DNA from: Squalus acanthias | Taxonomy: Eukaryota | Assembly: GCA_030390025.1 (NCBI GenBank) | Contig: CM059431.1 | Coordinates: forward strand, 100,628,001 to 100,692,000 | DNA: 64,000 bases | Reading direction: 5' to 3' | In this document: one piece after another, positions 1 through 64,000 of the stretch | Position numbering within the stretch: the first letter of the stretch is position 1 | How the letters are laid out: each line of letters begins with the position of its first letter | Made by a program: the position numbers and the translations under genes | Notes under the pieces: model-generated | The model's database searches: none | Told to the model about the DNA's origin: nothing | What the model saw: only the letters and a program-made list of their open reading frames with translations

Positions 1-91
1 AAATATTTCTCATGCTGGCATTAATTTTCTTAAAATAAAATTCACAGAACAGAAAGAAACACTAATTAATCCTAAAAAGTAGTCCCATTTC

Positions 92-367
92 GAATGAGAT
101 GTTAAACAGAGACATCGTCTGCCCTCTCAGGTGGATGTAAAAGATCCCACAGCATTATTTCGAAGAAGAGCAGGGGAGTTCTCCCCGGTGACCTGGGGCC
201 AATATTTATCCCTCAACCAACATCACTAAAACAGATGATCTGGTCATTATCACATTGCTGTTTGTCGGAGCTTGCTGTGCGAAAATTGTCTGCCGTGTTT
301 CCTACATTACAACAGTGACTACACTTCAAAAAAGTACTTTGCATTGGCTGTAAAGCGCTTTGGGACA
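92..367 (+). mobile_element. Deu-domain SINE (SacSINE1/AmnSINE-like), 5'-truncated; its tail resumes at about 3998-4046
   Basis: Matches the other SINE copies (ctctcaggtggatgtaaaagatccc...ggctgtaaagcgctttgggac). The missing tail gtgaaaggcgctata...caagttctttc lies after the nested insertions. Confidence 0.85.
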
Positions 368-502
368 TAAGAACATAAGAAATAGGAGCAGGAGTCGGCC
401 ACACGGCTCCTCGAGCCTGCTCCGCCATTCAATAAGATCATGGTTGATCTTCTACCTCAACTCCACCTTCCCGCACTATCTCCATATCCCTTGATTTCCT
501 TA
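368..502 (-). mobile_element. CR1 LINE 3' end; continues at about 3784-3997
   Basis: taagaacataagaa tail repeat and CR1 3' UTR, similar to 5002-5140. The next CR1 sequence (agccctctggggtagagaattcc) reappears at 3784. Confidence 0.8.
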
Positions 503-767
503 GGGCTGGATTTTGCCATTGTTGTCGGGTTGGGAGCGGGTCAGGTGGTCGGCGGGTCCCGCTCCCGCCTCCGATGTCAGGTGAGATAATTTAGCTATTT
601 TGATTCCCAGCATGTGTGCACCCCTGGCCCAATGAGTCTTTGGGCCTGAAACTCACCTCTGATGACGTCATTTATGCAGCTGCATTTAAGGGCTCCAAGC
701 AGCCTTGGTTCATTTTCTGCCTCAAAACTTTTATTTGCTACTCTTCTAACTGTTTGGTCCTCCTGAA

Positions 768-2689
768 ATGTCTAGTTCAAGGGCCAAGGCCTCATCCCGG
801 TTTGATGAGGACTCCCTCCATGCTCTGGTGGAGGGAGCCAGAGCTCAGAAGGAGGTGCTGTCTTCTTCCTCTGGGAGGAAAAACCTCCCCAGCAGACGAA
901 AGCTGCGTGGCTGCAACTGGCACAGGAGGTCAGTTCGAGATCAATGTGCAGCAGAACCTGGCTGCAGTGCAGAAAGAGGTTTAATGATGTTGTCCGCACA
1001 GGAAAAGTGAGTAGACCATCACCATTACCCTCAATCTGCTCCCCATCTCCTCTCATCACCAGCACTCTGCATTGTCAACCTACTCCTCCACATCCCACTT
1101 TACCCTTACATCCCTTGCACCCTTAACCATCCCTCTCTCTCTATGTACACAATCACTTAACTATTCGACTATGCTGGCCTCGCACTCCCTATCACTGTTA
1201 TGCTATGACAACAACTAACAACACACAGGGAGGGCCCTTGATCTTGGGACCTCACTCCATCTTTGTGTCCTTCTAAGCATCTATGCTATGGATTCTCTAC
1301 ACTCACTCCATCATTCTCACTCAAACTCCACTTGTGTCCCTCATTGCAGGAAAAGAGAGCCCACAATAAGAGGGAAAGGGCGAAGACAGGAGGAGGGCCA
1401 CCCTCAATAGCCCAGCTCACCAGCGCTGAGGAGGCGGCCCTAGAGACCGTGGGAGCCGAGGAGGATGTGGAAGTAGGGGACGGACAGACGGGCGCATCAG
1501 AGCAAGCTGGTGACAGAATAGTTTTGCATCTCTCTCATTTACATTGCATGAGTGACTGATATGGCTTCTGATGCTCAAACAGATTGACTTATGATCATCT
1601 GCACAAATCCATGTGCATGCTACGTTTATATCACATGTCTAACTCATTCCTTTACTCCCTCACAGGACCATCGACAGCCCCCCTCCCCACTGTCCAGGAG
1701 GAAGAGCCTGAGCCGGAAGACTCCTCAGAGGAAGCTGCAACCTCTGAGGGCGCAGCGTCAGCAGAATTAAGCGCACCCAGCACCAGCGTAGATACACACA
1801 CCTCGGTGGGACTTTCGGGAGATAGAGTAGTGTTGTCACCTGGTGTATCACAGCTCATAAGTGAGCATCAGCAGATAGTGGAGACAGGGACAGCAGTGGC
1901 GAGTCCTCGTCGGAGGCCGCAGGGCGCTCCCAGCTCGGCTCAGCTGCATGTCGACCCTGTGCCTCTGGGTCCATCCAGAAGGAGAACGGTGATTGAACTC
2001 CAGGAACAGGTGCAGGAGTCTCTGGCAGATTTGTCTCCAGGGTCACTGTGAGTGTGGAGAGGATGGAGGAGTCCATCGCTAACATGAGCAGAGCCTTTGT
2101 GGAGGCACTGGCGCATGAACACATCAGAACGGAAAGGCAGCCTCCGTGGAAAGGATGGCTACGGTAGAGGAGAGGATGGCTACGGCCATGGAGGAGTTAA
2201 GTCGCAAGAGTGTTGAAAACATGGTGATTGTTCAGATTAGGCTCACATCTCTGGAGGAGCGATGGGCAGCTATTGAGCAGAGAAACCAGAGTTTCATGGA
2301 AGTCCTCTGGAGTAGGACTGCCAGTGCAGATACGGGTCCTCATGGCCCCCCTGAAGTGCAGCAAGGTGCTGTCAAGCCACTTGCTAGCTCTGAAGTGGAG
2401 CTGACCCATGAGAGGGATGTTGGTGGCAGACAACAAGGAAGTGGGGGCTCCTCGGTCAGAGCCCCACCAGGGTCCTCACCCAACTGAGATGGGCGTCTCA
2501 TCCCCTGCACAGCCGCAGGAGGAGCAGACAGTTGGTGAGCCCTCACAGACTCGCAACCCCAGAGAACGCCCGCCAAAGGTGTCGAGGCAGGAGCAGCATG
2601 AAAGTGAGCGAGGGGCCTGCACATCTGCTCAAGCCACAGGGGAAGCATCATGTAGGAGCACGCATAAGAGGAAGATAAAGCACAAGTAG
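768..2689 (+). pseudogene. Harbinger Myb/SANT-like DNA-binding protein, 3 exons (768-1006, 1350-1509, 1666-2689), frameshifted
   Basis: RFDEDSLHALVE...AAWLQLAQEVSSRS..RTWLQCRKRFND | EKRAHNKRERAKTGGGPP; GT-AG introns 1007-1349 and 1510-1665; coiled-coil-like region, basic C-terminus, AATAAA near 2756. Frameshifts in exons 1 and 3. Confidence 0.82.
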
Positions 2690-2947
2690 TCACAAAGGTA
2701 GTCGCTTGGGTGTTCTGTTGTGTTTAATTGTTAAATGCCATCCTTTAGTCAATGTAATAAAATGAAGTGATGGCAAACTGTTGAAGTTCTGGGCTGTGTC
2801 ATTTCACAAATGGAAGTTCCACATTGAGGGCTCAGGGCGACTTGGATTTATCATGATGGCGGTCAGAGTGATAGGAAACCGCAGGTTCTTGTCCATTGTC
2901 TATGGTGTGGTAAGAAGGTGTGAGCCAAATGTGTTTAATTGGGCAAC

Positions 2948-3786
2948 CTAAGCAAATCTGCCCAAGATGAGTGCATCCCTTGCATCCCAGGCAGCAACGT
3001 GCTCGCGTGCTGCTGCCACTGGTTGATGCGCCTCCACAAGGTCTTCATTCTCGTTCTCCTCCTCCCCATCTGAGGAGGCTATGCGCTGAGCCACTTGTTC
3101 CTCAGGCAGCTGCAAGCCACGATGCTGTGCGATGTTGTGAAGTGCACAGCAGACCACGACGATTCTGGATACCCTGGGTACTGCAGGGCTCCACCTGATC
3201 TATCAAGGCATCTGAATCACATCTTCAGCAAGCCGATGGTTTGCTCGATAATGGACCTGGTCGAAATGTGGCTGGAGTTGTAGCGCTCCTCAGCTTCGTT
3301 GGATGGCCTCCTGAACGGCGCCATTAGCCACGTCTTCAGGGGATAGCCCTCGTCTCCAAGTAGCCATCCGCAAAGTTGGTTTGGCGGACTGAAGAGCGGA
3401 GGCACACTAGACTGCCGCAGGATGAACGAGTCATGGCAACTGCCAGGGTACTTGGCGCAAACATGCAAAATGTCCTTCTTGTGGTTACACACCAGCTGCA
3501 CGTTGAGGGAGTGGAAGCCCTTGCAGTTGACAAAAAGAGCTGGATTGTGATGGGGTGCCTTAAGGGCCACATGTGTGCAGTCCACGATGCCCTGCACCCT
3601 TGGCAAGCCTGCCATATTTGCAAATCCAACCACACGCGCGGTTATACTTGCTTGATCCTTGGAGAAGTTTATGTAATTGTGCGCCTTTGTAAAGAGGGCA
3701 TCGGTAACCTGCGTGATGTAAGTGTGTGCGGCCGACTGGAAGATGCTGCTGATGTCTGCTGATGATCCCTGGAATGAGCCTGAAGC
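2948..3786 (-). pseudogene. Harbinger DDE transposase (HARBI1/DDE_Tnp_4-like), 5'-truncated, with an in-frame stop and a frameshift
   Basis: Motifs [53 protein letters not shown]; ends AARE..AWDARDALILGRFA*. Confidence 0.92.
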
Positions 3787-4164
3787 CCTCTGGGGTAGAG
3801 AATTCCAAAGATTCACAACCCCTAGTTCTAGACTCCCCACCCAGGGGAAACAGCCTCCCAGCATCTACCTTGTCAAGCCCTCTAAGAATTTTACACGTTG
3901 CAATGAGATCGTCCCTCATTCTTCTAAACTCCAGAGAATATAGGCATATTCTACTCAATCTCAATCTCTCCTCATAGGGCAACCCTCTGATCCCAGGGCG
4001 TCTTAAGGTTGTGAAAGGCGCTATACAAAGGCAAGTTCTTTCTTTCTTTAGTTGCCAATTTTTTCCACCTTCAACTCAACTCTAGTAATCTGTTGAGCAG
4101 CTTTAGACGTAGTCAATGGCACCAATTCTAAATGCTTTATCCAGGTAAAAACAATACAGACAAT

Positions 4165-4784
4165 GGAGGGAATTTTAACATGGATGAGCAGGTGGGAGTG
4201 GGTGGTGGGTTAAATGGGCAACAACAAAAAAATCAAAGCATGTCAGGAAGCCGGCTCCAATCCGCCAACTTACTGAGGCGGGACTAGGGGCGGGCAGCCA
4301 ACCCGCTCCTAGGAGGCAGGTTGGCATGTTAAATATGTTAATGATGCTGGAAGCCAGGTTTTACTGTGGCTGGCCAGGTTCGGCCTCAGGAAACCCGGCA
4401 GCTGCAGCCAGGCAAGGACAGCCTCAGGGAGCACTCCTTGTGGGCCAGGAGAAGCAGGAGTGCTTCTTCCCGGCCCCCCAAGCTCCCCCACCATCGGACC
4501 ACCACCCCCTCCCACCCCCCGGGGTCAGGGATCGAACCTTCCTTGGGATCGGACACCCCCTGCCCGCCCAGGGTTGGGGAGCAGACCTACCTGATCCTGC
4601 GGTCTCCTTCGGAGTGGTCCCTGCCCAACTGGAAGCCAAGCCCGTCAATCAGGCTGACTTCCGGGCAGGGAACCTGTCACTGACAGAAGACTTTGGAGTT
4701 AAATCTCCACTGCGTGCGGGGAAACCCAGACTTCCAGAACCCCCTCGCCGGCTCCCAGCGCGTCGGGAAGTAAAAATTGCCCCA
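4165..4784. mobile_element. Non-autonomous TIR element (Harbinger-like MITE)
   Basis: GC-rich block bounded by GGAGGGAATTTT / AAAATTGCCCCA imperfect inverted termini, with AAT on both sides. Confidence 0.55.
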
Positions 4785-5001
4785 AATGTTACTGTGGGGA
4801 TTCATATTCAATCTTGCATTGATAGCTGCAAAAAAAAGTTCAAGTGACCTCTTAAATAACAATTAATGTTTTAATTGGATAGTCAGGAGTTTTCTGGGAA
4901 TGGGGTTGAGAGAGCAAGGGGTAGGTCTCATGGTCAGGAGATAAGGAGGAGAAATTAGAGATGGGAGTTCAGGCTAGGATGGGTGGTGAAGTGGGAGATG
5001 T

Positions 5002-5985
5002 ATAAGAACATAAGACGTAGGAGTAGGACTAGGTCATTTGGCCCCTCGAGCCTGCTCCGCCTATCAATAAGATCATGGCTGATCTGATCTTGGCCTCAAC
5101 TCCACTTCCCTGCCCGCTCCCCATAACTCTTGACTCCCTTAACTTTCAAAAATCTGTCTATCTCCACCTTAAATATATTCAATGACCCAGCCTCCACAGC
5201 TCTCTGGGGAAGAGAATTCCAAAGATTCTCGCCCCTCTGAGAGAAGAAATTCCTCCTCATTTCCAATTTAAATGGATGCCCCCTTATTCTGAAATTATGC
5301 CCCCAAGTTCTAGATTCCCCCATGAGGGGAAACATCCTCTCTGCATCTACCCTGTCAAGCCCCTTCAGAATCTTATATGTTTCAATAAGATCCCCTCTCA
5401 TTCTTCTAAACCCCAGTGAGTATAGGCCCAACCTGCTCAACCTTTCTTCATAAGACAACCCCTTCATCTCCGGAATCAACCTCGTGAACCTTCTCTGAAC
5501 TGCCTCCAATGCAAGTATATCCTTCCTTAAATAAGGAGACCAAAACTGTACGCAGTACTCCAGGTGTGGTCTCACCAACGCCCTGTACAGTTGTAACAGG
5601 ACTTCTCTACTTTTATACTCCATTCCCTTTGCAATAAAGGCCAACACTCCATTTGCCTCCCTAATTACTTGCTGTACCTGCATGCTAACTTTTTGTGATT
5701 CATGTACAAGGACCCCCAGATCCCTCTGTACTGCAGCATTTTGTAATCTCTCTCCATTTAAATAATAATTTGCTTTTTTATTTTTCCTACCAAAGTGGAT
5801 AACCTCGCATTTTCCCACATTAAACTCCATCTGACAGATTTTTGCCCACTCACTTCAGCCTATCTATATCCCTTTGGAGATTCTTTGCGTCCTCCACACA
5901 ATTTGCTTTCCCACCTATCTTTGTATCACCAGCAAATTTGGCTACATTACATTCGGTCCCTTCATCCAAGTCATTAATATAGATT
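5002..5985 (-). mobile_element. CR1 LINE 3' fragment (RT C-terminus and 3' UTR)
   Basis: ORF 5096..5830: LVRPHLEYCVQFWSP, RRMRGDLIETYKI, RRNFFSQR. Confidence 0.93.
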
Positions 5986-7989
5986 GCATACATAGAGACA
6001 GTATAGTGGAGACTCACCGGGATGATACCAGTGATGAGAAACTGAAGTTATGGGAGACGTGAGATCGAGATTATTTCTACTGGAGCAGAGAAGCCGAAGA
6101 GGAGATTTAACAGAAGTTTTTAATGGGTTTTGATAGGGTGAATATTTCCTCCCATTGGAGAATAGTGACAAAGCATCATCAATTTAAAGTTCTCACTGAC
6201 AGTGTCAGGAGGGAGGTCAGGAAATATTTCTTTATGGTTAAGACACAGATCACAGCATTTTTTTAAGAAAAGAGTAAATCAACACTTGACACCGAGGGAT
6301 TGATAGGGCTATGGGAAGAGAGCAAGGCAATGGAATTAATTTTGGATTGCTCTAGCCATGATCCACCATAGATATGATGGGATGAATGGCCTTCTTCTGT
6401 GCCCTAACCTTCTATGGTTCTAACAAAAGTTGTGGGAATTCTTTTGATCGAAAGTGAAGCACAGCACATTTAGGTGAGAAACTAGATGTGTTCCTATGCT
6501 ACCAAATGATCCTAGGTGTGATGGCGCTTAATGACTTATGCCAGGGAATGGAATATTTCAATTGATTACCTAAAAGAATTTCAAATCAAAATCTGCCACT
6601 TGCATGATAATTCATTCCAAGTACAACTCCAAATATAGTGTCAACACTTTAATAGTAGCAAGAATCTCTGATATATACACAATATTAAAATAAACCAAGG
6701 TTGGCTCTTTGAACCTAAATGAATAAATCATCTTCACTACATTAATCAATAAACAGTTTCAAGCCTGTAATTTTATAGCATTACTTGAAAGGAGCCCTCA
6801 ATACGAGTCTCATCAAAGGGATCAGTCCCATAGTAGACTGCCTGCCATAAATAATACATAGGAGGGCAAAATATGTAAATCAAGCAGTTGTAGACGCGGT
6901 TTTTAAGTGTGCTTGGTAAATGAAAGAAAATGGGTTTTATGTTACGGCTCTGCTAGATTTGGGAAAAAAAAAGCAGGTAAAAGAGGGCAAGCCAACTTGT
7001 CTTCACTTCATCTAATAGCATGTCACAAGTGTTGGATGTGAGGTTCATATTTGACCTCTGCCAAAGTTCACAAGGTCTACATCTGTGTGTGAAAAACTGC
7101 CAGGCTGAAGAATGATGACCCACAAGCTGCCTTCTCCTGACTACCTGCTGCTTCCAAAACACTGCCGAGACATTAGCCACACACTAACAGGATCAAACAG
7201 AGGCCAAACAGCTATGCTTATTTTCAATAGTGTAGCGTAGCGGCTGAAAGCAAAACCAGACTTGCTTTGTATTCAACCAAACTTAGTTCGGACTAGTGTT
7301 AAAATCCCGTAAGATTTCTTTCAATATTTTGCTGAATGGCCTTTTTGGGCACGTCAATTCTATGCATGACTCACGTGACATCTACCTTCACTTGGCACCA
7401 CTTAAGTAATCTCAGCACTCACACTGATACTTCCCCCAGGTCAGGGATGCAAACTGGCACAATTGGAAGGTTCTTCCACAACACGCCAATACTGGAATTT
7501 ATGTTGGCCTCTATATGTGGTCTGGGATCACTTAGAGGCTGCATTGCTATAATTGTATCTGGAGCTACAAGACACTAAAGGGGACTGATCTGGACACAGT
7601 AGAGTTAGTGAAACCAATACAACAATTATGACATGTGCCAGCAAAGGAAATTACATCCCGACACATGGGAAGAGTGCTATTGAGACAAGACTTCTACAAA
7701 TCAGCAATTTAAAGAAAAAAGTTTAATAGCACTATACAGGAACGATACAATGATAGTCTCTGTACATATACAGAGTAACCCGATTTATCTACTTTTAAGT
7801 TATGACATAATTCTCCCGTATACCACTCGTTTTGGATCAATTTCAGATTCCAGACCAGCTTTCTGGAAAATAAAATATTGTTTTGCGTCTGTAACAAAGT
7901 GGGGGAGAGCATCAGCCTTTGCTGGGGCGAGGGAATTGTCAGCACCAAGTCTGGGGGTGGGGGGCGGATGGAGAAGATTGGCAGTAGCA

Positions 7990-8490
7990 GCCTTGGGTGT
8001 TGCGGCGGGAATTGCCCGTATCCCATCTCGCACCAAGTCCTATTCGCCCATCACCTCTGTTGCTCGCTGACCTACATTGGCTCCACCTTGATTTTAAAAT
8101 TCTCATCCTTGTTTTCAAATCCCTCCATGGCCTCGACCCTTCCTACCTCTGTAACCTCCTCCAGACCCACAGCCCTCCGAGATCTCTGCACTCCTCCAAT
8201 TCTGGCCGCTTTGCATCCCAGGTTTCCTTTGACCCTCCATTGGGGGCCATGCCTTCAGCTGCTTAGGCCCTAATCTCTGGAACTCCCTCCTTAAATCTCT
8301 CTGCCGCTCTACCTCTCTCTACTCCTTCAAGACATTCCTTAAAACCTACCTCTTTGACCAAGCTTTTGGTCGTCTGTCCTAATATCTTATGTGGCTCGGT
8401 GTAAGATTTTGTTTGATAACGCTCCTGTGATGGGTCTTGGGATATTTTACGACGTTAAAGGCGCTGTATAAATGTACGCTGTTGTTGTTA
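7990..8490 (+). mobile_element. L2 LINE 3' fragment
   Basis: SPITSVLADLHWL...FKILILVFKSLHG; tail aaaggcgctgtataaatgtacgctgttgttg. Confidence 0.8.
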
Positions 8491-9904
8491 TGGCAGAAGG
8501 CTTTGTCGAGGACAAGGTAAAAGGGAACAGGCAGGTCTGAGGATGCGGTAGGGTGCGAAGCCTTTGAGGGGAAAGGGAGGCACAAACCCAGTGGAAGGTG
8601 GAGAGGAAGGGAAATCACCAGAAGCCTTTGGGAGTGAGAGGGAAGGGCAGCCAGCAGGCTCAGGGTGGAGAAGAATCTGCAAAAACCTTTAAGGTGAGGG
8701 TGCTGGGGCATTGAGGGATAAGACAGGAGGTTGAGGGGGGCAAAAAGAAGAGGAGGGGAGTAAAAAAGGGAGGAGAAAAAGGGGCAAGAAAAGGGAAGAT
8801 AAAGAAAGGGGGAGAAAAAAGGGAGCAGGAAAAGTGGAGGGAGAAAAGGAAGGTGAGATGCCACTCCCAGAAGCTCAAAATGGCAAAAGACAAATTTGGA
8901 ATCGATATTGGAAAGATTTTTTTCACACAAAGAGTGCTCAGCAAGTAGCAGAAACCCTGAAATCATTTAACAGATTGTTGGATGCTGTGATGGGTTCCTC
9001 ATTTTTTTTTTACATAAAATCTATAGCATAGAAAAGAATAGACAGTTTCCTAGAAGTAAAGGGAATTAAGGGTTACGGGGAGCGGGCAGGAATTTGGACA
9101 TGAGTCTAGGTTCGGATCGGTCATGGCCCTGTGGGTAGCGTAGCGGGCCCAGGGGCCGTGTAGCCTGATCCTGCTCCTATTTCGTGTGTCCAATTCTGTT
9201 AGGTTTAGGAGATAGTTCTGTGATAGTAGATTGGCGGTTAGGATCAGATCAGCCATGATCTTATTGAATGGCGGAGCAGGCTCGAGGGGCCAATTGGCCT
9301 ACTCCTGCTCCTATTTCTTATGTTCTTATAGAAACAGGCCATTCAGCCCTACTGGTCTATGCTGGTGTTTATACTCCACATGAGCCTCCTCCCACTTTAA
9401 TTACCGCCTTTCACACCGCCCCCCATAACCCTCTATTCCCTTCACCCTCATGTATGCATCAAGCCTCCCTTAAATGCATCAATGATATCTGTTTCAACCA
9501 CTCCATGTGGTAGCAAGTTTCACATTTTCACCACTCTCTGTGTAAATAATTCCTCCTTAATGCTTTATTTGATCTGTTAGTGGCTCTTATATTTACGTTC
9601 CCTTTACCCACAAGTAGAAACAGTTTTTCCACATCCAGCCTATAGAACCCCTTCATAATTTTAAAGACCTCTATCAGGTTCGGATTGGACATATTTTACA
9701 TCCTAGCCCAATCTTACACTCCATTACACTCGACGAGCGTGTTCCATTAAAATTGGTGCTAAAGTATCTATCCAGTATTCCCGCCATTTTTTTATTAGTT
9801 TAAGGGATGTGGGCGTCGCTGGCAAGGCCAGCATTTATTGCCCATTTCAGCTGTTTGGACTGAGCAATGACCTAAAACAACCATTATGTGAAGTGAGCAG
9901 CAGC

Positions 9905-10892
9905 TAGAATCACAGGAATTTACAGCACAGAAGGAGGCCATTCGGCCCAACGTCTCTGTGCCGGTTGAAAAAGAGCTATCCAGCCTAATCCCACTTTCCA
10001 GCTCTTGGTCCGTAGCCCTGTAGGTTACGGCACTTCAAGTGCGTATCCAAGTACTTTTTAAATGTGATGAGGGTCTCTGCCTCTACCACCCTTTCAGGCA
10101 GTGAGTTCCAGACCCCCACCACCCTCTGGGTGAAAGAAATTCTCCTCAACTCCCCTCTCAACCTCCTACCAATTACTTTAAATCTGTGCCCCCTGGTTAT
10201 TGGCCTCTCTGCTAAGGGAAATAGGTCCTTCCTAGCCACTCTATCTAGGCCCCTCATAATTTTATACAACTCAATTAAATCTCCCCTCAGCTCCAAAGAA
10301 AACAACCCCAGCCTATCCAATCTTTCCTGATAGCTAAAATTTTCCAGTCCAGGCAACATCCTCGTAAATCTCCTCTGCACCCTCTCTTGTGCAATCACAT
10401 CTATCCCGTAATGTGGTGACCAGAACTGTACGCAGTATTCTAGCTGTGACCTAACTACAGTGTTTTATACAGTTCTAGCAAAACCTCCCTGCTCTTATAT
10501 TCTATGCCTCGGCTAATAAAGGAAAGTATCCCGTATGCCTTCTTAACCACCTTATCTACCTGTCCTGCTACCTTCAGGGATCTGTGGACATGCACTCCAA
10601 CGTCCCTCTGTTCCTCTACACTTCTCAGTATCCTGCCATTCATTGTGTATTCCCTTGCCTTGTTGGCCCTCCCCAAATGCATTACCTCACACATCTCCAG
10701 ATTGAATTCCATTTGCCACTTTTCTGCCCACCTGACCAGTCCATTGATATCTTCCTGCAGTCTGCAGCTTTCTTCCTCACTATCAACCACTCGGCCAATT
10801 TTTGTATCATCTGCAAACTTCTCAATCATGCCCCCGACATTGAAGTCTAAATCATCGATATATACCACATAAAGCAAGAGACCTAGTACTGA
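9905..10892 (-). mobile_element. CR1 LINE 3' fragment
   Basis: ORFs 10455..10919 (KFADDTKIG) and 9985..10398. Confidence 0.92.
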
Positions 10893-11659
10893 GGTAGTGA
10901 ATCTGTAAGTAGTAACCAAGCCAGGAGGTGTTTATTTGGGCAAAAGCCTATCATAACCCTTGAATGCACTAGAAAGCTAAAGCAACTGACTAGGAAAAGC
11001 TGCATTTTTCTTGTAAATTGGAGTTTCATTTTCAGATGTCACGGAGTTACTCAAAAGTACAGCTCTTCTGTAGTCGGAATTCTGGTATTTTCTTTTTCTA
11101 ATGTTACCTGCCACGCATTTGAACGTTTACCAAATCATACTGTTCATGTCAGGTTGGATTTCCATTCATTATTTTAAAAATATATCCATGACTATTGAAA
11201 TTCAGAAAATATTTGATGAAGGTTTTCTTTGCTTGTTTTAATCCTGTTGTGCTGAAATTGAGATCTGAGCTCCATCCTGGATAGGAAACAGCAGGCTACC
11301 GAAATCGTTCTGGATGCTCACCAATGATTTTTAAACATTAATATAAAAAGACACAAAGTTTACCAGAGTATTGTAATTATCTTATGCTGGAGTCAGAGTA
11401 TTATAATCTTTGAAGACCCCCACGTCTTAAAAACTGCCTCCCAAAGGACTATTTCTTCAACAAAGTGTTTCTTAAACCATTTGGCTTGCATATAAAGTAA
11501 CGTTAGCCAGAATTCTTACCATTTTTTAATTCATAGCTCAAATTCAGAATTCTATACAGTTAATGTAGAAACTTGCACCAAAGGAGTGGCATACTAATAA
11601 GGGGGATAAAAAAGGCAACATAGACATCAAAAGCTATTTGATTTTGATTATAACCAGAA

Positions 11660-12705
11660 TCAAAGAATCATAGGATCACACAGCACAGGAGGAGGCCATT
11701 CGGCCCATCGTGCCTGTGCCAGGCTCTTTGAAAGAGCTCTCCAATTAGTCCCACTCCCTCTGCTCTTTCCCCATAGCCTTGCAAATTTTAATTTTCAAGT
11801 ATATATCAAATTCCCCTTTTGAAAGTTACTACTGAATCTGATTCCACCACTCTTTCAGCATAAAGAAAATTCTCATCTCCCCTCTGGTTCTTTTGCCAAT
11901 CACCTTTGGTTACCGACCCTTTGGTTACCCATTGGCGGAAGGGTGGAGAACCAGAGGACACAGATTTAAGGTGATTGGCGGAAGAACCAAAGGCGACATG
12001 AGGAAAAACTTTTTTACGCAGCGAGTGGTTGGGATCTGGAATGCGCTGCCTGAGAGGATGGTGGAGGCAGATTCAATCGTGGCTCACAAAAGGGAATTGG
12101 ATAAGTACCTTAAGGAAAAAATTTGCAGGGCTACGGGGAAAGGGCAGGGGAGTGGGACCAGCTGAAGTGCTCTTGCAGAGAGCCGGCACGGCTTGATGGG
12201 CCGAATGGCCTCCTACTGTGCTGTAACCATTCTATGGCCCTCCTGCCAGTGGAAACTGTTTCTCCCTACCTACTCTGTCAAAATCAATGCTCCCTGTAAT
12301 TTTGTTTTGGTGTGCAGGCCCGTTAACTGGCTGCAGGACCCATTCAATTTTTCGTCCATACGCGGTTATTTCCATTGCAAAGCCGATGAGCGGCCTGCGC
12401 GGGACCTCCAGACCGCAGCGCAGCCGTGCAGCTTAGCGGGAACGCTGATCAAAACCGTTCCTAATTTTGAACACCTCTATTAAATCTCTCCTTAACCTTC
12501 TCTGCTCTAAGGAGATCAATCCCAGCTTCTCCAGTCTCTCCACATAACTGAAGTCCCTCATCCCTGGTAAATCTCCTCTGCACCTATCCAAGGCTTCACA
12601 TCCTTCCTAACGTGCGGTGCCCAGAATTGGAAACAATACTTCAGCTGGGGCCTAACCAGTGATTTATGAAGGTTTAGTGTAACTTCCTTGCTTTTGTACT
12701 CTGCG
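11660..12705. mobile_element. CR1 fragment (-) interrupted by a second CR1 3' end (+, about 11925-12235) and a hAT MITE
   Basis: CR1 3' UTR motifs in opposite orientations; ORF 11893..12165 TRGHRFK..KNFFTQRVV. Confidence 0.8.
12285..12447. mobile_element. hAT-type MITE copy 1
   Basis: Termini CAATGCTCCC / GGGAACGCTG; 8-bp flanks gtcaaaat / atcaaaac; homologous to 19278 and 59427. Confidence 0.75.
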
Positions 12706-12761
12706 CTATCGGCTATAAGCATCAACAGGTTAACAGAGATAACACTGAGCTAAGTACTTCT

Positions 12762-13885
12762 TAGAATCATCGAATAGTACAGCACAGGAGGAGGCCATTC
12801 GGCCCATCGAGTCTGCGCCGGCTCTTTTGAAGAGCGATCCAGTTAGTCCCACTCCCCCGCTCTTTCCCCATAGCCCTGTAATACTCTCCGATTAGTCCCA
12901 CTCCCCCGCTCTTTCCCCATACCCCTGCAATTTTTCTTTCCCCATATCCCTGCAAATTTTTTATCCTTCAAGTATTTATCCAAGAAGGCTACTATTGAAT
13001 CTGTATCAGGCAGTACATTCCAAATCCTAACCACTCGTTGTGTAAAAATGTTTTCCTCATGTCGCCCCCTGGTTCTTTTGCCAGTCATTTTAAATCTGTG
13101 CCCTCTCGTTATCGACCCCTTCAGCCATTGGAAACAGTTTCTCATTATTTACTCTAGCTAAACCGTTAATAATTTTAAACACCTCTATCAAATCTCCTCT
13201 TAGTCTTCTCTGCTCCAAGGAAAATAATCCCAGCTTCTCGAATCTATCCACGTAACTGTAATCCCTCATCCCTGGGACCATTCTAGTAAATCTTTTTTGT
13301 ATCCTCTCCAAAGCCTTCACGTTCTTCCTAAAGTGTGGTGCCCAGAATTGGACACAATACTCCATCTGGGGCCGAACTAGGGCGTTTTCTATAGGTTTAG
13401 CATAACTTCCTGGCTTTTGTACTATTTATAAAGCCCAGGATCCCATATGCTTTATTAACTGCTTTGTTAACCTGTCCTGCCACCTTCAAAGATTTGTGCT
13501 TAAGCAGCCCCCCAGGTCTCTCTTTCTTGCACCCCCTTCAAAATTGTACCATTTAGCGTGTATTGTCTCTCCTCATTCTTCCTACCAAAATGCATCACCT
13601 CACACTTTTATGCGTTGAATTTCATCTGCCATTTGTTTGTCCACTCCACCAGCCTGTCTATGTCCTCTTGAAGTCTATCACTATCTTCCTCACTGTTTAC
13701 TACACTTTCAAGTTTCGTGTCATCTGCAAATTTTGAAATTGTGCCCTGTACCCTCCCAAGTCCAAATCATTAATGTACATCAAAAACAGCAGTGGCCCTA
13801 GTACTGAACCTTGGGGAAAGCCACTCTATACCTCCCTCCATTCCGAAAAAGAGTCATTCACCACAACTTTCTATTTTCTATCCCA
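12762..13885 (-). mobile_element. CR1 LINE 3' fragment
   Basis: ORFs 13090..13365 and 12843..13145 (EYCVQFWAPH, RRLRGDLIEVFK). Confidence 0.9.
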
Positions 13886-14104
13886 TTCTTGCTGCTTCCA
13901 TTTGAAAACATAAACAATCTGAAAATCCTATAATGTGAATTGCTGATGAGAACTTTAAAAAGGTGACAGATCTTTACTTAAGAATAACATTGAGTGTATC
14001 GTCTTTAAGGTGGTTCATGGGATCCTACTTTCAAAAACATTACTAATCAGGCGAATGATACACAACACAAGCGCATTTTAGATTTTCAAACGTAGGTTAC
14101 CTAG

Positions 14105-14562
14105 ACGCAAGGATGGTACCAGAACTATCAGGAAAGAATAACAGGCTGGGACTCCTTTCTCTAGAAAAGTGAAGGCTGAGGGGCGAACTGATAGAGGTGT
14201 TTAAGATTATGAAAGGGTTTGATAGGGTAGACGTAGAGATGACGTTTCCACTTGTGGGGGACCAAAACCAGGGGCCATAAATGTAAGACAGTCACTAATA
14301 AATCCAATAGGGGATTCAGGAGAAACTTCATTACCCAGAGAGTGGTGAGAATGTGGAACTCGCTACCACAGGGAGTGCTCGAGACGAATCGCATTGATAC
14401 ATTTAAGGGAAATCTGGATAAACACATGAGGGAGAAAGGAACAGCAGGATGTGCTGATAGAGTGAGATGAAGTAGGGTGGGAGGAGGCTCGTGTGGAGCA
14501 TAAACACCGGCACGGACCAGTTGGGCCGAATGGCCTGTTCTGTGTTGTAAATTCTATGTAAT
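14105..14562 (+). mobile_element. CR1 LINE 3' fragment
   Basis: TRGHKCK...RRNFITQRVVRMWNSLP plus 3' UTR. Confidence 0.85.
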
Positions 14563-16398
14563 AGTTTGGGATTGTATTGCTCTCGATTTAGAGCAGCATT
14601 TCCCCACTTGCTTCTACTACAGTGTGGAAGAGAGACTCAAAAAGATTTACAACTGTGTAAGTCAGTGATTGTAGTTGCTCATTTCCTTTGATGCAAGAAC
14701 CTGGTGGCAAAAGAGGAAGCTTTCAGACTAATTAAAGCTCCTCTGTTATGCATTTCAACATTGTGTTCGGATTCCTGATTATATTATTTATTTAATCAAA
14801 CAAGTAGATTCATTGTCCAGCGAAGCCCTATTTTAATCTGCAATTTTTCCAACCTCATTTCAATTTGCTTTTATCTGTACCACCAACGGCTGCCTATGCA
14901 GTTCCAGGTGCTGATTCTGTTCCATTGCAGGCACCTCATGACTACAAGTTATCAAAGGGGAAATCAGGGAGTGACAAAGGGCTGCATTTGAAGTAGTCGG
15001 ACACTGGAATGACCTCTGTTCTTTAATATCACAATGATGATCACGGCTCGCTGACGTTCTCAGGCTCCAAAGGCAGAGCCCATTAAAAAAAGGTATGAGT
15101 TTTATCATTTGTTTTTGCTATTTTCTTATACAAGAGAGTTTTTTGTCTGATTATTACGAAAATCACCAAAGAATTGGTAAACAACAACCGCCTGAAAATA
15201 AATATGGACTGACTTTTCTTTTCATTTTAAGTGGTCAATGATAAACACGATTTGGATCTTCAAATGAACAGAACAATATTCCGATATAACTTGTCGCAAA
15301 GTTCCAATAGGATTCTGAAACAATCTGCTTTTCATTTTTATAAAAAATACTTTAATTAATGTCTCAATGGAGTCCATTCAAGGTTATATATCTTCAAAAG
15401 TTAAAGCTTGAAATAACTACATAGAATTTACACCACAGAAACAGGCGATTTGGCCCAACAGGTCTATGCCGATGTTTATGCTCCACACAAAATGCATCAC
15501 CTCATACTTTTCTGCGCTAAATTTCATCTGCCATGTGTCCGCCCATTCCACCAGCCTGTCTTTGTCCTCCTTACTGTTTACTACACTTCCAAGATTCATG
15601 TCATCTGCAAATTTTGAAATTGCGCCCTGTACCCCTCCCCCTCAAAGTCCAAGTCATTAATGTACATCAAACAGAAATCTCCTCCCACCCCTCTTCATCT
15701 CACCCTATCTGCATAACCTTCTATTCCTTTCTCCCTCATGTGTTTATCCAGCTTCCCCTTAAATGTATCTATGCTGTTCGCCTCAACCACTCCCTGTGGT
15801 GGCGAGTTCAACATTCTCACCACTCTCGGGGTAAAGAACCCTTGCCTGACATAGAAACACAACTAAACTTTATCTCATTGATCACTGAATGTGAATGGTT
15901 TGCGTGTTTGGTATAATGAAATAGCTAAGAATGAAGTTGAAAAGGATCTACAGGCTTGATCTACATATCCAACCACTGTGAAAGAGCAATCAATAAGCAA
16001 ATAGGATGCCAAACTATAAAGCCAAAAGAACAGAGTACAACTAAAAGGAAGTAATGTTCAAACTGTATGGTCCTCAGCTCAGATTACACATTGTGTACTG
16101 TGTCCCGTTCAGGTTATCAACATACAAAGAGATATTCAAGTCCTGGAAGCAGTTCAAATAAAAATCATGAGGATGATCCTTAGGGGGGAATTTTTTAGGG
16201 GGTCAGCGGGTGCGTTTGGTGGCGGGTCGGGTGGATAAAACATTTTTTGACAGTGGGTAGGGAACCCGCTGCTGCCAGGCTAGTTTCCCAGATGTCGGGT
16301 CTGTCAGCGCTGAACAGACCCTACACCAAACGGCGGGGGAGGCAATTTAGGTTGTTAAGAGCTTGTTAACAGCCTGTTAAAGGGAATTTTCAGCTCAC

Positions 16399-16627
16399 TG
16401 ACGTAAGAAAACTACTAGGCACTTGGTCTAAGCGTTAAACAAAGCTTTAATCAACTGTTTTTCAACATGGAGGTCTAGTTGCGTCCTTCACTAATTCCTG
16501 TTAAAGAATGTCCTGCGCAAGCTAGGCCCATGTCCGAGTATTTATACTCATCCTGGACAGCGCCACCAGCAGGCCGCCCAGTATTATTTCATAAGTCATT
16601 TCCACATGAATGACAAGATTCATGTCA
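16399..16627 (-). mobile_element. Solo LTR (229 bp)
   Basis: TGAC...GTCA termini, 5-bp direct repeat ctcac (16394-16398 / 16628-16632), TATAAATA then ATTAAA on the minus strand. Confidence 0.75.
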
Positions 16628-16953
16628 CTCACCTTAACATTTTACGAGATTGCCCACGGGTTCCATGCTGCTCGGGGATCACGTCAGGTAAGCAGGTCAG
16701 GAGTTGTGTCACCATGAAATGATCTCTTTACTTGACAGCTGCAAATGTGCTATAAAAGCTCCTGTCTCACAGCTGTTCACTTTCCAAGCTCAGAAGCTGT
16801 TGCTTACTGCATTTGGAAGACAGACTGAGCTTTATGCAGCTTGCAAGTGTTTGGAGTCAACTCTGTATCCAGCGTCACCTCATTGGAACAACCTCTCTCA
16901 CCAGTGACAGATCGCTTCTGTCATCTCAACTTCACCTGCCATCTATTACATCA

Positions 16954-17118
16954 TGATGCGGAGATGCCGGTGTTGGACTGGGGTGGACAAAAATGAGAAG
17001 TCGCACAACACCAGGTTATAGTCCAACAGTTTTATTTACCTGAAGAAGGAGCAGCGCTCCGAAAGCTCGTAATTTTAAGTAAAACTGTTGGACTATAACC
17101 TGGTGTTGTGCGACTTCT
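16954..17118 (+). mobile_element. Penelope-derived hairpin mini-element (family B)
   Basis: 14-bp direct repeat catctattacatca (16940-16953 / 17119-17132); 41-bp perfect inverted repeat; same sequence as the terminal repeats at 29510-29605 and 54340-54470. Confidence 0.85.
17036..17072 (+). ncRNA. Minimal type I hammerhead ribozyme motif (family B)
   Basis: ttac-CTGAAGA-A-GGAGC agc GCTCC-GAAA-GC-TC-gtaa. Confidence 0.8.
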
Positions 17119-18287
17119 CATCTATTACATCAGCATCAGTGCCGTTGAAACTATCTCACCTTGGTCCTCAGAATCCCACCACGATCAGCCCCAACACCAG
17201 CAGCACCAACAACAACACCAACCTTCTCCGCAATCAACTGATGCTGCACAGGACATCAGCACCTGACCACATTGCTGCCTGGGACGCCAGGGATGGCCTC
17301 ACCATGGCCAGATTTACTTCACTTGTAGCTGTACATCCTGACTACCACATGATGCGCCAGGTTGGCACCACCCCACACCAACACCATAAAGCATCCCTAC
17401 AATGCCCAAGCCATTCCTTTCACACTCATCACCATTGCGGGGGGGTACCGTTATGTCTCACCATTCACTGCAACTCACTAAGCCTCTTCCAAAGGTGCAC
17501 ACAAATCTGTCCAAGAAAATAAAGATTTCAATGTTTGACAGCACATTAACAGAAACTTCACATAAACATTGCATAAAACACCAATGCCTACCCTTGTGTG
17601 TTGGTATGATTGGACAAGGATGAGTGTGAGGGGTGGTTAGTGAGATGGGGACGTGATAATGTAGATAGAGAGAGGGATGGGTGGCGGTGCGAGGTAAGTT
17701 GGTGTGAGTAAGGATGTGCAGGAGTAGGGTAGGGAAGGCAGAGTGATGGGGATATGATGAGTGGCACAGCAGGATGAGGTTGAGTGTGGCTTGGCAGTAA
17801 CATTTTGTGATCTACTGCGATCATTGAAAGGTTTGCGCCACTGCAGCCTGGTCCTCCTGACGACATCCCTGCTGGTGCCCTCCTGTGCAATGTGCAACCT
17901 GGCTGCGTTGGTCTCCTGGGAAGGTCTCTTCCGCCCATGGGAAGGGAAGAGATATGGAGGGAGTAATGGGAGAGCCTGGGTGCAGCGCTTTCAGTGTTTG
18001 CAGCACCTCAATGCTGTAGAACACTGACAGCACAACTGGCAAAATTAATTTGCGCATGGTCCCTTTAAGGAAACCGGCTGATGACGCATCATCGAATGAC
18101 GTCATCAGACCCGCTTCCTTCAATTGGCCGGGAAACGCGCTGGGCAGGTTTAACATGCCCAACCATCGTAAAATCATCCACAGAGCACGCTGGAGCCAGC
18201 AGTGAGGTCGGAGCCGCCACCGACCCCGGCCTCACCGAACCCGCTGAGGTAGGCGAAATCGCGGCTTTAGTGTCAGAGGAGTGTGGC

Positions 18288-18570
18288 ATCATAGAATCCT
18301 AGAATAATACAGCACACAAGGAGGCCATTCAGCCCATCGAGTCTGCACTGGCTCTTTCGAAGAGCAATCCAGTTAGTCCCACTCCCCCGCTCTTCCCCCA
18401 TATTCTTGCATTTTTTTTCCTTCAAGTATTTATTCAATTCCCTTTCAAAGTTTACTATTGAATCTGTATCCACCACACTATCAGGCAGTGCATTCCAAAT
18501 CCTAACCACTCATTGCGTGGAAAAGTTTTTCCTCATGTCGCCTCTGGTTCTTTTGTCAATCAACCTAAAT
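18288..18570 (-). mobile_element. CR1 3' end
   Basis: ORF 18273..18509 VRIWNALP plus 3' UTR. Confidence 0.8.
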
Positions 18571-19277
18571 TCTTAATTTGCTTTAAGGCAAGTTGATGTG
18601 ATACGATACTTTACAATTGCACATTTTATTGTTTCTTACAATAGTTTTGACTGAAAAAAAATGAACTGGGCATTGAAATTATTCTATCGTCAGGAAAGTT
18701 TGCTCTGGCAACAGAAAGAATGTTCATTACTCAATAGAATTTGAACTGGATGAAAAGCTGAAAAATATTACTTATGAACCTCCTACCTGATCTATACAAT
18801 GTCATGTTTATGTGTTGCATTATTCATGCTGAGCTAAATTGGACAGTAACCTGAAACTGTGCAAAGCTTATCAACAACAACATGTATTTATATCGTGCCA
18901 TTAACGTAGTATAACGTAGTCCCAAGGCACTTCACAGGAGGGTTATAAAACAAAATTGGGCTTGTCTATTTGCAACACCAAATTTCTGATTGGTCCCCTT
19001 GGAGGACAAGATACACCCAACAGTTTGTCTGGAATGTGTAATTTCATCCTGCCTGCTGGAGTAATCAAAATCTTTCCAATGTGTAATTTTATCCATTCAT
19101 TGTGACAGCCAGGCTCCAGAGCGCTCAGTGCTAACACTACCGCTTTCAGAGAACAGACAGGGCTCATTCTCCCGGTTTAGGAGCACTCACAGTGCTCACA
19201 CTGCCGAGTTCCGATGTGAGGCCATGGAGAGATTTTAACATGAGGATGAGAATTTTAGAAATCAAGGTCTTGGTGGA

Positions 19278-19425
19278 CAATGTTCCCTATACTTTTTTGT
19301 TTAACGGGCTGCGCGGTCCATTCAAAATTTCGCGCATGCGCAAAATCTCCCATTCAAGAGCCGGTAAGCGGTCTGCGTGGGACCTCCAGACGGCTGTGCA
19401 GCTGTGCAGCTTAGTGGGAACGTTG
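19278..19425. mobile_element. hAT-type MITE copy 2, inside an L2 fragment (-)
   Basis: Perfect 8-bp TSD ttggtgga (19270-19277 / 19426-19433); TIR CAATGTTCCC / GGGAACGTTG. Confidence 0.88.
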
Positions 19426-19959
19426 TTGGTGGACCAGGAGCCAATGTAGGTCAATGAGCACAGGGGTGATGGGTGAATGGGACTTGCTGCGTGTTAGGAC
19501 ACGGGTAGCAGAGCTTTGGATGAGCTCAAGTTCATTGGCAGTGGAAGATGGGTGGCTAGCCAGGAGAAGATTGGAATAGTCGGGTCGGCAAATAACACAC
19601 AAATGTAATTTTATGCACGTTGTAGGACCAAAAACAGAATATGCACTTGTTTTTAAAAATTTATTTATTTACAGCCCATCCCTACTTTCCCTTGAGAGGG
19701 TGGTAGTGAGCTGCCTTCTTGAACCACTGTAGCCTGTGTGTGTGGGGGGGGCGGGGCGGGCGGGAGAACGTGATCCAGGCCTAACAGGGGGCGGGAGAAC
19801 GTGATCCATCTTCCCATCTGGATCATGTTCTTGTTCTCATTCCCCGCCCCGCCCCTTTAGCGACTTGGATCACATTCTTCCCCCCTCCCCGCTGTTATCA
19901 CTGTGCTCCCCCCGCCAACATGTTCCTGACCTTCTCTCCCCGAGTTCCTGACCTTCTCC

Positions 19960-20845
19960 CCGCTCTCCGAGCTCCTCTCCCCCGCTCGATACCCTCACCT
20001 CTCTCTGTCCCTTTGATCCTCTCTCCTCTCTCCCTCCTTCGATCCCCTCTCCTCTTACCCCCTCAATCCCCTCTCCTCTCTCCCCTCCAATCCACTCTCC
20101 TCCCCCCTTCAATCCCTTCTCCTCTCCTCCCCCCTTCGACCCCCTCTCCTCCCCCCTTCGATCCCCTCTCCTCTCCTCCCCCCTTCGATCCCCTCTCCTC
20201 CCCCCTTCGACCCCTCTCCTCTCCTCCCTTCGATCCCTTCTCCTCTCCTCCCCCCTTCGATCCCCTCTCCTCTCCTCCCTTCGATCCCTTCTCCTCTCCT
20301 CCCCCCTTCGACCCCTCTCCTCTCCTCCCCCCTTCGATCCCCTCTCCTCTCCTCCCCCCTTCGATCCCCTCTCCTCTCTCTCCCCCCGATCCTCACTCCT
20401 CTCTCCCCCTTCGATTCCCTCTCATCTCCACCCCCCCTTCGATCTCCTCTCCTCTCCTCCCCCCGATCCCCTCCCCCCCTTCGATCCCCTCTCCCTCTCC
20501 TCCCCCCTTCGATCCCCTCTCCTCTCCCCCCTTCGATCCCCTCTCCTCTCCCCCCTTCGATCCCCTCTCCTCTCCCCCCTTCGATCCCCTCTCCTCTCCC
20601 CCCTTCGATCCCCTCTCCTCTCCCCCCTTCGATCCCCTCTCCTCTCCCCCCTTCGATCCCCACTCTTCTCCCCCCCTTCGATCCCCTCTCCTCTCCCCCC
20701 TTCGATCCCCTCTCCTCTCCCCCCTTCGATCGCCTCTCCTCTCCCCCTTCGATCCACTCTCCTCCCTCCCCCCTTCGATCTCCTCTCCGCTCCAACCCCC
20801 TCTCCTCTCCTCCCTTCCCCTCCCACCCACCCATCCGACCCCCTG
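19960..20845. repeat. Pyrimidine-rich minisatellite, unit about 21 bp (CCCCCCTTCGATCCCCTCTCCT-like)
   Basis: Direct tandem array; explains the PPFDPLSS / GGRGEGIE ORFs. Confidence 0.95.
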
Positions 20846-20999
20846 ACCTTCTCCACACGGAGCCGAGGAAAGCGTGCAGGCAGCAGCCGGCACAGTGTTT
20901 GGTACTGCGCATGCACGACCGGATTGATTGCACATGCGCAGTACTGAACGGGCACGTATACACAGAGAGAGGCAACAACGCCGTGCAAATAATCACTTC

Positions 21000-21232
21000 G
21001 AACAAAATTTGCCACCAAGCCACATAAAGAGATATCAGGGCAGATGCTTGGTCAAAGAGGTAGGTTTTAAGGAGCGTCTTATAGGAGGAAGGAGAGGTAG
21101 AGAGGCGGAGAGGTTTAGGGAGGAAATTCCAGAGCTTGGGGCCCAGGCAGCTGAAGGTAAGGCCGCCAATGGTGGAGCGATGGAAATCAGGGATGCTCAA
21201 TCGGCCAGAATTAGAGGAACGCAGAGATCAGC
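21000..21232 (-). mobile_element. L2 3' fragment
   Basis: RSTIGGLTFSCLGPKLWN...LLKTYLF. Confidence 0.8.
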
Positions 21233-21594
21233 ATTCTGTTAATATGTTAGCATAGTACACAAAGGAGTTTACATGCATTAAAATTTCGATATCAAAAACA
21301 ATAAAACATTGGATAAACCTACTAGTTTGTTTTATAGCTTTGAGTAGTAAATGGGAAGGAAAGTAGTTATAAGCTTAATTATCTCTCCTTAAATTGGTAG
21401 AAAATAACAGTCACATCTGCTGCGCTAAATGCAATGTAAACTTCAACCTCAAGTGGTGTATTTTTAATGATCCATACACAGTCTCTCTCTGGTACATCTC
21501 TCTCTCATGGCTTCAGATAATACTACTCAATTTTACAGCAACTAAGTACACAGATCCACTTCACAACTGGTGACAGAAATCAATACTGCAGGCT

Positions 21595-22140
21595 TTTGTT
21601 ACCTCTAGACTTGACTATTCCAACGCATCCCTGGCCAGCTTCCGTAAACTTGAGCTCATCCAAAACTCTGCTGCCCGTGTCCTCACTCACACCAAGTCCC
21701 ATTCACTCATCACCCCTGTGCTCGCTAACCTACATCGGCTCCCAGTTAAGCAACGTCTCGATTTTAAAATTCTCATCCTTGTTTTCAAATCCCTCCCTAT
21801 CTCTGAAACCTCCTCCAGCCCCACAACCCTCCGAGATCTCTGCGCTCCTCCAATTCTGGCCTCTTGAGCATCCCCCATTTTAATCGCTCCACCATTGGCG
21901 GCCATGCCTTCAGCTGCCTGGGCCCCAAGCTCTGGAATTCATGCCTAAACCGCTCCACCTCTCTACCTCTCTTTCCGCCTTTAAGACGCTCCTTAAAACC
22001 TACCTCTTTGACCAAGCTTTTAGTCATCTGCCTTAATACCTTATGTGGCTCGGTGTCAAATTTTACCCGATAACGCTCCTGTGAAGCGCCTTGGGACGTT
22101 TTACTATGTTAAAACGCCGCTATATAAATACAAGTTGTTA
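21595..22140 (+). mobile_element. L2 3' fragment
   Basis: SRLDYSN...gctatataaatacaagttgtt tail. Confidence 0.85.
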
Positions 22141-22840
22141 ATTTTTCATGACAAATATTAACAGCTATTTAACATCAATTGATTCAGCAAATGGGAACTG
22201 GTATAGCAGATTTTCACAGCATTGCAATTCCTTCAGGATGCAAGTAATTCTAAAATCCCAGTCCCACAATGCTAAAGATGACAAGTTACATTGATACACA
22301 TGTATAAACTTCGCAAGATACTCGCATTTACATCATGCCTGATCATGTTTCTCAAACATCTTAAGGTGAGGCACAAATTATTTAAAAATGCAAGAACTTG
22401 CAAGAGCAGCAGCTATTTTGTGCATAGCAAGATCCCACAAATGCCAATAAAACAAATGACAAGTTAATCGGTTTTTTTTTGGTGGTATTAGTTGAGGACG
22501 CAATGCTGTCCAGGACACCAGAAGAACTCCATGCTGTTCTTCGAATAATGACATGGAATCGCTAATATCCACCTCAATCACTGGAACAGGTACAAATAGC
22601 TTTGGTTAACATATCCTGAGAGATAGCAGAGTCAACACTGCAGCACTCCTTCAGTTCTGCATTGATTACGTGCCTAGCCTTGGAGCAGAGGTTGAAGTCA
22701 CAGCATTCTGGCTCATAGGAACAAGAGGAGGCCATTCAGCCCCTCGAGCAGTACCACCATTCAATTAGATCATGGCTGATCGGTTTCTCATCTCCATTTC
22801 CCCGTAGTTCCATAACCCTTAACTAACAAAAATCTATCAA

Positions 22841-23890
22841 CGAAAGCAAAATACTGCGGATGCTGGAAATCTGAAATAAAAACAGAAAATGCTGGAAATA
22901 CTCAGCAGGTCAGGCATCATCTGTAGAGAGAGAAACAGAGCGGAAGAGACTGGGCAAGGGGAGAAAAAATAGAGTCGAGATAGGAAGAGATAAGTTCCGT
23001 GGGGCAAGAACAGGCTGAAACGATGGGTCTTCCAGGGCAGTCCTGTTTGTGGATCTTGGGAAGGAGGTAGAAGCGGGCTGTGCGGGGTTGGGGAGCTATG
23101 AGGTTGGCGGCCGTGGAGGGAAGATCTCCAGAGGAGATGAGGTCAGTGACAGTGACTCCTCCCTTCCCACTGTCCAGGGCCCCAAACACTCTTTCCAGGT
23201 GAAACAGCGATTTACTTGTACTTCTTGCAATTTAATATACTGTATTCGCTGCTCACGATGCGGTCTCCTCTACACTGGGGAGACCAAATGCAGATTGGGT
23301 GACCGCTTTGCAGAACACCTCTGTTCAGTCCGTAAGGGTGACCCCGAGCTTCCGGTCACCTGTCACTTTAATTCCCCGCTCCACTCCCACGCTGACCTCT
23401 CCGTCCTCGGCCTCTTACACTGTTCCAATGAAGCTCAATGTAAGCTCGAGGAACAGCACCTCATCTTTCGATTAGGCACTTTACAGCCTTCTGGACTCAA
23501 CATCGAGTTCAACAACTTCAGATCATAACTTCTGCCCCTATCTTTTTTTTTCTCTCTCTCACATGGCTGCTGTCGATCATTCTGTCATTGCCATTTACAC
23601 TTCATCTAGAGTCATCTTTTGTTTCTTAACTTGTCCCATTACCATCTCCTTTTGCCTTGCACCATCATCCCTTTTGTCTCTTAATCTCTCCTGCCTTCCA
23701 TCCTAGCACAGACCTTCCCTTTTGTTCTTTCCCTCCCCTCCCCCCGCCCCTACACTTGCTTAAAAACCTGTTACATCTCCAACTTTTTCCAGTTCTGACG
23801 AAGGGTCATCAACCTGAAACGTTAACTGTTTCTCTCTCTACAGATGCTGCCTGACCTGCTGAGTATTTCCAGCATTTTCTGTTTTTATTT
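22841..23890 (+). mobile_element. Penelope-like element (family A): inverted terminal-repeat piece, inverted RT piece, GIY-YIG 3' part, terminal repeat
   Basis: RT motif FYLLPKIHK..PGRPIVS (-); endonuclease NLIYCIRCSRCGLLYTGET..RFAEH (+); 13-bp TSD aaaaatctatcaa (22828-22840 / 23891-23903) inside a CR1 3' end. Confidence 0.9.
23790..23828 (+). ncRNA. Minimal type I hammerhead ribozyme motif (family A)
   Basis: cagtt-CTGACGA-A-GGGT catca ACCT-GAAA-CG-TT-aactg. Confidence 0.78.
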
Positions 23891-25554
23891 AAAAATCTAT
23901 CAATTTCAGTTTTAACATTTTCAATTGACTCCCATCATCAACAGCTTTCTGCAGGAGAGAGTTCCAGATTTCCACTACCCTTTGTGTGAAGAAGTGCTTC
24001 CTGACATCACCCTTGAACAGCCTAGCTCTAATTTTAAGGTTCTGCCGCCTTTGTTCTGGACTCCCCCCACCAGAGGAAATAGTTTCTCTTTACCTACCCT
24101 ACCAACTCCTTCACTCAGAGGGGAGAGTGCGACCAAATGAGCCAAGCTGACATAAAATCACATCGAAATACGAAAGTGGGCAAAGGGCAAAAAAAAAGAA
24201 GTTCTGCGAGGGGAGGGAAGAAAGCTTCTTGGCTCATCTATTGAATGTTACGATTACCAAAATCACAGGTCAATTGCTCATAAAATGATCAGTTGCAATA
24301 TTAAGTTCGGGCTCGCTTGTAGGTAATTGAAAAGGATCAACAGTGTATTTAAAATATTGGTGATTGTACAGTCAGTAAGGCTTCAGCAGTATACCTTTTG
24401 CAGTGGGTTTTCCTAGTGTTCCCTTCTCAGAATCAAGATTTTATTAGTGTTGTGCTATTTGAAGACTACTTCACTTCCGTGGTGTACCATTCAACAACAA
24501 AAAACGGCAAGCTAGCTCAAATTACCGCAAAGTAGTAGTTTTACCAAAAACAGTTCTCCCGGCACAACCTAAAACAGAGATCTGAAGGACTTGTAAAAGA
24601 AAGACAGACTTGAATTTCTGTGGCGCCGTTCACGACCTCAGGATGTCTCAAAGCTCTTTACAGACAATGAAGTACTTTTGAAGTGTAGTCATCGTTGTAA
24701 TGTAGGAAGTCTGGTTCTAACAATGTATTGATCATTATACACCACCTATATATTTCTTTAAATAATCAGGTCAATATCATTTTGTGGTGCAACTTGCAGT
24801 TGGAAAAAAAAGTCCAAGTTGTCTACTGAAAAAACACTGCATTGGTAAAAGTTTACTCCGTTGTTTCTGTGCTAGAATATCCAAAAGCTAATATTCTACG
24901 CCAATCACATTAATGGATCAATTCGGAAAGAAACCTGCTATTGTTCCTTTCTGAAAGGAAATACCCAGTGCTCAGTCAAGAGGAGCTACTAATAAGACAG
25001 TCAATAAGATAGCATCTTTTGACACTTATCTCAAAGGGTTTTATTTTTTTTAATATTGATTTTATATTACTTTTCAATGACCGAGCTAGAAACTGTTAGC
25101 TGTTACTAACTGCAATATTGTGTGTGTTTTACAGAGGATAGGATTCAAGTTGTTTAGTGATTGAACTGAGTATTGCTTCAATAAACCCCATTGTCTCTTC
25201 ATGACTTGACTAATGGTTTTCTGAGCGATCTTATTGACACGTATGGGATTTTTTCATTTCTCACTCATTGCTCTTATAGTAATACAAATCGGACGGTAAA
25301 GTGAGCCAAGCTTCGGGAGGTTTGACTGAATATTACATAAACTTGTACAAATTGGTTCTGTTGACCCATTCAAAGTTCTTTGTGCACAGATATCCAGTCT
25401 GGACACTGAAAGGTTGCTCTAGGAAGAGGACCTGCTCTCCAAGCGCAGAGGGTTTTTGCTACTAAACATGCTTAATAGGCTACAGCCATTGGTGTCAATA
25501 TTCAAACGGGAAGGCCAAAGCTACTGGTATTTCAAGAGTCTGCATGGAAAAGAT

Positions 25555-26620
25555 CCTGTGAGCCTCAGCTCATCTGCTGATGAAACCCTCACCTATGCCA
25601 TTGTTAGCTCTAGACTTGACTATTCCAATGCTCTCCTCGCCAGCCTTCCACCTTGCACCCTCCGTAAACTTGAGCTCATCCAAAACTCTGCTGCCCCCTA
25701 TACTAACTCGCACCAAGTTTCGTTCACCCATCACCCCATGCTTACTGATCTACATTGGCTCCCGGTCCGACAACACCTCATCTTTGTTTTCAAATTCTTC
25801 CATGGTTTTGCCCCTCCCTATCTCTGTGACCGCCTCCAGCCCCACAACCCTCCGAGATCTCTGCGCTCAACCAATTCTGGCCTCTTGTTCATCCCCCATT
25901 TTCATCACTGCATTCGAAACATAGGAACAGGAGGAGGCCATTCAGCCCCTCGAGCCTATTCCGCCATTCAATGAGATCATGGCTGATCTGGGACCTAACT
26001 CCATATACCCACCTTTGCCCCATATCCCTTAATACCTTTGGTTAACAAAAATCTATCAATCTCAGATTTAAAATTAACAATTGATCTAGCATCAATTGCC
26101 ATTTGCGAAAGAGAGTTCCAAACTTCTACCACCCTTTGTGTGTAGAAGTGTTTCCTAACTTCACTCCTGAAAGGTCTGGCTCTAATTTTTAGTCTATGAC
26201 CCCAAGTCCTAGAATCCCCAACCAGCGGAAATAGTTTCTCTCTATCTACCCTATCTGTTCCCCTTAATATCCTGAAACCTTTGATCAGATCACCCCATAA
26301 CCTCCAGGGAATACAACCCTAGTTTGTGTAATCTCTCTTTTAATTTAACCCTTGGAGTCCGGGTATCGTTCTGGTAAATCTACGCTGCACTCCATCCAAG
26401 GCCAACATTGGCAGCCATGCCTTCAGCTGCCTAGCTCTGGAATTCCCTCCCTAAACCTCTCCGCCTCTCTCCTCCTTTAAGACGCTCCTTAAACCTGTAT
26501 CTTTGACCAACCTGTCCTAATAGCCCCTTTTGTGGCTCGGTGTCAAATTTTGTCTGATAACGCTCCTGTGGAAAACCTTGGGACGTTTTACTATGTTAAA
26601 GGCGCCATATAAATGCACTT
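25555..26620 (+). mobile_element. L2 3' fragment interrupted by a CR1 3' end (-, about 25915-26407)
   Basis: SSRLDYSNALL ORF breaks at 25915 into the CR1 tail; L2 resumes at cattggcagccatgccttcagc. Confidence 0.85.
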
Positions 26621-26625
26621 TTCGA

Positions 26626-26721
26626 ACTGCCTCCCATAGTTATTAACAGTGCGAACAGCTGACTGTAGCTGCCTGGAGCCTCCATCAGCTGTTGGCACTG
26701 TTAACAACTACAGGAGGCAGT
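26626..26721. repeat. Inverted repeat: 37-bp arms (33/37 match), 22-nt loop
   Basis: 26626-26662 versus the reverse complement of 26685-26721. Confidence 0.9.
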
Positions 26722-26788
26722 GGAGACTTTGGGCAGTTTCAATCAACTGATAGATTTAACGGACGATCAGGTCAACCTCTGCTACAAT

Positions 26789-27533
26789 GGCCCAGAAATT
26801 GATCTCGCTCTGTTCCCGCGGGGGTAAGCCTTCCCCGCGATGTCTCACCTCGCTTATGCTTTTTCAGATCCAGCTCGCACGAACTTGATGTTCCAGACAT
26901 CAGCTGTGCTGGGCTTGCGTATCCCAGCGGCGTAGTGAATTCGTGCGAGCTGTGGGATCACGTGACTCAGTTAGAGCCAATGGCAGCACACCATCTTCCA
27001 TTCATAAGTCTCACAGCATGGCTGTGAAATCTATGAATCTTACACCCCCCCCAAAATAACAGCTAAACCTCAATTAAATTTAAAAAAAAAACCATCACAT
27101 TAATAAAATAAGTATAGTTAATTAAATTAACCATTTTAAATAAAAAATTAAATTTTTGAAAAAATTTAAAATCTTTTAAAAAGTTATAAAAATAAACTTA
27201 CCTGTCTTTAAAGTCTCTAAAAAAGATATACCTGTAAAAAAAAATTCAAAAAAATACTTAATTCACTACTTACCTTCTTAAAAGCGGGTCTTACTCCTCC
27301 TTTTTACATTTCCAAAATCTTCCCTACTTACCTGCGCGTCCAAAGCATGAAGTGCACAGCGTGCACGCAGCCTGTAGCGCGCACGCGATGCACCCAGGCC
27401 CCGCCCCCTTTTCAGAAGAGCAATTGCCGGTTTTCAGCGCATGCGCAGGGCATGCAGAAAACCGGCAATTGGAGTGGGAATACGCGAGAGTACGCAGTGC
27501 GTACTCTCGCGTCCCGGGATCAATTTTCGGCCC
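26789..27533. mobile_element. Non-autonomous TIR element (Harbinger-like MITE)
   Basis: GGCCCAGAAATTG / CAATTTTCGGCCC termini, AAT on both sides, GC-rich ends, AT-rich core, internal hairpins. Confidence 0.7.
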
Positions 27534-28911
27534 AATGTCTCAGTTCTATTTATGTCTCTGTGGTTCTGTTTATAGCTCTGTTTACATTGCAAAGTGAGAT
27601 GTTGATTGGACGCGGACGCATGATCGGCTTTTAAAAAGCCAGTAATATACTGAACTGAACAAAATAGCCGGCGCATTTAATGGCCCGTAATTTGCGGTCA
27701 GCGGCGAAGCAAAGGCGCTCGCCACTGGCCCCGAAGAAAGTTGCCCACAGAGATCACAAGATCTCTGTGGCAAGAAGGTTACCTTTTTCAATGTGTAACT
27801 GATTGCAGCGCTGTGTAATGGGAATCCCCAGCGAAGAGCAGCAGTGACGTCAACAAGCTGTCTAAGCAGCCAATCGTATTGAAGAATTCTCACAGACAAC
27901 AAACTAGGAAATGAGAAGCTGCTTTTATCCGGACTTTTAAAAATTGTTAGAGAGCGGAACAAAGATTGGGACTCTCAATTGGGGATAAGGTAGACGCTGA
28001 AATATCGTGAACAAACTTTAAAAAAAATTTTTAACGTTTTTTTTAAATTGTAATTTTTATCAAAATGGAGAAATTTGACACTCCACAAATATAAAAATTA
28101 GTTTTTCAGGGCCAGAACGTTTGTTTAGCAGTCAATGCGCTGTTAATACCTGTTTTTTACTCTTATGTGAGAAATAAAAGAATGACCAGGGTGAGGGTAG
28201 GGCCGGTCAAGGACAGTAGTGGGAACTTGTGCATGGAGTCAGAAGAGATAGGAGAGGTGATGAATGAATACTTTTCGTCAGTGTTCACCGAGGAGAGGGG
28301 CCATGTTCTTGAGGATGAGAGTGTGATAAAGGTGGATAGGCTGGAGGTGGTAGATGTTCTGAGGGAAGATGTTTTAGCAATTTTGAAGAACCTGAGGGTC
28401 GATAAGTCCCCTGGGCCAGATGGGATATATCCTAGGATTCTTTGGGAGGCAAGGGAGGAGATTGCAGAGCCTCTGGCTTTGATCTTTGGGTCCTCACTGT
28501 CCACGGGGATGGTGCCAGAGGACTGGAGAGTGGCGAATGTTGTTCCTCTCTTCAAGAAAGGAAATAGGAATGACCCTGGTAATTATAGGCCGGTTAGTCT
28601 TACTTCGGTGGTTGGTAAGATAATGGAAAAGGTCCTGAGGGATAGGATTTATGACCATTTGGAAAGGGGTAACTTAATCAGGGATAGTCAACACGGATTC
28701 GTGAAGGGTAAGTCTTGCCTAACAAATTTGATTGAATTCTTTGAGGAGGTAACTAAGTGTGTAGATGAAGGTAGAGCAGTTGATGTCGTATACATGGATT
28801 TTAGTAAGGCGTTTGATAAGGTTCCCCATGGTCGTCTCATGAAGAAAGTAAGGAGTTGTGGGATAGAGGGAAATTTGGCCGATTGGATAAGTAACTGGCT
28901 ATCTCATAGAA

Positions 28912-29609
28912 TGCACCGCGGCATGGTACATCGGCGAGACCATGCAGACACTGAGACAACGTATGAACGAGCACCGCGCAACAATCGCCAGGCAGGATTG
29001 TTACCTCCCAGTCGGGGAACACTTCAGCAGTCAAGGACATTCAGCCTCGGATCTGCGGGTAAGCGTTCTCCAAGGCAACCTTAGAAACACACGACAACGC
29101 AAAATCATTGAGCAGAAACTGATAGCCAAGTTCCGCACTCATGAAGACGGTCTCAACCGGGATCTTGGGTTTATGTCACGATACATGACGTGATCCGGAC
29201 TCGAGTCGTCGTTGGCTTGTTCACAGATGTGATTCCCAGTAAAAATTTTCCCAGTAAAAAAGTAAAAATTTTAAAGCTTTTCGTTTTACATACAGACGGC
29301 AGCTTTTGACACGTTAGAACCCCTGCGACTACACCTCATTGTCTCAGTTGTATCTTGCTATGTCTTTGATGTGGTACCTTCCTGGCTGACTTAATTAACT
29401 TTATCACACCTCGGCAGATAGTCAGGATGATTTAATTTAGTGGTCTGCAATTGTAAGGTACACATGCTTTGTTCTCTATCTATATATGCTTTGGCGATTC
29501 TGTATCTAATTTACTTCACCTGAGGAAGGAGCAATCGATAGCTCCGAAAGCTTGTGATTTCAAATAAAACTGTTGGACTATAACCTGGTGTTGTGCGACC
29601 TCTCAATTT
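28912..29609 (+). mobile_element. Penelope-like element (family B), 5'-truncated: GIY-YIG C-terminus plus terminal repeat
   Basis: WYIGETMQTLRQRMNEHR...GLNRDLG; 12-bp TSD tatctcatagaa (28900-28911 / 29610-29621). Confidence 0.92.
29516..29557 (+). ncRNA. Minimal type I hammerhead ribozyme motif (family B)
   Basis: tcac-CTGAGGA-A-GGAGC aatcgata GCTCC-GAAA-GC-TT-gtga. Confidence 0.82.
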
Positions 29610-31969
29610 TATCTCATAGAAGGCAGAGGGTGGTGGTGGATGGAACATTTTCGGACTGGAGACCAGTTACCAGCGGTGTGCCACAGGGGTCGGTGCTGGG
29701 TCCTCTGCTGTTTGTGATTTTTATCAATGACTTGGAGGAGGGGACTGAAGGGTGGATCAGTAAATTTGCTGATGACACCAAGATTGGTGGAGTAGTGGAT
29801 GAGGTGGAGGGCAGTTGTAGGCTGCAAAGAGACATTGATAGGATGCAGAGCTGGGCCGAAAAATGGCAGATGGAATTTAACCCTGATAAGTGCGAGGTGA
29901 TTCATTTTGGTAGGGCAAATTTGAATAAGGATTACAGGGTCAACGGCAGGGTTCTGAGGAACGTGGAGGAGCAGAGGGATCTGGGGGTTCATATCCACAG
30001 ATCTCTGAAGGTTGCCACTCAAGTGGATAGAGCAGTAAAGAAGGCCTATGGTGTGTTGGCGTTTATTAACAGAGGGTTTGAGTTTAAGAACCGTGTGGTT
30101 ATGCTGCAACTGTACAGGACCTTGGTGAGACCACATTTGGAATATTGTGTGCAGTTCTGGTCACCTCACTATAGGAAGGACGTGGAAGCATTGGAAAGAG
30201 TGCAAAGGAGATTTACCAGGATGCTGCCTGGTTTGGGGGGGAGGTCTTATGAGGAAAGATTGAGGGAGTTGGGGCTTTTCTCTTTAGAGCGGAGGAGGAT
30301 GAGAGGCGACTTAATAGAGGTTTATAAGATGATGAGGGGGATAGATAGAGTGGATGTTCAGAGACTATTTCCTCGGGTAGAGGCAGCTGTTACAAGGGGG
30401 CATAGCTATAAGGTGCATGTGGGGAGATATAGAAGGGATGTCCGAGGTAGATTCTTTACTCAGAGAGTGGTTGGGGTGTGGAATGGACTGCCTGCTGTGA
30501 TAGTGGAGTCGGACACTTTAGGAACTTTCAAGCGGTTATTGGATAAGCACATGGAGCACACCAGAGTGACAGGGAGTGTGATAGCTTGATCTTGGTCTCG
30601 GACAATGCTCGGCACAACATCGAGGGCCGAAGGGCCTGTACTGTGCTGTACTGTTCTATGTTCTATGTACACCTATTCCAACAAAGCTTAACATTTAATG
30701 GGGTATTTAACAGCGATACTACCGCAGAAAAGCCGATGTTTTTGTCAGTTTCACTGATTTCCCCGATTACCGGCTATGGGATGGGGATGCACAGCGCAGC
30801 CAGTATCGGAGCAGTGAATGACTGACAGCTACATCCTGAAGTTGCGGTCAGTTTCATTGGGGTAATGGCGGCGAACGCTGACAGTTTCCGGGCAAAAATG
30901 TTTTAAATAGCGCCTTTGTAACTGATGCTATGGTAATGGCAAATGCTCAGTGCCATTTGCCCAAAATAGGCGGCTGTTGGGATAAGCAGGGTCAGTGTTA
31001 GTGGTGGGAACTGCGCTATTATGGAGCTTTGCTTCCAAATCACTTCAATGACAAGGTCTGACATCTTTTATTAAGATATGGCTCTTGCGTTTCTTTCAGA
31101 AACCTTCGCTCTAAACCCATACTGTACAAACACTAAAGATATTCTATTTTATTTTTTGAGTTTTGAGCCCTAATAAAGGACTGAGGCCGACACCAGCAAC
31201 ACAAAGAACAAGTGTAAGGAATTTCCGAATATCATCTTAATCATCATATAGAACACAGTTTGGAACATCAATCCTTGGCTCAGGGTCCATGATACTTAAA
31301 CTGAGGAACGAAATGCAAATTGAATTCCAAACTAATTTCTGACCACAGATCATTTGGATAACGATAAAACTATAAATTATTTCTCCGAAACATAAATTGA
31401 AGAGCCAGGGTAATTGCTTCATAGGATCCAAGTTACACCTGTCCAAAGGCCTGACATACTTCCATTGAGAACCTTTGCAATCTGTCCTCTGTCGAAACAG
31501 TCTCTCCCCACCCCAGCTCCTTAAAACTCTTGTTTCAAAGTTAGAAAAACTACCAACTTTTTTAAAATTCTAAATTCAATTTTCCATAAATTAGAACTTT
31601 TAAAAAGAGAAACAGCTGGGGTACAATTTAGCCAAGTAATTATGCTGGCAGAGAACAAGAGGAGTGCCAAATTTCTAATAAGCAACAAGGTATCTAGTGA
31701 ACCAAATAAACACCTCCCTATAAAATCTTTAAGGCTAATCCAGGAGACTATCTAAATACACGGTTACACAAGTCACAGGAGAAAGGATAGACCCGAAACT
31801 ATTTGGAGTTCGGCACATGGATCATCTCTACTTAATTAGTACGAGATTTTCAATAACATATTGTTTTAAATTAGACTTGATAAGAAAATATTTATTTCAT
31901 TTGGCTTAATTACTATGTTTTCATGCTGTTCCCGTCCCTTTCAGTACATGCCAGGTTTCCACTAGTTAC

Positions 31970-32045
31970 CTCGAATTACATAATTGTCCAGTGCCTCTTC
32001 CATTCTCTGCAACGCTTCTGCACGGCTAGCTCCATATGTAACCAA
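31970..32045 (-). CDS. PCCA: PCCA exon (exon 16 equivalent, 76 nt)
   Basis: atttcag|TTG...CGA G|gtaact; encodes [25 protein letters not shown](G). Confidence 0.96.
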
Positions 32046-32304
32046 CTGAAATAGAAGAGTACAAATGGATCGAAGTAATCTGAAGGTACATGTGCTGTAA
32101 ATTTGTTAGAAAAACCCCCCAAAGTTGAACAAACTTATCGGAATATAAATTACTCAACTCATACTCTGCATATTTGGAAAGATCCAGTTTATTTACTTCC
32201 TATTCTATTTAAGAACCTTCAAATGGAGCAATGCAGTGGCATTCAGTGTAGCATGGTACACCTACTCTTACATTGGTTTCATGCTGATGCAGTGTCATTG
32301 TTAG

Positions 32305-32735
32305 TCGTGGCTCAGTGGGTAGCACACTGAGTCAGAAGAACGTGGGTTTGAGTCCCACTCCAAAGACTTGAGCACAAAATCTAGACTGACACTCCCAGTG
32401 CTGCATTGTCGGAGGTGCCGCCTTACGGATGAGACTTTAAACCGAGGCCCCGTCCGCCCTCTCAGGTGGACGTAACAAGATCCCATGGCACTATTTTGAA
32501 GAAGAGCAAGGGAGTTCTCCCTGGTGTCCTGGCCAATATTTATCCCTCAATCAACATCACTTAAACAGATTATCTGGTCATTTTCTCATTGCTGTTTGTG
32601 GGAGCTTGCTGTGCGCAAATTGGCTGCTGCGCTTCCTACATTACAACACTGACTACACTTCAAAAAGTACTTCATTGGCTGTAATGCGCTTCCTGGGGTT
32701 GTGAAAGGTGCTATATAAATGCAAGTTCTTTCTTT
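32305..32735 (+). mobile_element. Deu-domain SINE, near full length
   Basis: tRNA-like head (gtggctcagtggg A box, gggtttgagtccc B box), conserved body, L2-like tail. Confidence 0.88.
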
Positions 32736-33007
32736 TTTCTTTTGAAAGCTGAAAGGTGTTGTCCATGCAGATCCCATAATAGCTAGTCCAGATTAATAAC
32801 TTTCATAACCCACACTGACACACCGGACAGGGGCATTGGTGTTGTGCTGAGTCAAGTAAATGACCACAGGGAAGAACACCCAGTTGGTTTAGCTGAATCA
32901 CGAGTGACTGCCACAAGAAATGGCTTATTCAGCAATTGCAAAGAATCTTTAAGTGTCATTTGAGCACTGCTCAAGCTACAACGATACTTACACAGAACCG
33001 CACTGAG

Positions 33008-33302
33008 GGTGTCAGCTCTGGCTCAGTGATAGCACTCTCGACTCTAAACCGAGGCCTCGTCTGCCCTCTCAGGTGGACGTAAAAGATCCCACGGCCACTA
33101 TTTCGAAGCAATATTTAACCCTCAACCAACCGATTATCTGGTCATTATCACATTGCTGTTTGTGGGAGCTTGCTGTGCACAAATTGGCTGCCGCGTTTCC
33201 TTACATTACAACAGTGACCACACTTCAAAAGTACTTCATTGGCTGTAAAGCGCTGTGGGAAGCCCTGAGGTCGTGAAAGGTGCTACAGAAATGTGAGTCT
33301 TC
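33008..33302 (+). mobile_element. Deu-domain SINE, internally deleted
   Basis: Head, body and tail pieces of the same family. Confidence 0.8.
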
Positions 33303-34008
33303 TTTGTGTATTTACTGTGTATTCTGACCACAATCCTTTAGCGTGGGCTACTTACGACAAACCGGTTACAGAAGTGCACGTCTGTTGCAATGGCCCTACA
33401 AGGATATAACATGGTCATGATCCCCCAAAGAGGAATGCCGATTGTGGTGTCATGACCGGAAGAAACCCAAGCACACAAACATTATAATCCAAAGGGAGAG
33501 GCAGCACCCTGGAGCATTTATGTCTAAGATTTAGCTTAGTGTTGGCTTATTTAATTTTGTGACAGCGCATAAAAGATTAGAAAACAACTACATTCAAAAA
33601 TCATAATCCACCGCACCTTGATATAAAACTGCTTTGCAACAGTTAAGTGATTTGTCTGAGATGGATGTTTGAGGGAGGAGCCCAGCCACTCAATTCAAAC
33701 ACTAACATATTTTGGGATTTGTTCAAATATGTTTTTGATTGGCAGTTTCTTTTTCTCCAAATTTAGAGAATTATTTAAATTTACTTGGCTTGGTCGCTTT
33801 TTAGAAGGTATTTATCAGGCTGCCTTTTTCAAGTTAGAAAGCCTGTCTATGCCTTTATTTAGATATAGTCAGAGCAGATAGCTTCATTGAGTCGCAAGTG
33901 AAGGAAAATACCCGCTATGTAAGATTATCACTTAGCATAGCAGCTACAACTATCTATCTACTACATGAGGAGCAACCTAATCTTAACAGCTACTATAAAA
34001 ATATACCT

Positions 34009-34473
34009 AGCTCAAGGAACAGCACCTCGTCTTTCTATTCGGCACTTTACAGCCTTCTGGACTTAACATCGAGTTCAACAATTTCAGGCTATAAATTGGC
34101 CCCTATATTCTTTCTTTTTTTCCCTCTTGTTTCCTCACATGGTAGCTGTTAATGTTGCTGCCATCATCATTCACACATCATCTAGAGCCATCTTTAGTTT
34201 CTTAACTTGTCCCATTACCTTTTGCCTTACACTATCATCCCTTTTGTCAGTCAATCTCTCCTGCCTTCCATCCCATCACAGACCTTCCCTTTGCTATTTC
34301 CTCCCCTCCTCTGCTTAAAAATCTCTCCTCCCTCACCTTTTCCAGTTCTGACGAAGGGTTCGACCCGAAACGTTAACTCTGTTTCTCTCTCTTCGATGCC
34401 GCCTGACCTGCTGAGTGTTTCCAGCACTTTCTGCTGTTATTTCAGATTTCCAGCATCCGCAGTATTTTGCTAT
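34009..34473 (+). mobile_element. Penelope-like element (family A), 3' fragment
   Basis: Similar to 23443-23890; 15-bp direct repeat tataaaaatatacct (33994-34008 / 34474-34488). Confidence 0.88.
34344..34378 (+). ncRNA. Minimal type I hammerhead ribozyme motif (family A)
   Basis: agtt-CTGACGA-A-GGGT tcg ACCC-GAAA-CG-TT-aact. Confidence 0.82.
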
Positions 34474-34569
34474 TATAAAAATATACCTTGTGTCACTACT
34501 ATTATCAACTTGTTCTTCCACTGTTTAAAAATGTTTTGGCACGCAATACCAAAGTCTAGTGTAGTATTG

Positions 34570-35928
34570 CATAGAATGTACAGCACAGAAACAGGCCATT
34601 CGCCCAACTGGTCCATGCCAGTCTTTATGCTCCACACGAGCCTCCTCCCACCCTACTTCATCTCACCCTATCAGCATAACTTTCTATTCCTTTCTCCCTC
34701 AAGTGTTTATCTAGCTTCCCCTTAAATGTATCTATGCTATTCTCCTCAACTACCCCATGTGATAGCAAGGAAGGCAACAGCCTTCTCTGTTCTAGAGAAA
34801 AGAGCCCCAGCCTGTTCAGTCAGATAGTCGTACCCTCTCAGTTCAGGTGGTAAGCAAATGTGAGGTCATCCACTTTGGACCAAAAAAGAATACAACAGGG
34901 TACTTTCTAAATGGTGAAAAGCTAAAAACAGTTGATGTCCAAAGAGACTTGGGGGCCCAGGTACATAGATCATTAAAATGAACAGGTACAGAAAATAATC
35001 AAAAAGGCTAATGGAATGTTGGCCTTTATATCTAGAGGTCTAGAATACAAGGGGGTAGAAGTTATGCTGCAGCTATACAAAACCCTGGTTAGACCACACC
35101 TGGAGCACTGTGAGCAGTTCTGGGCACCACACCTTAGGAAGGATATATTGGCCTTGGAGGGAGGGCAATGTAGGTTTACCAGAATAATACCCGAATTCAA
35201 GGGTTAAGTTATGAGGAGAGATTACACAAATTAGGGTTTAGAATTTAGACGGTTAAGGGGTGTTCAGATCGAAGTTTTCAAGATATTAAGGGAAACAGAT
35301 GGGATAGATAGAGATAAACTATTTCCGCTGCTTGGGGATTATAGGACTAGAGGTCATAGTCTAGAAATTAGAGCCAGACCCTTCAGGAGTGAAATTAGGA
35401 AACACTAGAAGTTTGGAACTCTCTTCCGCAAACAGCAATTGATGCTCGATCAATTGTTAATTTTAAATCGGAGACTGATAGTTTTTTGTTAACCAAAGAT
35501 ATTAAGAGATATGGGCCAAAGGCGGGTATATGGAGTTAGGTGGCAGATCAGCCATGATCTCACTGAATGGCGGAACAGGCTCGAGGGGTTGAATTGCCTC
35601 CTCCTGTTCCTATGTTCCAAAATTACACAATCTAATCATTCTCTCGGCAAAGAAGTTTCTCCTGAATTCCCTATTGGATTTATTAGTGACCATCTTATAC
35701 TTATGGCCCCTAGTTTTGGTCTCCCCCACAAGTGGAAACATCTTCTCTATGTCTACCCTATCGAACCCCTTCTTAATTTTAAAGACCTCTATTAGGTCAC
35801 CCCTCAGCCTTCTCTGCTCTAGAGAAAAGAGCCCCAGCCTGTTCAGTCAGATAGTCGTACCCTCTCAGCTCAAGCATCATCCTTGCAAATCCTTTTTGCA
35901 CCTTCTCCAGTGCCTCTGTATCCTTTTT
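34570..35928. mobile_element. CR1 cluster: (+) copy at about 34850-35615 within (-) CR1 fragments
   Basis: ORF 35016..35207 LVRPHLEHCEQFWAPH; CR1 3' UTRs in both orientations. Confidence 0.85.
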
Positions 35929-36156
35929 AATTACCTGCTGCCTTCTGAAGACAATTAGGATTAAATGAGATCACAGGATAAATTACAGTAGTTGAAATAA
36001 TCTGTTCGATTCCTCGACACATCTCAAATTTACCTAGAAGTCTGAGCAAGTGAAAACACTCTCTAGTGCATACATAGTCAAGGCTCACTGAACAAAGTAA
36101 TCTGAAACATTGAAGCTAAAAAGATCTAGAGTTAAATAGAAAGCGAGAAAAAGCAA

Positions 36157-36607
36157 GACTTGCATTTCTATAGCGATTTCACGACCACCGGACGTCCCAA
36201 AGTGCTTTACAGCCAATGAAGTATTTTTGAAATATAGTCACTGTTGTAATGTAGGAAATGCGGCAGCCAATTTATGCACTGCAAGCTCCCGCAATGTGAT
36301 AATGACCAGATAATCTATTTTAGTGATGCTGATTGAGGGATAAATATCGGCCAGGACACCGGGGAGAACTTCCCTGCTCGTCTTTGAAATAGTGCCATGG
36401 GATCTTTTACGTCCACCCGAGAAAGCAGTCGGGGCCTCGGTTTAACGCCTCATCTGAAAGACGGCGTCTCCGATAGCGCAGCACTCCCTCAGTACTGCAC
36501 TGGGAGTGTCAGCCTAGATTATGTGATCAAGTCTCTGGAGTGGGACTCGAACCCACAACCTTCTGACTCAGAAGCAAGAGTGCTGCCCTCTGAGCCACGG
36601 CTGACAC
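36157..36607 (-). mobile_element. Deu-domain SINE, full length
   Basis: Reverse complement of the family, with tRNA-like head at 36540-36607. Confidence 0.9.
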
Positions 36608-36732
36608 GAAAAGAAACAATTACAGACACCAATACAAAAGCAAAATACTGCAGATGCTGGAAATCTGAAATAAAAACAGAAAATGCTGGAAACACTCAGC
36701 AGGCCAGGCAGCATCTGTGGAGAGAGAAACAG

Positions 36733-36769
36733 AGTTAGCGTTTCAGGTCGATGACCCTTCGTCAGAACT
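36733..36769 (-). ncRNA. Hammerhead motif (family A), predicted inactive
   Basis: agtt-CTGACGA-A-GGGTC atc GACCT-GAAA-CG-CT-aact; the U16.1 position (36738) is C. Confidence 0.75.
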
Positions 36770-37546
36770 GGAAAAAGCTGGAGATGGAACAGGTTTTTAA
36801 GCAAGTGTAGGGGCAGGGAGAGGGGGGAGGGGAGGAAAGAACAAAAGGGAAGGTCTGTGATAGGATGGAAGGCAGGAGAGATTAAGAGACAAAAGGATGA
36901 TGGTGCAAGGCAAAAGGAGATGGTAAAGGGACAAGTTTAGAAACAAAAGAAGTCTCTAGATGAAGTGTAAATGGCACTGGCAGAATGAAAGACAGCTGCC
37001 ATGTGAGAGAGAGAAAAAAATGGAAAAAAAAGATATGGTCTGAAGTTGTTGAACTCGATGTCGAGTCCAGAAGGCTGTAAAGTGCCTAATCGAAAGATGG
37101 GGTGCTGTTCCTCGAGCTTACGTTGAGCTTCATTGGAACAGTGCTGAGGACGGTGAAGTCAGAGTGGAGTGGAGAATTAAAGTGACAGGCGACCGGAAGC
37201 TTGGGGTCACCCTTACGGACTGAACGGAGGCAAAGCAGTCACCCAATCTGCATTTGGTCTCCCCAATGTAGGGGAGACTGCATCGTGAGCAGCGAATACA
37301 GTATACTAAATTGCAAGAAGTACAAGTAAATCGCTGTTTAACCTGGAAGGCGTGTTTGGGGCCCTGGTTTGTTTCTTAACTTGTCCCATTACTATCTTCT
37401 TTTGCCTTGCACCATCATCCCTTTTGTGTCTTAATCTCTCCTGCCTTCCACCCTATCACAGACCTTCCCTTTTGTTCTTTCCTCCCCTCCCCCCTCTCCC
37501 TGCCCCTACACTTGCTTAAAAACCTGTTCCATCTCCAGCTTTTTCC

Positions 37547-37583
37547 AGTTCTGACGAAGGGTCATCGACCTGAAACGTTAACT
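37547..37583 (+). ncRNA. Minimal type I hammerhead ribozyme motif (family A)
   Basis: agtt-CTGACGA-A-GGGTC atc GACCT-GAAA-CG-TT-aact. Confidence 0.82.
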
Positions 37584-37674
37584 CTGTTTCTCCCTCCACA
37601 GATGCTGCCTGACCTGCTGAGTATTTCCAGCATTTTCTGTTTTAATTACAGACACCAGTAATTGGTAGGAGGAT

Positions 37675-37952
37675 AAAAGTAATTGGTAGGAGGTTTAGAG
37701 GGGATTTGAGGAGAACATTCTTCACCCAGAGTATGGTGGGGGTCTGGAACTCACTGCCTGAAAGGGTGGTAGAGGCAGAAACCCTCATCGCATTTAAAAA
37801 GTTCTTGGCTATGCACTTGAAGTGCCGTAACCTACAAGGCTATGGACCAAGTGCTGGAAAGTGGGATTAGGCTGGATAGCTCTTTGTCGGCCGGCACGGA
37901 CAAGATGGGCTGAATGGCCTCCTTCTGTGCTGTAAATTTCTATGATTCTATG
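37675..37952 (+). mobile_element. CR1 3' end
   Basis: gtctggaactcactgcctgaaagggtgg...(ttctatga) tail. Confidence 0.85.
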
Positions 37953-38403
37953 ACCAATTTTCAGGTAATATGTTAGTTGCAATCTGAAGCGCAAACCTCT
38001 ACCACCAAATGGCGGAATGCTGGTTTACTTCTGTAATTACTTTTCGAAAGAGCCGGCACGGACTCGATGGGCTGAATTGCCTCCTTCTGTTCTGTACTAT
38101 TCTATGATTCCATGATTCTAATTGCCCCATGTACTGAGTTTTTGATCTTTCATTTAATTTCAAGCACAGGCCAGGAATTGTATCACCTGGGAGAGGGATT
38201 AAAAAACAGAATTGCTTTAAACTGCTCTTGTGCATCCCCTAGTGATTAGTGAAGTTGGTACTGCCAGGGGCCTAAGAGTCAGTCACTTGCTGTGGTTCTG
38301 GCCAGGGATAGCGTGTAACATGAGCAGACAGTAACAAATGCCCTACAAAAAGCACACCACTATTCTTTCACTAAATTCATAAATTAAGTAAAAATGTACT
38401 AAC

Positions 38404-38472
38404 TTTTGATATCATAGGATCGTAATAAATACTGATGTCACTTCCTTCTTGAATGCCACTGTCAATTCGGAC
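38404..38472 (-). CDS. PCCA: PCCA exon (exon 15 equivalent, 69 nt)
   Basis: tcggtag|GTC...AAA|gttagt; encodes [23 protein letters not shown]. Confidence 0.97.
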
Positions 38473-39944
38473 CTACCGAAGAAAAACAAATTCAGACTGA
38501 TTTAAGCACTTGTTCAAAAGTTTACCACAAAGTAACGTAATACATACATACCTATCAGACAAATACATTTTACAATATTAATACACATAAAACCAATTAC
38601 TTGAGTGTGTCACTTAAGGGTAGACCTTTACTAGAAGCCCTCAGACAGTTATGAATTTGACGTGCTTTTATTAATTCAGCACCATACACTGCATATCTTA
38701 CAATATTCCCATAATACCTTCACTCTAACAGTACAACAGTTATGCCTGTATTTCCCCCAGAGTGATGACTGTTTACACAGCTTTTTTCCATAGCCTGCTC
38801 GACATCTAGCCCACAGTCCCATTAAACAGTATGGCCATGGTATATAGCACAGGAGTTTGGTTTAACAAAAAGAAAATTAGCACATTGCAGATTCTGGTTT
38901 CCTTCGCTGTTTGACTTCATTAATGTTATATTGGGATTAGCTGTATGAAAACGGTTTTAAAATTACCTGCTCCTGGGGCATAAGTATTTATTAAATTGCT
39001 CTTGTCAAGATATAGCCTCCAAAGTATTTAAAAACTAATCAAAAAATTCGAGACAGATAGAATCGTCCCGGGGATCTTGAGAACAAAAAGCAAGTCCAAG
39101 CTACTGGAACAGCAGGGCTCCGAGATACAACATTGTGACAAAATAAACCCAAGGAAACTCTCACAGATCTTCACCAGGGGAAGAAACCCTCATAATAAAC
39201 AGCAGCAGCACATCTGTTTGCAACCAGGCAGATACAAGATGGTACTGTGATGCCTGCTACAAATTTTTTAATATTTTAATTTAGGTGATTGTCCAGGGGA
39301 TTAAAATGTAGATTTTCTGGTCTGCTGCAGCCAGAGTCTGCTACAAAGATGTCTTTATTTCCAACACAGCGAGTGATTGAAGCTAGTTCGGAGAACATGT
39401 AGGCTGGTTTCAAATCAGCTTAATTTGCTTATCTAGCATTTTGGCCCCCCGTTTTCATTTTCTAGTATTCTCCGTTTGTTATTTACGAACATATGGACAA
39501 TGGCAGACTGGAAAAGACCCTCTGGTCCATCCAGCCTGTCCCACATGATTGTGGTACCTTGTGTATCACAATATGTAGACTCTCCACCCCACCCAAAAAA
39601 CCATGTGATCTCCTGGGAGAGGTGAAAAATCATGATAAAAATTCAGGCCAATTTGGGGAACAAAATCTGGGAAATTCTTCTCTGACCCTCCCTCCCATGG
39701 CAATCAAAACTAGTTCAGATCACTCTGGCCCTGAATTCTATGCTGTACCTAACTTTTGCACAAGGTGATCTCCGCCCCAGCCGGAAACAGGTCCAGCTCT
39801 CGCTTGTACGAATCTATATGTTTGAAAGATCACTACGTTTTACAGCACAAATATGGTAGGTCTTGCATCAGTTTTGCCGCATGATTTTTTAACTATAACC
39901 AGATCAGTTAATAACCACATGTTTGAAGGCAGGTTGGCTCCAGA

Positions 39945-40480
39945 ACATAGGAACGTTCAGCCCCTCGAGCCTGTTCTGCCATTCAATGAGATCCTGGCTG
40001 ATCTGCCATCTAACTCCATATATCCACCTTTGGCCCATATCCCTTAATACCTTTGGTTAACAAAAAGTTAATTACAAGTTGTTGTTGCTGCTATCAATCT
40101 CAGATTTAGCATTAACAACTGATCTAGCATCAATTGCCATTTGCGGAAGAGAGTTCCAAACTTCTACCACCCTTTGTGTGTAGAAGTGTTTCCTAATTTC
40201 ACTCCTGAAAGGTCTGGCTCTAATTTTTAGACTATGCCCCCTAGTCCTAGACTCCCCAACCAGTGGAATAGTTTCTCTCTATCGACCCTATCTGTTCCCC
40301 TTAATATCCTGAAAACTTCGATCAGATCACCCCTTAACCTTCTAAATTCTAGGGAATACAACCCTAGTTTGTGTAATCTCTCCTCGTAACTTAACCCTTG
40401 AAGTCCGGGTATCATTCTGGTAAACCTACGCTGCCCTCCCTCCAAGGCCAATATATCCTTCCTAAGGTGTGGTGCCCAGA
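39945..40480 (-). mobile_element. CR1 3' fragment
   Basis: ORF 40227..40499 FWAPHLRKDILALE; close relative of 25915-26407 and 35110-35615. Confidence 0.88.
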
Positions 40481-40737
40481 AAAGAATGATCGTAACCAAA
40501 GTTTTTCAAATCACAACTCCCAACTTCAGTTAGTTAATAGTTAAAACTTGCCTGCACTCACTGTTCCTATTTCAATGGTTAGATGGAGGAAGGCTACTGG
40601 ACGAAGTGCAGATGCATTTTTCAAAGCAGGGAAAGGTAAAATACTGGAAGAGCCAGTGCTAATGTGCAAAAGTACACCATCCGTTCTTACTGCCCACGGC
40701 TGTGGACTTCCAGTTTAACTATAATTTGCTTCCTCTT

Positions 40738-41472
40738 CACTGTCCCATCAAACACTCCCAGGGCAGGCACAGCACGGGTTAGATACAGAGTAAAGCTCTC
40801 TCTACACTGTCCCATCAAACACTCCCAGGGCAGGTACAGCACGGGTTAAATAGAGTAAAGCTCCCTCTACACTGTCCCATCAAACACTCCCAAAGCAAGT
40901 ACAGCATGGGTTAAATAGAGTAAAGCTCCCTCTACACTGTCCCATCAACTCTCTCAGGGCAGGTACAGCATGGGTTAGATACAGAGTAAAGCTCCCTCTA
41001 CACTGTCCCATCAACTCTCTCAGGGCAGGTACAGCACGGGTTAGATAGAGTAAAGCTCCCTCTACACTGCCCCATCAAACACTCCCAGGGCAGGTACAGC
41101 ACGGGTTAGATACAGAGTAAAGCTCCCTCTACACTGTCCCATCAAACACTCCCAGGGCAGGTACAGCACGGGTTAGATACAGAGTGAAGCTCCCTCTACA
41201 CTGTCCCATCAAACACTCCCAGGGCAGGTACAGCACGGGTTAGATATAGAGTAAAGCGCCCTCTACACTGTCCCATCAGCACTCCCAAAGCAGGTACAGC
41301 ATGGGTTAGATATAGAGTAAAGCTCCCTCTACACTGTCCCATCAGCACTCCCAGGGCAGGTACAGCACGGGTTAGATATAGAGTAAAGCTCCCTCTACAC
41401 TGTCCCCATCAAACACTCCCAGGGCAGGTACAGCACGAGTTAGATATAGAGCAAAGCTCCCTCTACACTGTT
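40738..41472. repeat. Tandem repeat, unit about 65-67 bp, about 11 copies
   Basis: ctctacactgtcccatcaaacactcccagggcaggtacagcacgggttagatacagagtaaagctcc repeated head to tail. Confidence 0.95.
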
Positions 41473-42387
41473 CCAGCGACAAAACAGCATCGGTGGGTAG
41501 GACAGATTATTTTAAAACAATTCGCTGAGAGCTTGATCTCAGTAACAAATACCAAATATTTATTTCCCCGTGTATTTCTGTTGGTGAGAGGGGGGTGAAG
41601 GTTCCAATAGTGAATATTTTTGGTTCGTGAAATTAGGAAACTGATGGAATGAGAATTCAGTATCTACCGGAAATAAAAAGCAAATTTTCTTCGACCCTTC
41701 TGAATTTATATATTAAAGTAAGCAACATTCAGCGAGGCGATTTAGTCACATACTTTATTCAATTATTCAAGATTATAGCATTATTCCAACTTCACTTCCA
41801 GAAAATTCAGATGGGGAGGGGAAGAGAGGAAACAAAAACACTTTTGATCCTCATCAGAACAAACTATAATCTCTCACTCATTCCTGTTCCTACAGTACAG
41901 CCCCCACAACTTAAAATGACAACGTTTAAAACAGCCAGTTGCGTATATCGACCAAAAAGTGATAACCCATAAACATTTGTATTAACGTCAATTTCAAAGT
42001 TGCCGGTTGCAGCGTTTTACGTGCTTGCCGTGCTTACGTGCGAATGACCAGGGTACACAGTCAGTTACTGGCACAGAATCCATCAGATTCAGCAACATTA
42101 GAGTCTAGAGCAACGGTTAGTGTCAAAGTTGGGCAGTTAGTGCGCGCGGTAAAGTCCAAAGTTAGCATTTCTTTTGTTTCTGTGTCAATAGTCTCCACAT
42201 ATACACAGCTAACTCAGGGTGATGAAAAGCACCACCCAAACAGATTCAAAATAATAAAAATAATTTAATTCCCAGTGGTTATACGTCAGTTTGGTGCTTT
42301 CCCGGTCAGGTCAACACATATAATAAACCAGTGACGGCAACTTTCTTGTTATATAACGTTGCTACTTTATTCCAGGCATCGCATATG

Positions 42388-43300
42388 GCAACAACAACTT
42401 GCATTTATATGGCACCTTTAACGTAGTAAAACGTCCCAAGGCGCTTCACAGGAGCGATTATTAAACAAAATTTGACACCGAGCCACATGAAAGAAAGACT
42501 TGCATTTATATAGCGCATTTCACGACCATCGGATGTCTCAGAGCACTTTACAGCCAATTAAGTACTTTTTGAAGTGTAGTCACTGTTGTAATGTAAAAAA
42601 TGCGGCAGCCAATTTGCGCACAGCAAGCTCCCACAAACAGCAATGTGATAATCACCATATAATCTGTTTTTGTTATGTTGATTGAGGGATAAATAATGGC
42701 CAGGACACCGGGGAGAACTCCCCTGCTCTTCTTCGAAATAGTGCCATGGGATCTTTCACCCGAGAGAGCAGACAGGGCCTCGGTTTAACGTCTCATCTGA
42801 AAGATGGCATCTCTGACAGTGCAGCACTCCCTCAGCACTACACTGGAGTGTCAGCCTAGATTTTTGTGCTCGAGTCCCTGGAGAGTGGGATAAAGAGATA
42901 TTAGGACAGGTGGGTCAAAGACTTTTAAGGAGCATCTTAAAGGAGGAAAGAAAGGTTTAGGGAGGCGGAGAGGTTGAGGGAGGGAATTCCAGAGCTTGGG
43001 GCCCAGGCAGCTGAAGGCACGGCCGCCAATGGTGGGGTGATGAAAATCGGGGTTGCGCAAGAGGCCAGAATTGGAGGAGCGCAGAGATCACGGCGGGGGG
43101 GGGGGGGGGGGGGGGGCGGCGGTTGTAGGGCTGGAGGAGGTTAGCGAGATAGGGAGGGCGAGAGGCATGGAGGGATTTGAACACAATGATGAAAATGTTA
43201 AAATCGAGGCATTGCCGGACTGGGAGCCTATGTAGGTCAACCAGCACAGGGGGTGATGAGTGAACGGGACTGGGTGCGAGTTAAGACACGGGCAGTGGAT
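42388..43300 (-). mobile_element. L2 3' fragment with an inserted Deu-domain SINE (about 42492-42885)
   Basis: L2 tail (caacaacaacttgcatttatat), then the SINE reverse complement, then L2 resumes (aagagatattaggacagg...). Confidence 0.85.
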
Positions 43301-46270
43301 CACGTTTGCTCACTATAAGCAGTGGGGACTGTATTACTGCTCTCCAGTGCTATGGCTGCCAATGCGCCTACCGCCACTGAAATTTCCCTTTCCAATGCCG
43401 ATTTCTAACTTCCTGTATAACAATGAATCATTTTGAAACATACCTTAAAAGGGACTAGTAATAAACAGATTAGCTAAGAGTTTGAGACATGTATGCATGC
43501 AAATTAAGTTTTACACATTATTTATGCTCCATTCTAAACCTTTTTACCCTGAAAAATCATCATGGGCTATAAGCTCCTTTCTTCCAGCTCACCTGCTGAT
43601 ATTTTTATCTTAATTGTTACTGTGTCGTGCAATATTTGCCATTACGCGGTTAGTGACCACCAATTCTAGATAATGGAAAACCCTTTCCAAGAAAGAAAAC
43701 AAACACAATTATGTGGGAGTAGCCCCTTGGCTCATGCTAATACTCAGTGCTAAATTCCAAGATTTTAATACTACCTCCAACTAATATTTAAATTTATTGC
43801 CATGGCAAAGTTCCCCCCCCCACCCCCACCATTTTCAGCCAGACCAACAGAATGAACGCATGGTAATGGAACTTGCAAGCAAATTCTCTGTCTGGGAAGG
43901 GATACAAGTTCAAAAATAATCAAGTAGAGGACCCAAATAAAAGACTCCCATTGACGAATGGAGACGAGAATGATGGCCAGTCGACAATTCAAACTGCTCC
44001 ATCCTTCCAGCGAATAAAAGAATGCGGAGACAAAAAAAGTACAACTGATAGGGATGCTGGAGAGTCGTTCTACAGGTCCAGCAATCTCCAAAGGGTTAAA
44101 AATGTGTTTCATTCACTCACAAATGAAGGATATAACTGAACTGAAAGGTATCATTGGTGCGCCATTCTGTTAACGCGATAATTGGAACAATTGCTTTAGC
44201 ATTCTTAACTTTCCAAAATTGGCCCACCTAATCGCTGCAACTCTATGTTTTCACGAGGAGAGGAAAGCACTGGACATGACCTACAAGTTAAGTGGGAAAA
44301 CTTAACTGTATCACGCACTCAGCTACTTGTCAAAACCCCTCACATGAAAAATAACTGTCACCTTATTGATATGAAACAGAATGAAGATAACGCAAGAGCA
44401 GGATAAATGTCAGATCCCACTCAACATAATCTGTTTCGCAATGTTCCAGAGCCTCCAGCGTAATTAAAAATTCTGCTTATCGGTACCCTGACAAGCTACG
44501 TGAAGCTATCAGGCGTCTCCCCACCCTTCATTCTCTATTCACCTCTCCCCTAAGCACTACTCCCAGTCTGCCTTGTTTACCTGACAAGTGACAGAACAAT
44601 CTGATTAAATGTTTGCAGGGGGAGGGGGCTTGTGAGCTTCCATGACAGGCCAAAAGTGATCACCATGGAGATACATAATTACAGCTGTCAAAAGCATCTA
44701 CTGTCCCGCTGGCATCAATTTGATTGCTCCCAGCAATAATGATAGACAAAGCTTAGTGCGCACTCCCCTGCACCCAATCACGTTATCTGTTGCTTGGTCC
44801 ATTTAGCTGACATGCAACATTCACACAAGCAAATAACAGCAGTAAGCATAACATTTAAGGCATTTTAATTGTTTTTTTTCTTTATGCTGATGTCTTACAA
44901 GCGTAAGTGTTATTACATAAAACTCCTGCTGTAGCATTAATTGAAGGAGGATTTGGTGGGACAAGAACCGTAGGGGGTAGAATATGTCCATTATCACTTG
45001 TGCTTTCAACAGGTGGCACGTTTTAAAAACTGCAAATTGCAAAACTTGCAAGGGCAAAAGGTTTGACATCATTTTATCTAGAGGCAAATGGCAAATTTCC
45101 CTGCATTCTCATTCATCCAAAAAAGCAGCTGCTGTATTTTCCTGCACTTTCAGGAATCAGAAAGGCAATTACGTTTTCTTTTTTTAAATATGAAACTCTG
45201 AAGGTGGCGACCTGCAGTTTCCGCTTGGGGGCGCAATCGGCAAACTGCGGCCAGAATCCGCCCATTTGGCCAAGGTGAAATTGCGCCCAGGTTTCGGTGC
45301 AAACTCTTTGGCATAAGCCCGAAGGTCAAAGCTCCCGTGAATCAAGCAGCGCAATGGATCGGAATCGCCAAAACCCTAATTACGGTGTCACAGGTAATGA
45401 GTTTGGGAACCGTCTTTATCAACTCGGATGGTCATTTTGGAATTCTGTGACATCTTCTTTGCTTTTCCATTACCATATCTGATATGAATTTCTTTAATAA
45501 CTGTTACTGAAATAGTTCCGTTGAATGTATGGGCTTTAGTAACATTACTTTTTCACTTGGAATCACAATTCAAACTGTGGTCCCGCTTCACAAAGAGGAG
45601 CGGGATGGCCGTGAAATGAGCCATTCACCAACTTTTTAAACTAATTGATTGATTTCTGCGGCAGCAGAGCAGGACTCGTGGCTTCAACTGACTGCCGGTC
45701 AGGTGATTAACGCTGGATTAATGTGGCCATGGGTGTCTCTGAGAATCTGAACCAGCGCAATTGACGGAAACTCGGCTTTCGAACCCGGCCCGGGGGGGCG
45801 GGGGGAGGGTTGACCAGTTTCGTGGGCGGGGCCTGGTTAGGGCGAAAGGATCATTGAACGGACTTAAAAGATCGCGCGGATACTTGGGCGCAATGCAGTT
45901 ATGGGCGTGACTCGCTTATATGCCTAAAATTCTGCGACCTTTTGCGCAACTTGACTTGGTCTCACCCAGTTTAAGCCGTTATCCGGGCGGAAATCATGTG
46001 GCGATTCCAGACTGGCGTTCCTTTGGAAAGTGCATTCGAAAAAAAAACCTCAATTACTTCTGGTAACCTTTATTCTTCAAACAGTGTGTGCGACATTTAC
46101 TGAACGCCTCCTTATATTCTTTTAGTTGAAGTGGAGAAATGAATCACGAGGTTTCTAATGTTTTCGTATCTCACTGAGAAGTCATAACTGATTTTGTTTA
46201 AATATATAAAAACAGCTGTGGCTTTCATCAAAAGGCACTCAGCAAACAACACAGCACTCAGATAACTTAC

Positions 46271-46345
46271 ATTGGGCACGTGCAAAGGTTCTTTATACTG
46301 GGAGAGGCGGCCAATCGAAGGCAGTCCAAAAGATTTGTAGGGATC
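46271..46345 (-). CDS. PCCA: PCCA exon (exon 14 equivalent, 75 nt)
   Basis: tttctag|GAT...AAT|gtaagt; encodes [25 protein letters not shown]. Confidence 0.97.
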
Positions 46346-46876
46346 CTAGAAAAGGAAGTTCAAACAAGAGGAAGCATTAACTTTAAAATAAAACACAGGA
46401 AACAAGGTTAACTGTTCATACAAGCTGGAGCTATTGACGAGGCTATTTTTGATCACTTAAGGCATTAAATTACACGAGGAGCCTTTTCACTCCTCATTTT
46501 TATCACCGACCAAATGACCAATAAACACCTCTCCCATTCAAAAGATTTGCATCGGTTTCCTGATTAGCATAACAAGTTACAAAATTATTAGAGTGCCTTT
46601 AAAGACAACAGAGAAAGCAACAGCACAAAGCCTTCAGGATGTCAGAGGCAATTAAGCAAGGATCACTTTATGGAAGGAAAAGAACTAAAGTTTAGGGAAG
46701 CTGGGGGGGGGGGGGGGGGGGGCGAGCTATTGTCCAACCTGCATCATCTCGCACCAGCGATATCAAGCGTCTGCTTATTAATTTTATATTCCAACTTAAT
46801 GACTAAGCAAGTCTATCCCAGCTCTAAATCCATCAGATGGCATTTGGCACGAACTGCGATGCCAACTAAAATTTAC

Positions 46877-47020
46877 CTCTGCATACACTCTGCATTCAAT
46901 TGCCCAGCCATTGATGGGAATATCAGCTTGCTTGTGGCAAAGTGGGTAACCCTTGGCAACGCGGATCATTTCTTGGACTAGGTCCAGGCCAGTAATGCAT
47001 TCGGTGACAGGATGCTCAAC
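46877..47020 (-). CDS. PCCA: PCCA exon (exon 13 equivalent, 144 nt)
   Basis: ccttgcag|GTT...GAG|gtaaat; encodes [48 protein letters not shown] (inside ORF 46796..47059). Confidence 0.97.
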
Positions 47021-47192
47021 CTGCAAGGTCACAAATTGCCAGTCATTAAGGGAAAACAACGAAAGAAGAAAATCTACACAAAGCTGGAAAGTGCTAGAGC
47101 TCGCCAGCCAAGGACAAGACTGTTACTCCAGCCGTCGCTTCTTATTTCATTATCAGTAAATGGAGACTTTAAACAAAAACAGAGAATCGAAA

Positions 47193-47668
47193 ACACACAC
47201 ACCCTCACACATGCACACACTCAGACATACACACGATTCTGTGTGACATGCACACACACATACATTCACACACTCAGACATTCACACATGCACACACTCA
47301 GACATACACACATACATGCGCACACACATGCAGACACATACACACACCCTCACACATGCACACACTCAGACATACACACATACACACACTCAGACATACA
47401 CATACACACTCAGACATACACACACACACTCAGACATACACACATGCACACACTCAGACATACACACATGCACACTCAGACATACACACTCAGACATACA
47501 CACATACATGCGCACACACATGCAGACACATACACACCCTCACATACACACCCACTCACACATACACACCCTCAGACCACACACACACATAGATGCAAAC
47601 ACACTCAACACACCCTCACACACACTCTCACGCGCACACACACATATACACACACACGTAATCACACA
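47193..47668. repeat. Degenerate (CA)n-rich repeat with a cacactcagacata subunit
   Basis: Seen directly; explains the HT-rich ORFs. Confidence 0.95.
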
Positions 47669-49482
47669 AACCACAGTTATGTAATCCTGTATGGTTTTAA
47701 GAAACGGTTATTAGCCTCTGTTGATAGGTCTGCTCTGTTACTTAACACTATATGCTCTGAAGTGTTCTGTGATTTCCTGACGAACAGTTTATCCTAAATC
47801 TCATTCATTTGCCTGCTTCACCTAACCTGTCCTGACAAGCAACCAGATTAATGTAATCTTACATCAACCCAGTGCAGCAGAAATGAGCAGATGGATCCTT
47901 CAGGTTTTTTTTTCCCTCCAGACTAAACTGTGCAGTGCTTAGCATGCACAATAGCTGGGCTGAACCAATGCAGTCACTGTGCGATCAGCAAATTGCTGCT
48001 AACAGCTTCGCATGATGCTGTTAAGGGAATACCCAGTCTGAATACACATACTGGCCAGTCTAGGTCTCTAACCTCAGTCAGGATGGATCTAGCAGAGGGA
48101 GAAAAAAAGCAAGCATTTTTATCTTGACATTTGAAACCATGTAAATCAGATGGCTGCATTTCAAAAAATTCAATGTGGGTTTTCTGGATATAAGTGAATG
48201 TGCTGACATCCAGGTAAAACTCCAATGCTACCATTTTTAATGTCGAGCAAAATGTTACCAGACACTTGTTTACTGGGCGATTTCAGCAGAGACTGGCTCA
48301 GTATATACAGAGCAGATGGTGCAATTAACTCAGTACGGGCTTTTATTCCAAGGAAATTTTCTTCATAATTAACTGACATTTTGACATTTTTCTAATAAAA
48401 GTCATTACTTAAAGAGCAAACAGTTTGTACAGTGTAAATCTGGCAAATGGGACTGTGGAACAAGCAAACACATTTAATTCTTTTAAAGGATAATTTAGTT
48501 ATCAGGCAACAGCACTCAATTTGAGTAATCAAAACTTCGACCACGACAAAACTGTTTTCTCTGCATTCCGAATGCTGCGTATGATAAATACTGAAAATCA
48601 CAAACCTTTTTTTATGCTTCAGCAATACCGCTGAACTGTCCCAATGTATATTTTCATCTTGTTGCAAAAATACTGCACAAGACTCTCAGTGGGTTTCTAT
48701 ATTTATAGTACGAGCTGGACTGACCACCTTTCCCAGTTGGACCAAGCTGGTCAAATGAAGAACGTTTCAAAAAAAAAGAATGCATGACCAGAAAAGGAGC
48801 TGTAAGATATAGCCTGCCAAAAAAACTGCTCACTAGCCATGATACTGCTACATGAAGTCTTCAGAACCAATTCTCAGTGGCTCAGCTCACTACTATGTTG
48901 CCTACTGTGGCTTTTCAGCCGTACATATCAAAGGAGAGAAAACGGCCGAGGCTCCAGCTCTTGATACAGATCCAGTGACCGCCCCCTGCCCCCCCCCCCC
49001 CCCCCGCCCCGCTGAAAGTGCATGTATGCAACATTTGGGTGAGATGAGGATCGGGCTCTGTGGTACCCAGCGTGGTAGATTAGCCTCCTGAAGCTCACTG
49101 TCCAAAAGGTACCACATTAAGAAATGGCCGCTTGGGATGATTATCAAGGGAGGCTTCTCAAACCATTCCAATAAAAAGGCAGCAATTCATGCTGCCCCAT
49201 AAATGTAGATTCCTGAAATCCACCGGGGCGGGGGGTGGAGGGTGTGGGCAATTAAAGAACCATTTCCTAGATGGTTGGCTGCCTTTGGATCCCTCAGAGC
49301 TTAAAAAACATAATCTAGTAAGAAACCCAACAACAGCTCACTTTGCAACCAAAGTTTTCCAGACATTCACCAAGGTGAGAGACGGTATAGCAATTCACAA
49401 CGAGCTTGGGAGAAGGATCCTGGGGTAGAGCCCATCACCTTCAATTGGTCAGCAACTTGGTCAAATGCATAAAAAGATAGAA

Positions 49483-49857
49483 AGATCTTGCATTTATAAA
49501 GCGTCTTTCACGACCTCAGGACGTCCCAAAGCGCTTTACTGCCAATGAAGTACTTTTGAACTACTGTTGTAATGTAGGAAACGCGACAGCCAATCTGCGC
49601 GCAGCAAGTTCCCACAAACAGCAATGTGATAATGACTAGCCCGTCTGTTTTGGTGATGTTGGTGGAGGGATAAATATTGGCCAAGACCCCGGGGAGAACT
49701 CCCCTGCTTGTCTTCGAAATGGTGCCATGGGATCTTTTACATCCCGAGAGGGCAGACCGGACCTCGGTTTACCATCTCATCAGAAAGACGGCCCCTCCGA
49801 TAGTGCAGCACTCCCTCAGTACTGCACTGGGAGTGGCAGCCTAGATTTTGTGCTCAA
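49483..49857 (-). mobile_element. Deu-domain SINE, head truncated
   Basis: Reverse complement of the family body and tail. Confidence 0.87.
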
Positions 49858-50694
49858 GATTTTTAATGCATCATTAATATCTAGCAGTGTATATATTAGC
49901 CAATTCAATTCTAAACCCTCCGCAGGTTATATCCCACTCCACACAGAATATCTAGATTGGACTACTTGCCAGAGGATAGATGTTATCTCAGAAGTGAGTA
50001 TTCTCCTTCACATTCTGCAGCACTTAGCAAAATCTTCCCCTTTTTGAAAACCATAGATGAGCACAATAGCCAAGGCAACTGGGGTAACAATTGATAACGA
50101 TCCTGAAATATTTTTATTGCAATTACTCTCAGATATCGAAACTTCACAGTGATCACAGAGAATGATTCCATCAGCATAATTGGCAGCAAAGAGGCTTATT
50201 GTCCCGCCATGGTAATCATGGAAGCCACCTGGGTAATCCTACTAGGTGAATTAAGTCCTTAAAAAAATGAACGTAGAGCCTGGTGTTTTTCATGGGAATA
50301 CACAAAGTCCATTAGGTGCAGAAATGAGCAATGGAGGTATATAGTTAGGAATCAATCTCTCTACCAGAGCCTGGGAATGCAGGGGGCTACATTTCCAACA
50401 CATCCAGGGTTAGAGCAGGGTACTTGGCGTTCTCCTTTCTGCTGGTCATTTGGAAGTGGTAACAACCCTGAGGTTGATGGCGGAGGCGGAGGTGGATAGG
50501 GACACCTGAGAGTACGTGCAAAAGTTGACTCCATGTTTCTGGATGATGCTACTGAGGGGTAGCACACAAACCATTAACAGGAGGGGCCAAGAATGGGAGT
50601 ACATGACTGATCACTGCGGGCACAGTAAGAAAAGCCATGAAAGGAGATGTGGTAGCTCTCTCAATGCGACAGACTGGAGTGGAATGATGAATCA

Positions 50695-51078
50695 GCATAG
50701 GAACAGGAGGAGGCCATTCAGCCCCTTGAGCCTGCTCCACCTTTCAATTAGATCATGACGGATCTGTACATTAACTCCATTTACCCGCCTTGATTCCATA
50801 TCCCTTAATACCCTTACTTATCAATTGACCCCCAGCCTCAACAGATTTTTGGGGAGGGAGTTCCAGATTTCCACCACCCTTTGTGTGAAGAAGTGCTTCC
50901 TGACATCACCCCTGAACGGCCTGGCTCTAATTTTAAGGTTATGTCCCCATGTTCTGGACTCCCCCACCAGAAGAAATAGTTTCTCTCTACCCGATCAACT
51001 CCTTTAATCATCTTAAACACCTCATTTAGATCACCCCTTAATCTTCTATACTCAAAGGAATTAAAGCCTAATCTATAC
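50695..51078 (-). mobile_element. CR1 3' fragment
   Basis: YRRLRGDLNEVFK plus 3' UTR. Confidence 0.8.
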
Positions 51079-51604
51079 AATACCAAGAAATATTTTGAAA
51101 TGTGGATGTGAGTGCTGTTCGCTTTCTTGTACAGCACAATGTCTCAACTTTACGAGTGGGTCTGATAAATTGGGAATAGTAGTAAAGAATGTTATGGACA
51201 AAACTCAAATCAAGTAATTTCCTCCCATTCTGCTGCCAAAAGGAGTGGCAAGATTAAGATAAACATTTAAAAAACATCCTGATTCAATCAGTATTCAAAA
51301 GCTGAAATTGTGGTCAGTACAGTGTATGTGCAACACCTCAGAAGTGTGTGAGCACCTCTCTTTAGGGTCACCAGGAAACACCCATCCTCTAAACTGGGTG
51401 TGAGATTTCAGATTCTCAACATCACTCCACTAAGCAACAACTGTCCACTTTTACCATTCAAACTCAACACAAGTACTTAAAATAGGCAAAAGATCACCAT
51501 AAAACTGCTATCTAAATGAAACAGTTACTTCAACTCAATTCACCAAATTCTGCTTTTAAAGGCAGAATTATGAAATGAAAGAGAGAAAGAAAGAAAGAGA
51601 AAGA

Positions 51605-51958
51605 AATCCAGTTAGTCCCACCCCACTGCTATTGCCCCATAGCTCTGCAGATTTCTCCCTTTCAAGTATTTATCCAATTCCCTTTCGAAAGTTACTATTG
51701 AATCTGCTTCCACCGCCCTTTCAGGCAGCGCATTCCAGATCACAACAACTCGCTGCGTAAAAAAAATGTCTTCTCGTCTCCCCATTGGATGTTTTGCCAA
51801 TTACCTTCAATCTGTGTCCTCTGGTTACTGACCCTCCTGCCAGTGGAAACAGTTTCTCCTTATTTACTCTATCGAAACCCTTCCCAATTTTGAGCACCTC
51901 TATTAAATCTCCCCTTAACCTTCCCTGCTCCAGCTTCTCCAGTCTCTCCATGTAACTT
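51605..51958 (-). mobile_element. CR1 3' fragment
   Basis: RLRGDLIEVLK..TRGHRLK..FFTQRVV. Confidence 0.82.
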
Positions 51959-52325
51959 TTCATTCTAATTTTCTCCCCTTTCCTTCTGAAGGTGCTGATG
52001 CTCACTGCGAACAGCTCTAAAGGTGCTAGCTGCCCTCTAGTACCTGAACCAAGTGGTAAATCTGCACGTGAAGCTAGACAGTGAAGTTTGAAAGGCCTTT
52101 TGACTGTCCTCACTTTATGTTCCAAGTGTGCTTTCCAGCAGGAGTCAGTGAATAAGCGATGAGAAGCAAGATCGCTGCTTGATGCTCCCCCTCCCAGAGC
52201 AGTCACGCCATCTGTAGAGCTGCTACCGTCATACCAGCTGAGATCAGCTGACGGAATGAGGATTGAATTTGTGACCTATCCAGCCCACACCTGCTAGTTC
52301 ACTTTACCAGTTCAGCATTTGAGGG

Positions 52326-52965
52326 ACCCTCTCAGGTGGACTTAAAAGATCCCACGGCACTAATTCGAAGAAGAGCAGGGGAGTTCTCCCCGGTGTCCTG
52401 GGGCCAATATTTATCCCTCAACCAACATCACTAAAAACAGATGATCTGGTCATTATCTCATTGCTGTTTGTGGGACCTTGCTGCGCGTAAAATTGGCTGA
52501 CGCGTTTCCTAAATCATTCGGCCCATCGTGCCTGAACCGGCTCTTTGAAAGAACTCTCCAATTAGTCCCACTCCCCTGCCTTTTCCCCAATGCCCTGCAA
52601 ATGTTTCCTTTGCAAGTTTATATCCAATTCACTTTTGAAAGTTACTACTGAATCTGCTTCCACCGCCCTTTCAGGCAGCGCGTTCCAGATCATCATAACT
52701 CACTGTGTAAAAAATGTTCTCATTTCCCCACTGGTTCTTTTGCCGATTATCTTAAATCTGTGTCCTCTGGTTACCGACCCTCCTGCCACTGGAAACAGTT
52801 TCTCCCTATCGAATCTATCAGAACCCCTCATAATTTTGAACGCCTCTATTAAATCTCCCATAAACCTTCTCTGCTCTAAGGAGGACAACCCCAGCTTCTC
52901 CAGTCTCTCCACGTAACTGAAGCCCCCTCATCCCTGGTACCGTTCTGGTAAATCTCCTCTGTATA
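52326..52965. mobile_element. SINE fragment (+, 52326-52512) joined to a CR1 3' fragment (-)
   Basis: Family motifs; ORF 52700..52912. Confidence 0.82.
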
Positions 52966-53507
52966 CTCAACTACTTTTCCTCCTGTGAAATAACTCGGAG
53001 ATCCTTAAAGGGATAGATAAACAAAATATTAAGGAAACCATTTTAATATCAAACAGCAACAGGCTAATCCTGAGAAAGTATCTTTCCTTTTTTTGTAATA
53101 AAAAGATTACGATCACAGTGAAGAGCAAAGCCGAGCGACGGTTAAACTTCAAGCTTCTATGTAAATATTGTTCCTTTTTTTTCTATTTTAAATCAAAACA
53201 CACATTTTTTTGTTATCCATAAAACACATCTCATTAGTCAGGGTAAGTAGACTGCTGCTTTGAAAAACATTTTCAAAAAGGCTTGTGTTTTATTGCTGAC
53301 ACCAACATAAATTTTAGTGCAACACAGCATGCATCCAGCGCTGCAAAAACTGAAAGGAAATTTTGGCTGCCAAGTGGGAAAAATATCAAAGCGCTGTGGC
53401 TAGCTACATACTGGGGACCCTCTGCAGCACTTAACTGTACCCTCCTCAAGGTCTTTAAGGTCACTATCAAGCAAGGGGTAAAGCGAATACAGCAACCAAA
53501 GCAGCAA

Positions 53508-53925
53508 TTACATAGAATGTACAGCACAGAAACAGGCCATTCGGCCCAACTGGTCCGTGCCGGTGTTTATGCTCCACAAGCCTCCTCCCGCCCCTCTTCA
53601 TCTCACCCTATCAGCGTATCCTTCTATTCCTTTCTCCCTCGTGTGTTTATCTAGCTTCCCCTTAAATATATCTCTGCTATTCAACTACTCCCTGTGGCAG
53701 CGAGTTCCACATTCTCACCACTCTCTGGGTAAAGAAGTTTCTCCTGAATTCCCTGTTGGATCTATTAGTGACTATCTTATATTTATGGCCCCTAGTTCTG
53801 GTCTCCCCCACAAGTGGAAACATCTTCTCTACGTCTACCCTATCAAACCTTTTAATAATCTTAAAGACCTCTATCACCCCTCAGTCTTCTCTTTTCTAGA
53901 GAAAAGAGTCCCAGCCTGTTCAATC
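53508..53925 (-). mobile_element. CR1 3' fragment
   Basis: ORF 53677..53877 TRGHKYK..RRNFFTQRVVRMWNSLP. Confidence 0.85.
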
Positions 53926-54154
53926 TTTGGGTTACCCGCACACTAACCCCGCCACCTCACCCCCTCCACTCGTTCCCAACACGTCAGAACATTCAAATTC
54001 CCTCTAGTTGTCTACATAACTGATTACACTTAAAGAAGATATAAAAATGCAAATTTTTTCTTCTTCCAAATTTCCAAATCAGAGTTCCACATTCTCACCA
54101 GTCTCTGGGTAAAGAACTTCCACCTGAATTCCCAATTGGATTTATTGCTAATAA

Positions 54155-54795
54155 TAGGCTGCAGTTGTTTTCTTTGGAACAGAGGAGGCTGAGGGGAGAC
54201 TTAATTGAGGTGTATAAAATTATGAGGGGCCGAGATAGCATGGATAGGAAGGACCGATTTCCCATGGCAGTTGGAAAGATTAACTGTAATCATCTGGCAG
54301 TGTTCTCTGACTATATATGCTGTGCCTATATGCATCTCTTCACTTCACCTGACGAAGGAGCAGCGCTCCGAAAGCTTGTGATTTCAAATAAAGCTGTTGG
54401 ACTATAACCTGGTGTTGTGCGGCTTCTCACATTTGTCCACCCCAGTCCAACACCGGCATCTCCACATCATGGCTATTTCCCTTAGCAGAGGGTTCAATAA
54501 CCAGGGGGCACAGATTTAAAGTAATTGGTCGGAGGTTTAGAAGGGAGTTGAGGAGAACTTTTTTCACCCAGGGTGTGGTGGGGGTCTGGAACTCACTGCC
54601 TGAAAGGGTGGTAGAGGCAGAAACCCTCATCACATTTAAAAAGTACTTGGATACACACTTGAAGTGCCGTAACCTACAGGGCTACGGACCAAGAGCTGGA
54701 AAGTGGGATTAGGCTGGATCGCTCTTTGTCGGCCGACACGGACACGATGGGCCGAATGGCCTCCTTCTGTGCCGTAAATTTCTATGATTCTATGA
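54155..54795 (+). mobile_element. CR1 3' fragment interrupted by a Penelope family B terminal repeat (about 54271-54474)
   Basis: FSLEQRRLRGDLIEVYK; imperfect duplication atttcccatggcag / atttcccttagcag around the insert. Confidence 0.85.
54345..54381 (+). ncRNA. Minimal type I hammerhead ribozyme motif (family B)
   Basis: tcac-CTGACGA-A-GGAGC agc GCTCC-GAAA-GC-TT-gtga. Confidence 0.83.
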
Positions 54796-54854
54796 ATTCA
54801 CCTCTTCATATCTTATCTTCCTGAGCAGTTCAAATGAAAGGAGGAGTCTTTCTA

Positions 54855-55013
<159 letters not shown>

Positions 55014-55069
55014 TTAAAGGAAAGAAAAAAATTATCAGCACCGAGACAAAACCTTTTGGCACCAACTGA

Positions 55070-58000
55070 GGTGTCAGCCGTGGCTCAGTGGGTATCATGC
55101 TCGCCTCTGAAGGTTGTGGTTCAGGTCCCAATCCAGAGGCTTGAGCACAAAATCTAGGCTGACACTCCCAGTGCAGTACTGAGGGAGCGCTGCACTGTCG
55201 GAGGGGCAGTACCGAGGGAGCGCCGCACTGTCGGAGGGGCAGTACTGAGGGAGTTCTGCACTGTCGATGGGGCAGTACTGAGAGAGCGCTGCACTGTCGG
55301 AGGGGCAGTACTGAGGGAGCGCTGCACTGTCGGAGGGGCAGTACTGAGGGAGCGCTGCACTGTCGATGGGGCAGTACTGAGAGAGCGCTGCACTGTCGGA
55401 GGGGCAGTACTGAGGGAGTGCCGCACTGTCGGAGGGGCAGTACTGAGGGAGCGCTGCACTGTCGGAGGGGCAGTACTGAGGGAGCACCGCACTGTCGGAG
55501 GGGCAGTACTGAAGGAGTTCTGCACTGTCGATGGGGCAGTACTGAGGGAGTGCCGCACTGTCGGAGGGGCAGTACTGAGGGAGCGCTGCACTGTCGGAGG
55601 GGCAGTACTGAGGGAGTTCCACACTGTCGGAAGGGCAGTACTGAGGGAGCGCCGCACTGTCGGAGGGGCAGTACTGAGGGAGTGCTGCACTGTCGGAGGG
55701 GCCGTACTGAGGGAGTTCTGCACTGTCGGAGGGGCCATACTGAGGGAGTTCTGCACTGTCGGAGGGGCCGTACTGAGGGAGTTCTGCACTGTCGGAGGGG
55801 CCATACTGAGGGAGTTCTGCACTGTCGGAGGGGCAGTACTGAGGGGGTTCTGCACTGTCGGAGGGGCGGTACTGAGGGGGTTCTGCACTGTCGGAGGGGC
55901 AGTACTGAGGGAGTTCTGCACTGTCGGAAGGGCAGTACTGAGGGAGTTCTGCACTGTTGGAGGGGCAGTTCTGAGGGAGTTCTGCACTGTCGGAGGGGCA
56001 GTACTGAGGGAGTTCTGCACTGTCGGAGGGGCAATACTGAGGGAGCGCCGCACTGTCGGAGGGGCAATACTGAAGGAGTACCGCACTGTCGGAGGGGCAG
56101 TACTGAGGAAGAGCTGCACTGTCAGAGGGACAGTACTGAGGGAGCACTGCACTGTCGATGGGGCAGTACTGAGGGACTTCTGCACTGTCGGAGGGGCAGT
56201 ACTGAGGGGGGTCTGCACTGTCGGAGGGGCAGTACTAAGGGAGCGCTGCACTATAGGAGGGGCAGCACTGAGGGAGCGCTGCGCTGTCGGAGGGGCGGTA
56301 CGAGGGAGCGCTGCGCTGTCGGAGGGGCAGTACTGAGGGAGCGCTGCACTGTCGATGGGGCAGTACTGAGGAAGCACTGCACTGTCAGAGGGGCAGTACT
56401 GAGGGAGCGCTGCACTGTCGATGGGGCAGTACTGAGGGAGTGCTGCACTGTCGGAGGGGCAGTACTGAGGGAGCGCTGCACTGTTGATGGGGCAGTACTG
56501 AGGGAATGTTGCACTGTCGGAGGGGCAGTACTAAGGAAGCGCTACACTGTTGGAGGGGCAGTACTGAGGGAGCACCGCACTGCCGGAGGCGCAGTACTAA
56601 GGAAGCGCTACACTGTTGGAGGGGCAGTACTGAGGGAGCGCTGCACTGACGATGGGGCAATACTGAGGGAGTTCTGCACTGTCGGAGGGGCAGTACTGAG
56701 GGAGTGCTGCACTGTCGGAGGGACAGTACTGAGGGAGTTCTGCACTGTCGGAGGGCCGCACTGTCGGAGGGACAGTACTGAGAGAGTGCTGCACTGTCAG
56801 GGGGGCAGTACTGAGAGAGCACTGCACTGTCGGAGGGGCAGCACTGAGGGAGCGCTGCACTGTCGGAGGGCAGTACTGAGGGAGTGCTGCACTGTCGGAG
56901 GGGCAGTACTGAGGGCGTGCTGCACTGTCGGAGGGGCAGTACTGAAGGAGCGCTGCACTGTCGGAGGGCAGTACTGAGGGAGTGCTGCACTGTCGGAGGG
57001 CAGTACTGAGGGAGTGCTGCACTGTCAGAGGGGCAGTACTGAGGGAGTGCTGCACTGTCGGAGGGCAGTACTGAGGGAGTGCTGCACTGTCGGAGGGCAG
57101 TACTGAGGGAGTGCTGCACTGTCAGAGGGGCAGTACTGAGGGAGTGCTGCACTGTCGGAGAGGCAGTACTGAGGGAGTGCAGTCCATGGCCTCGCCCCTT
57201 CCTATCTCTGCAATCTCCTCCAGCCCCACATCCCCTCGAGATATCTGCGCTTCTCTAATTCTGCCTTCTTGAGCATCCCTGATTATAATCGGTCAACCTT
57301 TGGCCGTGCCTTCTGTTGCCTAAACCCTAAGCTCTGGAATTCCCTGCCTAACCCTCTCCGCCTCGCTGCCTCTCTTTCCTCCTTTAAGACGCTCCTTAAA
57401 ACCTACCTGTTTGAACAAGCTTTTGGTCACCTGCCCTAATTTATCCGTATGTGGATCGAAGTCCAATTTTTTGTCTTACAATACTCCTGTGCAGCGCCTT
57501 GGGACGTTTTACTAAAGTAAAGGCGCTATATAAATACAAGTTGTTGTTGTTGTACTGAGGGAGCGCTGCACTGTCGGAGGGGCAGTACTGAGGGAGGGCT
57601 GCACTGTCGGAGGGGCGGTACTGAGGGAGCGCCGCATTGTCGGAGGGACAGTACTGAGGGAGTGCTGCACTGTCGGAGGGACAGTACTGAGGGAACGCTG
57701 CACTGTCAGAGGGGCAGTACTGAGGGAACGCTGCACTGTCGATGGGGCAGTACTGAGGGAGTGCTGCACTGTCGGAGGGGCAGTACTGAGGGAACGCTGC
57801 ACTGTTGGAGGGGCAATACTGAGGGAGCGCTGCACTGTCGGAGGGGCAGTACTGAGGGAGTGCTGCACTGTTGGAGGGGCAATACTGAGGGAGCGCTGCA
57901 CTGTCGGAGGGGCAGTACTGAGGGAACGCTGCACTGTTGGAGGGGCAATACTGAGGGAGCGCTGCACTGTCGGAGGGGCAGTACTGAGGGAGTGCTGCAC

Positions 58001-59075
58001 TGTTGGAGGGGCAATACTGAGGGAGCGCTGCACTGTCGGAGGGGCAGTACTGAGGGAGTGCAGTCCATGACCTCGCCCCTTCCTATCTCTGCAATCTCCT
58101 CCAGCCCCACAACCCCCCGAGATATCTGCGCTCCTCTAATTCTGCCTTCTTGAGCATCCCTGATTATAATCGCTCAACCTTTGGCCGTGCCTTCTGTTGC
58201 CTAAATCCTAAGTTCTGGAATTCCCTGCCTAACTCTCTCCGCCTCGCTGCCTCTCTTTCCTCCTTTAAGACGCTCCTTAAAACCTACCTGTTTGAACAAG
58301 CTTTTGGTCACCTGCCCTAATTTATCCTTATGTGGATCAGAGTCCAATTTTTTGTCTTACAATACTCCTGTGCAGCGCCTTGGGACGTTTTACTAAGTTA
58401 AAGGCGCTATATAAATACAAGTTGTTGTTGTTGTACTGAGGGAGCGGCGCACTGTCGGAGGGGCAGTAGTGAGGGAGTGCCGCATTGTTGGAGGGGCGGT
58501 ACTGAGGGAGCGCTGCACTGTCGGAGGGGCGGTACTGAGGGAGCGCCGCACTATCCGAGGGGCGGTACTGAGGGAGCGCCGCATTGTCGGAGAGGCGGTA
58601 CTGAGGGAGCGCCGCACTGTCGGAGGGGCAGTACTGAGGGAGCGCTGCACTGTTGGATGGGGCAGTACTGCGGGAGCGCTGCACTGTCGGAGGGGCAGTA
58701 CTGAGGGAGCGCCGCACTGTCGGAGGGGCAGTACTGAGGGAGCGCTGCACTGTTGGAGGTGCCGTCTTTTGGATGAGGCCTTAAACCGAGGCCCCGTCTG
58801 CCCTCACAGGTGGATGTAAAAGATCCCACGGCACTATTTCAAAGAAGAGTAGGGGAGTTCTCCCCGGTGTCCTGGCCAATATTTATCCCGCAACCAACAT
58901 AACAAAAACAGATTATCTGGTCATTGTCACATTGCTGTTTGTGGGAGCTTGCTGTGCGCAAATTGGCTGCTGCGTTTCCTACATTACAACAGTGACTACA
59001 CTTCAAAAAGTACTTTATTGGCTGTAAAGCACTTTGGAACGTACTGAGGTTGTGAAAGGCGCTATAGAAAGTTTT
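55070..59075 (+). mobile_element. Deu-domain SINE expanded to about 4 kb by internal arrays
   Basis: Head at 55070-55170 and body/tail at 58757-59075, with arrays and L2 pieces between. Confidence 0.88.
55174..58758. repeat. 33-bp minisatellite in three blocks (55174-57180, 57553-58060, 58433-58758) separated by two near-identical L2 3' fragments
   Basis: Unit agtactgagggagcgctgcactgtcggaggggc; 11-aa periodicity in all frames. Confidence 0.96.
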
Positions 59076-59234
59076 TTCTTTCTTTCTAACGTCAACCACT
59101 AACAATAAACAACATGAATTTATACATGTGTCTTTAATATAAAAAAAGTCCCACGGCATTTCATAATGGAAGAGAATCATGGAAGTGTGATCAAAAATCT
59201 GGTCAAAAAGATATTGAGAAGGCTTTTAAAGAAA

Positions 59235-59910
59235 GACTGCCTCTGAATTGTCACACTGCTTGTCTGACATCCAGTATTGGATGAGCAGAACTTTCCTCCG
59301 ATTAAATATTTTGATGACCGAGGCCATTGTCTTCGGTCCCTGCCACACACTCCATTCCCTAGCCACCGAATCCATCCCTCTCCCTGGCCACTGCCTGAGG
59401 CTGAACCAGACCGTTCGCAACCGTGGCAATCTTCCCTCTAATTTATTTTTGTTGAGCGGCTGCGCATGCGCGGTATCTTTTCCAGCGGCAGCAGCTAGTG
59501 AGCGGCCTGCGCGGGACATCCCGGTTGGCGCGCGGCCGCATACCTTAGTGGGAGCACTGAACTATGGCGCCCTATCTGACCACGAGCTGAGCTTCCGACC
59601 CCATATCCTCTCCATCACTCAGACCGTCTACTTCCACCTCCGTAGCATCACCCGTCTCCGCCCCTGCCTCATCTCATCTACTGCTGAAACCCTCATCCAT
59701 GCCTTTGTTACCTCCAGACTTGACTATTCCAACACACTCCTGGCCGGACTCCCACCTTGCACCCTCCGTAAACCTGAGCTCATCCAAACCTCTGCTGCCT
59801 GTATCCTAACTCGCACCAAGTCCCGTCCACCCATCACTTCTGTGCTCGCTGACCTACGTTGGCTATTTTTTACTGCGTTAAAGGCGCTATATAAATGCAA
59901 GTTGTTGTTG
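59235..59910 (+). mobile_element. L2 fragment containing hAT MITE copy 3 (59427-59559)
   Basis: AETLIHAFVTSRLDYSN; MITE termini CAATCTTCCC / GGGAGCACTG with flanks aaccgtgg / aactatgg. Confidence 0.85.
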
Positions 59911-60824
59911 TATGGCTTAGTACTACGTTGAGACACGGCCTATTGGACTATCTTGAGAAACTGCTTCGCTTTGACTAGTAAATCTCAAATTAATCTGAGG
60001 CAGGATAGTATTGTGCAAAGCGGCTTTTTCAGATGTAGTGCTGAATCTATAAATGGACCTTGCAGAAATTCCATTTAGTGTGAATGGACGACGATGTAAA
60101 AAAGCTGCAACCTGTAATTTCAGCACAAATGAGGTGTTTTCAGATGCAGGTGCAGCAGGCAGAGAGCATGCCTTTTGATCATCCCCATTTTGGACCCCAG
60201 TAATTTACACTGTTGGGGAAGCAGAGTCAACGTGGCTGCGCCTACCTCCGAAGTTTTGAAAGAGACAAAAAAAAAGACAGATTTGTCTTACTTTCTGTTT
60301 TGTTTAATCCGTCCCATTTTACCTCTATATATGCAGCTTTCCAATATGGACACGCTTAATTTAAAATCTACTCTGACCAGCGCCTCAAGGAATCACCTCT
60401 GTTTGTTTGACGGAAAAAAAACACTGTAACTGCAAGATTCTCGCACCAAATGTACTGAGGGGGGAAAAATATCTTTCAGTGTTTAAAAATGTAACACTTG
60501 AAAATAAAACATTCTATAATTCTTCAAAAACATTATTCACTATTGTAAGAAGTAATTCTGACTCCTCAACGCAGCATATGTAGGAAGAGAACCTAAACGT
60601 ATAATGTTGCGATCTGTAATTCAATATCAGTAGCAGAAATAATTTTCAGCTGTAAAAACATACTTACATGGCTATTATCAACATTTACTGACAAACTTAG
60701 AGCACTTCTTTCACTAGTCTGCATGAGAAAGCTACTTTGACATTACCTTCTTATTCTCTTTAAGACTGGATTCTCCCTGTTAATGTCACTCCATGGAAGC
60801 AAATAGGCATTTCCCTCTTTCTCA

Positions 60825-61600
60825 GGTGTCAGCTGTGGCTCAGTGGGCAGCATTCTTGGGGGGGGGAGGGGGAGAGGGGAGGGGGACACTCTCAGTGCCA
60901 GTACCGAGGGAGTGCTACACTGTCAGAGGTGCTGTCTTTCAGATGAGACATTAAGGGGGAGGGGGGAGGGAGGGAAGGGAGGGAAGGGGGGGATGGGGGG
61001 GAAGGGGGGAGGGGAGTGTGACACTCTCAGTGCCAGTACCGAGGGAGTGCTACACTGTCGGAGGTGCTGTCTTTCAGATGAGACATTAAGGGGGGGGGGG
61101 AGGGAGGTGGGGGGGCAGGAGGACACTCTCAGTGCCAGTACCGAGGGAGTGCTACACTGTCAGAGGTGCTGTCTTTCAGATGAGACATTAAGGGGGGGGG
61201 AGGGGAGGGGAGGTGGGGGGGCAGGGGGACACTCTCAGTGCCAGTACCGAGGGAGTGCTACACTGTCGGAGGTGCTGTCTTTCAGATGAGACATTAAACC
61301 GAGGCCCCATGTGCCCTCACTGGTGAACATAAAAAATCCCATGGCACCATTTTAAAGAGATGGGGAGTTCTCCCCGGTGCCCTGGCCAATATTTATAGCT
61401 CAACCAACATCACTAAAAAACAGATTATCTGGTCATTATCACATTGCTGTTTGTGGGAGCTTGCTGTGCGCAAAATTGGCTGCCGCATTTCCGACATTAC
61501 AACAGTGACCACACTTCAAAATTACTTCACTGGGCATAAAGCGCTTTGGGATACCCTGGGGTCGTAAAAGGCACTATATAAATCCAAGTTCTTTCTTTCT
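60825..61600 (+). mobile_element. Deu-domain SINE with four tandem copies of an internal segment of about 70 bp, separated by G-runs
   Basis: gacactctcagtgccagtaccgagggagtgctacactgtc..gatgagacattaa x4; head at 60825, tail at 61590. Confidence 0.88.
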
Positions 61601-61717
61601 TTATTAAAAACTAGGATCCAAAAATTGGATAATTTGAGTTTCTGTCACTCAAGATTTTAATGAAGAACAAAATCTAAAAAGTACGGTATTAATGGAAGGC
61701 TTTGTTAAAATGCCTTA

Positions 61718-61813
<96 letters not shown>

Positions 61814-63073
61814 CTATGGAAAAACAATTATGCTATTGAAAAGCAATTGTTTTTTTTTATTTGTATGTCCCCGATGTAATCAGCCGGATAAAAGCACAAT
61901 TAACATGTCAGACCAAAGCAGCACTGTCCATCAAATCTCTGGTTGGATTTGGATTTTTTTTTCCAGTGAAATTTTAACTTCCATTTACCGTGTGAAAACA
62001 GATTTTTTTTTCCACTTAACGCTCTACAAATGCTTGCCATTCCAACAGTTTTCGCATAATTTTTCAAACTTCCTGGTATAAATGTGGTCTTTTCTATTAT
62101 TCAACTCTCTACCCGTCTTTTATTTATTTTGTGTCTCTTTCCGAATGCCATCTTTCTTCAAGCTCCAAATCCCACAAGCTCAAGACATCATGCGCACTAT
62201 ATCTTTAGCCCCAGATGTCCTGAGGTACCTCAACCTGTGCACTTATTCTTTGTGTTCACACTAAGCGCTTCGCAGACTATTTAAGTTCAGGGGCATTTTT
62301 TAAATTGAACTCCAATTCTTCCATTTCCAAGGCGGAACCTTGAAACATAGTATTTGCTGAGATTCAATGCTGAGCACCAATCATGCAGTGAATGCAATGG
62401 TTTCTTTTTTTTTTATTTAATAGCTGGTTTGTGACAGTGAGAAGACACAATTTTTGCGATTAATAAACCTGCTTTTTGAGAGAACTTTCAACTCATCTCT
62501 AATGCTAGCCAATGGTATTTTTCCATTTCAAACAGCCAGTCCCGTCACCAAATACTCGCAGGCAAGGCACAGCACAGTTAAATACTGAGTAGAGCTCGCC
62601 GTATTCTTCCCCAACAATGTGCCTCAGCCCCAGTCTAAAGCAGTAGCACCACCTCACACCACCACCACCCCCTCCCACCGACTGCGTACGTCTAACACTC
62701 TCCACTTCCTTAAATCCAAGTGAAAGTCAATTTAGTAGCAAATTAGGGAGCAGTTTTGTGTTGCATTAAATATGCCCATTAGGAACTGGATTAAACTGTG
62801 CAAATTCATTACACTCAGGACCCTTACAGTCAGAGACTTTCATCCCGTCTGTTATTGGCTAGATTTGAAGCCATGTCCCACAGGTGAAAAGCCAGTGATT
62901 GAGCCATCCAGCTCTTCAAATAAACCTCAGTTTTAATTACAAGCCTTTCTTGACAAGAGTCTTCAATTAGCGTTAGGGAATTGAACACTTTCCATTTTTA
63001 TCACTCAGTGTTACCATCACATACTCTTAGATTCATGTCTCGCAGAGCTGGGTGCACAGCAAAGCTCCCTCTA

Positions 63074-63310
<237 letters not shown>

Positions 63311-63861
63311 TTATTTTAAACTTTAGCATTATATTTCAATTACTTTTAAAAATCATTGCAGACAGATGATGCACTTCATTAATAAAATGGCAAAGGAATT
63401 TTTTTCACATTGTGCAGTGAAGTGACCGAGTGTACATTGTCCTCCATTTAAACAACGGGCTGAATATAAGAATGACTATTTCAGCATTCACATGCTTTAG
63501 ATTTTACACTACTTGATAAAAATCTGTACATCTCAAATGCCAATAAAATTAGGATTCAAGCACTGTAAAAAAAAAACACAGAATGTTGAGTGTTTTGAAT
63601 AAGCGAAATACTTAATTCTGCTGCTTTCAATTGAGCAGATAAAAATCTGTTTTTCTGGAAGTTCTGGGTTCATTTCCTTGCTTCTCGCGTACCCACAGTC
63701 TAATTAAAATTCATTTCAATCTCCCCCCAAAGACTTAGTTTGTAAAAGCAGTGCATAACTTAAGTCGGACAGATCAGAAGGCTCTCGGGTGAGATCCACA
63801 GCTTTGCCGAGTTCGCCGATCTCAGCCGAGGCACAAGTGCTGTAACTAGTGTCAGAACCCT

Positions 63862-64000
63862 CAGCCATGGCTCGCCTCTGGGTCAGAAGGTTGTGGGTTC
63901 AAGTCCCACACCAGAGACTTGAGCACAAAATCTAGGCCGACACTCCCAGTGCAGTACTGAGGGAGCGCTGCACTGTCGGAGGCGCTGTCTTTCGGATGAG
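63862..64000 (+). mobile_element. Deu-domain SINE 5' part, cut by the window end
   Basis: cagccatggctc..ggttcaagtccc..cagtactgagggagcgctgcactgtcggagg. Confidence 0.85.

Follow-up and report, generated by a model that had tools for sequence, protein, structure and literature searches.

The 64,000-nucleotide stretch of Squalus acanthias DNA analysed here (the window) raises the question of whether seven short motifs within the introns of a host gene, PCCA, are self-cleaving RNAs contributed by Penelope-like elements (PLEs), as had been proposed in an initial annotation made from the letters of the DNA. Our analysis indicates that they are very probably minimal type-I hammerheads (min-HHRs) of two PLE lineages in an elasmobranch genome, with presumed catalysis and a presumed role in processing the element RNA; they are an ordinary new example, in shark PCCA, of an RNA class described in 2014. 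The intronic location is observed directly: using tblastn, shark PCCA yields seven minus-strand exon matches in the window, and the best solved match of one exon is human PCCA (E 1.5e-23). The closest homologues of both the transposable elements and PCCA are from elasmobranchs, in agreement with the shark origin suggested earlier. Three PCCA introns hold hammerheads: one contains the motif at 54345, another those at 34344, 36733 and 37547, and the third, downstream of the 31968 exon, those at 17036, 23791 and 29516.

All sites were re-read on the sequence, which resulted in three motifs in family B and four in family A (Table 1). The layout of family B comprises stem I, CUGANGA, A, GGAGC-loop-GCUCC, GAAA, GC, U-H and stem I', while that of family A is AGUU, CUGACGA, A, GGGU(C)-loop-(G)ACCY, GAAA, CG, UU and AACU. 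The stem I initially attributed to family B (tcac/gtga) applies generally but not to the copy at 17036, in which UUAC/GUAA keeps the pair through a two-sided change. The CUGANGA box (C3-A9) is present at all seven sites and in a relative from outside the window (contig L002), and across these eight sequences the GAAA box (G12-A15.1) and an unpaired A between A9 and G10.1 are invariant, H17 is C or U and never G, and U16.1 is found in 7/8, the exception being the copy at 36733, whose mutated U (C16.1) had already been noticed. Positions 15.2/16.2 are palindromic, being GC in four sequences and CG in the other four, and helix III is impossible within one copy, since the resulting A-GC-U or A-CG-U palindrome (AGCU or ACGU) stands in place of its hairpin. 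The 10.1-11.1 pair is G-C in 5/8 and G-U in 3/8 of the sequences, all three G-U pairs belonging to family A (three of its four copies). In the window motifs helices I and II have 4-5 bp each, and N7 and loop II are variable. Minimum free energy folds of family A monomers pair UGACG of the core with CGUUA and do not form helix I, and the dimers predicted by energy folding are domain-swapped monomer folds from which helix III is absent.

Table 1. Location of the host gene exons, the insertion copies and the hammerhead motifs (window positions).
Feature	Position	Strand	Details
PCCA exons	31968..63271	-	tblastn, limits approximate: 63271-63161, 61813-61721, 55010-54855, ~47059-46877, 46345-46250, ~38574-38392, 32057-31968
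Family B head-to-head composite, single insertion	16954..17120	not assigned	(-) arm ~16954-17037, long tail, no hammerhead; (+) arm ~17031-17120, hammerhead and short tail; target-site duplication TCTATTACATCA (16942-16953 and 17121-17132)
Family B minimal hammerhead	17036..17072	+	UUAC-CUGAAGA-A-GGAGC/AGC/GCUCC-GAAA-GC-UC-GUAA; predicted cut after C17068
Family A head-to-head composite, single insertion	22841..23890	not assigned	(-) arm: RT N-terminal fragment 23173 down to 22941, joined to post-hammerhead long tail 22940 down to 22841; (+) arm 23174-23890: GIY-YIG ORF, 3'UTR, hammerhead, short tail; target-site duplication AAAAATCTATCAA (22828-22840 and 23891-23903)
Family A minimal hammerhead	23791..23827	+	C-A mismatch weakens helix II; 10.1-11.1 is G-U; predicted cut after U23823
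Family B PLE insertion, 5'-truncated, 698 bp	28912..29609	+	interrupts LINE RT ORF; GIY-YIG ORF remnant 28912-29190, stop codon 29191-29193, 3'UTR with hammerhead, short tail; 12-bp target-site duplication TATCTCATAGAA (28900-28911 and 29610-29621)
Family B minimal hammerhead	29516..29557	+	loop II of 8 nt; predicted cut after U29553
Family A copy, older, 5'-truncated, long tail	34009..34477	+	78-80% identity to remaining A copies
Family A minimal hammerhead	34344..34378	+	divergent copy; 10.1-11.1 is G-C; predicted cut after U34374
Family A head-to-head composite	36635..37645	not assigned	(-) arm 36635-37367: GIY-YIG remnant, hammerhead, long tail; (+) arm 37368 to ~37645: hammerhead and short tail; target-site duplication ~TTACAGACACCA[A/G]TA (36620-36634 and 37646-37660)
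Family A hammerhead	36733..36769	-	U16.1 replaced by C; sole copy in PCCA sense orientation
Family A minimal hammerhead	37547..37583	+	predicted cut after U37579
Family B copy, 5'-truncated, long tail	54275..54476	+	within LINE 3' region; limits and imperfect target-site duplication approximate
Family B minimal hammerhead	54345..54381	+	predicted cut after U54377

The claim that families with unrelated stems nevertheless keep pairing and core is borne out by the eight sequences, which represent three lineages: standard pairs occupy 68 of the 69 pair cells and six of the nine pairs have changed on both sides, as compared with 11-41% paired and at most one such pair in control structures slid by 1-3 columns. 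The window sites were chosen by a pairing-based reading and their pairing is therefore partly ascertained, and only L002 is free of this bias, this contig having been located through protein homology alone (65% identity in the endonuclease). Its motif, ACAC-CUGAAGA-A-GGCG/UAA/UGCC-GAAA-GC-UU-GUGU, lies ~280 nt past its stop codon; ~320 nt of 3'UTR 5' of the motif cannot be aligned with the window copy, and the motif core is kept. L002 preserves the core while altering the stems compensatorily, which provides an independent test of the motif. Families A and B, with 36% amino acid identity between their endonucleases, have unrelated stems and equal core and motif position. Helices I and II are maintained via compensatory changes in the three lineages, the window sites among them being pairing-selected; as same-family copies are homologous repeats, the independent units are two families and one outside relative, not seven.

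The surroundings of the motifs are those of PLEs. The motif is found downstream of the stop codon, at 262 nt in family A and 322 nt in family B, and the element 3' end falls 50-100 nt beyond it; a long-range stem lies directly 3' of the motif, with its 3' strand within an optional PLE tail of 35-40 nt. The GIY-YIG domain (PF01541, cut-off 22.6 bits) is matched with 22.8 bits by the family A ORF and 17.7 bits by that of family B. The family B remnant has 87% identity to the C-terminal residues 552-643 of P0001, a 643-aa shark protein with an RVT_1 domain at 183-309, and the family A ORF, homologues of which occur in rays, skates and sharks, shows 36% identity to the P0001 C-terminus, the RT N-terminal fragment adjoining family A aligning with residues 100-161. 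Shark and ray homologues of the GIY-YIG remnants bear a reverse transcriptase domain, in accordance with the single ORF with RT and C-terminal GIY-YIG that is characteristic of PLEs. The proposed Penelope-like origin is thus supported by the GIY-YIG remnants, by the RT-bearing homologue P0001 and by the duplication at the 28912-29609 insertion, the duplications flanking the copies being of 12-15 bp. The 3' ends are of two kinds differing by ~35-40 nt, with two short and three long in family A and two of each in family B: the optional 3' tail of 30-40 nt known from a fraction of PLE copies (PMC11167929) therefore occurs in both families. The window contains no full-length ORF and no tandem or full-length element, its copies being 5'-truncated singles or head-to-head inverted pairs, and this absence of tandem arrangement bears on these copies and not on the family. 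The "terminal repeat" of the initial annotation is accordingly right as to the 3' non-coding part, which forms a pseudo-LTR in tandem elements, and not as to any tandem or full-length element within the window. In fact, all seven window copies are fossils, 5'-truncated in every case and none in tandem.

Comparison with known systems points to the same class. The window motifs appear to fit the metazoan PLE min-HHR consensus NNN CUGANGAH G...C GAAA N-palindrome-N U H NNN, as given by Cervera & de la Pena 2014 (PMC4209133), which agrees with the minimal type I, palindromic stem III and extra nucleotide after A9 named at the outset. In that study, covarying consensus families, the nucleotide between 9 and 10.1, G10.1-C11.1 and palindromic 15.2-16.2 emerge as features beyond the authors' descriptor. 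Shared with those min-HHRs are the type-I topology with helix III reduced to palindromic 15.2/16.2, the unpaired nucleotide between A9 and G10.1, a helix I of 4-5 bp with variable N7 and loop II, the placement in the PLE flanking repeat or 3' end, and the occurrence mainly as single truncated copies, with opposite-strand pairs 100-700 bp apart; even the UCAC/GUGA helix I of family B recurs in the published alignment, in its lamprey entry. The 4-5 bp of the shark helix II fall at the lower limit of the 5-8 bp published and, unlike the G10.1-C11.1 feature, G-U prevails at this position in family A, although U at 11.1 also occurs among the published sequences; the part of the alignment in supplement file 2 contains no chondrichthyan entry (PMC4209133). 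A short palindromic stem III and PLE association are likewise shared with the small dimeric PLE hammerhead variants of Lunse, Weinberg & Breaker (RNA Biol), for which cleavage as dimers was proposed and reported, as summarised in PMC6765202. A further close system is PAc, the Anolis carolinensis PLE of Poseidon type studied biochemically by Frangieh et al. 2024 (PMC11167929). PAc and the shark elements have a hammerhead just 5' of the reverse-transcription start region, a stem-loop at the start sites and two alternative 3' ends; in vitro, PAc cuts and extends both strands of the DNA, with which the three head-to-head composites found here are consistent. The PAc ORF begins inside the hammerhead, whereas in the shark families a candidate start is an in-frame ATG 20 nt past the predicted family A cut site, and the shark tails are not AC-rich, unlike those of PAc (PMC11167929).

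By analogy with other PLEs, two motifs within the RNA of a tandem master element would pair via the palindrome and swapped helix I strands; cleavage after H17 (GUU, CUU or CUC) would follow, probably at a slow rate and with the element's protein assisting. Such self-cleavage would serve the processing of the element RNA. It is conceivable, if rather improbable, that the motif is instead part of a PLE 3'-end block conserved for RT recognition during target-primed reverse transcription, or as a pseudo-LTR promoter, its core having little or no catalytic role in vivo. Indeed, in families A and B and in L002 the conserved stretch runs past the motif into a stem-loop located where reverse transcription starts; published min-HHRs show poor cleavage in vitro, dimers included (PMC4209133); and inactivating the ribozyme of the anole PLE left insertion in vitro unimpaired, while this ribozyme requires protein for cutting and no RNA-seq reads start or end at the cut site (PMC11167929). 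However, it is exactly the catalytic core and the base-pairing that lineages differing in their stems conserve, which is the pattern required by a ribozyme and not by a protein-binding sequence. Moreover, in the same anole element cleavage is lost with either C3G or G8C and regained in the double mutant (PMC11167929), and fungal and plant PLEs bear fully active hammerheads (PMC4209133).

A much less probable scenario is that the motifs are non-autonomous tandem hammerhead repeats, either animal non-LTR retrozymes or satellite-type, rather than parts of autonomous PLEs. Type-I hammerheads are common to retrozymes and PLEs, and a 2026 preprint reports retrozymes in 20 of 31 vertebrate genomes, its one chondrichthyan included. 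Yet none of the copies is tandem: self-BLAST of the window returns them as single or inverted, the region 23100-29700 shows only two short unrelated arrays, and the GIY-YIG ORF remnants are physically continuous with the motifs in both families and in L002. An animal non-LTR retrozyme is thus rejected in this window, given the lack of head-to-tail repeats and the attached ORF remnants.

The specificity of the motif was analysed on both strands with a descriptor that required CUGANGA with or without one extra nucleotide, a helix II with a minimum of 3 bp, then GAAA, any two nucleotides, U and an H other than G, and a helix I with a minimum of 4 bp. Exactly six sites matched, the one at 36733 being added once U16.1 was relaxed, and no site beyond the seven in the whole window. 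When the window was shuffled 300 times with its dinucleotides preserved, this loose descriptor averaged 0.01 hits per shuffle against the 6 observed (one hit in 3/300, at least two in 0/300), and a strict version, in which the extra nucleotide was obligatory, helix II had 4 bp or more and 15.2/16.2 were palindromic, gave none against the same 6. A covariance model built from the seven window motifs and L002, run with filters off, gave the seven 47.7-56.3 bits, whereas the next hit had 10.7 bits (E ~2); the seven match by construction, as the model was built from them, and the informative part is that no further decayed copy appears in the window. The re-reading, the descriptor scan, the shuffles and the covariance model thus uphold seven motifs in two families. 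A chance resemblance to hammerheads, for which speak the short core and six matches of a loose 21-base pattern in 596 billion bases of prokaryote genomes (~4 expected by calculation), is the least credible reading of all, being contradicted by the shuffles, by L002 and by covariation, as two unrelated TE families and L002 have the motif at an equal ORF-relative place with compensatory changes. The prokaryote matches reach only 13.6-21.5 bits with the covariance model.

The Rfam search suggested in the initial annotation gave no match: no Rfam 15 hammerhead family reached its gathering threshold anywhere in the window, and none appeared at E up to 10 within 16900-17200 and 37520-37610, so that no curated model confirms the class of the motifs. 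Such a miss is to be expected where helix III is absent: the shark motifs share with the Rfam families the CUGANGA and GAAA boxes of the core as well as helices I and II, but have neither the helix III hairpin nor the loop-loop contacts which models such as Hammerhead_1 encode. In respect to the host gene, the copies most likely have no effect; six of the seven motifs are antisense to PCCA, and the lone sense copy, at 36733, is the one that lost U16.1.

The seven minimal hammerhead motifs described in the initial annotation, distributed over two families, all read as claimed, and a descriptor scan of both strands yields exactly these sites, with none beyond the seven in the window. In the three family B sites the order is a 4-bp helix I, CUGANGA, A, GGAGC-loop-GCUCC, GAAA, GC, U and H, helix I being UCAC/GUGA, or UUAC/GUAA at 17036, and in the four family A sites it is AGUU, CUGACGA, A, GGGU(C)-loop-(G)ACCY, GAAA, CG, U, U and AACU. 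The mutated U reported for the copy at 36733 is found as a C at position U16.1. On 300 dinucleotide-preserving shuffles the loose descriptor gives one match in 3/300 and two or more in 0/300, and the strict descriptor gives 0 matches, as compared to six observed. Also, a covariance model run without filters scores the seven sites at 47.7-56.3 bits, the next window match being at 10.7 bits. The motif observation is confirmed and, as copies within one family are repeats, the independent evidence amounts to two families and not to seven sites.

Coordinates of the hammerhead motifs, the stems downstream of them and the inverted composites
Feature	Position	Strand	Details
Family B hammerhead	17036-17072, 29516-29557, 54345-54381	+	sequence reading and descriptor scan
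Family A hammerhead	23791-23827, 34344-34378, 37547-37583 (+); 36733-36769 (-)	as marked	sequence reading and descriptor scan
Intact minimal hammerhead in L002 (metagenome contig)	982-1016 of the 1360-nt contig		
Family B box/tail stem	54394-54456; 16968-17029 (-); L002:1028-1085	as marked	9 bp, UGUUGGACU/AGUCCAACA
Family A box/tail stem	36715-36653	-	7 bp, GAUGCUG/CAGCAUC
Head-to-head inverted composites	16954-17120; 22841-23890; 36635 to ~37645		one target-site duplication each

By self-BLAST and alignments, every motif belongs to a short copy of a repeat and lies close to its 3' end. A clean example is the family B copy at 28912-29609, which interrupts a LINE reverse transcriptase (RT) ORF, with Pfam RVT_1 positions 5-107 before it and 107-204 after it (Pfam domains were scored on in-frame ORF pieces), and has the 12-bp duplication TATCTCATAGAA on both sides. 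This copy starts with a 93-codon ORF remnant, which has a weak GIY-YIG match (17.7 bits) and 87% identity to the C-terminal 92 residues of a shark protein of 643 aa that carries RVT_1 at 183-309. In family A the upstream ORF remnant reaches the GIY-YIG cut-off (22.8 versus 22.6 bits) and is 36% identical to the C-terminus of the same protein, its homologues in rays, skates, sharks and EukProt entries being 56-74% identical over the best alignments (13 matches at E 3e-9 or better); an adjoining fragment on the opposite strand matches the N-terminal part of the RT (47%, residues 100-161). The Penelope-like architecture consists of an RT with a GIY-YIG domain C-terminal to it, and thus families A and B correspond to two distinct Penelope-like element (PLE) lineages, which bears out the Penelope origin claimed for the repeats. 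LINE RT remnants are observed at 28095-28911 plus 29622-30589, the one split by the family B insertion, and at 5096-5854 (-) and 9985-10931 (-).

The assignment of the surrounding introns to PCCA stood as well, as tblastn with E. coli AccC and then with a shark PCCA protein gives seven minus-strand exon matches, from 63271 to 31968. The best database matches of one of these exons are PCCA, and its best solved relatives are human PCCA (E 1.5e-23), followed by MCCC1 (1.4e-14). The motifs are spread over three introns. Relative to PCCA, six of the seven motifs are antisense, and the only sense copy is the one without U16.1. Selection against sense-strand ribozymes in PCCA was considered and rejected, since only six insertion events are involved and intronic transposable elements in general have an antisense bias. 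Two further regions of the window are open in both strands: long minisatellite arrays at 55170-58765 (unit of ~33 bp, from self-BLAST matches at 33-bp offsets), which give long open frames and occupy part of the PCCA intron that separates the exons at 61721 and 55010, and a low-complexity tandem region at 19785-21227, open in several frames, whose translations are Pro/Ser/Leu-rich and Gly/Glu/Arg-rich.

PLEs are abundant and expanded in shark introns. As, in addition, a hammerhead is reported for all PLEs studied to date (PMC6765202), hammerheads in a shark PCCA intron are to be expected. The motifs are new members of an established PLE hammerhead class, and their value in this respect is modest, namely the addition of elasmobranch examples. 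No chondrichthyan entry was found in the published 2014 alignment (PMC4209133, with its supplement covered in part), and a full-text search found no literature tying shark PLEs to hammerhead ribozymes: the sole paper joining 'hammerhead ribozyme', 'Penelope' and 'shark' uses the last term for a fold shape only. A 2026 preprint counts retrozymes in one chondrichthyan.

The metazoan PLE consensus for minimal type-I hammerheads (min-HHRs), as given in the 2014 description (PMC4209133), is NNN-CUGANGAH-G...C-GAAA-N(palindrome)N-U-H-NNN, the G10.1-C11.1 pair and the palindromic 15.2-16.2 being among the features recognised in addition to those of the search descriptor used at the time. All seven window motifs fit this consensus with two qualifications, the one lost U16.1 and a G-U at 10.1-11.1; the latter occurs in three of the four family A copies and also among the published min-HHR sequences (PMC4209133). 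When the seven sites are aligned with the metagenome contig L002, standard pairs occupy 68 of the 69 pair cells and both sides have changed in six of the nine pairs, as compared to a pairing of 11-41% in slid control structures. The window sites had originally been picked by a pairing-based reading, so that L002 provides the fairest test of covariation: it was retrieved through endonuclease homology alone (65% identity) and is the one confirmed locus among 184 pattern matches in the metagenome scan. A family-B-like motif with an intact core lies ~280 nt past its stop codon, in which helix I is ACAC/GUGU versus UCAC/GUGA in family B, and helix II is GGCG/UGCC versus GGAGC/GCUCC. The motif is kept while the ~320 nt of 3'UTR preceding it cannot be aligned between L002 and the window copy, and this is the extra conservation of core and stems, compared with the remainder of the repeat, that the initial annotation had set as a test. 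On this environmental contig lies the 3' portion of a Penelope element similar to family B; the contig presumably represents animal DNA within the sample. No match was found in two pattern scans of viral contigs, and six matches in prokaryote genome contigs to a loose 21-base hammerhead-like pattern (L003-L008) are read as chance, given that ~4 are expected by our own arithmetic and that they score 13.6-21.5 bits with the motif model.

The proposed Rfam check did not return a hammerhead model match at any threshold tried: the whole window gave 0 matches at gathering thresholds, and two sub-stretches searched with E up to 10 gave only weak miRNA-like matches and one pseudoknot match. This failure is not surprising, since the motifs have no helix III. 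Folding of monomers and homodimers by RNAfold/cofold did not recover the helix III pairing, and for family A energy folding (RNAfold) favours a structure in which core nucleotides are paired; we take this outcome as uninformative, as the hammerhead core is not captured by energy models. In vitro, the cleavage of published min-HHRs is weak (PMC4209133). In the anole PLE (PAc, Anolis carolinensis) the element's protein is required for cutting by the ribozyme, which is dispensable for insertion in vitro, and RNA-seq contains no ends left by the ribozyme (PMC11167929).

What is directly established is how the motifs are built, how they covary and where they lie, within PLEs and within introns. From the cited work, a mechanism may be proposed in which two motifs of a tandem master transcript would pair via AGCU or ACGU and swapped helix I strands, forming a 4-bp helix III between two composite cores, with the cut predicted after H17; such cleavage could help to define unit-length element RNA near the reverse-transcription start site. 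The copies in the window are truncated, stand alone and are in most cases antisense, and they are best regarded as inert fossils.

Both families have two classes of 3' ends, ~35-40 nt apart, which correspond to the optional tail, a signature reported for PLEs and attributed to two adjacent reverse-transcription start sites (PMC11167929). Past the motif, conservation extends into a downstream box (GUUGGACUAUAA...), which forms a stem with the first part of this tail, and family A has an analogous 7-bp stem. Within the three sequences available per family, short 3' ends fall inside the loop of this stem and long ends past its 3' strand, and the family B stem is kept in L002, where two U-A pairs have become U-G. 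In two PLE lineages whose endonucleases are only 36% identical, the hammerhead is followed by the stem-loop and then by the optional tail, and this shared order supports the link between ribozyme and reverse-transcription start described for the anole element. An ATG is also observed 20 nt past the predicted family A cut site (23843 onward; 37601 onward), whose frame (MLPDLLSISSIF...) runs to the end of the element; it recalls the anole PLE, in which the ORF starts within the hammerhead region, the shark ATG being a candidate ORF start.

In vitro, a PLE protein was found to cut both DNA strands and to extend them (PMC11167929), and the three head-to-head composites of the window fit such two-strand cutting and extension. 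They also fit the min-HHR pairs on opposite strands, 100-700 bp apart, noted in the 2014 description (PMC4209133). Such composites, each from a single event and with its target-site duplication mapped, are a clean natural record of priming on both strands and could be mined genome-wide. On the minus arm of composite 22841-23890, the post-hammerhead tail begins 2 nt past the predicted cut site and is fused at 22941/22940 (-), within a single duplication, to an RT-coding fragment unrelated to it. This composite may preserve a DNA footprint of in vivo ribozyme cleavage, a reading we regard as improbable, according to which reverse transcription would reach the 5' terminus of an RNA cleaved by the hammerhead and jump from there to a second template, yielding the fusion. 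It draws on one case with a 2-nt offset, and the corresponding end of the family B composite is 8 nt from the cut site. If this held generally, the junctions in truncated or chimeric PLE copies would cluster at the cut site across the genome, and such clustering, if found, would be the first in vivo evidence of min-HHR cutting, which the anole RNA-seq failed to show.

Other features of the composites were observed. The family A arms at 23174 (+) and 37367 (-) begin at the identical nucleotide (CCAGGGCCCCAAACAC...) in independent insertions with different target-site duplications, their head-to-head partners being an RT N-terminal fragment and a 285-nt 3' end, respectively; the common start points to a favoured 5' end, to a site where reverse transcription stops strongly or to one truncated master behind both insertions. 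A long tail on one arm goes along with a short tail on the other in 3/3 composites, too few cases for a non-random rule, and in the anole PLE the start site in vitro is no different between strands (PMC11167929). The weak miRNA-like Rfam matches fall on 17005-17109, which scores like miRNA precursors but far under threshold (35.2 bits versus a gathering value of 142); in this stretch the two inverted arms of the family B composite pair as a hairpin of ~40 bp whose loop holds the hammerhead.

What the first reader, a model, noticed from the sequence alone, without database searches (positions are those of the whole stretch)
16954..17118. 165-bp non-coding insertion: a perfect 41-bp hairpin with a hammerhead in its loop
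Seen: arms 16994-17034 and 17080-17120 are exact reverse complements. The 45-nt loop is almost entirely the hammerhead, and a 14-bp direct repeat flanks the unit. Stem I is ttac/gtaa rather than tcac/gtga, so pairing is kept, although the left change may come from the inversion junction. Inference: either an extreme truncation-plus-inversion product of a PLE, or a member of a non-autonomous, retrozyme-like ribozyme mini-element family.
Basis: partly seen in the sequence, partly recalled or inferred. Interest (0 to 1): 0.7.

Follow-up and report, generated by a model that had tools for sequence, protein, structure and literature searches.

The report
Abortive head-to-head Penelope retroelement insertion
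The 165-bp hairpin is an ordinary, dead-on-arrival insertion of a very abundant Penelope-like retroelement: two very short copies of the element's 3' end joined head to head, with the element's small hammerhead motif caught in the loop by position alone.

Summary
A 42-bp perfect inverted repeat (46 bp with one mismatch), a 45-nt loop with a hammerhead-like motif and an exact 14-bp target duplication are all present. Paralogous empty sites show a 165-bp insertion.

It is not a separate ribozyme mini-element. Both arms are copies of the 3' end of a Penelope-like element (PLE) whose long copies encode RT plus a GIY-YIG-like endonuclease. One arm ends with the family's 39-nt "tail"; the other ends 39 nt short of it.

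- The arm 26-mer occurs 97,107 times in the 3.7-Gb genome.
- Head-to-head pairs are the default arrangement: 31 such pairs, against 3 for each other orientation, among the first 100 hits.
- 1,896 hairpins share this loop-size class.
- All 40 sampled have one tailed and one tail-less arm, 37 have 9-15-bp duplications, and only 16 hold a complete hammerhead.

These copies fall in several parent subfamilies and both tail orientations, so it is a recurrent microhomology junction and not a lineage.

This matches published PLE architecture. An earlier follow-up in this scan, on other DNA of this genome, reached a similar "ordinary PLE tail" verdict. Interest is low to moderate.

The parts
16940..16953 (.). 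Left copy of the 14-bp target-site duplication CATCTATTACATCA
   Evidence: D3, 100% identity. Paralogous empty sites carry one copy.
16954..16992 (-). 39-nt PLE 'tail' in inverted orientation. On the minus strand it reads ttttgtccaccccagtccaacaccggcatctccgcatca. Its outer end is the distal 3' terminus of the family ('site 2').
   Evidence: same tail in the linear copy at 54432-54470; one arm of 40/40 hairpins ends here.
16993..17038 (-). Arm 1: antisense copy of the element segment between the hammerhead and the tail. With the tail it forms one 85-nt minus-strand retro-copy, 16954-17038.
   Evidence: 26-mer at 17004-17029, minus strand; blastn 16953-17037, 93% to the extended reference.
17037..17038 (.). 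Inversion junction: the dinucleotide TA is shared by the antisense arm (...ttattTAaaattac in the parent) and the sense copy (...cttgTAcctga in the parent).
   Evidence: Parent context; window sequence. The microhomology reading is an inference.
17036..17072 (+). Minimal (PLE-type) hammerhead motif. Stem I 17036-39 / 17069-72; core CUGAAGA 17040-46; extra A 17047; stem II 17048-52 / 17056-60; GAAA 17061-64; palindromic AGCU 17064-67; C17 at 17068, with the predicted cleavage after it.
   Evidence: Features compared with Cervera & de la Pena 2014. No Rfam hit.
17037..17121 (+). Arm 2: sense copy running from 3 nt upstream of the hammerhead core to the proximal 3' terminus ('site 1', ...cttctcat). 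It has no tail, and its last 3 nt (cat) overlap the TSD.
   Evidence: the second arm of 40/40 hairpins ends at reference positions 145-165.
17079..17079 (+). G where the other arm and the subfamily have A. This is the only arm mismatch and is probably a post-insertion change or an RT error.
   Evidence: 98% over 46 nt; the subfamily reads ttttaaataaaactg.
17119..17132 (.). Right copy of the 14-bp target-site duplication

Best explanation
The 165 bp are one abortive ('dead-on-arrival') integration event of an autonomous, very abundant Penelope-like retroelement.

Shown:
- The insert sits between an exact 14-bp target duplication, at a site that is empty in paralogues.
- It consists of two opposed copies of the element's 3' end.
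- One copy (minus strand, 85 nt) ends at the family's distal 3' terminus and so carries the 39-nt 'tail'. The other (plus strand, about 85 nt) ends at the proximal terminus 39 nt upstream and reaches just past the hammerhead.
- The same architecture is the family's default genome-wide.

Inferred:
- The element's GIY-YIG endonuclease nicked both target strands 14 bp apart.
- Each 3'-OH primed reverse transcription at one of the two adjacent internal start sites of the element RNA. Both features were reported in vitro for an Anolis PLE.
- Both cDNAs stopped after about 85 nt.
- The 3' end of the longer one annealed to the other through a 2-nt TA microhomology and copied it out to the flank.
- Host repair then sealed the product.

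The hammerhead is a passenger. It lies in the loop only because it sits about 15-50 nt upstream of the duplicated segment. As a helix-III-less 'min-HHR' it could cleave only as a dimer, and nothing suggests it acts here.

Confidence in the identity (truncated, inverted PLE insertion) is about 0.9. Confidence in the dual-priming mechanism as stated is about 0.55.
For: Anatomy:
- TSD and inverted repeat; empty sites in 4 of 5 paralogues read.
- The left arm continues into the same tail that ends the linear copy at 54266-54470.

Family:
- The arm 26-mer occurs 97,107 times exactly, with 0 in the reversed control.
- Among the first 100 hits, 31 adjacent minus/plus pairs lie within 4 kb (spacings 73-3,475 bp). 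That compares with 3 plus/minus, 3 plus/plus and 3 minus/minus.
- 1,896 hairpins have a 40-70-nt gap between the arm anchors, with 0 in the control.
- In the first 40 of these, 40/40 have one arm reaching reference position 186-191 (tail) and one ending at 145-165 (no tail).
- 37/40 have exact TSDs of 9-15 bp (median 12), and inserts are 155-204 bp.
- The same one-tail rule holds in 8/8 same-junction loci and in 5/5 further pairs.
- Junction points differ from locus to locus. They recur at self-complementary spots: the stem II palindrome, AGCT and GTAC.

Parent:
- Long head-to-head pairs hold ORFs.
- L063 is a TSD-flanked unit with a 186-bp inverted tail-less arm, then a 694-aa open frame, then a 3' UTR with hammerhead, arm and tail.
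- That frame hits RVT_1 at E 1.1e-8. Its C-terminus aligns (E 2e-12, 32% over 124 aa) with a window ORF that has a near-threshold GIY-YIG hit (E 2.8e-4, 21.6 bits against a 22.6 cut-off).

Literature:
- Craig et al. 2021, PMC8557442, passages read. PLE insertions are highly 5'-truncated, often have an inverted 5'-truncated copy adjacent, and carry a 30-40-bp tail often at one end only.
- Frangieh et al. 2024, PMC11167929, main text read. The Anolis PLE protein cleaves and extends both strands. RT starts at two adjacent internal sites, and the tail is the sequence between them. Hammerhead mutants do not affect insertion.

Age: the 39-nt hammerhead stretch is identical to 494 exact genomic copies, and the arms differ at 1 of 46 positions, so the insertion is recent.
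Against: - No biochemistry exists for this element, so the dual-priming steps are borrowed from one lizard PLE.
- In that system the start site did not differ between top and bottom strands. Independent choice would therefore predict many tail/tail or none/none pairs, and I saw none in 53. The coupling is real but unexplained.
- At one subfamily-polymorphic position just inside the arms, the two arms disagree in 4 of 43 evaluable hairpins. This hints at two template RNAs in some events and sits badly with both a one-RNA model and a fold-back model.
- Pfam finds no GIY-YIG domain directly in the L063 ORF (C-terminal 200 aa at E<=10 gives 0 families).
- The hairpin sample was anchored on exact 13-mers in both arms and one loop-size class, all on contig 1.
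Confidence: 0.8

Rival explanations
1. The same PLE insertion, made by a different route. A single target-primed cDNA started at the distal site (with tail), folded back on itself at a short self-complementary spot and copied itself. The second arm is then a copy of the first and not a second priming event.
For: - Junctions cluster at palindromes: stem II, AGCT and GTAC.
- The arms are near-perfect complements. Outside two loci with indels, few mismatches fall in the first 31 arm positions compared in 48 hairpins.
Against: - A copy-back should run through the tail and into the flank. Instead the second arm stops at the proximal terminus in 40/40, 8/8 and 5/5. That terminus is also used by simple, non-inverted copies, for example window 29.08-29.61 kb.
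- 4 of 43 hairpins have arms that differ at a subfamily-diagnostic site.
- Both strands are extended in vitro in another PLE.
Confidence: 0.2
2. An independent, non-autonomous hairpin or retrozyme-like mini-element. Its RNA (arm, hammerhead, arm) would be transcribed, perhaps processed by the ribozyme, and retro-copied as a unit by PLE proteins.
For: - The junction 27-mer is found at 10 places with up to 2 mismatches and 0 in the control.
- The 8 loci read have different 12-14-bp TSDs.
- Animal retrozymes are reported as PLE derivatives (preprint 10.64898/2026.07.22.740005; abstract and passages read).
Against: - The 8 copies fall in at least 5 parent subfamilies, each of which also makes hairpins with other junctions.
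- The tail is on the hammerhead-sense arm in 4 and on the opposite arm in 4.
- The short arm always ends at the family's proximal terminus and not at a transcript start.
- 24 of 40 hairpins lack a complete hammerhead.
- There is a single hammerhead and no tandem unit at the locus. Among 99 adjacent pairs of the 26-mer, none on the same strand lies within 1 kb.
Confidence: 0.06
3. Two separate insertions, one nested beside the other, or a DNA-level palindrome or assembly artefact.
For: None specific. No single public contig spanning the whole 321-bp stretch was listed.
Against: - One exact TSD pair brackets the whole unit, and paralogues are empty.
- The same TSD-flanked structure occurs in 37 of 40 sampled loci, out of 1,896 loci in that size class.
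Confidence: 0.02

Closest known systems
Insertion architecture of canonical endonuclease-positive Penelope-like elements (Penelope/Poseidon/Neptune type), as described in Craig et al. 2021 (PMC8557442) and Frangieh et al. 2024 (PMC11167929)
   Same: - The parent has RT plus a C-terminal GIY-YIG-like endonuclease.
- The hammerhead lies in the terminal non-coding region.
- Strong 5' truncation.
- An inverted 5'-truncated copy abuts the 5' end.
- A 30-40-bp tail (39 nt here) at one end only.
- Two adjacent 3' termini.
- AT-rich targets with a TSD.
   Different: Both copies are truncated to about 85 nt, so nothing but arm, hammerhead and tail remains. In my samples the one-tail rule is strict (53 of 53), where the papers say 'often'.
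Minimal hammerheads (min-HHR) of metazoan PLEs, Cervera & de la Pena 2014 (PMC4209133)
   Same: - CUGANGA and GAAA cores.
[quoted passage not shown]
- A G10.1-C11.1 pair.
- Palindromic positions 15.2-16.2 (AGCU) with no helix III, implying action as a dimer.
- A short helix I.
   Different: Helix I is artificially prolonged by the 42-bp arms, after a 5-nt asymmetric bulge. There is only one motif at the locus, so no partner for dimerisation in cis. Activity is untested.
Twin-priming 5' inversions of human L1
   Same: Both nicked target strands are thought to prime cDNA. The product is an inversion joined at microhomology inside one TSD pair.
   Different: L1 inverts a more 5' segment with little or no duplication, and the internal priming site is variable. 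Here both arms cover the same 3' segment (42-46 bp duplicated in inverted form) and start at two fixed sites 39 nt apart.
Non-LTR retrozymes of animals (Cervera & de la Pena 2020, cited; Li et al. 2026 preprint)
   Same: Non-coding, carrying a hammerhead, and derived from PLE terminal sequence.
   Different: Retrozymes are tandem direct repeats whose flanking hammerheads release a unit that circularises. This is a solo inverted unit with one hammerhead.

Membership tests
Penelope-like element (insertion product) | Parent element encodes a PLE-type RT with a GIY-YIG endonuclease in one ORF | tested here: inconclusive
   L063 has a 694-aa frame between the family's termini. It hits RVT_1 at E 1.1e-8. 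Its C-terminus matches (E 2e-12) a window ORF with a sub-threshold GIY-YIG hit (21.6 against 22.6 bits). There is no direct Pfam GIY-YIG hit in L063. PLE-typical motifs such as ...FYCLPKIHK... and ...VVYL.RC...YIGET... are recognised from memory only.
Penelope-like element (insertion product) | [quoted passage not shown] | tested here: met
   A 39-nt tail on the left arm only. The same holds in 40/40 sampled hairpins, 8/8 and 5/5. The feature is as defined.
Penelope-like element (insertion product) | Inverted 5'-truncated copy adjacent to the 5' end; heavy 5' truncation | tested here: met
   for the locus. for the family: 31 head-to-head pairs against 3 for each other orientation. L063 shows the full-length version.
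Penelope-like element (insertion product) | Hammerhead motif in the terminal repeat or UTR | tested here: met
   The motif lies about 85 nt from the 3' end in L063 and in window copies.
Hammerhead ribozyme, PLE min-HHR type | Conserved core (C3-A9, G12-A14), A15.1-U16.1, and H17 not G | tested here: met
   CUGAAGA ... GAAA ... U, C17 at 17040-17068. The pattern gives 4 matches against 0.11 expected in the window.
Hammerhead ribozyme, PLE min-HHR type | Extra nucleotide between 9 and 10.1; G10.1-C11.1; palindromic 15.2-16.2; short helix I (features listed in PMC4209133) | tested here: met
   A17047; G17048-C17060; AGCU at 17064-67; helix I UAC/GUA, plus one junction-derived pair. Between subfamilies helix I changes from UCAC/GUGA to UAC/GUA, and stem II A-U changes to G-U.
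Hammerhead ribozyme (Rfam families) | Match to an Rfam hammerhead covariance model | tested here: not met
   No hammerhead family at gathering score in the window, nor at E<=10 in 16500-17600 or 17028-17090. My inference is that this is expected for a motif without helix III.
Hammerhead ribozyme | Self-cleavage | not testable with these tools
   No assay was possible. The literature reports low in vitro activity for min-HHRs, and only as dimers.
Non-LTR retrozyme | Tandem direct repeats, each with a hammerhead, giving unit-length circular RNA | tested here: not met
   There is one hammerhead and no direct repeat unit at the locus. No same-strand neighbours of the 26-mer lie within 1 kb among 99 adjacent pairs. 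Circular RNA could not be tested, because no run on record as RNA was listed.
   Shared junction and different TSDs: yes, at 10 places with 8 read. Own lineage: no. The copies fall in at least 5 parent subfamilies and both tail orientations. Other junctions occur within the same subfamilies.

The most novel reading that the evidence does not exclude
The thousands of TSD-flanked mini-hairpins are frozen intermediates of PLE integration. They show a strict coupling that in vitro work has not revealed: every head-to-head event uses the proximal start site on one DNA strand and the distal (tail) start site on the other (53 of 53). The two antisense cDNAs are joined where the element's own hammerhead helices and other small palindromes offer self-complementarity. 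If so, one role of the conserved hammerhead region in PLEs could be structural, as a built-in joining site for the two cDNAs, and not RNA cleavage. In addition, a genome carrying on the order of 10^4 perfect 40-150-bp hairpins in introns would have a large reservoir of dsRNA-forming transcripts.
Probability: 0.3. Interest if true: 0.55.

Novelty: new member of a known kind. Interest (0 to 1): 0.25.

Why it matters
For annotation, hairpins like this should be masked as PLE fragments. They should not be called as miRNA precursors, MITEs or retrozymes. Rfam's miRNA models give spurious sub-threshold hits here.

For mechanism, the family offers a very large natural sample of PLE integration products with both ends and the inner junction readable in under 200 bp. 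Two regularities are constraints that any model of the still poorly understood PLE integration cycle must meet. One is the strict rule of one tailed and one tail-less arm. The other is the clustering of junctions at palindromes.

The single locus in the finding has no special significance.

Tried and rejected
- Rfam at gathering score on the window, and at E<=10 on 1.1 kb and on the 63-nt loop, gave no hammerhead family. The only hits were sub-threshold miRNA-hairpin matches (MIR856 38 bits against 297; MIR6425; mir-39), which reflect the long stem.
- A first fixed-spacing hammerhead pattern found nothing because the spacing was wrong. A pattern with a variable gap worked.
Four runs were laid as contigs. 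They showed only massive multi-copy cover of the repeat parts, no listed piece spanning the stretch, and loose ends that continue as the ordinary element or as the empty host repeat. Nothing can be said about expression, small RNAs or circles.
- L014 first looked like a 755-bp tandem. On reading it is separate insertions in copies of another repeat, so it is not evidence for a tandem unit.
- A Pfam search of the C-terminal 200 aa of the L063 ORF gave nothing.
- A literature search for Penelope + twin priming + inverted returned 2 papers, neither on this question judging by listing and abstract start only. I therefore cannot say whether a twin-priming model for PLE inversions is in print elsewhere.
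- I did not identify the organism. My impression that this repeat is typical of cartilaginous fishes is recollection only.

Full report
**1. The observation**

The repeat finder gives inverted arms 16993-17038 / 17076-17121, 46 nt at 98%, with 37 nt between them. It also gives an exact 14-bp direct repeat, CATCTATTACATCA, at 16940-16953 and 17119-17132. The perfect part of the arms is 42 bp, and the loop between the perfect parts is 45 nt. As RNA the 165-nt insert folds to -88.1 kcal/mol, z = -14.1 against 200 shuffles.

The flank is itself a high-copy repeat (1,366 first-look candidates). In 4 of 5 paralogous loci read, a single copy of the 14-mer runs straight into the right flank. The fifth was printed in the wrong orientation. 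So the 165 bp are an insertion with a true target-site duplication.

**2. The hammerhead**

The loop holds UUAC-CUGAAGA-A-GGAGC(AGC)GCUCC-GAAA-GC-U-C / GUAA at 17036-17072. No Rfam hammerhead model reports it, at gathering score or at E<=10. Only miRNA-hairpin models give sub-threshold hits, which reflect the long stem.

It does meet every feature that Cervera & de la Pena 2014 list for the 'min-HHR' of metazoan PLEs (PMC4209133, passages read):
- a G10.1-C11.1 pair;
- a palindromic 15.2-16.2 (AGCU) in place of helix III, hence a presumed dimeric mode of action;
- a short helix I.

A loose core pattern finds 4 sites in the window against 0.11 expected: three of this family (17040, 29520, 54349) and one of a second family (34348). 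Of stem I, only UAC/GUA is native.

**3. What the arms are**

The arm 26-mer also occurs at 29570 and 54394 in the window. The copy at 54266-54470 gives the linear order: upstream UTR, hammerhead, a 12-nt spacer, the arm segment, then a 39-nt end ...tttgtccaccccagtccaacaccggcatctccacatcatg.

In the finding, the left arm read on the minus strand runs on into exactly this end. The right arm stops 39 nt short of it, at ...cttctcat. So the insert is two opposed copies of the element's 3' end. One is a minus-strand copy (16954-17038) with the terminal 39 nt. The other is a plus-strand copy (17037-17121) that reaches 3 nt past the hammerhead core and lacks the terminal 39 nt. They meet at a shared TA dinucleotide.

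**4. The family and its default architecture**

The own genome (3.71 Gb) holds 97,107 exact copies of the 26-mer, with 0 in the reversed control. Among the first 100 hits, 31 adjacent minus/plus (head-to-head) pairs lie within 4 kb, at spacings of 73-3,475 bp, 17 of them at 266 bp or less. That compares with 3 plus/minus, 3 plus/plus and 3 minus/minus.

A pattern asking for both arm anchors 40-70 nt apart finds 1,896 loci, with 0 in the control. I fetched the first 40 of the 50 listed on contig 1 and found:
- 40/40 have one arm reaching reference position 186-191 (with the 39-nt end) and one ending at 145-165 (without it);
- 37/40 have exact TSDs of 9-15 bp (median 12), and 3/40 have only 5-6 bp;
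- inserts are 155-204 bp.

The inner junction differs from locus to locus. Only 16 of 40 loops hold a complete CUGANGA hammerhead. In 10 of those the hammerhead is antisense to the tailed arm, as in the finding, and in 6 it is sense. The other 24 hold partial or palindromic remnants. Junctions recur at self-complementary spots: the stem II hairpin, AGCT, and in the finding's own subfamily a GTAC palindrome seen repeatedly.

**5. The parent**

Long head-to-head pairs contain ORFs. L063 is a complete example, flanked by a 13-bp TSD. It has a 186-bp inverted, tail-less arm, then a 694-aa open frame, then a roughly 250-nt 3' UTR with hammerhead, arm and tail.

The frame hits RVT_1 at E 1.1e-8. Its C-terminus aligns (E 2e-12, 32% identity over 124 aa) with the window ORF 23019-23525, which has a near-threshold GIY-YIG hit. 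A direct Pfam GIY-YIG hit in L063 is lacking, so I score this membership feature as inconclusive. The domain order and the termini fit a canonical endonuclease-positive PLE.

**6. Comparison with the literature**

Craig et al. 2021 (PMC8557442, passages read) describe PLE insertions as:
- highly 5'-truncated;
- often preceded by an inverted 5'-truncated copy that creates inverted repeats;
- carrying a 30-40-bp 'tail' often at only one end.

Frangieh et al. 2024 (PMC11167929, main text read) report for an Anolis PLE protein that:
- it cleaves and extends both target strands;
- reverse transcription starts at two adjacent internal sites;
- the genomic tail is the sequence between those sites;
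- hammerhead mutations do not change insertion.

The finding is the minimal version of exactly this. The 39-nt end is the tail, the two arm ends are the two start sites, and both cDNAs stopped after about 85 nt.

**7.

The junction 27-mer occurs at 10 places with up to 2 mismatches and 0 in the control. The 8 read have 8 different 12-14-bp TSDs. Taken literally, that would indicate a family. The evidence against a lineage is as follows.
- The 8 differ at hammerhead position 7 (A, C or G), in the stem II loop (four versions), in GCUC against GCUU, in GUAA against GUGA, in the spacer and in the arm end. They therefore belong to at least 5 parent subfamilies.
- Every one of those subfamilies also appears among the 40 random hairpins with other junctions.
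- In 4 of the 8 the tail is on the hammerhead-sense arm, and in 4 on the other arm.
- Other junctions recur as well. For example, tcac|ttcacctga occurs in 3 of the 50 listed loci.

I conclude that this junction is a recurrent template-switch point with 2-3 nt of microhomology, and not a heritable mark.

**8. Mechanism, and what stays open**

My best reading is dual priming from the two staggered nicks, at the two start sites, followed by joining of the two antisense cDNAs at a small self-complementary overlap.

The strict one-tail rule (40/40, 8/8 and 5/5) shows that the two ends are coupled. The in vitro report saw no strand difference in start-site use, so independent choice is excluded. How the coupling works is unknown.

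A fold-back variant explains the palindromic junctions. It does not explain why the second arm always stops at the proximal site.

At one subfamily-polymorphic position, the two arms disagree in 4 of 43 evaluable hairpins. Outside two loci with indels, few mismatches fall in the first 31 arm positions compared. This hints that some events used two RNA molecules, but the numbers are small.

**9. Verdict**

This is a real and correctly described structure, explained as an ordinary product of a known kind of element. An earlier follow-up of this scan, on other DNA of the same genome, came to a similar verdict for simple truncated tails (e1-7789890). What goes beyond that is the family-level regularity, which may be useful for PLE mechanism studies. 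The locus itself is not special.

Noticed in passing
window 34348-34370 (+), context 34320-34460: A second min-hammerhead family, CUGACGA-A-GGGUUCGACCC-GAAAC-GUU, with a palindromic AACGUU in place of helix III. It has a different downstream sequence and belongs to another PLE-type repeat.
   Followed up: no
window 22917-23528: Fragment of a different PLE. An RT N-terminal frame on the minus strand (22917-23231, ...FYLLPKIHKQDCPGRPIVSA...) abuts an endonuclease C-terminal frame on the plus strand (23019-23528; GIY-YIG E 2.8e-4). This is again a head-to-head arrangement. It shows no nucleotide similarity to the finding's family.
   Followed up: partly
window 29080-29609, inside 28095-30586: A 5'-truncated, non-inverted copy of the same PLE family. 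It holds the last ~35 codons of the ORF, the 3' UTR, the hammerhead and the arm, and ends at the proximal terminus without a tail. It interrupts a LINE reverse-transcriptase frame, with RVT_1 hits on both sides.
   Followed up: partly
window 54266-54470: A simple 5'-truncated copy of the same family, with the tail, inserted into the 3' part of a LINE-like repeat. Genomic copies are 98-100% identical to it, so the family is young.
   Followed up: partly
window 16780-16953 and 17133 onward: The host sequence of the insertion is itself a high-copy repeat (1,366 first-look candidates, 96-98% identity). Its nature was not determined.
   Followed up: no
L021 (C1:2899665-2900137) and L022 (C1:3049782-3050259): Two hairpin insertions with different inner junctions sit at the same target motif (TSD TCTATTTATGAAGC and TCTATTTATGAA) in what look like paralogous copies of another repeat. 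This may be a target-site preference. TSDs in general are AT-rich.
   Followed up: no
L025, L026, L034, L037 (first base inside the arm anchors): The two arms of one hairpin differ at a position that is polymorphic between subfamilies (aaataaaActg against aaataaaGctg), in 4 of 43 evaluable hairpins. Outside two loci with indels, few mismatches occur elsewhere in the arms. The cause could be two RNA templates, recurrent mutation or RNA editing; it is unresolved.
   Followed up: partly
window 3220-3864 (-): A DDE_Tnp_4 (Harbinger-type) transposase fragment, E 1.5e-26.
   Followed up: no
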